This document shows positions 1 to 64,000 of a stretch of 64,000 nucleotides of DNA, in pieces (position 1 is the first letter of the stretch; every line of letters starts with the position of its first letter). This stretch comes from Basidiobolus meristosporus CBS 931.73 (Eukaryota; Fungi; Basidiobolomycota), in NCBI GenBank assembly GCA_002104905.1, contig MCFE01000209.1:1-64000 (forward strand), read 5' to 3'. Under the pieces are notes generated by a model. That model was not told where the DNA came from. It did not search any database and worked only from the letters and a program-made list of their open reading frames with translations. Both the position numbers and the translations under genes were made by a program.

Positions 1-2635
1 CAAAATTCATGGGATAAAGCAAGAGACTACTCTACCATACTCCCCACAGCAAAATGGAGTAGCAGAACAAGCTAACAGATCAATAATTGATACGGCAAGA
101 TCTATGATCCATGATCAAAAATTATCCTATGATTTTTGGGCGGAATCAGTTACCACTGCTGTATATCTTAAAAATAGGAGTTATAACAGAATACTTTGTG
201 ATTCTACTCCATTTGAAGCATGGTATGGATACAGACCAAGTGCAGAACATCTAAGAATATTTGGGTGTACAGCATATGCCAAAATACTGGCCGGAAATCA
301 GTCAAAATTTGAGCCAAAAAGTGTAAAATGCATATTTTTGGGCTACTGCAATGAGAGTAAGGCATACAGACTCTACAATACTGAAGCAAAGAAGCTGATC
401 AAGTCCAGGGATGTGTTGTTTGATGAAAATTCAAAATTTTCACAAAAAATGACATCAGATGATGACAAAAATTTGATCTCAAGTCCACCAATTGTCAGGA
501 TTGAATCAGAGCAAAACAATGAAAATTTTTTCACTCCAGAGGACTCTACAACCGTGGTTCAGCCAGAATCAGTGCCCAGGAATATCCCAGAAGTGATCAT
601 TCCAGTATCAAATGCCCGGAGATCCAATCGGACAAGAAATAGCCCAAATTACTATATCAATGAGGGTACAAACTTAGCCTATGCCTATTCAGTCCATGTT
701 GATGAACCCCAGACTGTAAAAGAGGCCCTAAATAGCCCTCAGATGAAGTTTTGGAGATCTGCAATGACTGAGGAATATCAGGCACTGATGGAAAATCAAA
801 CTTGGAACTTAGTCAAATTACCAATCGACCGAAATCAATTGGATGCAGATGGGTCTTCAAGACAAAATACAAGGCTGATGGTACAATTGAAAGATACAAA
901 GCAAGACTTGTAGCCAAAGGATACTCTCAAACAAAAGGACTTGACTATACTGAGACCTTTGCACCGGTAGCCAAGTTTAATTCCATCAGATTAATATTGG
1001 CTATTGCAGCCAAATATAAGTTTTTTATTCATCAAATGGATGTAAAAACTGCATTTTTGAATGGAGAACTTGATGAGGACGTGTATATGGACCAGCCTGA
1101 TGGGTTTGTTGACCAAAATAACCCCCATTTGGTCTGCAAGCTTAAAAAGTCACTATATGGTCTCAAACAATCACCAAGAGCCTGGAATTGCAAGATAGAT
1201 TCTTATTTGGAATATTTGAGTTTCAAAAGGAGTAATGCTGACTATAGTATGTACTATAAGCCAGATAGAGCAAATTGAGTTCTATTAGCTCTATATGTGG
1301 ATGATCTTATTATAGCCGCCAATAACCTAGAAACATTGGAAGAGACTAAATCCAGCCTATCTAAGGAGTTCAAGATGTCTGATCTAGGAGAACTTAGTTA
1401 CTACTTAGGGATTAAGTTCTCCATAGACAGAAGTACCCAGACTATTACCCTAAGCCAATCCAAGTATATTCAAGATATACTAAAGAAGTACAACATGGAA
1501 GACTGTAAACCGGCAGCTACCCCAATGGAGACAAACCTTAACTTGGTCAAAACGCAACCAAATCAAGAGAGCTTGGTGCCATCTGAAAGCCCTGACTTTC
1601 CTTATCAATCTATGGTTGGCAGTCTGATGTATATCATGCTTGGAACACGTCCAGATATCTCATATTCAGTGGGAGTTGTCAGCCAACATAATCAGAATTA
1701 TGGATCTGATCATATTGCAGCAGTTAAGCGGATTTTTAGATACCTAAAAGAAACTGCTGATATCTGCTTAAGATACACTTATAAGGATTCAGAACAGGAT
1801 CTTGTGGGATACTCTGATGCTGATTGGGGACAAAATTTAGAAGACAGAAGATCCACCACAGGATACACCTTTCTTTACTGTAAAGGAGCAATTTCATGGA
1901 ATTCAAGAAAGCAACCAACCGTAGCACTTTCTACTACAGAGGCAGAGTATATGGCAGCCTGCAAAGCTACAAAAGAAGCAATGTGGCTAAGAAAGCTCTT
2001 TACAGATTTAGGCCTATGTCAAAAAACGCCTATTACTTTATTTCAAGATAATCAAGGATGTATACAATTAGGTAGAAATCCAACTTTTCATGCTAGAACC
2101 ATGCACATAGATATTAGACATCATTTCATACGTGAAGCTATAGAGAATAACTTAGTTAGCTTAGTTTACTGTCCTACAGATGAAATGATTGCAGACATAT
2201 TTACCAAACCATTAGCTAGAGACAAGTTTGAATATCTTAGGTCAAAATTAGGACTAGTCAGTATGAACATTTAGCTGAGTGGGAGTGTTGTAAAAATTTG
2301 TATTCTCCACCTAAATATTCACCTAACTTAGTCACTTAGATCATCACCTTCAAATCCTAGAGAATACTGACCAAATTCCTTGTCGGGATTTACTTAGAAT
2401 ATTTTCACCAAAATACCAGGTACCCAGAACATGAAAATTCTCAAAGTTGTCCAAACAGCCCCAAAATTTGCACACATGTTCTTGGGACCTTTCTTAACCT
2501 ATTCTACGTGTTTGTAATGCCAAGACCATGTAAAAGTATAAATACTACTTTTACATTCAATAAATCATTAAGTGAAAACCACATAATCTACTTGTTCTCC
2601 AAATCACTTCCAATATCTCCAAGACTCTTACAACA
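1..2635 (+). mobile_element. Ty1/copia LTR retrotransposon, 3' part (integrase C-terminus, RT, RNase H, PPT, 3' LTR); inactivated; runs off the left window edge
   Basis: ORFs 104-913, 802-1278 and 1297-2274 carry copia motifs (QNGVAE, KARLVAKG, QMDVKTAFLNG, YVDDL, YSDADW, ADIFTKPL) in the copia order integrase-RT-RNase H. There is a frameshift near 835 and an in-frame TGA at 1276-1278. PPT GAGTGGGAG at 2277-2285 precedes the LTR. Highly similar to 59857-62489. Confidence 0.97.
2286..2635 (+). repeat. 3' LTR (350 bp) of the left copia element
   Basis: Starts TGTTGTAA and ends TTACAACA (8-bp terminal inverted repeat). Directly follows the PPT. Nearly identical to the LTRs at 57810 and 62141. 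Followed by CATTG (candidate TSD; partner lies outside the window). Confidence 0.96.
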
Positions 2636-3423
2636 CATTGGTGGTTAATGGTCTCTCTGCTTGACTGCTTGTAGATGGTGCAACTTGTGTGGTTGTATCA
2701 GTAAAAACACCTTCAACTGAGGGTTTTGACATCAATCACCCCTCCAGAGTACTGCTCCTTAAAAGACTTGATAACATTTCTGCCATTAATGCTTGTGTTG
2801 AGTGGTGGAAATTATATTTGATTTGCATTTGGAGTCAATCATTCTTTTTTTTCAGATTATCTATTGTATGTTGCATTGTAATAATCTTTTGGCACATACT
2901 TTGCAAAATTTTTGTGGTGTGAAGTGGATGAGTATCTAGGAAGCTCTGTTTGCACCATAGCCAAAGCCTCCACAACTGGATTACTCCAACGTTATTTAGG
3001 GGTAAATCTCTCTACTTCTTCATTTACTTCCTGGGAATTGTCTGCTTGATCTTCTCCTCTTTCTTCAGGCCTCCGCCTTCTGTTAGTTCTTCTTTGTCTC
3101 CTATGCTGCATTAAATCAAACGTAACTGTATTTTCTGCTTCTGATGATCTTTTATCCATATTTTATGGAAACAAGTAATTTCCATCCTTCCTTTTGCTTG
3201 TCCACTACTTATTTTTTATAAATGTAATGGAGCATGAGTTTTACTCTTGAATTATTTATCTTTTAAGCAAGTCAAGATTTCACCATTTGGTGACTTTTCT
3301 CCCCTAACCCTCCCCTGCCATTCTTTCTAGGAATTTCTTCAGATTAACTTGGCTTCTTCAGATGCTGGTCATAAGTAAATAAAGATTCCAAATCCAGGTG
3401 GCTTTCATCTGCCTAACCCCAAG

Positions 3424-3771
3424 ACTTGCAAATTTTGTAATTACACCTAGATATCCACCTAATTTAGTTATTTAGGTCATTACTTTCAAAGCCTAGTGAG
3501 TTCTGGCCAAATTTCTTGTTGGGATTTACTTGGAATATTTACACCAAAATATCAGGTACCCAAAACATGCAATATCTTGAAGTAGACCAAGCAGCACCAC
3601 ACTTTGCACACATACTCCTGGGACCTTTGTGGACATATTGTACATGTTTGTTTTGCCAATATCATACAAAAGTACAAATACTACTTTTGCATTGAATAAG
3701 CCATTAAGTGAAAACCACATTTTCTACTTGTTCTCCCAATCACTTCTAATATTGCCAAAACTCTAACAGCA
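3424..3771 (+). repeat. Old, diverged solo LTR of the same copia family
   Basis: Collinear by eye with 2286-2635 over the whole length (e.g. GGGATTTACTTGGAATATT, CAGGTACCCA, TTAAGTGAAAACCACAT, CTACTTGTTCTCCCAATCACTTC). Termini are eroded and no internal domain follows. Confidence 0.85.
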
Positions 3772-5178
3772 ATCTTAACCACAAGTGCCATCTTAGGTAT
3801 TCTTATGTTCTGCGCATTTTACATTGTGGTTAGGTAGTTCAAGTACACCCAATCAAGAATTTGCATCAAAGATACTTTAGTTCATAAGTTATAATCCAGG
3901 TGAAATGCACAGCTATACAAGGAGCTATCTAACCAAATATAACCAACTTGGCTACCAGAATTCCCCCGCGTTCAACAAAAAATACAATATTACTTTGCAT
4001 TCGTGTCTATAGATTGAGTAAAGTATTTATGAAAGTTCGCTGCTATTGAAATAACCTACAGAATTGTATCGTCACCCCACTCCCATAGACTAAGTCTTCT
4101 TTTGAAGTAGGATTAATTCCAGTCAATACTTAACAATGCAGGGAGTGAGTGAGGTGACTACACTCGAGATGTTATATTAAAATAGCCATCATCACAAATA
4201 ACTGATGTAGTTGGCAGCATGGGGCGCATATTTCGTTGTAATACCCGATATTGTACTCCCCAAATAAGCCTTAGACTGTTGGAGAGACTGTACCGAGGCG
4301 AATGCTCGTTGAGTAAATAAGAACGGCTGTGCACTTACGGTCAATATTATGCTAGCTACCATATTGAGCGCTAGGTTGCCTTGGAGATAACTAGCAGTTT
4401 AGGCGTGTTCCAAAGTTCCATCAAGTAATTTTGGAAACTGCCATTGGCTCGAACAAGCACCCTATATGATAACTAGCTCAATCTGCAGGGTTAGAAGTGC
4501 CGATTAATCTTGGACCGATAAGCTTGTTTGCTTTTTGACCGTCTATGTAATGTTCTATTCGGAGAACAAATATCAGATTGGGCCAAAGATCCATAGGGCA
4601 TATATGTGCTCTGAGTAGTTTTATCCAGTTCATTAGGAACCTTTGGTGTGACGACACTGATTCTACATTTGCTACAAACTATACACAAGTTGCATCTTAC
4701 TTAGGATCGGGCAGTTTCAACATAATTGTTGTAGGCAAGTGATTGTTCCATCTATCGTATAACTGGCTGGAGGTTTTAGTATGCAAGGCTAAGTCACGGA
4801 ATACTGCTGATTTTAACACTGATCCACGCCACATACTATTAAACAAGGTCGGGGTTTGATCAAGTAAAATATTCACAGTCACCAAGTCTTTTCATAGATG
4901 CTAATGATCAGACGAGGGTGTAAAATGGATAGCGTGCTTGAATGCGATTAAAATTCGGGCCCCTTGATGATAGAGCAATTTGCATAGCACCAGGTTGCTT
5001 ATTTAGCATGTAAAGGAAATACTCGTCTCAATTGGTTCATCGGCCAACTGAATCTCTCTGTTCTGCATCAAGATGCGGGCATTTAGACTCTTTAGTCATT
5101 GTTGCACTCCCATAAATAAGCCATGGCAACCAAACCTCTCCCCACCACCAACAACAAGAAGTCCTTCTATATTCACCC

Positions 5179-8100
5179 ATGACTGGCATCTGTCAATTCC
5201 CATATTTGTTAACCGGTGATTTCGAGCACAACACTGCCATGGCCGGATTTCTTGTTAGTGAACTCAAGGCAATTGATTTAAGTATCTTACACCAGCATGC
5301 GACTCTGAAAGGGATTAATGGCATTGAAAAATCTCTGGTGTATGCTACATGGATGATTATGCTGAACCTGTACACCGGGAACTCAGACATTACTTTTGGA
5401 GTGAACCTTCCTCATCCTCAGGTATCAATGTTGCTGGGAGATTTACATATTTTCCAGTCAACATATGACCAGGAAATCGCCGAACTCAATGTTAGCTGCT
5501 GGCTGAAGCGCCTAGCACTTATCCAAACCCCATCGTCTCTCAGTTTTGTCGACTTTAATATAGAAACTGCTAGTAACTTTAACACTTGTGTCATCTTCTC
5601 AGATCGACAAGCTCCCATAGATGCCTTCAATTTCAAGGTAATTCATTGCAAATGTGTGAAGCCCCAATTGCTAATACTGACACTTTCCGCTTTAATAAGC
5701 AATTTGCCATCTGTCTAGAAGTATACCAAGCTGAAGATAGCGCCGCTATTCGCATGACCTTTGCAAATAGCCATATTCAGCAAGACCAGGGGATACTGAT
5801 TGTCGACCAGTTTATTCATATTGCTAGAACGTTACTAAACAATCTTGATGCACCCTTGAATACTCTCAATTGGACCCCAGAAAACGAAAAGCACTTACTC
5901 TTGACCGAATGGCAGCAAGGCAAGTCGGATTATGTCCGAGTGCTTGATGATAGCTGCATTCATCATCTGATCGAAGAGCAAGTCAAGAAGACGCCGGACA
6001 ATATTGCACTCCAATTCGAGGACAAAGAACTGGTCACATACTCGGAGCTAAACAAACGAGCCAATAAGCTTGCGCATTCTCTAATCAAGCTTGGTGTGCA
6101 ACTTGACAACGTGGTACCGTTATGCATCGACAAGTCCATCAATATGGTGGTTGCCATACTGGCGGTCCTTAAGGCCGGAGCTGCCTATGTGCCCCTCGAT
6201 CCAGAATACCCAAAGGATCGGATTCGTTTCATCGTACGAGATACAAGTGCAAAAGTTTGTATCACCACAAGCAACTTGCAGAGTACGTTTGCTGAGGGGC
6301 ACAGTCTTCAATTACTAATCGTGGATGAGTTCGATTTTGGTAGTAGTGAAAGATCGGAACTGAACCCCGTCATCCCTGGATTGAAGTCCTCGAATCTTTG
6401 CTACCTAATATTCACCTCGGGCTCCACTGGGAAGCCAAAAGGAGTCATGCTAGAGCATCGTTGCGTCGTTAATTACGTAGCTGCTCACCAGAAGATTCTG
6501 AATTTGACCATGGATGATCGATTCCTCCAGTTCGCCAACTACACCTTTGATGCATCCATACTTGATCTGTTTGTGAATCTGATCACTGGATCCCGTCTAT
6601 GCTTGGCATCCAAGAACAATTTGCTAACAAATCTCTCCGGAATGATGAACCTGATGAATGTTACCGCGGCACAGCTTACTACGACCGTAGCTTCCTTGGT
6701 GGATCCAAATTCTGTACCTACGCTCAAGCTACTTCAGCAAGGTGGTGAAATGCTGACCAGATCCGTTAGAGATGCCTGGGCTAGCAAAGTCAAGTTACAC
6801 AATGGCTACGGGCCGACCGAAACCGCCGTATACACCATTATCAAGGAGTCGGTGCAGCAATCCACCTCATGCGCAAATATTGGGTGGCCCATTGGTCGTA
6901 GTAAGGTTCTCATCCTGAATGACAAGTTGGAGCTGATCCCATTGGGAGCAGTAGGTGAGCTTTGCATTGGTGGGCCACAACTTGCCCGAGGATATCTTAA
7001 TCGACCCGATCTGACGGAAAAAAGCTTTGTCAGCTCTCCGTTTAATCATGGTGAACGTTTGTACAGAACGGGAGATCTGGGAAGATTCAATCCTGATGGC
7101 TCGATCACCATCCTTGGGCGTAAGGATAACCAAGTCAAGTTGAACGGGCTAAGAATAGAAATAGAAGAAATAGAACATGTATTGAATCAATCTCCTGTGG
7201 TTAACCGCGTATCCGTCAGACTGTTGGATCGGAAATCGAAGACATCTAAGGCGAGTAAAGTGCTGGTGGCTTTCGTAACTCTCATCAACAAAATGTCGGA
7301 TGAAGAGTCAGTATCGGTTCTGGAATTGAAAGACTGCCCAGAAGTGAGTCAAATACAAGAGTCAGTTCGGAACCAGCTTCCACCATATATGGTGCCCACA
7401 ATGTGGGTGCCACTGACAAAGATGCCCATCAATACTAGTGGAAAAACTGACTTGAAAACTTTAGAACTCTTGTATACAAGCCTCGAAATTGTCCAAGAAG
7501 TCAAGGAGGCCAAAGACATGCCTACCTCTACTATGGAAAAACTACTGCAGGAGGTTTGGGGAGAGGTGCTGAATGTTGAAAAATCCGCCATTGGCACTGG
7601 TGATTCATTCTATCACTTGGGTGGCGACTCCATTTCCGCTATCCAAATATCCGCCCAATGTCGTCAAAGCGGTGTGGAAGTGTCTGTCCAGAGCATATTA
7701 CAACATCCCACCATCCGTCAGCTGGTAAACTATGCTCAGTTCACAACATTGGCTTTAGAGAAGCAGAGTATAGAGGAGGATGAGAACGATTGGAATGATA
7801 TTCCGTTCACCCCAATTCAGCACCAATTCTTCGGCATGACCCAGCCTGAAGTCAATCACTTCCATTTGTCGTGGTTGGTGAGTGTGAAGCATCCAATCGA
7901 GCTTTCTGCGCTCAGAGGCGCATTATTCGAGCTGATTAACCACCATGATATGCTCAGGACTCGTTTCACCCAAGAACCAGGTCGCTGGAGACAATGGTTG
8001 GCTTCCAACGAACAGACTAATTTCGAGGTGCAGCGTCACCAAGTCACTGGTGTGGAGGAGCTGAAGTCAAGTGTTCTGAAAATACAACGAAGTCTAAACC

Positions 8101-11100
8101 TTGAGACTGGTCCAGTATCATCGTTCGCGATCTATGATCTACCATCCGGTGATCAGCTGTTATTCATGACCATCCATCACTACATCATTGATCTTGTTTC
8201 GTGGCGTATCTTTTGGGAGGATCTAGAGAAGTTACTGAGTGGACAGTCCTTGTCGTACAAAACACTGTCATTCAGAAAGTGGAGTAAGCTGCTTCAAAAG
8301 CATGCTGAGACCTTGACAGTTGAGGATTGGCCGCAACAAGCGCCAATCGAGCCGTTAGATATTGATATGTCCAAGCTTCATCTGAACACAATGGAAACGG
8401 TGGAAACATTATCCTTCACCCTAGATAGTGAGCATACCACTCTACTCTTCGGCAGAAGTAATGATGCTTACGGTACGGAGGCCGTTGACTTCATGCTTTC
8501 CACTCTTGCTACCTCTTATTGTGATGTGTTCCAGACCAATTCCATTACCTTTGCTACGGAAGGCCACGGGCGTGAGCCGTGGGATGACTCCATCGATGTG
8601 TCCAGGACAATTGGCTGGTTCACTTCCATTTATCCAGTCACCATCCAGAGAAAACATGGTGATTCACTGATAGATGTACTGAAGCAGACGAAGGACACTC
8701 GTCGAGCAATTCCTAATCACGGATTGGACTATGGGCTTCTTCGTTATCTAAACTCAGAGATATCCTCTAAATTTAGTAACGATTGTTTCCAGGTTGGCTT
8801 CAACTATTTCGGGCGATTCCAGCATTTGGAGAAGGGTCGCTCTCTGTTTCAACAAGCAGAGGAGCAGTATACATTTGACTTGAATATGATTGGCCCCAAG
8901 TGGAGAAGAATGAATGCAATCGAAGTTGAAGTCACGATTCAACGTGACGATCTGAGTGCCTCGATATCTTACAGCAACAAGCTACATCATGAGAAGCAGA
9001 TCATCCAATGGCTGCAGAGATGGAAGAGGGATTTGATGGAGGTTGTCCAGATTAGTGCCAGCAAGAAGAAGAGAGAACTGACCGTCTCAGATATCCCATT
9101 GCTCCACCTCCATGCCCATCAATTGAACGGATTGTTGGAAGACGTCGAAGCAAAATATGGAGGCGAGTTCTTGCAAAATATAGAAGACATGTATCCCTGT
9201 TCCTCGATGCAGGAGGGCCTGATCGTTGGAAATGCCCGCTCAGCCTCATCGTATCATGTTCAAGATGTATATACTCTGCCCGATGGAGTAGACGAGGATC
9301 GGTTAGTCTCAGCCTGGAGATGCACTGTCAATGACCTACCCATACTGCGAACTGTATTCATAGATAGTTCCATCTCTTCAGTCACCTTAGGAGCATACAT
9401 CCAAGTCGTCCTGCGACATCTCGATGTCGATTTCCAGCATATATGTCCAGGGAATCAAGATGATGATGCTGTACTGAATCAATACCTTGAAGACGATGTA
9501 GCCAAAGGATTTCCACTAGGCCAGCCTAACATACGATTATGCTTGATACGAGGTGAGAAGAATCGGATGGTTATTAGTCGCCATCATGCAATCAATGATG
9601 GTTGGTCCGATAAAATCACTATGGCTTACTTGGAAGCCGTCATCAACAATACTTCAAGACCGCCTGTCATCCCCTACAAAGATTACATTTCTTATTGCAT
9701 GAAGCAGAACGACTCATTTAGCAACGAAGCGGGTGCTGAATACTGGTCAACCTATCTAGCTGGTGCTGATGCCAGCACCTTTCCCAAGCTTGGTAACACA
9801 AATGCCCAAGCTGCGCACCACCAATTTGAATTTAGATCACAAATTCCCATGCGGGTGTTGAAGGACTTTTCAAAGGGGGCCGGTATAACTATGCTCACCT
9901 TAATTCAGGCAGCTTGGGGAATAGTCCTGCAGCCCTATTACGGAAAGGAGGACTTTGTATATGGTGTGCTCACCAATGGCCGCAATATTTCCATGAAGCA
10001 GATCAATCACGTTGTCGGGCCGTGCATTAGCACCACTCCATTAAGAGTTCAATGTCATCCGAGCACCAAAATCATGGATTGGCTACGATCACTGCATCAA
10101 AGCATGGTGGCCCGGATTCCATACGAGCATTGTGGCTTGAGACTGATTAAGCAATGGTGCAAACTGAATAATTCTCCGGTCGACTTCGATGCTATTCTGA
10201 ACTTTCAGTTGTCCGAGAAAGATGATTCAAAGCAAAAGGCGATCTTCGAAATCGAGAGAATAGTCGAGCCGACCGAGTATAGACTTTGTCTTAACGCATG
10301 GACAGAAGGAGATGAGCTTGCTTTTAGATTGGATTTTGACAATGCTACACTGACCAGTCATCTGGCCAATTACCTTTTGGATCGCTTAGAGGCTGTGATT
10401 GGCGGCATTGTCATTGCTGATAGTGGATCTACCATTGCTGATATTCCATATATGTCAAATGCTGAGCGTAACCTGATCCAATCATTCGCAACTGGTTGCA
10501 ATCAAATAGATTCCACTTCAGGATGTCTGCACCACTTATTTGAGAAACAGGTGGTCAAAACACCCAACAACATTGCAATCCGCTATGGGAGTGATCAGAT
10601 TCTTACCTACGATGACTTGAACAAGCAATCCAATCGGTTGGCCCACTACTTGGTTAGTCAAGGGGTTAGACCAGAATCGATGGTGATGCTTTGCCTGGAC
10701 AAATCTATTGAAATGATAGTGGCTATGCTGGCGGTGCTTAAAGCGGGCGGTGCGTACATACCAATAGACCCAACAAGCCCTGTAGAGCGATCCAGGTTTG
10801 TACAGAAGGAAACGGGGGCATCGGTTGTAATTACAGTAAACTTGCACAAGGAGAGATTCGAAGATATCACTCTGGTGTTAATTGACAGCGAAATTAGTGC
10901 ATTCCGCAACTACTCCTCTGAAAATCTGGACAGGGGCGAGGTCGCCGAAAACAATCTATGCTATGTGTTGTACACATCAGGCTCTACCGGGACGCCGAAA
11001 GGGGTGATGTTAGAACATTCAGCTGTGGTCAATTTCATTCATGCCATCAACGAAGTGTGCCAACTCACTTACAGCGATACCTTTCTCCAATTTGCCAACT

Positions 11101-14100
11101 ACACATTTGATGCTTCAGTATTCGAGATATATGCACCACTTGCAGTTGGTGCATCAATAGGGATCACTCGGATGAATCACCTGCTGGCTAATCTAGACGA
11201 ATGGATCAACAAGCTCAAGGTCACCTTTCTGATGCTGACACCAACGATTGCCACAATGATTGATCCGCTTAAAGTACCTTCGGTCAGACGAGTTTTGTTG
11301 GGCGGTGAAATGATGACCACTACGGTTCGAAACATATGGCTACCCCATGTGGAGATACATAATGCCTATGGCCCAACAGAATCGGCTGTTATGATGACGA
11401 TCAATCCTGAAGTACACTCAAATACTTCGTGCTCGAATATCGGAAAAGCAGTTGGCAACAACAGAATATATATTCTTAGTGCCGATCGCCGCCCAGTTCC
11501 GCTTGGAGTTGTTGGAGAGCTTTGTGTTGCTGGACCGCAATTGGCTCGAGGCTATCTCAACAGATCAGATCTAACTGAGAAGGCGTTTGTGACTGGCCTA
11601 TTCGTGTCGGAAGAACGTTTATACAGAAGTGGAGATCTTGCTCGATTCAATGTCGATGGATCCGTGGAGCTTATTGGAAGAATAGACAACCAGGTCAAGA
11701 TCCACGGGTTACGAATCGAATTAGATGAGATAGAGCATGTACTCCACGAACACTCCAGAGTAGCCAGAGCTTGCGTGATTCCCTTGATCACCGATGAGAG
11801 TACCAATCATAAGTCATTGGCCGCTTTCATTACCTTCCATGGCCTAATTGAGAGTAGCCTGCCTATATGCACGCCTGATGGGCCAAAGAGCGAATTGTTC
11901 TCTTCGTATGTCAACGAGGCCAGGTCGCTCGCTCGTAAGAAACTGCCTTCGTATATGGTACCTACCATCTGGATTCCGCTCAATAGAATGCCATTTACGA
12001 CGAGCGAGAAGATTGATCGAAAACATTTGGCATCGTTATATGCCAGCCTAAGTAAAAATGATCTGAAGCTACTGAATCTTGTTGATAATGCCGGCCATGT
12101 TGGAGCTAGGTCGGATTCGGAGGAATCCTGGGCCAAGTTATGGTCATCAGTTCTCAATGTTCCATCTGCTGCTATAGGGGTCCACGATTCGTTCTTCAAC
12201 ATCGGTGGTGATTCAATCTTAGCGGTACGACTAGCAGGTGCTGCTCATAAGGCTGGGTTTGCATTCACAGTGCAGGATCTATACACTTACCCAACCATTG
12301 CTGAGATTGCTGATAATATTGTCACAATCGACTCCGATGCTGTTGAGCCCAAATCAATAGCAAAGTACTCCCTACTGCGCCTGGAACAACATCAGTTTGA
12401 CAAGTTGGTTGAGTGTGATCTCTCACAGCATGGTATTGATATTGAGGAGGTGGAAGATATATATCCCTGCTCGCCAATGCAAGAGGCTCTAATGGCGCTT
12501 AGTTTTAAAGACGACTCCAGCTATTTAACCCAGCAGGTGTATAAATGCGGGCCTGATCTTAACCTTGAAAGGCTTCAGTCTGCTTGGAAGGCAGTAATCG
12601 ATGCAAATCCTATACTCCGGACAGTGATTCTATTCACAAATAGTGGTCTCACCCATTTAAACGGCCTGCAAGTTGTAGTTGGCAGCGGTAATGTTGACTG
12701 GCATGTCAAGGATTTCCAAGATGAAAGGTCGCTTGAAGAGCATCTACCCAAGGTTTTATCAGAGGATCAAGCACGAGGAATATCTGCAGGAAAGCCATTG
12801 ATTCGGTTCAAGGTATTGACCACTATAGGCACAGCAACATACTTCATATGGACTATCCACCATGCGCTCTATGACGGCTGGTCTATGGGTCAAATAGTCA
12901 CTGACGTGATTACTGCTTATGAAGGCCTCGAAGTGGCTTTGCGCCCAACTTACAGTCTGTACATCGATCATCTTCTGAGTCAAGATAAGCAACGGTCTCT
13001 GGACTATTGGTCTGAAACACTTCGCTCGGTGCAAGTTACTCACTTAGCTAGATCAACTGCGCTTCATCAGTCAGTTCAATCACGAGCCAGATATATCGAA
13101 ATTATCGATATTGATTTCGCTAAAGTTACTGGTGTCTATAATATCACAGCAGCCACGATCGCATACCTGGCATGGGCGCTTGTCCTAAAATCGTATACTG
13201 GTAACCCGGATGTGGTGTTTGGAGCAGTGAATTCAGGAAGGAATATTCCCTTACAAGATATACAAGATATCTGTGGGCCTTGTATCACTACCCTTCCAAT
13301 GCGGATCACTCTCTCAGACAACCTGTCACTTTTAGATCTGCTGCTGTCCATACAGAATGCTCAAAATCAACAACATCATTATCAGTCCATCGGTCTACAA
13401 GATATACTTAAACACTGCTGGGACAGTGGTGAAAGCTCATTGTTCGATTCACTATTTGTAGTTCAAAACGTCCGCGATGAAGATACCACTGTAGGCCTCT
13501 CTGCAATTGGACTACATCAATTGGAGGCAACTATGCATATTTCCTACCCTATAGTGATGGAAGTTTGTGCCAACGGAACCTCCCACGAGATCGGCCTCAC
13601 ATACGATACGCAGACAGTGACAGAGTTTGAAGCATCATGGATAGTTAAGCATTTTATTGAAGCGATTAATGTTGTTCTCAAGCAGGTCCACAACATAGTG
13701 AGCGATGTCGATATCGTTACTTCAGAGGAGCTTTGTCTGTTAGAGAGCTGGGATGACACAAAGGACACTGCACAACGATTGTGTTGTGTCCATGAGCTAT
13801 TTGAGAAAAGGGTATTAATTCATCCTGATCAGCAAGCAGTTCAATTCGAGAGCTCTGAAAGTGTCACCTATAATGAGCTGAACATTAGGGCTAACCAGTT
13901 GGCGCACCATTTGATCAAGCTTGGAGTTCGTCCTGACTCGATAGTACCATTGTGCCTGGACAAGTCGATCGTGATGATAGTGGCAATGCTTGCCGTCCTC
14001 AAAGCCGGTGGTGCTTATGTTCCCCTTGACCCGAACAATCCTGTGGAGCGCAGCAGATTCATTATCGAGGAAACAAAGGCCGAGGTGGTGTTGACAACGG

Positions 14101-17100
14101 GTCAGTACAGACAGAAGTTCGACGAGCAATCTCTGGTTCTACTCGACATCGAAGACCTGTCACTTGAGCATTATGATGTCACCAACCCGGAAGTCAGTGA
14201 GCTGAACAACTCCAACCTATGCTATGTGATCTACACCTCCGGCTCTACAGGGAAACCAAAGGGAGTGATGATGGAGCATCGCGGTGCATCAAGCTTTATT
14301 CAAGCATTCAGCCATTCATGGGGCATTGATTCCACCGATACTGCGCTATTTTTCACCAATTACACCTTTGATCCCTCAGTGATTGACATATTCTGTCCAT
14401 TAACAGTTGGCGCGTCCATCGCGATTGCCTCCAAAGACAATCTCCTTACTAACCTGGAGCTATACATAAATACCATGCATGTCACAGCAGCAGTACTCAC
14501 TCCGACTGTTACAAATCTGGTTGATCCTGCAAAGGTACCATCAATGAGGCGGCTCGTGTTGGGTGGCGAAATGATGACCACAGCAGTTCGTGACCTATGG
14601 GTGCCTCATGTGGAGCTTTGCAACGCATATGGTCCAACTGAAGCTGCTGTAGCCATCCTTGCCAACTGGAATGTGACCACAGAAACGGAGTGCACGAACA
14701 TTGGCAAACCAATAGGAGGCAGCAGAATTCTGATCATGGGAGCTGACTTGAAGCCTGTTCCATTGGGTGTGATGGGAGAGCTGTGTGTTGCAGGCCCTCA
14801 GCTTGCCCGTGGCTATCTCAACAGGTACGATCTGACGGAAAAGGTCTTCGTTTCGAGCCCGTTCGTGTACGGTGAGCGCATATACCGAACCGGTGATCTT
14901 GCACGGTTCAACGCGGATGGCTCTGTTGAGCTTGTGGGAAGAATCGACAACCAGATCAAGATCAATGGTTTAAGAATCGAACTGGACGAGATCGAGCACG
15001 CCCTGCATGATCACGCCAAGGTGACAAGAGCATGTGTGATGGCCTTGACCACTGATCAAAAGACCAACCGCAAATCTTTGGTCGCCTTTATGGCTTTCCA
15101 GGGGCTGGAGATGAGCCATACTGCTCCGAGATTTCTGAGTGAACTCGAAGCCGAATTCGCCTACGAGTATATTGAGGAACTAAAGGCTGTCTGCCAGAAG
15201 AGATTGCCTACATACATGGTCCCCAATCTATGGCTTCCACTCAACACTATGCCAGTCAACACAAGCGGGAAAATCGATCGTCGCAAGTTGTCTGATCTCT
15301 TCCTATCCTCAAATCTTGATGAAATCGTGAGATTATCCAAGCACAGAAATGAGAAAAGGAGACAGCTCACCACACCCTTGGAGATGCAGATCCTGGCCGT
15401 ATGGTCGGAGACGCTTAACATTCCTGCCTCCAGCATCGCCGCTGACGACACTTTCTTCCAGCTTGGTGGTGATTCCATTTCTGCCATTCGAGTGTCATCA
15501 CTCAGTCGTCAGAATGGGATCTCACTCTCCGTAAAGCAGATCATGCAAAACCCGACCATCAGTGCACTTGCCTCAGTTGCCACCTTCCAAGATGCTGTTG
15601 ATGCTGAATCAAATGTGTGCGCCGATGGCGATGTCATCCTTACGCCAATCCAGCGACGCTTCCTTGGGGCCCCTCAAGATAATATGCATCATTTCAATCA
15701 GTCCTGGTTGTTGAAGATGCGCGAGTCCACTACAGCGGACAATCTCACCCTAGCGATCCTTGCCCTCGCAAAACATCACGATGTACTTCGCAGTCGATTC
15801 TCGCAGACAGAAGGGGAGTGGAAGATGACAGTGATGCCGATGGATGAGGTTTTGTTCCAGGTCCATCACCATCAGGTGAGGTCTGTTTCGGAGCTGCAAG
15901 GGCACATCCATCAGCTACAACGTGGTCTCAATTTGGCCTCTGGTCCCATGTTCCATTTCTCACTGTACGATCTGGAGGATGGCTCCCAGCTGCTGTTCAT
16001 GACCATCCACCATCTCGTTGTTGATCTGGTGTCATGGCGTATCATATGGGAGGATTTGGAGCAGCTACTTCAAGGAAAGGAGTGCGGCTACAAGTCGATG
16101 ACCTTCATGCACTGGAGTGCCTTACTCAATGAGTATGCTCAAGAGCTGGATATTAGTGCGTGGCCTTCTCAGAAGGTCGCTGAGCCAGTCGTGAGTGATG
16201 CATCTCTCTTAGCCCTGAACACATTCAAGTCCAGCAAATCCGCCACCTTCTCCCTGTCGGTCAACCAAACCGAAAAGCTCTTTGGCAGGTGCAACCTTCC
16301 ATTCCAGACCGAAGCCACTGACCTGATGATCGCTTCGCTGGCCATTGCCTACTGCAAGGTGTTCAACACCAGCAGTATGACCATCGGCATGGAAGGTCAC
16401 GGAAGAGAAGCATGGCGTGATGGGATTGATGTGTCGAGGACTGTTGGCTGGTTCACCACTCTGTATCCATTCGTTGTGGAGATGACTCAAGGCTTCGACC
16501 ATTTGAGTGTCCTCAAACGAGTCAAGGACCAGCGCAAGTCGATGCCAGGGAATGGCATTGTGTATGGATTACTCCGCTATCTGAGTAACAAGCCAAGCAA
16601 CCCGTTCAGTGATGATGTGATCCAGGTTGGGTTCAACTATCTTGGTCGCTTCCAGCAACTGGAGAGCAAGAACTCGTTTTTCCAACCCGCTCAGGCTCCT
16701 TACGATTTTGATATCTCAAGTATTAGCAAAGAGTGGATCAGAGATCATGTCTTTGATATAATAGCCACTATTGACAATGACAGCTTCAGCGCCGGAATCA
16801 CCTACAACCCCCACTTGCACTCGGATGAAATTGTATCCCAGTGGCTTTCCGCCTGGAATGACTGTCTCAATGCTTTGATCGATAGTTGTGCCTCATTGGA
16901 TGCCGTGGAGCATACCCGAAGCGATTTCCCGTTAGTGAAATTCACGGAGGCAGAGTTCAACCTGTTCTACAATCAAAATCTGCCCAATATTGGGGTCGAG
17001 CGTAGTCTCATTGAAGACATCCTTCCATGCACCCCGCTTCAGGAAGGACTGATTGCTGGTATGTTCAAGGATGCCAACTACTATCATGTCCAGCAACAAT

Positions 17101-20100
17101 TTGAGATTACTGGTGATTTCGACAGGACCCGATTCCTAAATACGTGGGATATAGTCATTCAGAATCACCCAATACTTCGGACCATTTTCGTTGAGTGCGT
17201 TACCAGTATGTCAAGGTTCAATTTCCTCCAAGTCGTGATGAAAGACATCACTCCCCCCTGGTCATACATCAGCTGTATTAATGACTCCATCCATGAGACA
17301 ATTTCAGTATACTTTACTGGGGATAAGGAGAACTCATATCAATTAGGACTGCCCAACATGCGTCTTGCTCTGCTTGAGACTGGCAACAAACAACAATTTC
17401 TACTCGTTAGTTGGCACCATGCAATACTTGATGCTACGTCGTGGGATCTGGTTCTTCAAGACTATTACAACATATATCATCAACAATCCCGTACCGTGAC
17501 ATATCCGTTTTCAAAATATGTATATGAAATACACGGGAAAACCGCTGCCGATGTGGCCGCAGAGAAGACATACTGGCAGAGTAAATTTTCGCAGCTCAGT
17601 AGATCTCAGTTCCCCTGCCTTGGAGTTTCTAAAGATTCTGACCCTTCAACGATCCGTGCTACTGGATCTATCTCGATTCCAGTAGACAGAATATCAAAGT
17701 TCGCTCAACGGCAAAAAGTTACCATCTTTACTCTTGTCAAAGCTACATGGGCTATTCTGCTTCGAGACTACACCCAAAGCAATGATGTTGTGTTTGGGTA
17801 TGTAATCAACGGAAGGAGTGGAGAGCTTGAGGGTGTTTCAACTATTGTTGGACCTTGTATTAATACACTCCCGAATCGCATACTGTGCAATGGTGAATTT
17901 ACCATTGCCGAATGGCTTCTGCAAATACAAGAGGACTCTTCATCAGTACTAACTTATCAGCATAGTAGTTTGCGCCAAATTCAAGAGTGGACCGGAGTAT
18001 CTCCATTATTTGATACTATTCTCAATTACAAATATGAGTCAATGAAGCCTAAGCAAGAATCGGAGAATGATAAGCTAAGACTTGTTCCGCTACATGGGAA
18101 GGAGGCTACTGAGGTAAATACTAATATAAATATGGGTTTTGCAGTAATAGATGCTAATACCCCACTAACGCTACTGTAGTATCCATTAACGTTGAACGTA
18201 TATGCAAGCAACAATGAAATCTTGTTTAGTTTGGATGCGTTCGGCGATAAAATCTCACCCTATTTTGCACAGCAAATCGCTAGCCACTTCAAATCCGTGT
18301 TTGAGTCATTTACAACTTTACCTCTAGACACACGCCTTGAAAATTTTTCTATAATACAGGAGAAAGCTACTTCGACTGCTTATGATACGGCGTCAACTGT
18401 GTCCTCGGACAACGCAATGGCATGCATGCACCATCTCTTTGAACGTCAGGCTGAGCTATCGCCTCAAGATTTAGCAGTCCGATTCGAGAGCTCTGAATGT
18501 GCCACCTATAATGAGCTGAACATTAGGGCTAACCAGTTGGCGCACCATTTGATCAAGCTTGGAGTTCGTCCTGACTCGATAGTACCATTGTGCCTGGACA
18601 AGTCGATCGTGATGATAGTGGCAATGCTTGCCGTCCTCAAAGCCGGTGGTGCTTATGTTCCCCTTGACCCGAACAATCCTGTGGAGCGCAGCAGATTCAT
18701 TATCGAGGAAACAAAGGCCGAGGTGGTGTTGACAACGGGTCAGTACAGACAGAAGTTCGACGAGCAATCTCTGGTTCTACTCGACATCGAAGACCTGTCA
18801 CTTGAGCATTATGATGTCACCAACCCGGAAGTCAGTGAACTGAACGACTCCAACCTATGCTATGTGATCTACACCTCCGGCTCTACAGGGAAACCAAAGG
18901 GAGTGATGATGGAGCATCGCGGTGCATCAAGCTTTATTCAAGCATTCAGCCATTCATGGGGCATTGATTCCACCGATACTGCGCTATTTTTCACCAATTA
19001 CACCTTTGATCCCTCAGTGATTGACATATTCTGTCCATTAACAGTTGGCGCGTCCATCGCGATTGCCTCCAAAGACAATCTCCTTACTAACCTGGAGCTA
19101 TACATAAATACCATGAATGTCACAGCAGCGGTACTCACTCCGACTGTTACAAATCTGGTTGATCCTGCAAAGGTACCATCAATGAGGCGGCTCGTGTTGG
19201 GTGGCGAAATGATGACCACAGCAGTTCGCGACCTATGGGCGCCTCATGTGGAGCTTTGCAACGCATATGGTCCAACTGAAGCTGCTGTAGCCATCCTTGC
19301 CAACTGGAATGTGACCACAGAAACGGAGTGCACGAACATTGGCAAACCAATAGGAGGCAGCAGAATTCTGATCATGGGGGCTGACTTGAAGCCTGTTCCA
19401 TTGGGTGTGATGGGAGAGCTGTGTGTTGCAGGTCCTCAGCTTGCCCGTGGCTATCTCAACAGGTACGATCTGACGGAAAAGGTCTTCGTTTCGAGCCCGT
19501 TCGTGTACGGTGAGCGCATATACCGAACCGGTGATCTTGCACGGTTCAACGCGGATGGCTCTGTTGAGCTGGTGGGAAGAATCGACAACCAGATCAAGAT
19601 CAATGGTTTAAGAATCGAACTGGACGAGATCGAGCACGCCCTGCATGATCACGCCAAGGTGACAAGAGCATGTGTGATGGCCTTGACCACTGATCAAAAG
19701 ACCAACCGCAAATCTTTGGTCGCCTTTATGGCTTTCCAGGGGCTGGAGATGAGCCATACTGCTCCGAGATTTCTGAGTGAACTCGAAGCCGAATTCGCCT
19801 ACGAGTATATTGAGGAACTAAAGGCTGTCTGCCAGAAGAGATTGCCTACATACATGGTCCCCAATCTATGGCTTCCACTCAACACTATGCCAGTCAACAC
19901 AAGCGGGAAAATCGATCGTCGCAAGTTGTCTGATCTCTTCCTATCCTCAAATCTTGATGAAATCGTGAGATTATCCAAGCACAGAAATGAGAAAAGGAGA
20001 CAGCTCACCACACCCTTGGAGATGCAGATCCTGGCCATATGGTCGGAGACGCTTAACATTCCTGCCTCCAGCATCGCCGCTGACGACACTTTCTTCCAGC

Positions 20101-23100
20101 TTGGTGGTGATTCCATTTCTGCCATTCGAGTGTCATCACTCAGTCGTCAGAACGGGATCTCACTCTCCGTAAAGCAGATCATGCAAAACCCGACCATCAG
20201 TGCGCTTGCCTCAGTTGCCACCTTCCGAGATGCTGTTGATGCTGAATCAAATGTGTGCGCCGATGGCGATGTCATCCTTACGCCAATCCAGCGACGCTTC
20301 CTTGGGGCCCCTCAAGATAATATGCATCATTTCAATCAGTCCTGGTTGTTGAAGATGCGCGAGTCCACGACAGCGGACAATCTCACCCTAGCGATCCTTG
20401 CCCTCGCAAAACATCACGATGTACTTCGCAGTCGATTCTCGCAGACAGAAGGGGAGTGGAAGATGACAGTGATGCCGATGGATGAGGTTTTGTTCCAGGT
20501 CCATCACCATCAGGTGAGGTCTGTTTCGGAGCTGCAAGGGCACATCCATCAGCTACAACGTGGTCTCAATTTGGCCTCTGGTCCCATGTTCCATTTCTCA
20601 CTGTACGATCTGGAGGATGGCTCCCAGCTGCTGTTCATGACCATCCACCATCTCGTTGTTGATCTGGTGTCATGGCGTATCATATGGGAGGATTTGGAGC
20701 AGCTACTTCAAGGAAAGGAGTGCGGCTACAAGTCGATGACCTTCATGCACTGGAGTGCCTTACTCAATGAGTATGCTCAAGAGCTGGATATTAGTGCGTG
20801 GCCTTCTCAGAAGGTCGCTGAGCCAGTCGTGAGTGATGCATCTCTCTTAGCCCTGAACACATTCAAGTCCAGCAAATCCGCCACCTTCTCCCTGTCGGTC
20901 AACCAAACCGAAAAGCTCTTTGGCAGGTGCAACCTTCCATTCCAGACCGAAGCCACTGACCTGATGATCGCTTCGCTGGCCATTGCCTACTGCAAGGTGT
21001 TCAACACCAGCAGTATGACCATCGGCATGGAAGGTCATGGAAGAGAAGCATGGCGTGATGGGATTGATGTGTCGAGGACTGTTGGCTGGTTCACCACTCT
21101 GTATCCATTCGTTGTGGAGATGACTCAAGGCTTCGACCATTTGAGTGTCCTCAAACGAGTCAAGGACCAGCGCAAGTCGATGCCAGGGAATGGCATTGTG
21201 TATGGATTACTCCGCTATCTGAGTAACAAGCCAAGCAACCCATTCAGTGATGATGTGATCCAGATTGGGTTCAACTATCTTGGTCGCTTCCAGCAACTGG
21301 AGAGCAAGAACTCGTTTTTCCAACCTGCTCAGGCTCCTTACAATTTTGATCCGTCCGAAGTATGCGTTGATCGTTGCAGGGATCATGTCTTTGATATAAT
21401 AGCCACTATCGACAATGACAGCTTCAGCGCCGGAATCACCTACAACCCCCACTTGCACTCGGATGAAATTGTATCCCAGTGGCTTTCCGCCTGGAATGAC
21501 TGTCTCAATGCTTTGATCGATAGTTGTGCCTCATTGGATTCCGTGGAGCATACCCGAAGCGATTTCCCGTTAGTGAAATTCACGGAGGCAGAGTTCAACC
21601 TGTTCTACAATCAAAATCTGCCCAATATTGGGGTCGAGCGTAGTCTCATTGAAGACATCCTTCCATGCACCCCGCTTCAGGAAGGACTGATTGCTGGTAT
21701 GTTCAAGGATGCCAACTACTATCATGTCCAGCAACAATTTGAGATTACTGGTAACTTTGATCTGGCCAGGTTTCAGAATACTTGGGAAACTCTTATTATG
21801 GATCACCCAATTTTACGTACTATCTTTGCTGAGTGTTCCACTACTGCATCGCACTTCAATTTCTTACAGATTGTGATGAAACCATCCAAGTTAGATTGGT
21901 CTTTCGTTAATTGCGCACATAATTCTCTCGGAAAAATCATCACAGAGAATCTGGCTGCTGAGAAGTCCAAATCTTTCCAGCTCGGTCAATCCAATTTCAG
22001 ATTTACATTAGTGGAAACGGATTTGGAACACCGCATACTCCTGATCAACTGGCACCATGCTATACTTGATGCCACCGCATGGAATATTGTTCTGAACGAC
22101 TTCTATCACGTATATCATCAACAACCTCGTGTGGTAACCTATCCATTCGCGAAATTTGTTGAAGAGCTATACAGTAAATCCTCGCGAGAGATTGAGAATG
22201 GGAAATCCTATTGGCAAAGGAAACTTTTACAGCTCAGCGCTTCCCAATTCCCAAACCTTGGGGTTTCTAAAGGTCCCTCTTCGATGATTTGTCGCGTAGA
22301 AGATACTATCGAAATCCCAATCGAGAGGATATCGCAAAGCGCTCAGCATTTCAATGTAACGCCCTTTACATTTATCAAGGCAGCTTGGGCTATTCTATTG
22401 AGGGAGTATACTCGTAATGAGGACGTAGTTTTCGGATATGTGGTTAATGGAAGAAACGGTGAACTGGAGGGTATTTCGACTATTGTTGGCCCGTGTATCA
22501 ACACCATTCCTTGTCGTATGCGCTGTGAGGGCAAGTTGAATGTTGTAGCATGGCTACAGGAAATACATCAGAATTATACTTCCGACCTTTCTTATCAACA
22601 GAACAGTCTACGAGACATTCAAGAGTGGGTGGGAGCGTCTCCGCTATTTGATACTATTGTTAACTATAGAGTCGGGGACTCCTCTGGAACTAATGCTGTT
22701 AATACCTGCAACGGAATGGATGAAGCGGAAAATGAAGTTAGGCTTGTGCCGAAAATTAGTAATGAAAGAACAGAGGTTGGTGAAGGCATTTATAATTATT
22801 TGATATAGTCATATTTTTAGTTCAATGTATAACTAACTCATTCTGCTTTACAGTATTCATTAGTGCTGAACATCGGAACTAGTGGTGGTGAATTTAAATT
22901 TGTTATCGATGCTAAGGATACGTTGATATCTCAACAATTTGCGAACCAAATTGCGAATGACTTCAAAACATTGTTCGGAACCTTGGTGCATATAGTTCCT
23001 GACTCTCATATCAGCGATGTGTGCGTCTCATTAAGCAAGACCCAAGCGCCCTTAACCCATCCAGCAATTTCGTACTCTTGCCCAGACACGACAAATAAGT

Positions 23101-26100
23101 GTATTCATCAGCTGGTTGAGGAGCAGGCGAGAGTCAATCCAGAGCGTACAGCAATTCAATTTGAACTCTCTGAATCGGTCACCTATGCAGAACTCAACAA
23201 CAAAGCTAATCAGTTGGCTCATCATTTGATCAAACTTGGCGTTCGTCCAGAATCGATGGTGCCCCTTTGCCTTGACAAATCAGTTTCAATGGTAGTGGCA
23301 ATGCTTGCTGTCCTCAAAGCTGGTGGTGCTTATGTTCCCCTCGACCCAAACAATCCAGTCGAGCGTAATAGATTCATTCTCGCTGAGACAAACGCACAAG
23401 TTGTAGTAACCTTGGATGCGCACAAATCCACCTTCGAAACAAAGGCTTTGGTACTACTAGACTCAGACCGGGATTGTATTCGCCAATATCCTGAGGATAA
23501 TCCAGAAGTCAGTGACTTGAATAGCTCAAACCTGTGTTATGTTCTATTTACCTCTGGCTCAACTGGAGCACCTAAAGGAGTGATGCTAGAGCATTCCGCC
23601 GTGGTTAGCTTTGTTGGCGCAATCCAGCAAGAGTATGACTTTACCCCCCAAGACTCAATACTTCAGTTCGCCAATTACACCTTCGACGCTTCAGTATTCG
23701 AGATATATGTTCCCCTTGCCATCGGAGCTTCTGTATCCATGGCGCGAAAGGACTACTTACTCACCGATCTTGAGGAATGCATCAGACAGCTTAAAGCAAC
23801 ATTCTTGATGCTGACACCCACCATTGCTACCCTAATTGACCCACTCAAGGTACCGTCAGTGAAGAACCTGATGTTCATAGGGGAGATGTTGACAACCACC
23901 GCATTGAACAAGTGGTCGCCATATGTTGATCTGAGCAACGGCTATGGACCGACTGAATCGGCAGTCCTGATGACTGTCAATACGCAAATGGACTTGACTA
24001 CTTCGTGCTCGAATGTCGGGATGCCGATCGGAAACAATAGGCTCTATATCCTGGGCGATGACAACTATCCGGTTCCGTTTGGTATAGTCGGCGAGCTGTG
24101 TGTTGCTGGGGGACAGCTAGCTCGGGGATATCTAAACAGGCCTGATCTGACAGATAATGTATTCGTTGAAAGTCCATTTGTGTCAGCAGAACGCCTCTAC
24201 AGAACTGGAGATCTTGCTCGATTCAATAGCGATGGATCCGTGGAGCTTATTGGAAGAAAAGATAACCAGATCAAGATACATGGGTTGAGAATCGAGCTGG
24301 ATGAGATTGAGCATGCTCTCCACGAGCACCCCAAAGTCGCTAGAGCGTGTATAGTTCCTTTGGTTACCGACAAAGCCACTGATCACAAATCATTAGTTGC
24401 TTTTGTGACTTTTAACGATATTACTGACGACAACACATCTTGTGGTTTGATAGAGAGAACCTACAATGAAGAGGCTGTTGATTACATCAAGGAGATTAAG
24501 ACGCTTCTTCGAAAGAAGCTGCCTACTTATATGATGCCCAACATATGGGTTCCTGTCAATAGAATGCCGACGACAACGAGTCAGAAGACTGACAGGAAGA
24601 AGCTAGCCTCGTTGTATTCCTCCCTGGACAAAGAGGATTTGATGAAGTGGAATCACAACGATACTTCTGGTCGCGTTAGAACTAGAACCGCAATGGAGGA
24701 AACCTGGATTGAACTCTGGTCAGCGGTTCTCAAAATTTCGTCGGACACTATTGGAGTACATGACTCTTTCTTTAGTCTTGGAGGTGACTCTATCCTAGCC
24801 ATCAGGCTAGTTGGTGCTGCTCATAAGGCTGGATTCACACTGACAGTCCAGGATCTCTATATATATCCTACGATCGCTGAGCTTGCAATCAGTTGTCCCT
24901 TAAACTCTAAAATTACGGAAACAAAGCTGGTTGAGAAATACTCCCTGCTCAAATTGGATCTTGAACAACTGGAGTATTTGGTCGAACACGAACTGCCCCA
25001 GCATAACATTAATCCTGATGAAGTAGATGACATCTACCCCTGTTCTCCGATGCAAGAGGCACTCGTGGCTCTGAGCATACAAGACGAATCAAGCTACGTC
25101 AGTCAGCTTGTATACAACTGTGAATCCACTGTTGACTTGGAGAGACTTCGAACTGCCTGGAAGTCAGTTATTGATGTAAACCCCATTCTTAGAACTGTCA
25201 TACTGTTTACAACCAGTGGCTTTGCTCATTTGAATGGCCTTCAGGTTGTTCTTCATGGCGAAAATATACAGTGGAGCATTAAGGAATATGAAGATGCCAC
25301 ATTGCTTGAAGACGGCCTGACCCGAACCTTGGAGGATGATAGGTCACGAGGGATTTCGGTGGGTCAACCACTGACTCGGTTCACATTGCTGAAGGCAAGA
25401 GGTACTACATCATACCTCATATGGACTATTCACCATGCACTGTACGATGGTTGGTCCATGAATCATATAGTATCGGACGTTGTCACTGCTTATCAAGGGC
25501 ATAATTTGACCGCTAGGCCACCATACAATCTTTACATCAACTACCTGATGGATATGGACAGGAGTCAATCTATCAAATACTGGAAAGAGAAGTTGAATTC
25601 GGCAACTTCAACACATTTGACTGGTAATTCCCGAATTGTTGAGGAGACGCTAATGTCATCTACGATCATTGAGAGCATCCAGGCAGACTTCAGTTCACTT
25701 GCTAGTGAGTATAGCCTAACAATAGCTACCGTTGCATATTTAGCCTGGGCCATGGTGCTAAAGTCTCATACTGGTAACTCGGACGTAGTATTTGGAGTAG
25801 TGGACTCAGGAAGAGGTATTCCTCTCCACAACGTTCAAGACATTTGCGGTCCCTGTATCACGACATTGCCCACACGTATCACTCTCTCAGATACCCAATC
25901 CCTTTTGGACGCTCTGCGGTTAATTCAGAATGCACAGATCCAGCAACGCCAGTATCAATCTATCGGGCTACAAGATATTCTCAAACATTGTTGTGACATT
26001 GGAGAAAGTTCGCTATTCGACACCCTATTAGTGGTTCAAAATATCAACCGGGAGGGGGATGCTAGGGGGTTCTCTACCATTGGTCTGGAGCAGTCTGTCG

Positions 26101-29100
26101 CCTCCATGCCTATAGACTATCCAATTGTGATGGAGATGAGTTCAGAAGGCACGGATCACACGATTGTTCTGACGTATGACGCACATACCGTAACTGAGTT
26201 CGAGGCATCCTGGATTGTGAAGCACTTCGTGGAGGCACTCAACGTGATTCTCTCCAATAACCACGCCGCTGTCGAAGATATGAAGATTACAACGGCAGCC
26301 GAATTAGAACTGATAGAAAGTTGGAGTACCAATGGTGACACTCTATTCCGCTCTGGGTGCATCCATGAGTTGATTGAGCAGCGAGCATTGCTTCACCCAG
26401 AGCAGGTTGCAATTCAGCTCGAGGACACCGAATATGTTACTTATGGCGACCTTAATAGTAGAGCCAATCAGCTAGCTCACCATTTGATCAAACTCGGTGT
26501 CCGTCCTGACTCGATAGTACCACTTTGTCTTGAAAAATCAGTTGCTATGGTGGTGGCAATGCTTGCAGTTCTTAAAGCCGGTGGAGCCTATGTTCCACTT
26601 GATCCCAACAATCCTGCGAAGCGAAATGGATTCATTCTAAAGGAGACAAACGCAAAAGTTGTTTTGACACTAGAAACATACAAACATAACTTTGGTGATC
26701 GAGCCCTTGTACTGCTAGATTCCGATGATTTATCTCTGGAGCAGAGCAACCCCAACAACCCTCAAGTGATTGGCCTGGAGAGCTCTAGTCTATGCTATGT
26801 GATCTATACTTCGGGTTCAACAGGCATGCCCAAGGGAGTAATGATGGAACACCGAGGTGCTTTGAATTTCATTGAAGGATTCCAGAACGTATGGGGCATT
26901 GGCGTATCGGATTCTGTCTTGCAATTTGCCAATTACACCTTTGATGCATCCGTGATTGAGATATTCTGCACATTGGCTGCGGGTGCCTGTGTTGCAATTG
27001 CATCGAGCGAGAATCTTCTGTCTAATATTGAGTGGTGCATCAACACCATGAATGTAACCTCGCTGATGCTTACCCCAACTGTGGCTACCTTAATTGACCC
27101 AACCAAAGTGCCTTCCGTGAAGCGACTAGCGTTGGGCGGTGAGATGATGACAACGGCAGTCCGCGACTTATGGGCACCTTATGCCAAGCTGTATAATGCT
27201 TATGGGCCCACTGAGGCTGCGGTGGCTATTCTAGCCAACTGCAACATTACCGAGGACACACTTTGTAGCAATATCGGCAAACCAATTGGAAGCTGCAAGA
27301 TCGTGATCTTGGGTGCTGATCTACAGCCTGTGCCACTGGGCGTGGCTGGCGAACTGTGTGTTTCTGGACCTCAGCTCGCTCGTGGTTATCTCAACCAACC
27401 TGAGCTTACCGGAAAAGCATTCGTGACTAGTTGCTATGTACCCGGAACCCGGGTCTATCGCACTGGAGATCTGGCGCTTTTCAACGAGGATGGGACAGTC
27501 AAGATTGTTGGTAGAATGGACAATCAGATCAAGATCAACGGCTTGAGAATCGAACTGGATGAGATCGAGCATGCCCTTCACGATCACTCGAAAGTGGCAA
27601 GAGCATGCGTTCTGGCATTAACCACTGATCCAAACGCCAACCGTAAGTCGCTAGTGGCATTCTTGACATTTTACGATATGGAGGGCGCAACTTCCACCCC
27701 GGAGTTGCTGAAGGGCTCACAAGCTGCATCGGCCACTGTGTATGTAGAGGAACTAAAATCGGCTGTGGGTCAGCGGTTATCGTCATATATGGTTCCAAAT
27801 ATCTGGATATCGCTGAACACCATTCCAATCAACACCAGTGGAAAAGTAGATCGTCGCAAACTAGCTGATTTCTACGCATCTTTCAGTAGCGATGACATCT
27901 CCCAGATAATCAGGGGAGGCAAGGAGTGTGGCAATGAGGTGGACACTCTATCGAACGGTAGTACTGGAGAAAAGTGGAATGATTTGGACGATGCATTGCA
28001 ACCTCAAAATTCAATGCAACTCTTTATACAGGAAGTCTGGTCCAAGGTGCTGAAAATCCCCAAAAATAGTATCGGTATCAACCACACTTTCCGCTCTCTG
28101 GGTGGGGATTCCATTCTGGCCATCCATGTTTCCTCCGAATGCCGTAAACACAACATACAGATTTCAGTACACAGTATGCTTAAAAACCACACCATCATCC
28201 AGCTTGCCGAGAGTGCCAAAATGAAAGCATGCGATCTAACAGTGAAGAACTCATTGAGTCAGGGTGAGGTTCATCTTTCTGCCAATCAACATATGTTCTT
28301 GGAATTCGAGCAGGAGAACTTCAACCACTTCAATCAGAGCTGGCTATTCAGGTTGCGGAACCCGACAAACAAGGCAAACCTTCAACTGGCAGTTCAATAC
28401 CTGATACTCAATCATGATATTCTTCGTGGTCGATTCACCCGCACTAAGAACGAATGGAAACTACGAGTACTGTCGCCAAAGGAGATGTCATTCGAAGTCC
28501 ACCATATGCAGGTCCAATCGAAAGAAGAGCTGAAGGCCTCCATCTACCTTCTTCAGCGTGGCCTGGACTTAATATCCGGACCTTTGTTCCAATTCGCCCT
28601 ATATGATCTACCGGACGGCCAACAGCTGATCTTCATGGCCGTCCATCACTTTATCATTGATCTTATGTCATGGGGCCCTGTCTGGGAAGAGCTTGAACTT
28701 CTGCTTCGAGGTGAAACTCCTGTTGGCCAGTCGATATCGTACATGCACTGGAACAAAGTACTCTACGATTATGCCCAGACTTTGGAAATGAGTTCATGGC
28801 CTAAGCAACCCCAAACGCCACCTATTATCACCGATCCCGAACTGCTGTCTAAAAACACCTTTGAATCCACAAGTTCAGTCTCTTTCAGACTAAATTCCTA
28901 CTTCACGAAATTAGCCGATAGCTACTGCGGAACATCTACAAAGGTAGAAGTGATCGATCTGCTAGTGGCTTCCCTGGCATATTCCTATTGCTGTACCTTT
29001 GAGAGAGACTCTCTTTCTGTTACCCTAGAAACCCATGGACGCCAGTACAGGGATGAGGATGTGGACATCTCGAGGACTGTAGGATGGTTCACCAATTTGT

Positions 29101-30341
29101 ATCCAATTGTCATTCAATTGGGTGAAACCCAACGTATGGAAGACGCCATTCGTCAAGCCATCCGACAACACCATGAAATCCGTGGAAACGAGGTAAACTA
29201 CGGTCTTTTGAGGTATATGAACAAAAAAACCGCTCCATTCTTCGAAAAGGAGCCACCCCAAGTCGCCTTGGGATATATGCCAAATACTGCGACCCATGGC
29301 AACTCTAGCTCCTGCTTGCTTCCCATTCCATCCGATTCCGAATATAGTTTCGATCTGGGTGGTATTCCTTCCACTTGGAAACGTCATCAAGTCTTTAATT
29401 GTACCGCTCATTATGTGGGAGACCAGCTTGAGGCCAGTATCACCTACAGCGAAGCACTCCACTCCAAGTTTGAGGTGCAGTCCTGGATCGGTCTATGGGA
29501 AACTGAATTGATAGATGCTATCAAGGCCGTTTCGCAAGAAATAACTTCGCCATATGAACATCCCCAGCAGTACATTTTGCCATCTGAAAGTGGAATTCCT
29601 TCTCCTCCCCCGGAAGATAAATCTTTTCGAGAGGACATCAAGGGAAATGAGGATGATTGCTTGACATTGATCTCGAAGAGCAGTGGCCCGACAATGTTTA
29701 TTGTACACTGTGCCACTGGTGTGGGCAGCTATTTTGAGCTTCTGGGACAATATATGAATTGCACCCTATATTCCATCAGTGACCCCACTCTTGGAACCAA
29801 TGAATCATTTGATTCTGTTGAGATGATTGCTGCCAGATATCTGAAGGCGATTATTCGGGTGCAACCAGAAGGGCCCTACTACCTGCACGGATACTCCTTT
29901 GGCGGCTTGGTCGCCTTCGAGATTGTGCGTCAGCTTGAGTGGCAGGGGAAAGAGATCGCGAGATTGACCATTATTGACACGCTGGCACCGCAAGCTGGGC
30001 GGCAGGTATGGGCATCCCCTACTCAGGATTCTGCCCGCGACTACTTGGCGATGATCTCTGCTTCAGGTGAATGGGCATTGGACGAAGCAGCCTCCCAAAT
30101 GATGTTGGAGAAAATAGTGGAGAACACCCAACTGATGAGAAATTACGAACCTTCGGTCAAGCTGGCCACGGATATCGTGTTGGTGAAAGGGCTGGGTGCC
30201 AAGGATAGATTGGGCGAGCAGCAATTATGCTACGGCTGGTCGGAATACTCGAACAACGTGGTGGTTCACAGTGTAAAGGCTGAGCATCACGAGCTAATGT
30301 TTGAACCGCACGTGGCCACGATTGCCCAGTATCTCCAATAG
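5179..30341 (+). CDS. Six-module nonribosomal peptide synthetase, ~8,318 aa, C*-A-T-E / C-A-T / C-A-T-E / C-A-T-E / C-A-T / C-A-T-E-TE
   Basis: Exons 5179-5637, 5700-18113, 18180-22775 and 22854-30341 join in frame across three GT-AG introns (24,957 nt). Six A domains (TSGSTGxPKG, FDxS, YGPTE, Y(R/K)(T/S)GD, A10 Lys), six T domains (GGDS), four E domains (HHxxxDLxSW, E(G/T)HGR, RT(I/V)GWFT), five full C domains (HHAxxDG/DA) and a terminal thioesterase (GYSFGG, Asp in IIDT, His in EHH). Approximate spans: A1 5955-7470, E1 7795-9100, A2 10520-12030, A3 13785-15290, E3 15630-16900, A4 18425-19930, E4 20270-21540, A5 23100-24600, A6 26360-27870, E6 28265-29540, TE 29680-30338. The exact 5' start is uncertain. 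Confidence 0.95.
5638..5699 (+). other. NRPS intron 1 (62 nt, phase 0)
   Basis: AAG|GTAATT donor, GCTAAT/ACTGAC branch candidates and AAG| acceptor. Joins ORF 5179 (FNFK) to the main ORF frame (QFAICLEVY). Confidence 0.8.
13844..17114 (+). repeat. Intragenic direct repeat, copy 1 (A3-T3-E3 plus start of C4)
   Basis: 3,271 bp, near-identical to 18482-21752 at a constant 4,638-bp offset. About 20 scattered substitutions seen by eye, plus one 30-bp divergent island. Confidence 0.97.
18114..18179 (+). other. NRPS intron 2 (66 nt, phase 0)
   Basis: GAG|GTAAAT donor, CACTAAC branch point and TGTAG| acceptor. Restores KEATE|YPLTLNVY in C domain 4. Confidence 0.93.
18482..21752 (+). repeat. Intragenic direct repeat, copy 2 (A4-T4-E4 plus start of C5)
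   Basis: Partner of 13844-17114. Identity starts at ATTCGAGAGCTCTGAA and ends at GAGATTACTGGT. Confidence 0.97.
22776..22853 (+). other. NRPS intron 3 (78 nt, phase 0)
   Basis: GAG|GTTGGT donor, AACTAAC branch point and TTTACAG| acceptor. Restores NERTE|YSLVLNIG in C domain 5. Confidence 0.93.
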
Positions 30342-32342
30342 GAGTTGTCCACTCGTATATTTCCCGATACTTTCATGTTATCTCAATCGGCATAAATAAA
30401 AGGAATTCTTAACAATAGATCATGAAAAACCCCCATTCGCTTTCACTAGTGGTGCCTGTTCCGGAGTCACCACATAATTGGACTCGGCGACATTGATGCT
30501 ACCTGGCCAAGATGGTCAGTATTGCGTTCTCGATGAGTTTCGGTGAGTTACAATACTGGAATAGGGGTCAAGACCACGGTTTTCTTTCACCCTAGCAAGT
30601 GTATTAGCTGCTGAGCCTCTAGTACTTACACCCCACTACCAATGCTCTATGTCACAGCGTGGTAATTGCAGCCAGTTTAGAAGCGATTGGTGAAGTATCC
30701 CTGAATTGTGTACCATAATGACAACTATAGCATTTTTAGAAAATTCCTGCTTATCGCATTAAATTTAACACCTGATGTTTTCATGAATCTGGCTAATGAG
30801 CATGTTGGTCTTACCTGTACAACTTGATCGGCCATTTCATCCCCACGTGATTAACTCTGTGCAATCAAATTATATCCAATCACCCGACAATGGTGATAAG
30901 CAGCAATTCAATGGAACCATTCAAGTATGATAGGTCTCTGGTTTGCTAATTGGAAGAATATTGAGCGTGGATTTGGAGATAGAATATGTGCTCTTTACCA
31001 ACTCAATAAACCAACGAGAATCATATAAATCTTCTAGTTCACCAAATTATTTCCAATCCAAAGAATAGGGTCCTGCTGTCGATGAGACCAAGTTCAGCCA
31101 GAGTTTCGTATCACAGGGCCGATGTCCACAGTACATTGAACAGCAACGTCTCCCGCATCAACCTTTCTGACAATTCAATGTCATGCGACTGCATGGTAAA
31201 GCCCAAGGGTGACATCCGCTCCTGTGAAACGTGGTGAAGGAGAACCATGGTGGTTGAAAGCGGGAAGCACGCAATCGAATAGTGATGACGGCAAGATTAT
31301 CGGATTGAGAAAAGGGCATCAACCGGCTTTGGTTCAGCACTTTTCAGAAGATGCGAAAGGGATTTATCGCGGACAGCCCATGCGGCAGCCATTTCATGAA
31401 GAAAGCCACCTGATTGTAGGTATTGGGCACATTCGATGGCTGATATGGTGCTACATACGATCATGAAGGAGCAAAGTTGTCTTTTTGTTGGCGCATAATG
31501 AGGGTGCACTCCTCTATCTTGATACTCGCCCTAGCAATCACTCTGGTCTGTTCATTTTCATGCAGCGATCACTCACATGCATGTAACGATCGCTCTAACG
31601 ATGCTTTGCCACAAGTAGGTATTAGTAGTCAACTCCTAAGAGTAGGAGCAATGCATCGCGTACACATGCGATTTGATACCGATTCATTAATAAGATGGTT
31701 ACATCAAAATCTTATTCGTGAGACTGCACTAAATGCCGTAGAATAACTTAAAGGGCACTGGGTTAGCTGTGGCATAGACTAAAGGGTACTATGTATTAAA
31801 ATGAATCGGCTTTAGCTCAATGCTAGTGATATGCATCTTATCAAATAAGTTTGTACAATGGAGAGACCTAATAAGGAACAAGAGTAAAAGCCGAGTGAAG
31901 GATATGGCAGATACTGAATAAGTACTAGAGGATGCTGAAAATAAAAACAAGTGCATCAGATATTTACGTGCTCACCACACTGGCCAAGAGGAGTGGTATC
32001 AAGTTTTCCCGTTACCCCAAATCGATACCTTACACTTGGCCTGAAGCCTAGAACCACCCTAGTGGATATGCGTCATGTGGATTCGCAACGCATCACTGCC
32101 GTCTCGCATGTATATTCATTGATGATGCACACATCAGTGAGGTAAGGGATCGACACAGCTGTGAAGATCCGAAAACTACTTGCTTGTAGACACTGAACAC
32201 AACAAGACATAAATGTCAGCCAAATCCCCATCATGTCTGTATATTCTCCCAATTGTGCAGTAGCAACTCCACCAACTGACCTTCTAGTCGGTCGGCCTTC
32301 TTGAATTTTTCCAATTGTCAATCCACCACGAAACTGCCAAGG

Positions 32343-34151
32343 ATGGCCGAAACTACTGCTCCCACAATCTCAGTCAAGGGCAACGCTTCTGAAACCAATG
32401 TAGAACCCCCGGCAACCCCTTGGTACCAGAGGTTAAGCCACACAAGAGGTCTACTCCTCTTCCTGATCTGTTTGGCGCCGATGTTGGATATTATCAATGT
32501 TGCCTCCGTCACTATAGCTCTTCCCTCCATTCTTCGTGATGTCCATTACGAATCGAATCAATTGCAATGGTAGTGCGATGCAAAGAATTCATCATAGCGC
32601 TTGTATTTCTGACTCATTGGCTGTGTAGGGTTGTAAGCAGTTATGCATTGACATATTCTGCCTTTCTCTTAGTCGGTGGACGCATGGTAAGTCCTTGCAT
32701 AATGAGCAAGGAGTATACCTTATTCTGACTGCTATCATCGCATAGGGGGACCTATTTGGCCATCGTCGAATTTTTCTGATCGGCACGGGTTGGTTCTCAG
32801 CATGGTCCTTGGTATGCGGGTTCGCACGCAACCCCATCTTCATGTCTGTGGCAAGGGGCTTACAAGGCGCCGGGGCCGGTCTTACACTGTAAGTTTTGGT
32901 GATCTGGTACTTAAGCTATAGATGACTAACCACCAATATTGTTTGATCAGCCCCTCTTCATTAGCCCTCCTAACCACCTCGTATCCTCCTGGCCCCGAGC
33001 GCACACTAGCCCTCTCCATCTTTGGCGGGGCAAGCTGCATCGGACAGACAGTTGGAGTTCTCCTGGGAGGCATCTTTGACGCGACTATCGGGTGGTACTG
33101 GACCTTTTTCGCTACAGCCATCATCTCAACGGTCCTCTGCATTGCCGGCATCGTTGTGATCCCCAAAGTGAGCAACAGCCCCTCAGTGGTAGACCGCCGT
33201 GTCGACTACCTTGGTGTTGGTCTCTTCACGTTAGGCATCATCGCCATCATCTACTATCTCTCCGAGTCTATAACAGCAGGTTGGGGCTCGGTCAAGGTGC
33301 TGATCCCCTTCCTGGTTGGCCTTGCGTTCTTGATCGGATTTGTCTTTTGGGAAAGGCGTATTGAGTACCCGGTCATGCCTTTCCGTATTTGGCGCTCCCG
33401 CCGCTTCTTTTCCAGCGTTGTTGTCATGTTCTGCGTCTCGGCTGCGTACAACATCACGATCTTTTACACGTCTTTAACCTTTCAGAATGTGCTTCTCTAC
33501 TCGCCTTTGATCACTGCATGCTGTTACATCGTTCATGGCGTTGGACTGGTCATTGGGCTCTACACGCTTACCAGGCTGTTCTTGTTCATGAGGTCCAAGT
33601 TGATCACCTTGATCGGATGGTGCTTTATCATCACTTCATCCATCGTGTTTGCGCTTATCGTCCCTGGTTCGACCTATTGGCAATACGCATTCCCTGCTCT
33701 GATTGTCAACTGTATCGGACTTGCGCTTACTTGGATGTGTTGTCAAGTCAACGCAGTTGCTGACGCCAACGATGAGGACCAGGGTGTCGTAGGTGCTGTC
33801 TTTAATGTTTCAGTCCAGGTCGGGGGGCCTGTTGGGCTGTCCGTAGGAACGATAATATCCCATGTGTATGAAGGTGTTGGCAGTACGCCCGAGGCTCTAA
33901 TGAGCGGCTACAGGGCAGCATTATACACCATTGGTGTTTTTGGTGGGGTTGGCTTCTTGCTGACGGTGGTCTTGGCTTCAAACAACGACCCCAACGAATT
34001 CTCCGGCCTACCCCCCAAGATAGACGAGGATGTGGAGAAGAACGAGCCTGTCACCAACAGTAGCAACCTTTCCGTCTTGGGTGGTGAGCAGGCTGAGGTT
34101 GGCGAGGAGAAATTCATCAAGGCGCAGGAGATTGAAGCAAGGACTCATTGA
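32343..34151 (+). CDS. MFS drug:H+ antiporter, DHA2/EmrB-QacA-like, ~542 aa
   Basis: Exons 32343-32569, 32629-32686, 32746-32888 and 32951-34151 splice in frame (1,629 nt). Motifs include LDIINVASVTIALPSI, QWVVSSYALTYSAFLLVGGRMGDLFGHRR (motif A), RGLQGAGAG and DYLGVGL, with many hydrophobic segments. Lies 2 kb downstream of the NRPS on the same strand. Confidence 0.93.
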
Positions 34152-36889
34152 TATTAAGCTTGTTTGTAGTAGATTACTTTATTATTAAGCGAACCCCAGA
34201 TTAATACTTCCGAATAAATGCTGGAGAAGCTTCGATTTGAATAATGCATGCATTGTGCAGGACCTGCTGAGGATTGTATTCGGCATGAGAAATAAGGAGC
34301 CCACGGGGGTCAGGCCAACAAAAAACCAGCAAGTGTAAATATGTGCTATGCAAGGAAATGGAGGGATGCGTGCAGCGCTTGGGGCCTTGGCAATTCATGG
34401 CGTGTTTCCTCAATTCCAATGATCTGCTAAAGGATCCCCTCGGTCCATACTACTACCAATGCCATCGGAAATTCCGATCAGTATGAGTATTACGCATCAG
34501 CATTTTAATTGCATTCTAGCTCTCTGGCCGCTCGTGCAAGTCTGTTTGCAATGGTTCTCAACGGATGGATGAGTTGGCAATCTACTTCCCCGCTCCATTT
34601 CATGAGTGTTATCGAGCATATTATCTACCAAGTAAACGGCAATTATATCTCTTCTAAATGCATCAGCAACTGTTCATTTGTCATGACATGCCCTTATTGA
34701 GGTATCAAATCCATGTATCTTATTAAATCGATTGTATTCCCAGCGAGATCTGTATAGTAATTCTGGTTCTTGCTACTCACCTCAGAACTTCAATGAAAAG
34801 GTATATATGTAATCAACCAGTACTCTGGCTGTGTCTCCCAACAAAGTACAGCTCAGCTGGCTCTGTTGAATTAAAGGGAATATTTTGATCCCTAATTAGC
34901 CAGAGTGTTGCTTTTTCATCGGGTCAGTTGTAAGTTTGGCTGATAAAGAACTAGTCCTTGAACGTTTGCCTCAAGACACAATGTCAGCCATGTTGAAAGC
35001 GGCTACTTGTAATAGAGGAGCAACTTGCCGGCAGCAACGTCATCCAGTTCAATGCTACGAGATCAGTTTTATAGCCCTTGGACATTGCAGTTAGTTGGCA
35101 CAGCTTGCACTCAAATTGGACCACAGAGATTAATGTTGATGTCAAGTGTATCATTTTGGGTATGCCATTCGGCTTTTCAAGGGTGTCTAATAGCTAATAG
35201 ACTCTAGGGTGCTCTTACATTGTGAAGTAGTGTACCTGATGCTATTGTAGCTGATTAGCTGTATGGATTTCCACACGTATCTAGTGCGGCAATCATCAGT
35301 CGGCGGTGGAGTGACAGCCTTGCAACTGTAGTAACCAAAGCTTTATAGAATGACATGCCCCTTGGCATCGAAGCTACTTATATTATTACGGCCAGTTGTA
35401 GCCATCCAGCCATTGCAACCATCCATTGAAGCTCAATTGATGGCATTATGGAGGGAATCAATACTAGCATGTCATCTATCAGTGATTTTGATGGACAACT
35501 CTGATTAAACTTACTGCTTCTTGAATACGAGGATTTAGGGCCATATTTACGTAGGCAATATATGATATAATAAAAGGCGTAATATTTGCTAATCCTGGGT
35601 AAAGTATGAAGCCTAGCTACTGGCTTTCTGAGAAGTAAAGAGTATTATAAAGTTTATGGATGGATTTGAATTGGAATACCATGGCAAGACTCCATTGCCA
35701 AGCTATGAACATTGTCAGAAAGCTCAAACCCTAGTTTGAAGTTTCTGATAGGGGCCATCGAGGGGGTTGGTATGGGTTTATTCATTGGCTTCCCACAGCC
35801 ACGTGGTACAATTTCAAGGTTCAGAACTCTCAGAGGGCAATTTTTGTTATAGTTGTTACATAATTGGTAATGGAGCAAACAACACTCAGCAAAGCTACCG
35901 CGAATGGAAAGATAAAATGATCTCGATACATAGATGCACATTGTTAGAACAGAGCAGTTCTATTTCTACTCATTTACTGAATGAAGTTTACTTGAGTACT
36001 CTGCGTCTAATCAACTATATGTTAGCAAATTTAAAGCCTGTGAAGATTAGCATTAAGCTATTTTTGGACTAGGTTGAGTTTACCTCCATTAGAGTGCCTA
36101 CCGGTGTTTTGTATTGATTTTTTAGCAGTCTTCGAATAGAGCCTGATTCGATCCAATCAAGGACGATACTGATTCTACTTTTGGAATAACGTGTTTAGCT
36201 GCCCTTACTGAAAAGAATTCGGGATTCATCGAATGGTATATGAGGATTATGTAACTACTAGTGCGCGTAGCATTTTGGTGGCTCTTTGAGGTATCGGTCA
36301 GCAGTCCAAGCTGTATGAGTAAATGCACCAATTGTTGGTGCTTATGTTTGCTTTGATGCTTTGTTGATTGATAGAAAATGGTATGAAACCTCGATGGATG
36401 GAATTAGTCCCCTAAGCACACCCCGTTTCAATTTCCCTTCATCAGCATGGTTGGGTGGGATGTCGACACCCAACACCACCCATTCCGATTGACTACACCT
36501 GCTGGTAATTGTCTTTCCCTCATCAGGCATAGCTCACAGTAGACGCGGATGGAAAGTTTAGGTAGTGCTCCGATTGCATGATTTGGTAACAGCAGATTTG
36601 GCTGCTTCTCAGACACTACTAGCGGATATGACTTGTTACTGATAGATGCTAACGGCGAGAGCTGCTGGCCATCCGCTGGCCAAGAATTGTCTATAAATGT
36701 AAATAAAATTCATGTGGCTTGACTTGCCCGAAGTCTATGGGGCGCTGCGTCGAGTTCACAGCAGCCTTATTGCCAAGAACCATGGTATATCCGGGAGCAT
36801 ACTTTCATGAAGCGGAGCCTCGCTCATTTACTCCGTCAAGTGTTCGTTATAAATGGACGTGGGGAATGCAAGGTATAGCTGTATTCACA

Positions 36890-37751
36890 ATGCACTCAGT
36901 CGCCTTTACCTCGCTATTGCTTTTCGCGACCACCAACGCCTTCTCAGCCAGCAACATCTCCGACCATATATACGGGCCCATTCCCGGTGAAAGCTCTTCT
37001 TACAACACCTACGACGGCGTCACTGCACTTATCCTCAGAAGTACAACCGAGCCTATCCTTCCAACGAGCAATGGGTTACCCGGCCCTGATGACCTTGTTT
37101 TCCAGAATCTACTGAGTGTGGAATGGGCCATCTTTTCGTTCTGTCAACAAGGATTTGAAGCACTCACTGCTATCAACTTAACCGAATAGCCAAACACTAC
37201 CTATTCACGCATCCAATAAATCCGTGATAACGAGGCTGGTGACCTGCGCAACTTCCAGAATCAGATATCAAACAACCCAGTGAAGCCAGCACGCGTTTCT
37301 AGCACTGAGCACTGTAATATAGATATCGAGCATGACATTTCTGACCGGCCTCATCCAGCAAGCGCAGATAAATGTCGCCAATCAGTTCATTGTCCCCGGC
37401 TCCTATCCAAAAGAGAACCCGGCATATCTCGAGCCATCTCAGCATTTTCCTCAACTTCACAACACTACTGCCAGGCTAGTCCATCACTTTCTCTTATAGC
37501 GACGAAACTCATGTTCCTTCATATGACGAGGGGAAGCCATACTATGCCGTGTTCTTTCATGGGGTGCTGAGCATTACCATGCCTTTCGATACTAAAGCAA
37601 GCGCCTTAGTCATCGCGAAAGAGTTTGAAGAAAAGGGTGTACTTCCGGGATGATTGCTGATGAACCGGGTGCGCCAACAGAGGCGTCTGTGGTTGCCGGA
37701 CCCCTGATCATCTTGCTACAACCTGCCGGGCTTGGGGAATCCGGGATTTAA
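36890..37751 (+). pseudogene. Degraded secreted ferritin-like (Rds1/desiccation-related-type) gene
   Basis: Signal-peptide-like start MHSVAFTSLLLFA, then YGPIPGES, GPDDLVFQNLLSVEWAIFSF, IRDNEAG, YYAVFFHG and DEPGAPTEASVVAGP, which I recognise from fungal ferritin-like proteins. In-frame stops at 37187 and 37217. The middle part is missing or replaced. TATAAA lies ~40 bp upstream. Family assignment is from recall, not a search. Confidence 0.7.
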
Positions 37752-38149
37752 TGGATGCGACTTTGCCAATGAATGTATTGTCCAATAGGATGCCCATCTT
37801 GTATTTTAAGAGCAGTCTTATGGCCTGTGGTACTTGTATGCATCTGCGTCAGCCGCATTGACCTGAACGCTTTTCTATCCATCGCAGATATTTTACAGTT
37901 CAATATAATTTCAAGAATTTACCGTCTAACAGGGACAATCGATATCGTTGGAGGTTTAAGGAACATAAAGGTATTGGCCACCAATGCTGGTATCAATGCT
38001 CGAGTGCAGTATCATGAATATTCCCCAGCTTCTATACGAACAATATCCCCCAAGAGCAAGTCTTGAATGGTGATCAACTGCGTAGAACTGCTTGTGGTGG
38101 CTTTGATTTCGCGGCCTTCCTCTTTCCAATTAACATTTCGGCAATGCCC

Positions 38150-38960
38150 CATTTGTACCGTGGACCAGAATGACGAATAGGCTCGCCAAGATGGTTTCGA
38201 AGCCTTCTAGCCCATGTGTTCCTCCCCAACCGTGCTGGTACCATCCTTGTACATCCTAAGGGCAAGAGTGGAAAGAGTGCGCTATTAATCGATCATCTTG
38301 ATAAGCCGTCCATATGAGCTGAATCAGGCTCTTTGCTTTCGCCTCGGGATGCGTATTAGGTACCAAACACCTGACATTGCTCCCCGACTCTGGTGGTGAA
38401 TTTGCCAACTTTGGGGTTTTCAGGAGGAATGTAGCAAGTATTTTATTTGGAAGAATTGTTCAAACAATCATACAAAACTCATAAGGAAGCTAAATCCATT
38501 TCCAAGATATAGGTCAGGTGTGAAATCATGTATCGCATGAATTTTGGTGCTAACCCAATCATTTTCAGTGGTGCTCAGAATCCAATGATCGGAGCCTGGC
38601 GAAGTTTCCTATCGAACACTCCAACTTCAAGTTTGCCTGGTAATGTGAACGTAATCGTCAATTCTTCTTTGGTTAGTGAGATCCATCATATTTCTTTAAA
38701 TTGTCGGTGGGTCCACCAAAACCAGAGTTCCATTGATCTCTGGCTCGCTCATGCTCTCTTGGATTGCCATCTATATGCGCCCGTGCTTCATGGTATGCTG
38801 CATGTATGACAGCACGGACCTTGCTTTCCTTGGGGTTTTCGTAGGATGTTCCAAGCATGGTATCAACGACATCACTTACTGCACGGAATATAGGGTTGTT
38901 ATTCAAGGGCTGGTCAGGCATATCGATAAGGGAAGGCTCAGCTAACTCTATTCTGCCTTG
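38150..38960 (-). pseudogene. Probable decayed gene of unknown family
   Basis: Protein-like blocks in shifting frames (ELAEPSLIDMPDQPLNNNPIFRAVSDVVDTMLG...HAAYHEARAHIDG; IDDYVHITRQ; DHWILSTTENDWVSTKIHAIHDFTPDLYLGNGF) are interrupted by stops. No family recognised. Confidence 0.35.
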
Positions 38961-39344
38961 GCCTTAGCTGCGCTATTTATTGAGACGGGTATGCTGACGT
39001 ACTCCCGCGTTACAGTCAGGCAAGGACGGTGGTCATATGACGAGTAACTTCAATCATCCTAGACATCTGCTGACAAAAGTGGCAGCCCTTTTGTAATTCA
39101 TTTATTTATGTAGGGAAATGAGACATTGCGAATGAAGTAAACAAATGCTGAAGATATGAGGTTTTGCTGCAATTTCCCATCTATTTCATTGGAATTTCGC
39201 CGGCTACAGGCTAGAGATTTGTAACCTCAGAGGTTATCATATGCTAGACCGTCAACTACGGCCTAAGGTGAGGTTGGCTTGATACCTATTGGCTTCGTTG
39301 CCGAAGTTCCTATAGATAGACGTTCGCCAGGTGTATTCAACAGA

Positions 39345-39845
39345 CGGGTGCTGATATCATACTTCCTTCGAATCCCTCCCGTTACGAACATGCCTGTGTT
39401 GGAAAAAGAACAAGAGTGGTTAACCGCCCTCTGACAATAGCCTATGCAGAGTTAGCACTGCAGTCTCAAACGCTTAAAGTGCCCAATAGATGCCAGAGTC
39501 GTCGTTACCCCTCGGAGCGGCGGGCACAGTTATGAAGCATTCTTCTCTTCCACTGGCATCTTGGTGGTAGACCTCTCAAGAGCGAATAGATTCACCGCTA
39601 CCGGAGTGGTTATCGTTAGAGTGGAAGCTGGAATACAATTCATTGAACTTTGTCTAGCTATACATAAGAGCCATCCGGACTTTACCTTTCCTGGAGGAAC
39701 CTGTCCCACGGTCGGTCTTGGTGGGATTCTCAGCTCCGGAGGGTATGGCACCGTTGCCAGGAGACTTGGCATTGACGCAGACCACATCCTGGCCATAACC
39801 ATAAGTTTAGATAGGATTTGGCAGATAAACTCACGTCTCTCCTGA
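39345..39845 (+). pseudogene. Fragment of a berberine-bridge-enzyme-like covalent FAD oxidase
   Basis: RSGGHSYE at 39513 (covalent-FAD His motif), VVDLS, VEAG, GTCPTVGLGGILSSGGYG and LGIDADHIL. The 5' part is frameshifted and the gene stops before the substrate-binding half. Confidence 0.85.
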
Positions 39846-39968
39846 CCAGCTTCATCTACTGCATTGTTGCTACTATGGGTGGGCTATGGATATGTGCGAC
39901 TGGGTTTATTTTAGGAATGGTTGGTGTATTGGGATGAAGGGCGAGGGTGTATATGCCGTTGATTCTCG

Positions 39969-40739
39969 CTAGCGGTGGTGATTCTGTTGGGAAATGAGGA
40001 ATGCTCTCAACCCCGACAGATTGTCAGTACCGATAATATCCGAGCCACTGTCCAGCCATAGTTTCCAGGCTGTTTCAACATCTGGCCCACCCCACCACCG
40101 AAGCTTCAGGCCTTGGTTGTGGACCTTCTGAACAAGAGATACCAACTTCTCCCGGTCCTCATGCGAGATTGGGTCATCGCCTGACCACCGGAAAATGCTG
40201 CTCCAATCGTCGCTCAGCCACCCGAAAAGCGGGGGTATGGTGGGCAGGTCAGGATGAGTGAGGTCCTTGAAGGTTGCATCGATGGTCACTAAGCGCTGGG
40301 AGAATTTGGCTATATACGAGTTGTCATGAGAGCCGGTCAAAACTATCGTGAGGGCCTTTGAATGGATTTGGTTTCCTTCGAAGCAGGTCAGCATGTGCTC
40401 GTACTTGCGCAGCAACCTGTCCAGAGCAGTATACGTTTCGACCGGCTTATCCTTGACATCAATTAGCAATACGAAGGGTCGACTATGTGGCATATGTTCA
40501 TAAACTCCACCCCAGCGCTTTACCCGCTCCGCGAGGGGCTGCAAATAGAGACCTTCGAGGGTACGTTCTGGAGTGAGCGCCGAACGCTCGTGAGCCACGA
40601 GAAGCTGATTGTCCTCCAGAAATATGTCCGCCTCAACCGAGCCGAAACCCTGGGCCAGTGCATCAAACAAAGGAGTTGGTTGGAGATAATCATTATGGGA
40701 GTGGGCATTCAGCACCAGAGAATCCGGTTCACGGAACAT
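39969..40739 (-). CDS. AIM6-like / PLC-like (GDPD-fold) phosphodiesterase, ~256 aa from the first ATG; intronless
   Basis: Intact ORF with AHSHNDY, FGSVEADIF, LLVAH, LLIDVK, LTG, LRWWGGPD and IGTDNL motifs. The ORF track starts it at a GTG at 40784; the first ATG is at 40739. Confidence 0.8.
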   Translation of the reverse strand: MFREPDSLVLNAHSHNDYLQPTPLFDALAQGFGSVEADIFLEDNQLLVAHERSALTPERTLEGLYLQPLAERVKRWGGVYEHMPHSRPFVLLIDVKDKPVETYTALDRLLRKYEHMLTCFEGNQIHSKALTIVLTGSHDNSYIAKFSQRLVTIDATFKDLTHPDLPTIPPLFGWLSDDWSSIFRWSGDDPISHEDREKLVSLVQKVHNQGLKLRWWGGPDVETAWKLWLDSGSDIIGTDNLSGLRAFLISQQNHHR

Positions 40740-41471
40740 GGTGGGACCCTCCAGATTCTTCCCTGTCTGGACTAAAAGGACCACCTCCTTTGGAATAGCA
40801 AGGCTGGGTCGAAAAAAGAGAAGCGCGGTCGCTAGGATATAGCTAGGGGGCGAAGTGTTTAGGATACGAAAGCCGTGGGGAATGCTTGTTCACTTACAAC
40901 TTGTTCATGCTAGTGTTGTCAGTAAGAAATAGGCAGCTGAATCAATTGGCCATGGATGGCATTGTCTTTAAAATGTGTAGAGGATCAGTTAGGACGTAAT
41001 CTGGGTAGATCATTGGTTTAGGGGTGCATATCCAACCACACTAGTGCAGGAGATGCATGAGCGAAGCCTATATATAGAAGAATTGTCTGATGATCCTAAA
41101 GGCCTTCGCTATGTGCTGGAAGGGACCTTGCCAGGCACATCAGCCAGTTTGGACGGTTGAAGCTTGCAAGCCTGGAAAACCGCCACCACCAGGGGCCACC
41201 ACTGATCATGACGTTTTGGATGTTTGTGGAGAAAGGTTGGACTTTCTGCCCAAGGAGCATGGTAGCAGCCATCCCAACTTCCAAAACTGCTCTCGCAGGA
41301 ATACAACACCTGCGATATCAAGGCGAGACAACGGGTGTAATGCTTAGTGTTATTTATGTAATAAACCGACTACCTTCAGGACTTATCAAACAAAGTGGGG
41401 TAGAAGGAGAGATGGCCAATAGAGAGAGCAAAGACAAGCATTCGTATAAGATGATATTAGTTGAATTTTGC

Positions 41472-41504
41472 GGGATAGGGTTGGGGAAGGGGAAGGGGAA
41501 GGGG
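41472..41504 (+). repeat. (GGGGAA)4 microsatellite / G-quadruplex-competent motif
   Basis: GGGG runs at 41483, 41489, 41495 and 41501 with 2-nt loops, plus two GGG runs upstream. Lies ~80-110 bp 3' of the LIS1 stop. Confidence 0.9.
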
Positions 41505-41580
41505 AAAGAGGTTGCTCAGCAAAACAATTCATAGGACATAACAACGGAGTAGATTGTGGTGAAAAGCAAACTATTCCCAT

Positions 41581-43377
41581 CTATCGGCATTCCCAGATCT
41601 TGATTGCTTGGTCTACACTTCCGGTGGCGACCACCGGACTGACGCTATTGAAAGCAACGCAGGTGACAAAGTGGCTATGGGCCTCTAGGGTTTTAACACA
41701 TCGCCCAGTCTTGATCTCCCATATCTTGATGGTCTTGTCGTCTGATGCACTGATAAGGAACTTCCCACTGGGATGGAACACTAGCCCGCGGATCCAATTG
41801 TCATGTCCGATCTGAGTGAAAGTTAGTATATACGTATCGAGGAAACGTCCAGGTGGTTCACTTACGAATGTGCGAATGCATTGGCCTGTGCCATCCCAGA
41901 GTCGGATGGTTTTGTCTCGTGAGCCGGAGACGATGTATTGTCCCGGGACAGGCTGCTCTTTACTGGCTCCCTATTGACAACGGTATGAGTCAGTGAGTTG
42001 CTATAGTGGATGGAAGGTGACTTGTCACTGACATTGATCCCGATGAGCTCCTTGATGAACGGGTAGGCTGAGGTAGGGGCGAAAATGGCACATTCCACAA
42101 CATGCTCGTGTCCCCGGAGGTCAAGTTTACATTCCCCAGAGGCAACATCCCACACCTTCACGCTCTAATGGAGAACTACGGGTTACAAACGATCCATGCC
42201 GGAAGAGTGGCGCTTACACGAGGTACCTGATCATTCGAGGCCGACACCAGCAACTTGCTATCTTCGGAAATCGCAACCGTACGGACCCACTCCGCATGGC
42301 CAAGAAGCGTCTTGACACAGTATCTGGAAGGGCAAGAGGGATTAGTGTGAGACGAGGCGATGGTCGAGCTGGGCGCGCACTTACCCAGAGGCAAAGTCCC
42401 AAATTCTAATTGTTTTGTCTCTAGATGCTGAGATGATCTTGTCGCCAGCTGGGAAGAAGATGACCGACGAGATGCTATGGTCGTGTCCGAACAACGTTTT
42501 GATGCATTTGTAATCATTCGCCAAGTCCCACACTTTGATGGTCAGGTCGGCAGAGCATGAGACTACATCAACGGGGGTTAGGATTCCCTAAGGCTCTCTA
42601 GCACGGACGAAACGCCACCTACCAAGATAGTTGCCCTTGCTGTCGAACGATAGATCTGTGACCGCCTTCGTATGGCCTTTCAAAGTGCGCTCGAACTCCC
42701 CGGTTTCGTAATCCCATATTTTGATGGTGGTGTCCTCCGAGGCAGAGGCCATGATCGAGAACACTGGGTGGAAGGTCACTCGAGTCACTGGGTTTCTGTG
42801 ACCGGTCAAGGTGAATTTTTCTGGGGGTCGAGGGATCCAATCGACCGAGCTGGTCGCCTTTCGGACCGGGGCCGTGCTTAATTCCTCTTGCATTTGAGAG
42901 AGCTGCTTTTCCAGATCCATGATCTGTTGGGAAGGGGCAAAAGTCAGTCTGAAGCAACCTTGGGGGGGAGGTGAAATACTCCGTTTAATGTGGGCATCTA
43001 CCTTTTTTTGTAGCCTGATAACCGAGGTCCACTTCTTCTCCAGCAGGCCTGCGTACTTCTGCGTCGGATCCGGGTTGAACTCTTCATTGGAGGTCTCTCG
43101 TTTCAGGACCTCGTAGGATTCCTTGAGCCCGTTGACATGAAGAAAGTCAAGGATGGCGCGTTGTCTTTAAAATAGAAAAACAAGAGGATGAGTGGGCTGA
43201 CGACGCTATATTTTCCGGCCTGGTTTCAGAAGGCGAAGGAGCACAGATGGGTACAGGGGAAGATCAGGGAGGTTGAGGGGACATGACTCCGTAAGGAACT
43301 AAACGGGCTGAAGTGAATATCAGGAATGATACGTACAACTCTTCTCGTTGACGACTCGACAATAAGGAGGTCGACAT
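41581..43377 (-). CDS. PAC1: LIS1/NudF dynein regulator (LisH, coiled coil, WD40), 415 aa, 8 exons
   Basis: Exons 43377-43337, 43164-43002, 42923-42623, 42562-42385, 42323-42227, 42164-42033, 41970-41866 and 41811-41581 total 1,248 nt in frame. Signature sequences: [41 protein letters not shown] and terminal [11 protein letters not shown]. Confidence 0.96.
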
Positions 43378-43860
43378 GCTTTTACTACTTCTTCCGAAGG
43401 ACTCGCTTTAGACAAGGTCTTTCACTTCGTAGCTCAAACGTCGAATAAGCAATTGCTTTGGCACTGTGATGGTTCCCAAAACTTAAGGGGGAACGGAGCA
43501 ACCTAGATGATCCTGATTTTAGGGTCCTGTTCGGATCCCCTGAATTTGACGAATAATGCGGATGTTTTTCTTGGAAACTCTGCTGATGCCGATGTTGATG
43601 ATAATGGTGGGCTATCCGTAGGATGGCCGTCGTAATCACCCTGTACTTGGACCTGAATGCCAAATACCCAGCCTCAGCACTCCACCCCCTCCTATGCTTT
43701 CCCTCTCTCAGCTGGTGACGTTAATGGGGGCGTCAACCTCAGGTTGGCCCTTGACGAAGTCAATTGTTCCTCCTAGGTCACGTGCCGACCACCGGAAACT
43801 ATGTTGACAACTGGCAGCTCAGCGCCAATGAGAATCTTCGAAGCATGGGAATAGCATCGA

Positions 43861-43890
43861 TTTTATATTTTATATTTTATATTTTATATT
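43861..43890 (+). repeat. (TTTTATA)4 microsatellite
   Basis: Four perfect 7-mers between XMAP215 and LIS1. Confidence 0.95.
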
Positions 43891-43989
43891 GGCAAACGAG
43901 GACCTGGGATCCCCTACAAGACATTAAGGCGAGAGGAGGAGAGTAAGCAGCGAACTTCTAAGCTGGGATGGTCTGCAATATAGGGTGGG

Positions 43990-44032
43990 GATAGGCTACG
44001 ATAGGATAGGATAGGGATGGATAAATAGATAG
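43990..44032 (+). repeat. Imperfect (GATAG)n microsatellite
   Basis: GATAG-based pentamers ~175-215 bp 3' of the XMAP215 stop. Confidence 0.8.
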
Positions 44033-44205
44033 CTTCTCTGTTTCCAAAATGGTCGGGGTTCAGGTGAACAAAAGTCGCTCATTAAATTACAGTATGGGGT
44101 GTAGCTGACGAGCGAGGAGTGATTCAACAAAGTGCAGTGTGGTTGTACAGAAAGTGGCGAGGAGAAGAGTATGTAAACGAAGGGGGAGGGTAGCGGAAGA
44201 AGCGA

Positions 44206-47200
44206 TCAAATATCCCCGACAAATGGATTTGCTAGCTGTGTTCTGGGGGAGGTAAGCTTCTCCTCGGCAGATGGACTGTCCGTTTCCGAATGGCTTTCGA
44301 GAGATCCACGCCGGAAACCGAACATCCTTTGAATCTCTTGTATGCGAACATGTTGCGAGTTGTCCGGTTCTGTCTTGGCGTGTTGGCCTAAGAGCTCTTC
44401 GAAGGACGCGACTGACTCCCTATAAGAGATACGCGAGCTGCTTCGCGGCGATTGGGGCTGGATGTTGCTAGCCATGGGTGACCTCATATCTGGTGATTGG
44501 AATTCTCCCGAAAGATTGGAAAGACTCCTTCGGATAAAGCTCTGGAAATACTTGCTAGCTTTACTGAGGCGTTTCTCAAACTCCTCTTGAGCCTCTGGTT
44601 GAGCCTGCAAGAGCTCGTGCAACTCGTTTACCCCCTGCTTAGTGTGCTTCCTATCGTAGATAAGCTCAAAGATTCTATCCAACCTATGGTTCATCTGGTC
44701 CATGGGGGACATCTCTTGATTTGGATTAGTACCTTTGACGCCGTTCTCGTCCCACTCGTCGCTATCATGGCGGCTCTGGGATTCAACAGCTCTTGAGTGG
44801 CCTTCGTCCTCTGATAGGTTATCAGCGTTAGGCCTCAAGGCCCCTGGAGCAGCAAAAGTGGGGGTCATGGAGGGGTTGCCGCTCACTCCGTTTGTTTCAG
44901 TGTTCAGAGATCCGGACACCGAGGAGCTGCCCTTGGCTTTATCAAGGTACGAACGCAGGTAAACCACCACTAGAGAAGACTCTGGGCTGGGGATTAGGGT
45001 GACGTGGTTCAACACGTCGGCCTGCAGAGCACCGGCGGCGTGGAAAAGGACGGCCTTGGCAGTTTTCATGGGGTTATCTTGGGTGGTAAGTCCCTTGGCA
45101 TGGGCCTTCTTTCTCCACTCGGTGGGATTGACGCGCGACAGGAACTCGTGAATCATCAAGAACAGGCGGTCCAGGTCAATGGTGTGCTGCTCGATGTGAG
45201 CCTTCAAGGATCTCGACGATTTCCAGATGCATTTCTGTACCACGTCGAAGAGCTTGTATTCCTCGGACTCGGTGATGGGTGTATCGAAATCCTTGGGCCG
45301 ACCAAGGAAATCGCTCAGCGTTCTCTCATACAGAGCGAACAACGCTTGATACAGAGCGTTCTGGTCCGTGTGATCGATAATCTTGGTTAAAAGAGTGTTA
45401 AGGGTTTTATCCATGGACGGGGAGTTCGAGGTTTGCTCGACTTTCTGCAGATCCTCCTGCAACAGAAGCTTGAGGACTTGCTCGATGGTATTCTCTAGGA
45501 CGTCCACTCGAAGATCGCAAGCAACATCCTTCTTCATAAACATCTTGGTGAATACCAAAAGCATGTGCTTGATCTGCCTACACCAAGGTTGCGAGTCAAG
45601 CTCCGGCTCTTCAAAGAGGATATGGATCTTGAGGGTCATCGCCGATACGATGTTATTCAGGTTAGGGAGAAGAAGGGTGTAGTCATCGTTAAGAATATCT
45701 CCGATGCTCTTCATCAACAATACGATCTCCGAGGCATCGGCTGTGGTGATCTTGGAGGCAAACATGTCTACTCTATGCCTGTCCACCTTGGGCTGGATGG
45801 GGCCGATCTGCGCCGTGGTAGGCGTAAAGGTATTCTCAAACAGCGGGGCACGAGAAACCGCTTGTGGGGATTGGTATTCATGGAACGCCGGGGTTTGTGG
45901 CAGATCGGGCGTTCTTCTTTCGGGGGTCATCTCCTCTTTGCCCAGGCCGCCGGGTCGAGGTAGGAAAGACATTGGCCTGTGGGGCTTGGGTGATGACGAG
46001 GGGGAGATCGACAGCGATGAAGAGTTCGACAATGCTGACGAGGGTCTGGGGAACAAGGATGGTTTGGCCAAGGATGAAGATGGGCGCGGTAGGGCGGGGG
46101 AGGGTTTGGGCAGGGTGGACATGGGGCGCTGCAGGCGAGCTGGCGATTTCTCAAATTGTGATTCGGAGTGGCCAAGCGAGGTTCCTGCCCGTGGGATGGA
46201 TAGCTTGGACTGTGGGGTAGAGGGACGATCATGGGGCTTGGGCAATCCGGATGCTGGTGGCTTGCTTCTTTTCAGCTTCTCGTCAAGCATCGTCTTCTCC
46301 TTGTCGCTTAGCTTGCCGGTGTATTTATATATAGTGTCACCGATCTGGAGGTAGGCCTGAACGATGGCACTCAATGCATTATTGCGGACCTGAGCATCCC
46401 GATCTCCAATGTGCGAGGCAATCACAGGGAAGCTCTTGATGGGGATAACGTTGATCCCATTGCCCTTGATGAGGCTACTAAGCTCGTCGAGGCATTCCGC
46501 TCGAGTACGAGCATTCTTGGACTTCAGACCATGCTCCAGAATAAACATAGCCACCTTATTGGGGCTGTAAAGATGATAAACTTGCTTGAGAATCGAGCGT
46601 AGTTGATTTCTGAGTACCTCTTTTGGCTCACCAAGCTTGTTGATTAGCTGGGGCAAGAATGCGGAGGCTTCGTACTCAGAGAGGTGATATCCATCCTCTT
46701 CAAGCAAGCTGATCAAATGTTCCAAGAGCTCCAACGTCTTCAACGACAAGCTGGTGTTGGTGTCGTAGAAACGTAATGTTGTATACTTCAATAACGTGTC
46801 GGAGTTGGCGATATAGCGTTCCTTAAGATCCTCAAAGTCGAGACCAAACCTATCTTGGGCATAGTGTCTGTTGGCAATGCAGTCATCCAACGCAGTCAGG
46901 CCGGAAAGCATATCCCGATCCCGATTGTGCTCCATGCTGAACAATAGTTTGTGAACATCGGGGTTGAAGTGAGGCCTCATCTGGTCAGCAAGAAGATCTA
47001 CAAGGTCTTGTCTGACAGCGTCGAAGGCCCATTTGTTTTGGTTTCTATCCTTGTCGGCTCGAGCATTCTTTGCTCGAGCGTCGGAGGTTAGGATAGGTGG
47101 CTCGCCTTCCATGCTAGGGGACGGGGCTTTGAGTTGTGTTGGCGGTGGCATCATCGATTTTCTCTTGTTGAGAATAGCACGTGGCTTCAGATTGGGTACA

Positions 47201-50200
47201 GCAGTGGGAGGCTCCTCGCCCTTGGCATTTTTGTTGGGCGATGGTGGAGGTATGATGGTAGCACGCTTTTTTTCGATGATCGACGAAACTGATGTAGCCC
47301 CCTTCTTCATATCTGAGGATCCGGAGACCGAGCGTTTCGAGTCCGAAGAGTTACTCGCGACCGAAGAAGGTCTCTTGAACTCGGCCTTCTTATCAGTCGG
47401 GCTGATCTTTCCTGGACCATTAGTGGGTTTGGATGAGGCAGCTCCAGCAGGCTTCATACCATCAATGATGGCAAGTACTGTTTGGAGCGAAGAGCCTTTG
47501 AGAGCAGTAGAGCACTGATCTCTCACAGAGGAATAGCCCACATTTTTTATCAGAAATGCGAGAACGGATTGCGCATGCTTGCGGACGTCAGCGCTACGAT
47601 CCTGCAGACACTGAAAGATGGGACGCACTAGGGAAGAAAGATCTGGTAATTCGTCGCCTTCGCTTTCAAGAGCGACCAGCTTATCGCTAAGCCAGCTAAG
47701 CAGATCCTTTCGCAAGACAGGGGAGTCAGGGACGAGAACGGTTCCAATAGCAGGAATCATGGGGGTTAGTGTGCAGGATTCTCTGAACTTGTCTAGCGCA
47801 TTGATGGCAGCCGCGCGAACATGCGCCTTGTTGTCTGATAGACAACCCAATACACTTGGGAGAACTATACGGCAAGGCTTCTCGAACGGCTGGCTCATGG
47901 CAACAGCCATAGTAGAAAGAATCTCCAAGGTAAGAATCACTAGATTCTTGTTGCTATCTCCTAGACGGCCCTTCAGTGCCCCAGGAAGATCGCCAACATT
48001 AGGCTTGATTCTTTTATTGGCCGCCTCCAGGATTTTCTGGACCTCGTCCAACCCCTCCTTGCGGACTTTCCAGTTCCCATCCTCGAGCAGCTTGAGAAGC
48101 TTGCTGTTGATTTGAGAGCTGATATCCACACGCGGAAAGAGGTCGTCAAGAAGATCAACGGATTTCGCGGCGCCCCCTTTGCCACTAGGTGCAGCAGTAA
48201 CTGTTTCCAACAATGCGAGTCCCTTGACGGGCTCAGGTGGTGTTTGACCTGCTACCTTTGCAAATTCCGCATCAATGGTTGACAGCTGAGTAGAGCTCAG
48301 TTCCTGGACAAACGAACGAATATCAGGCCCGACGTACATATGTAAGCAACCCAATACCGAAACCGAGTTATTTCTCACGGCAGCATTGGAACTTCCAAGT
48401 GCGGTTTTTAGGAACTCAATAAGCTCGCGTACATCCAAGCCAGCAATGCCAAACTCCATAAGGGTCTCCTTGACCCAGACCAAAGAGTCCGCCAAAACTT
48501 TGGGACTCTTGGCCTTTTTCCAGGATTCATAACTATGATGGAGAACAAATTGGAGAGAGTACTTCTCGCCATATGCAGAGAAACACTCTCCGGCAGGCTT
48601 CTTCAATTTGATGTCTCCAAGCTTCTCGGCCATTCCTGCGACGGTCAAAACGGCACAACCTTTCGTAAAGGAGGGTGCTTTCTCGCAAAGTAACTGGAAG
48701 ATCCCATACATTTTGGTGGATACCTGGAAGTTTACTTCTTTAAAACCCGGCTTCTTCACCAGTTGTCGCACGATCAATTCCGGTTCGGTGCTCTCCAGAT
48801 TTTCTTCCAGATGGGTATGTAATGACTCCATGGCTGCCAGCCTGCTCTTCCAATTGCTAGACAAAAGCTCCTTAAGGATAGCGTCGGGTATTACATCGGG
48901 TACATGAGCCTCGAAGTCGTCATTAGAATACTTGAATCTGATGGGCTCGTCTGGCTTAAGTTTAACCGCGGCAACTTTGACTGGGCCGGCTTTAGCAGTA
49001 GCAGCTGGTTTAGGTGCAGCAGGCTTCGGGGGGGCTTTGGCCGCTGCTGGTGCAGCGGGTTCTTCAGCGGAGACTGGTTTTTTGGCTAACCGTGCGGCTA
49101 ACCTTGCTGGCGGCTTAGCCTTAGGAGCGGCTGGTGTACTTGCGAGCAAATTCTCATCGAGGCCACCATCGTTCATCGGTTTAATAGCCTCACTTGGTGG
49201 GGGTGCAGGAGCAGGCTTTCGTGGTAGTGGTGCAGGTTTCTTTGCAGCTACGACAGGCTTCTTGGGCACAGCCTGTACAACCTTTACCTCGGCTTTCTCG
49301 AAATACTCTCGAACCTTGGCTTCCTTGATTTTGTCAAGCTTTTCAATGAAAGGAGCTAGAACTTTCTCGCCCACTGCTTTCATCAAGGTACCTAACCCTT
49401 CAGCTGCGGCATCACGCACGTTGGTGTCACCATCATCGAGGCCTTTCAGAAAGAGCTCACTGATCCACTTCACCTCGCCCTTACCAGGCGCCACCTTAAT
49501 AGTCTTCAAGCAACGGGTAAGCCATCTGTGCGTCTCAGCTTTCACCTGAGGATTTTTGTGTCCCGAAGCAGCTGTGACCTCTTCCACAAGGTCTGAGAGT
49601 TCTACTGTACTGAAAACAGCATCTAGACAAGCACGCAGGGCATCTACCACGGTTTGCTTCTTCTCCTTGAGTTTCTCCAGCACGGGAGGGACTACAGTGC
49701 TTTTGTGAGGGCCGAAATTTTTACGCAGACCAAGGGCGATAGCCTCTATGCAGTTGGCAGAGGCCGTTCCAACCATCACGTTGGCATCGCCAATGCGTTT
49801 CGCCAAGGCAGCGGTCAGCTCCGAATAGTTGTCGTCAACCAGTTTGGGGGTCTTGACGATGGCCAGAAGCCCCTCGAGAGCTTCTTTTCGCTCCTTCCAC
49901 TTAGTAGAAGCTAGATCTGTGTAAAAGGATGGCGAAAGCTTCTTCAAAGCATCCACTGGATCAGCTAAATCATAGGGATCGATCTCGCTGTCTTCAGTTG
50001 GCATTGAACCGCCATCTGTTGCGTCATCTTCGAGAGGGTATTGTTATTAGATAAATGGTAAGGACGGGCAATGAGAAGCACATCACTAAGCCTACCGTTA
50101 TCTGCTGCAGACTCATTTGCGGGAGCCTGAATGGCTTGGTGGGATCTTAGTAGTCTCTCGGCCACTGGCTTCTCAGCAGGGAGCTTCTCAAACGCCTCGT

Positions 50201-51023
50201 TAAGCTCTTTGATCTATCGACTGATTAGCAAAATCCTACCAATTATACCAATGGTATGGGTGCTTACCTGAACAGGCTTAAGATCTTGAAGTGCTGGGTT
50301 GAGGGCTGGGCCAAGCCACTTGTAGAGCTCAATGACCAGCTGGGTGCCTTCAGCTCTTACGTTTTTGTCCGCATGGCCAAAAATCTTCGTCAACACTTTA
50401 AGAATAGGCTTGACGTTTACCACTTTTGCACCGTACAATCGAACAATCTCCTTGAGGGCGAAAACCGTGGCGGCCACTATCTTTGGTACTTTACTGTCCA
50501 ACCCAGTCATTACACTCTCCACCACTGGGTCAGGAACGTCCACCTCGATATATAGCAGCAACAGTTCCACTGCTTTAGCTTTCGTGCCTGCACGGGTACT
50601 TCCAAAACATTTTTCCACCACCCCTGGGACAACACTCTCTCTGGTTCTATAGGGGAAATGGAGTGTTACTGTGTGAGCGTCATAGAAAGGGGTTGCGCTG
50701 CTGAAAGGAGGTCTTACCTGGTAGGTGTAGGGGCGTTTTCAACGTAAGCAGTCACTGCAGTTAGACCAGCCTCTTGAGCGGCAACATTGGAGTCGGTAAC
50801 GAATTTTTTGAAGTGCTCACTATATTTGTCAAACTCTGCCTCTTGATCTGTAGTTTTGTACAATTTCGTCAGCTCTTCATAAGCCTCTAAACGAGCTTTC
50901 CAGACCTGGTAAGGGACTGGCGTTAGACAAGGGGCATAAGGCGAGATACGCTGCGCAGGGCTACTTTACCTTATGGATGATTTTTTCCTCAAGTGGTAAG
51001 CTAGAAAAGTCGTTATCGGCCAT
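44206..51023 (-). CDS. STU2: XMAP215/Dis1-family microtubule polymerase (CKAP5/Stu2/Alp14 orthologue), five-TOG type, ~2,186 aa, 5 exons
   Basis: Exons 51023-50970, 50905-50718, 50646-50268, 50213-50096 and 50027-44206 total 6,561 nt in frame. TOG HEAT-A motifs include VWKARLEAY, KWKERKEALE, NWKSRLAAME and NWKVRKEGLD, followed by a fifth TOG (KSKNARTRAECLDEL), basic Pro/Ser-rich linkers and a C-terminal helical domain. Confidence 0.95.
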
Positions 51024-51869
51024 CTTAGATGTTCACGGATAACGAGGGGGTTGCAAAAGGTAGGGGCAGGCCGCTATTCTCAATAGTCTAAGGGGGAATT
51101 GTCAGGAATGGCAAGGAAAACTAGTCGAGAGAATACCAAGAGTTGAGAAACTGGGTGCAACAGACAACAGAGTATGTAGGGTGAAGAACCTGTAGTTGCG
51201 TAGTGTAGCTTGTACAGTTCGGAAGTCAGGTATATGTATAATCCGAAGAGAAATTGGAATCTAAGCAATTGTACTGTGGTTAGAAGAACCAGATGCTGAA
51301 CGAGAAGTAGTTGAAGTACTGACACAAAACAACAATAATATAGACAAAATATCCAGAAGAGTTAACTTGGGTTGGATTGTTGTTTAAGGAGTGAGGTGGA
51401 TTGACTGCTAGAGTGTGTAGAGATCAACAAACCTATGGTGTACAATACGGCATGAAAAAAATAGGGAAGATCCTAATCGATCAGGCTTATAAACAACAAC
51501 AATTCGTAATGCCAATAATTTTGGGATCTTGAAGGATGGCTGTCATCTGTGTGGACATCGATACCAGAATTCTCGGAATTGGCCGCGCTTCCGCAATCCC
51601 CATGATTTCCTACCCCTTTTCTTGATGAATGCTTCTGACGATTGGCTGGCATGTGGTTGCTCATCAGGTTATGCTGTAGGTGTCCGCGTTAAGCAGCATC
51701 TTCAGACATCGCCGCCAAACTAGCCCAAATTCCCCTCCACGCTTAGCCCGTTACCCACAGCAGTCGAGTATCGACCATCGCCTCCAGCATGAACCAAACC
51801 TTGGCAATTCAATTATGAAAATGGGGGAGTTTATTTATCTATTTGGGATCACTTGGATGATTTATACGG

Positions 51870-51908
51870 GATGAGATGAGATGAGATGGGATGGGATGGG
51901 ATGGGATG
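51870..51908 (+). repeat. (ATGAG)3(ATGGG)4 compound microsatellite
   Basis: Perfect pentamer array ~120-160 bp 3' of the monocarboxylate transporter stop. Confidence 0.95.
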
Positions 51909-52030
51909 TCGGGGGAATAATTAGATAGGATGCCATTGATATGTTACAATAATGTACTCGACTCTGAAATTTCATTGAATCAAGCGTCTCCATGAATGTA
52001 GTGAGTGATCAACTCTGAGTGGGTATTGAT

Positions 52031-53377
52031 TTACTGGAAGCCCCATAGAGTACCATACTTGTTGTGCTTGAGGATGACGACGGTGATCGTGCAGAGGAAC
52101 ATGCCTGCCGCGACGTAAGTGATTGCCCAATGATAGGTGTAGTTTGGTGCAGTCATATCATACAGAGCGCCAGCAATGGGTGCCCCCAGGCAGTCGCCAA
52201 TGGCTGTGGAGGCATACAGCGCACCAGCGATAGTGGCAAGGTTCTCAGTACCAAACAACAAGGCCGTGACCACAGGGAAAAGGCTTGGGAAGGCACCGCC
52301 AAGGAAGCCGTACACGATCATGTAGACAATCAACGGCGCGACTGTGGTGGAGAACATCCACAGGAATGAGAATGCTCCGGCCAAGAAGAGGGAAATACCA
52401 AGAACGTTCATGCACCCTAGCTTATCGGCAATGAACCCAGTACCAATACGACCAGCAGCGGAAGCGGCATTAGCGCAAGCGACCAACATGGCGCCTTGAT
52501 TGGCGCTCAAACCAACGAACACCGCGTAGGATGGCATGTAGAAGAAGGGAACAAGGTAAGAGAAGCCGGTGAAAAGGCCAGTAGCGAAAAAGATCCAAAA
52601 CTTGTAGGTTTTGAAGAAGTCAAAGCGAGCAGTGTCCTTCTCGGTCTGTTTCTTGGGGAATGATCTTCTCTTTACAAGTAGCGAAGCAATGGCCAAGAAG
52701 ACAAGCGCATACAATGCCAACACGCGCAAGGCCCATCTAAACCCTAACTTGTCGATCAATGCCTGGGTAATTGGGCTGAGGACTAGCCCGCCGATTCCAG
52801 AGCCAGATACTGTTAGGCCGGTGGCAAGTCCCCTCTTCTCTTTGAACCACTGGGGCGGGGCGCTGATCGCCGGGGGATAGCAGAGAGAGGCGCCCAAACC
52901 GTAGAGCACACCCTGGGTAAGAATGAGCTGCCACACTTCGGTACAAAAGGAGGCAATGACCAAACCGACGACCAAAATACACGCACCAATGGTGATGGTT
53001 GTTCTGTAACCAAAGCGATCAGCCAGGTTTCCGGTGACCAGAGTCGAGAATGCCAGAACACCAGCACCTATGGTGCCAATCAAAGATACGGTGGATGGAC
53101 TGGTGCCTGCGAAGACTACGTTTGTGTAATGCTCCTGAAAGATGCCAAATGTCGTTTGAATACCAAATGCGACAAGGTGGATGAAGAGGCCACCTAAAAC
53201 CACCAGCCAGCCACGGCCGCCCTCCGGATAGGTCTCTTCTAATTCGACAAGGGCCTTTTCATTGTCTTGCGACTTGACCACATCGGGATCTACCACCAAT
53301 GTAGAGACTGATCTGCTGTTGTTGGAGTTGTGGAGAAATGTCGGAGAGTTTTGGCTTTCGGATGAATCCATGTACAC
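52031..53377 (-). CDS. MFS monocarboxylate-transporter family (Mch-like), 448 aa, intronless
   Basis: YPEGGRGWLVVLG, FGIFQEHY, ADRFGYR, QWFKEKRGLATG..GSGIGG, GRIGTGFIADKLG and about 12 hydrophobic segments. Confidence 0.92.
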   Translation of the reverse strand: MYMDSSESQNSPTFLHNSNNSRSVSTLVVDPDVVKSQDNEKALVELEETYPEGGRGWLVVLGGLFIHLVAFGIQTTFGIFQEHYTNVVFAGTSPSTVSLIGTIGAGVLAFSTLVTGNLADRFGYRTTITIGACILVVGLVIASFCTEVWQLILTQGVLYGLGASLCYPPAISAPPQWFKEKRGLATGLTVSGSGIGGLVLSPITQALIDKLGFRWALRVLALYALVFLAIASLLVKRRSFPKKQTEKDTARFDFFKTYKFWIFFATGLFTGFSYLVPFFYMPSYAVFVGLSANQGAMLVACANAASAAGRIGTGFIADKLGCMNVLGISLFLAGAFSFLWMFSTTVAPLIVYMIVYGFLGGAFPSLFPVVTALLFGTENLATIAGALYASTAIGDCLGAPIAGALYDMTAPNYTYHWAITYVAAGMFLCTITVVILKHNKYGTLWGFQ

Positions 53378-54828
53378 TGATGCAAATGCTAGTAAAAAGT
53401 GCCGTTCTGCTCTACAGATGGAGGGTACTTATATATTTTTGACATCGACGGATTTCCACCTTATTTTGTTGAGGAAAAGCTCCTTTTAGCTGATGACTTC
53501 GCCAACACAATAACCATTTGAGTTTATGTTAATTTGGTGCTCTTTTTGGAAATCATCAAGCTGATTTATTGATCATTTTAGTCATTTTCCATCATTCAAC
53601 CACTTCCAATCTCATTGGCCAATCACTATATCCTCTTCAGGGCCCATTTACCGATACAGGCTGGAAACATCTTACCAATTCGGAGAGATGCGCCCCATCT
53701 TTTGGGCTCATCTGATGGTGCACCTAACAACCTGGCGAGACGGTAGGTAGGAACTGAGAAGAGAGAGGTGCGGGGAAGGGATGTCGAGTAAGCGTTGACT
53801 ATCATATCATGTCGTGTGGAGCTATTCCGAGTGCAGCATATAGCGCTCGCGCATTGATGTGCATGATGGGCGTCTCATAGCTGATACAGAAGCTGTTCCA
53901 GTGTTTTCTGTGTTTTCGTGGCTATTAACTGCCGAGTGATTGGTTGATTTTCGTGAGAGATAAGATGGAATTCAGGGTACGGTCCCTAATTCCATCGAAC
54001 TTTCACACATCTAATAAGGCTCCGATAAGACATGTAACGGCAAATCGTTGGAAGATCTATCGAAATCAATTCTTCCGTATCTGCTTCACAACCCATTAAT
54101 TCCCAAAATCGCCTGTGGTTCGCCAGTGCAACCTTTGAATTGCCTTGACCTAGGTTCCGACTGATCGACGTAATCTCAGCAATCCTTTTCATCAGTGCAC
54201 ATGTAATATTGGGCTGGTCTAGTATCCTGATGAATTATGTAGTGTGCAGAGCATCCGGAAAATGCCCGCCTGTCTAGGTTGTGCCATTTCTCATGACCCA
54301 TCATTTTCGCACACCAGAGGGTGCTCGTTTTGGAGGCTCTATTGCCTTTTTTGAATCGGTTGATAGTATTACGTGATAGTTAGTCTAATCATCCAAACAA
54401 CCCAATCTGTACGTGTGGGTAGGTTGGTAAATATTGATGAATAAAGACGCCAGTCCTGCAAATTTGATCGATCAAGATGGTAACATGGGTAACAATCATG
54501 GCTTCGTACACACATACACTATACTGGACTGTGTATAGATACTTTTCAAGTCTTCTTGTCGGTGGCAAGGCAGCAAGGACGTCGCTAAACAGCTCACCGA
54601 GGTTAACGCTGACGTGTGTGATGTATACGGACTCACCATGGCCATCCAGCTAGTTGTGCTTGGGGCCTTTCAAATTCAAATCCGACGGGTCGTATCGATT
54701 GCGGTTTGGGGACTGCACGAGCACTAGTTGTACAGTAGTCACTCTCCGTTCTGAAACCTTGGAGGAACCACTAAGCGCCTGGCAAACCAACTGATCTTGC
54801 TTGTTCACCGAGCTAGCGTCCGACCCAA

Positions 54829-55570
54829 CTATCGGAAGCTGACAGCTCCGTCAAAGTCAATTTCAACTAGCATGAAACCACTATCCATATATTCTCTTAC
54901 ATCTTCGCCACGAGCAAGGAATCTGGATAGACGCCAAGCAGTCATCCAGTTTCCCACACTCTGATTGAACCGTTTGAAGTAATCGAGTAATCTCCGATTT
55001 AGCATATATCCGCACACCACATAACTATATTGGGTGAATCCTAGAAACGCTCTGGGATGATGCATCCCGAGGCCCATATTAGGCCAGCCCAATGAGTAAT
55101 TATTACTAGATTCAAAAATGAATCACTTACGTAGGAAAGTGATCAATAGAACTTCAGCGAGTATCGAAGAACCTTCGAAAGAATCCAACCAGTACTTCGC
55201 TAATATACAAGTAATGGCATTCGGATCGGTGTCGACACTCTGGAAGCCACAATATTCCTGAAATCATACGAAGCACACTCATCCGTTGTTGTCATGATAG
55301 GGGGGCATTTCCAAAGCCTGTTTCCATTTAGGTCATTCAACAAAGGGCAGTCTCAATGCTTCGCTTGATGATCTTCTACTGCTTTTTCATATGGTAATAT
55401 CGTAGCCAAACTGACCAACGATCATGGTGTATCGGGGATCGCATAGCTCAGTGAATATGGTTAATGTCGGTAAGCATCATTCTACAGCTTCCACCAGGGC
55501 CATAGCCGAAATTTGCTTGGTGACGCGCTCACCGGGTCCGGAAAATCCTCTGCCACGGAACTGGCTATAT
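54829..55570 (-). pseudogene. Possible degraded spliced gene of unknown function
   Basis: Two protein-like blocks with internal stops (…FQEYCGFQSVDTDPNAITCILAKYWLD… and …FLGFTQYSYVVCGYMLNRRLLDYF…) are separated by a GTAAGT-started AT-rich segment near 55130. No family recognised. Confidence 0.25.
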
Positions 55571-56349
55571 TAAAATTGGTTTAATCTAACGATGCCAAAA
55601 TCGTTCCCGTCGTGTCCGCTCCATGCTCCATTGCAATCCTTCATTCAAAGTAAGGCGTCATGCCCGAGGAGATCAGCTGATTGGGTGCGGAGGTTCCGGC
55701 CGTTTGGGTTGCGTTATAGGGTGCGTTTTGATCTCACGAGCTCGGCCGCAATTCATTTGATGCGATGTTGCCTCGCTGCGCCCTTATCAACGGTAGCCAC
55801 CAAGAATAACTACCCCGAGAAATGGGATTTCATCGCAGGATGGAAAATGGATGAACGAGTGATGTGGGAAAATAGCAACTAAATTGGACTAGAGGCCAGA
55901 TCGTCAATCATTCATGAAAATGATCTGGTTATTCGTGCTGATGAAACGGCGATCCGCCATTGTACTAAGCATTACTAAGCATCTGGGTAAGTTGGTCAGG
56001 CGCATGCACTCAAAGGGAGGCATGGTGCTGCTCTTGAAACAATGGTGTGCTTTCTGACATCCATTTTGTCCGAGGTTTCCTTTGTTCTCCTTCGAGATGA
56101 ATAAATCAATAGCCATCTCACTCACTGGTTTCCAAGTTTAAGAGGAAGAGCAGGATGACTGGATGGAGGCGTATCCCACGAGGGCGAAAAGCTGGATAAA
56201 GATTGATTTGCACCAGGTGTGTTGGGAAGAAGTATAAATTGGCGTAATCGAATCGCTTTGCTCACTGACATCCCACCAACAATGCTTCACCGTTACTCCT
56301 CCATCTCAACCTTGGCTCTTGGTAATGCAAAATCCCAGAAACTCCGTTT

Positions 56350-57809
56350 GACAGCAACATAATTGAATCCCAATATGCAGATAGGCTTACATTCCATCAT
56401 TCAGCATTCTTTTTTAGAGCTATCACTCTGCAGGACATACATATAAGGCTGAGGTGAGCCAAAGGGCATCACAAACTCACCTGACTCAGTTTGCACAAGG
56501 TGAAAAGTGCAGCTAGGTGCTATTGTAGAAGTGTCAAGTGGCATGCAAGATCCTGTTGGTACAGTAGTGCCTGATGAATGCTCAGATATGACTTTTGTGG
56601 CAAGACACTGGCCATGATCTTGTAGTACATCCTATGCTGTTGGCATGCTTCATGACTGAGAGGCTTGTTATAGTAGTGCATGGTCATTTTCTCTTTGCTT
56701 ACAGCATTGAATCAAAGTAGTCTTGTCTAAAGGACTAACACCCTGACACTCAGCAACATAACTCTCTTATATCACTTTTTTGTCAATACTAATATGAGTT
56801 TAAGGCAGTTTTGTATTTGTGGAATTGCATCTATAGGAATGTAAGATCAATGGCAACCCACCACAGTAAGTATTATAAATAAAGTTGTGGCACCACATAC
56901 ACATACAAATGTGTCACTACTTCCCCTTTGATTTAACTCACTTATATATATATGTTAACAAGAGATAAAGCAATGTTGTCTGGTTCCCAACCAAACTCCA
57001 CTGCTGACAACAGCAGAAGATTGGTTGGACAAGAGCCTGCTCTAACATACAGTACAACAAACAAGGCTACATCCAAAAAAGGCCATGCTGACAGTATGCC
57101 CACTGAAGCTAATAATGTGGACTTCTCAGACTCTCAGTCAAGTAGGCAACTGGAAATATCTGTAGAGCCACAAGCTGGCCATACTGCTTGGGCAGATGAA
57201 GATGCAGCAAACATAGTATTTCTGGTGGAAGACTAGCAAATTGCTGTCAGCTGATCCCTAAGTCCCTATGAAAATAATTTGGTCCACAGGTGGATCCAAT
57301 CCAGATTGGCTGTCAGGATCCTGTTTAGAGACCATCATAATACCAGCAGCTTGGAATTAGTGACACTCAGTAATTGTATGAGAGGATCACAACAGTGTCT
57401 TGCAAATTTTACTGCCAAATAAAGTTATAAAACTTGACAAGATTTGATTGGTGCTATGACAATAATTGCATGGCATTGTTGCGGTCTTAATGTGCTCTAC
57501 AACTGTTTCAAATGGATCCAACCAGCCAGGACATCCAATTGCCTTATATGGCAAAAATCTTGACGGTATTTCAACAGCCTCATGGTAAGACTCTGATGGT
57601 ACTATAATGGCAGTATGGTGGCCAACTGCTAGTTCTGTATAATGCAACCGTACCAATTTACCAAATGGTATTTCCTTTTTCTACCTCCCCTTGTGCAATT
57701 CATATATTCCACAGTAGAATCACCCCTCTTTATTTGCTTACCCACTACTACCTTGGGTATTCCACATATATGTCAAATTAAAAAATAATATGGCCTCCAG
57801 CCTACTAAC
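56350..57809. other. CpG-depleted, degenerate repeat-derived DNA
   Basis: I found no CG dinucleotide between ~56350 and ~57480, and TG/CA are abundant. No intact ORF or recognisable family. Confidence 0.55.
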
Positions 57810-58158
57810 TGTTGTAAAAATTTGTATTTCCACCTAAATAATCCACTAGCTTAGTTGCTTAGATCATTACACTCAAATCCTAGAGAATACTGACCAAATT
57901 CCTTGTCGGGATTTACTTAGAATATTTTCACCAAAATACCAGGTACCCAGAACATGAAAATTCTCAAAGTTGTCCAAACAGCCCCAAACTTTGCACACAT
58001 GTTCTTGGGACCTTCCTTAACCTATTCTACGTGTTTGTAATGCCAAGACCAGGTAAAAGTATAAATACTACTTTTACATTCAATAAATCATTAAGTGAAA
58101 ACCACATAATCTACTTGTTCTCCCAATCACTTCCAATATCTCCAAGACTCTTACAACA
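57810..58158 (+). repeat. 5' LTR (349 bp)
   Basis: TGTTGTAA...TTACAACA. Contains TATAAATA and AATAAA. 11 mismatches to the 3' LTR counted by eye. Confidence 0.97.
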
Positions 58159-58170
58159 GGTTATGAGCCC
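58159..58170 (+). promoter_or_regulatory. Primer-binding site GGTTATGAGCCC (tRNA-iMet anticodon-stem / half-tRNA type)
   Basis: Directly abuts the 5' LTR. Matches the copia/Ty5-type PBS rather than the TGGTATCAGAGC 3'-end type. Confidence 0.85.
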
Positions 58171-61100
58171 CAAGCTGTCACTCACTGCAATGTCTACTAC
58201 TGCTATTACTGGAATTTTTCCCTCTGCTGAAAAGTTGGATGGATCTAACTACCAAGTGTGGAAGGTGAAGATGAAGATGCTGCTACAAGAAAGAGGCCTT
58301 TGCAATATTGTCATGGGAGAAGAATGCCCTCCTAAAAACGTGGGAGAGGAAGCCTTAAAGTACCAGAAGAGAGAACAAAGTGCCTTTAACTGCATTTGCC
58401 TTAATGTCAAGGACAAATTGCTAATTCAATGCTCAAGAGCAAAAATGGCAAAGAATGCCTGGAAGGCATTAGAAGACACCTACCAGTCATGTTCATCTGC
58501 CAAGAAATGTATCTGAGACAAAATTCTTTACTACAAAGATGCTGCCAGGAGAAGAAATGAGAAATCTAATTAACAGAATTACACTGCTGGTAGATGAGAT
58601 GGAATCTGTGGGCATACCAACTACTGATGAGGATGTGATAGTTACCATCCTGAATAGCTTGACAGACAAGTTTCAGGGCCTTGTATCAGCCCTAGAGTCC
58701 AGAACTGAAGATTTGACCTTAAATTACATATATGGAAGGCTCCTGGATGAAGAATTAAGAAAATCAAGCACTAATAAGAAGGAAAAAGAAAATGCTTTAA
58801 TAAGCAATGATAACCAACAAAGGAGGAACCCAAGACCCTACAAAGGCAACAGCAAGCTGTTTTGTAACTACTGCAAAAGGAAAGGACACACATCAGACTG
58901 GTGTCTCAAAAGAAAGATAATCAGCAAAAGAAGCCTGAATATGGAAATGCTGCAACAACTGAAGATAGACTGTTCATATCTGCACTAAATATGACCACAA
59001 ACAAGGATTCTCAGATGTGGTATATTGACTCTGGAGCATCTCAACACTTTACACACCAAAAAGAACTTTTTACCCAATATCAAGAAATTCCAATTAAGAA
59101 GGTTTTCATGGGTGACAATAGAACACTTGATGCAGTGGGAGAAGGAACTATCCAAGTAAACCTTAGAAGCAGTGAAGGAAGCCATACACTGACCTTTAAG
59201 GAAGTACTCTATTTACCAGAAATAGCCAAGAACCTACTCTCTGTAAGCAAGGCCACAGCAGAAGGACTCAGTTTCAGTTTTGACAATTCTGGATGCAGGA
59301 TCACTGATCAAAATGGTGCTCATATTGCTTTGGGCATCAGAGATCAGAATCTATACAAGTTGACTTATATTCCATCATATCTGGAAGCCAATATAAGTAA
59401 CTTAAATGAAGAAACACCAATGCTTTGGCATAGGAGATTTGGACACATGAATTTTGATTATTTGCGTAAAATGATCAAAGATCAGCTAATTTCTTGAGTG
59501 AAAATTGATCCCCCAGCTAATTTGGAGCACTGTGAAGCCTGCATATATGGGAAACAAGCCAGACAACTGTTCAAGAGCTCTGGGTTAACAAAAACTAAGA
59601 AAAAATTAAATCTTATTCACTCAGATCTGTGTGGACCTATGCAAAATTTATCCTTAGGTGGGATAAAGTATTTAATCACTTTTATTGATGATTATACAAG
59701 ATACACATGGGTCTACTTCATGGAGAGAAAGGAAGAAGCTCTGTCAAAGTTCAGGGAGTTTAAAGCCATGGTGAAGAGAGAAACTGGTGAAAAAATCAAG
59801 AAAATACGCTCTGACAATAGTGGAGAATATACCTCAAAAGTCTTCATCCACTTCTGCAAAATTCATGGGATAAAGCAAGAGACTACTGTACCATACTCCC
59901 CACAGCAAAATGGAGTAGCAGAACAAGCTAACAGATCAATAATTGATATGGCAAGATCTATGATCCATGATCAAAAATTATCCTATGATTTTTGGGCAGA
60001 ATCAGTTGCCACTGCTGTATACCTTAAAAATAGGAGTTATAACAGAATACTATGTGATTCTACTCCATTTGAAGCATGGCATGGATACAGACCAAGTGCA
60101 GAACATCTAAGAATATTTGGGTGTACAGCATATGCCAAAAAACTGGCCAGAAATCAGTCAAAATTTGAGCCAAAAAGTGCAAAATGCATATTTTTGGGCT
60201 ACTGCAATGGGAGTAAGGCATACAGACTCTACAATACCAAAGCAAAGAAGCTGATCAAGTCCAGGGATGTGTTGTTTGATGAAAATTCAAATTTTCACAA
60301 AAAATGACATCAGATGATGACAAAAATTTGATCTCAAGTCCACCAATTGTCAGGATTGAATCAGAGCAAAACAATGAAATTTTTTTCACTCCAGAGGACT
60401 CTTCACCCGTGGTTCAGCCAGAATCAGTGCCCAGGAATATCCCAGAAGTGATCATTCCAGTATCAAATGCCTGGAGATCCAATCAGACAAGAAATAGCCC
60501 AAATTACTATATCAATGAGGGTACAAACTTAGCCTATGCCTATTCAGTCCATATTGATGAGCCCCAGACTGTAAAAGAGGCCCTAAATAGCCCTCAGACA
60601 AAGTTTTGGAGATCTGCAATGACTGAGGAATATCAGGCCCTGATGGAAAATCAAACTTGGGACTTAGTCAAATTACCAATCAACCAAAAATCAATTGGAT
60701 GCAGATGGGTCTTCAAGACAAAATACAAGGCTGATGGTACAACTGAAAGATACAAAGCAAGACTTGTAGCCAAAGGATACTCTCAAACTAAAGGACTTGA
60801 CTATACTGAGACCTTTGCACCGGTAGCCAAGTTTAGTTCCATCAGATTAATATTGACTATTGCAGCCAAATATAAGTTTTTTATTCATCAAATGGATGAA
60901 AAAATTGCATTTTTGAATGGAGAACCTGATGAGGACATGTATATGGACCAGCCTGATGGGTTTGTTGATCAAGATAGCCCCCATTTGGTCTGCAAGCATA
61001 AAAAGTCACTATATGGTCTCAAACAATCACCAAGAGCTTGGAATTGCAAGATAGATTCTTATTTGGAATCTTTGAGTTTCAAAGAAGTAATGCTGACTAT

Positions 61101-62140
61101 AGTATATGCTATAAGCCAGATAGAGCAAATCCAGTTCTATTAGCTCTATATGTGGATGATCTTATTATAGCCACCAACAACCTAGAAACATTGGAAGAGA
61201 CTAAATCCAGCCTATCTAAGGAGTTCAAGATGTCCAATCTAGGAGAACTTAGTTACTACTTAGGGATTATGTTCTCCATAGACAGAGGTACCCAGACCAT
61301 CACCCTAAGCCAATCCAAGTATATTCAAGATATACTAAAGAAGTACCAAATGGAAGACTGTAAACCGGCAGCTACCCCAATGGAGACAAACCTTAACTTG
61401 GTCAAAACTCAACCAAATCAAGAGAGCTTGGTGCCATCTGAAAGCCCTGACTTTCCTTATCAATCTATGGCCGGCAGTCTGATGTATATTATGCTTGGAA
61501 CACGTCCAGATATCTCATATTCAGTGAGAGTTGTCAGCCAACATAATCAGAACTATGGATCTGATCATACTGCAGCAGTTAAGCGGATTTTTAGATACCT
61601 AAAAGGAACTGCTGATATCTGCTTAAGATAAACTTTAAAGGACTCAGAACAAGATCTTGTGGGATACTCTGATGCAGATTGGGGACAAAATTTAGAAGAC
61701 AGAAGATCCACCACAGGATACACCTTTCTTTAGTGTAAAGGAGCAATTTCATGGAATTCAAGAAAGCAACCAACCATAGCACTTTCCACCACAGAGGCAG
61801 AGTATATGGCAGCCTGTGAATCTACAAAAGAAGCAATGTGGTTAAGAAAGCTTTTTGCAGATTTAGACCTATGTCAAAAAATGCCTATTACTTTATTTCA
61901 AGATAATCAAGGATGTATACAATTAGGTAGAAATCCAACTTTTCATGCTAGAACCAAGCACATAGATATTGGACATCATTTCATACGTGAAGATATAGAG
62001 AATAACTTAGTTAGCTTAGTTTACTGTCCTACAGATGAAATGATTGCAGACATATTTACCAAACCATTAGCTAGAGACAAGTTTGAATATCTTAGGTCAA
62101 AATTAGGACTAGTCAGTATGAGCATTTAGCTGAGTGGGAG

Positions 62141-62489
62141 TGTTGTAAAAATTTGTATTTCCACCTAAATATTCACCTAACTTAGTCACTTAGATCATTA
62201 CACTCAAATCCTAGAGAATACTGACCAAATTCCTTGTTGGGATTTACTTGGAATATTTTCACCAAAATACCAGGTATCCAGAGCATGAAAATTCTCAAAG
62301 TTGTCCAAACAGCCCCAAACTTTGCACACATGTTCTTGGGACCTTCCTTAACCTATTCTACGTGTTTGTAATGCCAAGACCAGGTAAAAGTATAAATACT
62401 ACTTTTACATTCAATAAATCATTAAGTAAAAACCACATAATCTACTTGTTCTCCCAATCACTTCCAATATCTCCAAGACTCTTACAACA
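62141..62489 (+). repeat. 3' LTR (349 bp)
   Basis: Follows PPT GAGTGGGAG. TGTTGTAA...TTACAACA, followed by TSD CTAAC. Confidence 0.97.
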
Positions 62490-62949
62490 CTAACCCCTAC
62501 AAATGTGCACACCTGCTGCAATAGACATACTTCTATAACCCCTACTTTATGGCTTTTTAGTGTGATACTTGCAAAGTTGCCATATACCTTGTACTGCAGG
62601 TAACGTTCTCATCTTGCAAACATATGCTTGGTTGTTGCCACTTCTGCCATGAATACCTCCTCAAAATCTGCAAAGAACTTCTTGGTATTTAGCCAATATA
62701 TTCCTTCTCCCTGCCGGCTTCTAGTCCCCCTTACAGGTGTGCTCTGGCTCTTGTTTGTGTGAATTCTGTATTGAATGGTGTAGAAGTTGGCTTGCAACCA
62801 TGAGAAATCTGGTATACCTTGGTAGAGTTTTCCTAATACAAATTAGTTGCTTGTTGCACCCAACCCAACTTTGCATTACTTAACAGATTACCCACACATT
62901 GGGGCTGCTTAGCTTCTTAATGCCATAGGCAAAGGTATCTCCATGTGCA

Positions 62950-64000
62950 CATTTGTGACTGGGATGCACTGTAAGAAGCCTACAAGACATGTGTTCTGTA
63001 TGCCAAAGGATACAACCATGAAGCCCTTCTACTGTCCTCACAAAAAAAAGCAGTGAGAGCTACAAAGCCTACACTGAGCTATTTCTGCAACAAGTTTGAT
63101 GTCTCCCAATAGACAAAATTGCCAAACAACAGCTCAAGAGGTATTACTTCATGGGCTTAGATGCTGAAATTAGATGCAGGGCATCCAAAGAGCAACAGGG
63201 ATGTAAAACACTGTAAGAGTTAGCTGAACAAGTAAGAGGGATCATCTTGCTATGAGGGCTACCCTATTGTGATACATATGATTGAGAGTAGGGATCCCCC
63301 ATAGGAAAGGAAAAATTAACCCCCACAAAAGACTGTGAGTCAGAGGAATTACAACAAAAGGTCCAAGAACTCTCAATCAATGATGTCCAAGAAGTCCCCA
63401 AAGAAGGTAATAGGCTCTGGGAAGCTGTTGTAGATCAAAAGGCATAGGTACAAGCTCTGACCCAACAGATGGAACAACCACAACAACAGCATCCATGTTA
63501 TATATGCAGAGAATTAAGCCACAGAGCCCACAAATGTGAAAATGGTACAGACAAGAACCTGTACCTGAAACAACGGAGAAGAAGGCACCAAAAGACAGAG
63601 TCTCTTGCCAGGAGGCCAACAGGACTCAATCAATTTAAGCCCTTTGGTTAGAACAGCTAAAGTGAGGAAGAAGAAGCCTTGATATGATGCTTTTAGAGGG
63701 AAGGCAAAGGAACCTGTAGTAAAGGTTCCATCAAAGAGAAAGAGTGCAGAAGTGAGTGAAGAAGTATAGGATGAGCCTTGAGAGGAATTACAGAAGCACA
63801 CTGGGAAGACTAGTACATCCTCCCATGGCCTATTCCCTATAATGAAGGTACTAGAGCAAACCAAGGAAACCCTCCCAATAAGCAATTTACTGGGACTTGG
63901 CCCAGCTCTAGTCAAAGAACTGTTAGAGGGATTGAAGGAGATAACAACCCTTCATGTTAGCCAGATAGTCCTACAAAAGCCAAATAAGGGTACATGCATA
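62950..64000 (+). mobile_element. Decayed Ty3/gypsy-type gag region; runs off the right window edge
   Basis: Stop-riddled gag-like text (WDAL*EAYK...ESYKAY...YYFMGLDAEIR), a CX2CX4HX4C knuckle CYICRELSHRAHKC at 63496-63537, and a pre-protease-like stretch (LPISNLLGLGPALVKELL). Almost no CpG. Confidence 0.7.

What the first reader, a model, noticed from the sequence alone, without database searches (positions are those of the whole stretch)
5179..34151. Apparently intact six-module, D-amino-acid-rich NRPS with an adjacent exporter in a probable early-diverging fungus
Seen: one spliced ~8,318-aa reading frame with 6 A, 6 T, 4 E, 5 full C domains and a TE, with catalytic motifs present. A DHA2 MFS gene follows 2 kb downstream. 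Established: E domains invert the T-bound residue, so colinearity gives D-L-D-D-L-D. Pocket residues read by eye against GrsA PheA numbering are A1 DALQQGGVYK, A2 DAFMLGAVMK, A3=A4 DPIVVGAVAK, A5 DAFMMIGVLK and A6 DAIMAGAVAK. Inference: a polar residue, then Leu-like, two identical hydrophobic residues, a small residue (Ile301 narrows the pocket) and a large hydrophobic/aromatic residue. No intact tailoring genes are nearby, so the product is probably an unmodified hexapeptide exported by the MFS. I cannot match this architecture to a characterised synthetase; novelty is untested.
Basis: partly seen in the sequence, partly recalled or inferred. Interest (0 to 1): 0.88.

Follow-up and report, generated by a model that had tools for sequence, protein, structure and literature searches.

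The report
Orphan six-module fungal peptide synthetase
This is an intact gene for a six-step peptide-assembly enzyme in the fungus Basidiobolus meristosporus, likely making an unknown six-residue peptide with four mirror-image amino acids; the gene is already annotated and belongs to a known enzyme class.

Summary
A four-exon gene (5179-30341, +) encodes 8,318 aa with one terminal stop. Its layout is a C-lobe leader, then A-T-E-C-A-T-C-A-T-E-C-A-T-E-C-A-T-C-A-T-E-TE.

The window is Basidiobolus meristosporus CBS 931.73, GenBank MCFE01000209.1, so "early-diverging fungus" is right. GenBank already annotates an 8,305-aa product here and a 542-aa MFS at 32343-34151. The strain's NRPS genes were surveyed in 2020 (PMC7466969), but none has been tied to a product.

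In my trees the A and C domains sit in a Basidiobolus-only clade inside a fungal clade. Bacteria and the Mortierella alpina NRPS sampled fall on the other side.

- C2, C4 and C5 group with C domains that follow E domains. C3 and C6 group with those that do not. This supports D-L-D-D-L-D.
- All three introns lie at one homologous C-domain site, which also carries introns in B. ranarum relatives.
- Related enzymes share the leader, the first-module pocket code and the T-E-TE ending.
- No relative outside the genus exceeds 38% identity.

Untested: transcription, substrates, cyclic versus linear release, and the MFS's role as exporter. The scan also noted a T-E-TE ending elsewhere in this genome.

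Verdict: a new member of a known kind, of moderate interest.

The parts
5179..30341 (+). NRPS gene, four exons (5179-5637, 5700-18113, 18180-22775, 22854-30341), 8,318 aa. GenBank lists an 8,305-aa product ending at 30341.
5179..5957 (+). N-terminal leader of about 240 aa: the C-terminal lobe of a C domain without HHxxxD. Relatives keep it at 27-36% identity.
   Evidence: hhalign 93.9%, E 1.5e-7, C-profile columns 201-396
5638..5699 (+). Intron 1, 62 nt, phase 0. B. ranarum P0320 and the paralog P0157 have an intron at the same site.
5958..9074 (+). Module 1: A1 (5958-7430, code DALQQGGVYK), T1 (7527-7751), E1 (7743-9074)
9162..12335 (+). Module 2: C2 (9162-10481, 'after-E' clade), A2 (10527-11996, DAFMLGAVMK), T2 (12111-12335)
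12435..16907 (+). Module 3: C3 (12435-13745, 'after A-T' clade), A3 (13788-15257, DPIVVGAVAK), T3 (15372-15596), E3 (15588-16907)
16995..21545 (+). Module 4: C4 (16995-18383, spans intron 2, 'after-E' clade, HHAILDA), A4 (18426-19895, DPIVVGAVAK), T4 (20010-20234), E4 (20226-21545)
18114..18179 (+). Intron 2, 66 nt, phase 0, at '...ATE|YPL' in C4
13835..17243 (+). Copy 1 of a 3,409-bp direct repeat (A-T-E plus the start of the next C). It is 97.45% identical to 18473-21881, and the core 13865-16664 differs at about 19 positions.
   Evidence: read depth about 2x and a bridging contig
18473..21881 (+). Copy 2 of the repeat
21633..24911 (+). Module 5: C5 (21633-23054, spans intron 3, 'after-E' clade), A5 (23103-24572, DAFMMIGVLK), T5 (24687-24911)
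22776..22853 (+). Intron 3, 78 nt, phase 0, at '...RTE|YSL' in C5. A second donor at 22737 would remove 13 aa and give GenBank's 8,305 aa.
25008..29546 (+). Module 6: C6 (25008-26318, 'after A-T' clade), A6 (26361-27830, DAIMAGAVAK), T6 (28008-28232), E6 (28224-29546; HHFIID kept, ETHGRQ in place of EGHGRE)
29640..30338 (+). Thioesterase domain: GYSFG Ser, an Asp 27 residues later, and AEHH His. All are conserved in B. ranarum P0121.
32343..34151 (+). MFS transporter gene, four exons (32343-32569, 32629-32686, 32746-32888, 32951-34151), 542 aa, DHA2-like

Best explanation
This is an intact, colinear, six-module non-ribosomal peptide synthetase gene of Basidiobolus meristosporus CBS 931.73. It belongs to a Basidiobolus-expanded lineage of fungal NRPSs. 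Members of that lineage share a non-catalytic C-lobe leader, an A-T-E first module with a near-invariant pocket code, and a T-E-TE ending.

Inferred mechanism:
1. Each A domain loads one amino acid onto its T domain.
2. E1, E3, E4 and E6 epimerise the tethered residue.
3. C2, C4 and C5 accept D-configured donors. C3 and C6 accept L-configured donors.
4. The chain grows as D-X1, L-X2, D-X3, D-X3, L-X5, D-X6. Residues 3 and 4 are the same amino acid, because module 4 is a recent copy of module 3's A-T-E.
5. The TE releases the hexapeptide, more likely as a head-to-tail ring than as a linear acid.

Shown here: the gene structure, domain order, catalytic motifs, pocket codes, C-domain clades, the duplication, intron conservation and the organism. 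Inferred: activity, stereochemistry, substrates and the mode of release. The neighbouring DHA2-like MFS is only a candidate exporter.
For: - The 25-kb reading frame has one stop, and all core motifs are present.
- E1 and E3 pass the TIGR01720 cut-off. E4 is 97% identical to E3.
- E6 keeps HHxxxD and the Glu/His-Gly-Arg motif, and its variant form is conserved in B. ranarum.
- The TE triad is intact and conserved.
- C-domain tree: a 98* clade holds 15 'after-E' C domains among 19 and includes C2, C4 and C5. A 95* clade holds C3 and C6 and none of the after-E C domains.
- A-domain tree: all six A domains fall in a Basidiobolus clade inside a 100* fungal clade.
- Intron sites are conserved across species and paralogs.
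- B. ranarum P0389 has the same leader, first-module code and T-E-TE ending with four modules.
- Short-read contigs support both repeat copies.
- Base composition matches the neighbouring housekeeping gene.
- The species is known to make cyclic D/L peptides (PMC10964425, PMC10478498).
Against: - No RNA run was listed, so transcription and splicing are untested.
- E6 scores below the family cut-off.
- E4 carries a replaced patch of about ten codons that removes a Trp conserved in 15 of 17 Basidiobolus E domains.
- C4 and C5 read HHxxxDA rather than HHxxxDG.
- Only pentapeptides are reported from the species. No hexapeptide is known.
- The intron 3 donor is ambiguous by 13 aa.
- Substrates cannot be assigned from the codes with these tools.
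Confidence: 0.72

Rival explanations
1. The gene is a bacterial-type NRPS acquired by horizontal transfer, of the kind described for Mortierella alpina and proposed for many Basidiobolus NRPS genes.
For: - PDB hits for module 1 are led by bacterial LgrA and TycA (E 1e-218 and 1e-170). Fungal SidN scores only 1e-53.
- PMC7466969 flags 22 of this strain's 30 NRPS and NRPS-like genes as transfer candidates.
Against: - In the A and C trees the domains sit in a fungal clade with Sorochytrium, Ramaria, Pleosporales and Tieghemiomyces. Bacteria and the Mortierella NRPS lie across a 95-99* branch.
- Epimerisation uses separate E domains. In the C tree the Mortierella C domains group with bacterial ones, apart from this gene's.
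- Three introns sit at sites conserved across species and paralogs.
- GC content is like the neighbours'.
- The PDB result reflects how few fungal NRPS structures have been solved.
Confidence: 0.08
2. It is a siderophore synthetase. PMC7466969 placed 44 A domains of this strain in a fungal siderophore clade.
For: - PMC7466969 reports expanded siderophore-type A domains and siderophore activity in this strain.
- Some 14-span MFS transporters carry siderophores.
Against: - The architecture has four E domains and a TE. It has none of the tandem T-C repeats that, from my own knowledge, characterise hydroxamate synthetases.
- Five of the six pocket codes are lined mainly with hydrophobic residues.
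- The transporter's best matches are DHA2 efflux pumps.
- I could not establish which clade the paper assigned to this gene.
Confidence: 0.05
3. It is a silent or decaying gene, or it does not work colinearly. For example, one of the near-identical modules 3 and 4 could be skipped, giving one of the known cyclic pentapeptides.
For: - No expression data were available.
- E4 has a replaced patch and E6 is divergent.
- Only pentapeptides are known from the species (PMC10964425).
Against: - There is no stop or frameshift in 25 kb.
- The catalytic motifs are intact.
- The E6 variant motif is conserved in B. ranarum, which argues for selection.
- Module skipping is rare (my own knowledge).
Confidence: 0.15

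Closest known systems
Uncharacterised Basidiobolus NRPS paralogs and relatives: B. ranarum KAK9729412.1 (P0121), P0320, P0172, P0277 and P0389; B. meristosporus ORX94727.1 (P0157)
   Same: - They share the roughly 240-aa C-lobe leader with its intron.
- They share an A-T-E first module with pocket code DALQQGGVY.
- P0121 and P0389 share the T-E-TE ending.
- Identity is 53-59% over colinear stretches that tile most of the protein.
   Different: - Module numbers differ. P0389 has four.
- Pocket codes of the internal modules differ, so the products probably differ.
- None has a known product.
Pes1/NPS4-type ascomycete NRPSs (for example 'nonribosomal peptide synthase Pes1' of Usnea florida, P0421)
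   Same: - They are multimodular fungal NRPSs starting with A-T-E and alternating E-containing and plain modules.
- They are the nearest named Dikarya hits to A1-T1-E1.
   Different: - Identity is only 33-34%.
- They end in a C domain, not E-TE.
ACV synthetase and NocB of nocardicin synthesis (architecture from my own knowledge)
   Same: - They end in A-T-E-TE.
- The NocB thioesterase is the best solved-structure match of this TE (6ojc, E 9.5e-16).
   Different: - Their module numbers and substrates differ.
- The sequence similarity is weak.
- Neither has a leader or an E domain in the first module.
Mortierella alpina NRPSs MalA, MpcA and MpbA (PMC9365243; bioRxiv 10.1101/2020.08.21.262279)
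   Same: They are NRPSs of an early-diverging fungus and make D-rich short peptides.
   Different: - The one M. alpina NRPS sampled (P0302, not confirmed to be one of these three) has A and C domains that nest among bacterial ones. This gene's domains do not.
- From my own knowledge, those enzymes epimerise with dual E/C domains rather than separate E domains.

Membership tests
Modular type-A NRPS | A domains with core motifs A3, A5, A8 and the A10 Lys | tested here: met
   Six AMP-binding domains, and every motif is found in all six.
Modular type-A NRPS | Carrier domains with the phosphopantetheine-binding Ser (GGxS) | tested here: met
   Six GGDSI motifs and six PP-binding hits.
Modular type-A NRPS | C domains with HHxxxD(G) | tested here: met
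   Five full C domains. C4 and C5 read HHAILDA.
Modular type-A NRPS | E domains with HHxxxD, EGHGRE and the TIGR01720 region | tested here: met
   E1 scores 109 bits and E3 97 bits against a cut-off of 74.2. E4 is 97% identical to E3. E6 scores only 31.7 bits but keeps the catalytic His and Glu.
Modular type-A NRPS | Releasing thioesterase with a Ser-Asp-His triad | tested here: met
   Pfam Thioesterase at E 1.5e-23. GYSFG, an Asp 27 residues later and the His are all conserved in B. ranarum.
Mortierella-type bacterial-like NRPS | A and C domains nest within bacterial clades | tested here: not met
   Query domains lie in the fungal clade. Mortierella P0302 lies with Pseudomonas and other bacteria.
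Mortierella-type bacterial-like NRPS | Epimerisation by dual E/C domains | tested here: not met
   Separate E domains are each followed by a C domain or the TE.
Fungal hydroxamate siderophore synthetase | Tandem T-C units at the C-terminus, with no E domains and no TE | tested here: not met
   The domain order has four E domains and a terminal TE.
Fungal hydroxamate siderophore synthetase | A domains specific for acyl-hydroxyornithine | not testable with these tools
   No reference code set or predictor was available. Five of the six codes are lined mainly with hydrophobic residues.
DHA2 (14-span drug:H+ antiporter) MFS | Match to the DHA2 family profile | tested here: inconclusive
   TIGR00711 is the best hit at E 6.9e-28, but 97.6 bits falls below the 230.2 cut-off. 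Only the last exon (399 of 542 aa) was scored. The next hits are all DHA2 pumps.
DHA2 (14-span drug:H+ antiporter) MFS | Fourteen membrane spans | tested here: inconclusive
   A crude hydropathy scan gave 12 peaks, two of them overlapping. No proper topology predictor was run.
Biosynthetic gene cluster with a dedicated exporter | Transporter linked to the synthetase in related loci, or co-expressed with it | tested here: not met
   Downstream of the B. ranarum T-E-TE locus lie Band_7 and BAG genes and a sugar-type MFS 7.7 kb away. Co-expression could not be tested.

The most novel reading that the evidence does not exclude
This gene and its Basidiobolus relatives form an old, intron-bearing fungal lineage of E-rich, TE-releasing NRPSs rather than bacterial imports. 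On this reading the lineage grew by duplicating whole modules, and a shared intron marks one C-domain type and the leader. This six-module member would make an undescribed cyclic hexapeptide, D-L-D-D-L-D, beginning with the residue that its relatives' shared first-module code implies.
Probability: 0.4. Interest if true: 0.55.

Novelty: new member of a known kind. Interest (0 to 1): 0.4.

Why it matters
Few natural products are known from Zoopagomycota. Those from Basidiobolus are cyclic pentapeptides, and none has been genetically tied to a gene. This gene is a clean, complete candidate for a further D/L peptide.

The family traits found here give direct handles for linking genes to products: the shared first-module code, the T-E-TE ending and the intron marker.

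The trees and conserved introns also temper the published view that Basidiobolus NRPS diversity came mainly from bacteria. That holds at least for this lineage.

The nearly identical A-T-E tract in modules 3 and 4 is a natural example of a module-exchange unit.

Tried and rejected
- RNA evidence: two calls to the run finder failed as busy. The RNA search then listed no run, so splicing and expression stay untested.
- The full exon 4 homology search timed out. I repeated it on a region.
- Annotated full-length protein: the homology tool's length window and the 5,000-residue limit of the contig look-up kept me from retrieving it or looking up P0389. I therefore could not find the JGI gene-model number or its values in PMC7466969. 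That paper's supplements are not held.
- The protein atlas search on the XMAP215 gene gave no usable taxonomy. An exact look-up of that ORF found nothing because the annotated gene has further exons.
- The homeologous contig ends 1.1 kb past XMAP215. Whether a second NRPS copy exists is unknown.
- I rejected the 'bacterial-like' impression from PDB hits once the trees were built.
- The E4 patch is not a compensated frameshift. Shifted alignments do not restore identity.
- NCBIfam could not separate the two C-domain types, because all C domains hit the same profile region. The tree labelled by upstream domain did separate them.
- No substrate assignment was attempted beyond the codes. No predictor or reference set was available.
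Full report
**Observation.** Four long ORFs on the + strand are separated by short GT..AG gaps. Joining 5179-5637, 5700-18113, 18180-22775 and 22854-30341 gives 24,957 nt and 8,318 aa with a single terminal stop. The introns are 62, 66 and 78 nt and all are phase 0.

- Motif scans find six A3, A5 and A8 motifs, six GGDSI carrier motifs, nine HHxxxD motifs and GYSFG in the TE.
- Profiles built from the gene's own domains give the order A-T-E-C-A-T-C-A-T-E-C-A-T-E-C-A-T-C-A-T-E-TE after a leader of about 240 aa.

**Organism and annotation.** The XMAP215/TOG gene at 44206-51023 (-) is 100% identical to a protein of Basidiobolus meristosporus CBS 931.73. The contig look-up shows that the window is GenBank MCFE01000209.1, bases 1-64000.

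- GenBank lists an 8,305-aa product ending at 30341 and a 542-aa MFS_1 product at 32343-34151.
- The 13-aa difference from my model equals a second phase-0 donor at 22737, 39 nt upstream of mine. That is an inference.
- B. ranarum gene models end the homologous exon at '...E|YPLG', which favours my donor.
- PMC7466969 surveyed this strain's 30 NRPS and NRPS-like genes. It names no six-A-domain model in its text, and its supplements are not held.

**Leader.** The first 240 aa align to the C-terminal lobe of a C domain and lack the HHxxxD half. The profile-profile comparison gives 93.9% probability, E 1.5e-7, against C-profile columns 201-396. Relatives keep the leader at 27-36% identity, well below the 60-70% of the first A-T-E module. 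It is probably structural rather than catalytic.

**Epimerisation and stereochemistry.**
- E1 and E3 pass the TIGR01720 cut-off, and E4 is 97% identical to E3.
- E6 scores below the cut-off and reads ETHGRQ instead of EGHGRE. It keeps HHFIID, and the same variant (ESHGRQ) occurs in B. ranarum P0121, which suggests a conserved terminal subtype.
- I labelled 105 C domains by their upstream domain and built a tree. C2, C4 and C5 fall in a 98* clade in which 15 of 19 members follow an E domain. C3 and C6 fall in a 95* clade of 27 that holds none of the after-E C domains.
- The C-domain types therefore match the E-domain positions, which supports D-L-D-D-L-D. This remains an inference.

**Release.** The TE has the Ser, an Asp 27 residues later and the His, all conserved in B. 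ranarum. Its best solved relative is the NocB thioesterase. Whether it cyclises or hydrolyses was not testable. All peptides known from the species are cyclic pentapeptides containing D and L residues (PMC10964425, PMC10478498, PMC11376311).

**Affinities.** PDB hits looked bacterial, but that reflects which structures have been solved.
- In a tree of 108 A domains, all six fall in a Basidiobolus-only clade of 26 (support 91). That clade sits inside a 100* clade with Sorochytrium, Ramaria and Pleosporales, and Tieghemiomyces lies next to it. The 45 bacterial A domains and those of a Mortierella alpina NRPS lie across a 95* branch.
- The C-domain tree agrees.
- Outside the genus the best identities are 38% (Chytriomyces), 35% (Sorochytrium) and 33-34% (Pes1-type ascomycete NRPSs).
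- No characterised synthetase is close.
- Caveats: the trees are unrooted quick searches, and the sampling came from top hits.

**Family.** B. ranarum fragments tile the protein colinearly at 53-59% identity: P0320, P0172, P0277 and P0121.
- The complete B. ranarum P0389 (5,180 aa) has a leader, then A-T-E-C-A-T-C-A-T-C-A-T-E-TE.
- The first-module code DALQQGGVY is identical in six of the seven family proteins read. The seventh differs at one position.
- Internal codes differ between species, so the products likely differ.

**Introns.** All three introns lie at one homologous site, about 60 residues before the end of the C fold: in the leader, in C4 and in C5.
- B. ranarum P0320 and the paralog P0157 have a phase-0 intron at the leader site.
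- B. ranarum P0277 and P0172 have phase-0 introns at the same site in their after-E C domains, and none in the other C type.
- This is comparative support for the splice sites. It also argues for long residence of the gene in the fungal genome.

**Duplication.** Bases 13835-17243 and 18473-21881 are 97.45% identical over 3,409 bp. The core differs at about 19 positions in 2,800 bp.
- Contigs from two DNA runs show about twice the depth inside the repeat (180-260 against 104-118). One 1,448-bp contig bridges 17085-18532 without a difference. Both copies are therefore real.
- The runs may come from the assembly's own sample.
- More distant similarity (A2 to A5 60%, C3 to C6 59%, C4 to C5 54%) points to an older duplication of a two-module unit.

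**Surroundings.** The MFS gene has four exons and 542 aa. Its best profile is DHA2, though under the cut-off because only the last exon was scored.
- The related B. ranarum T-E-TE locus has no such neighbour, so the exporter role rests on proximity alone.
- The other neighbours are copia-type fragments, a WD40 gene, two small genes without Pfam hits, the XMAP215 gene and another MFS.
- No tailoring genes are present.

**Verdict.** The gene is a new member of a known kind. It is already annotated and belongs to a surveyed gene set, and its product is unknown.

Noticed in passing
window 16713-16742 vs 21351-21380: Inside the otherwise almost identical E3 and E4 coding tracts, about ten codons are wholly replaced (ISSISKEWIR against PSEVCVDRCR) with length preserved. 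E4 thereby loses a Trp kept in 15 of 17 Basidiobolus E domains. It is not a compensated frameshift.
   Followed up: partly
window 5638-5699, 18114-18179, 22776-22853; L005 3906-3969; L006 10478-10542; L007 1496-1592 and 6156-6237; L008 6592-6687: Phase-0 introns sit at one homologous C-domain site in the leader and in one C-domain subtype, across two species and several paralogs. They could serve as a marker of module duplication history.
   Followed up: yes
window 22737 vs 22776: Two in-frame donors lie 39 nt apart for intron 3. GenBank's 8,305-aa product fits the upstream donor. Homology with C4 and with the B. ranarum models fits the downstream one.
   Followed up: partly
window 104-2274 and 58031-61631 (+): Ty1/copia-type retroelement fragments (SH3_retrovirus, RVT_2, rve, gag_pre-integrs), broken into several ORFs, lie near both ends of the window. 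They have lower GC and a strong A excess.
   Followed up: no
window 44206-53377 (-); L003: The XMAP215/TOG gene and the adjacent 446-aa MFS gene recur in the same order on contig MCFE01000020.1. XMAP215 is 92% identical there, which suggests a duplicated genome region. That contig ends before any NRPS position.
   Followed up: partly
P0123 (Tieghemiomyces parasiticus, 7,870 aa): A five-module NRPS in which every module is A-T-E and the protein ends in an E domain. That would predict an all-D pentapeptide.
   Followed up: no
first A domains of P0320, P0389, P0187, P0155, P0157, P0274 and this gene: The first-module pocket code DALQQGGVY is identical in six of the seven family proteins read. P0274 differs at one position. 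This implies one shared, D-configured first residue across the family.
   Followed up: partly
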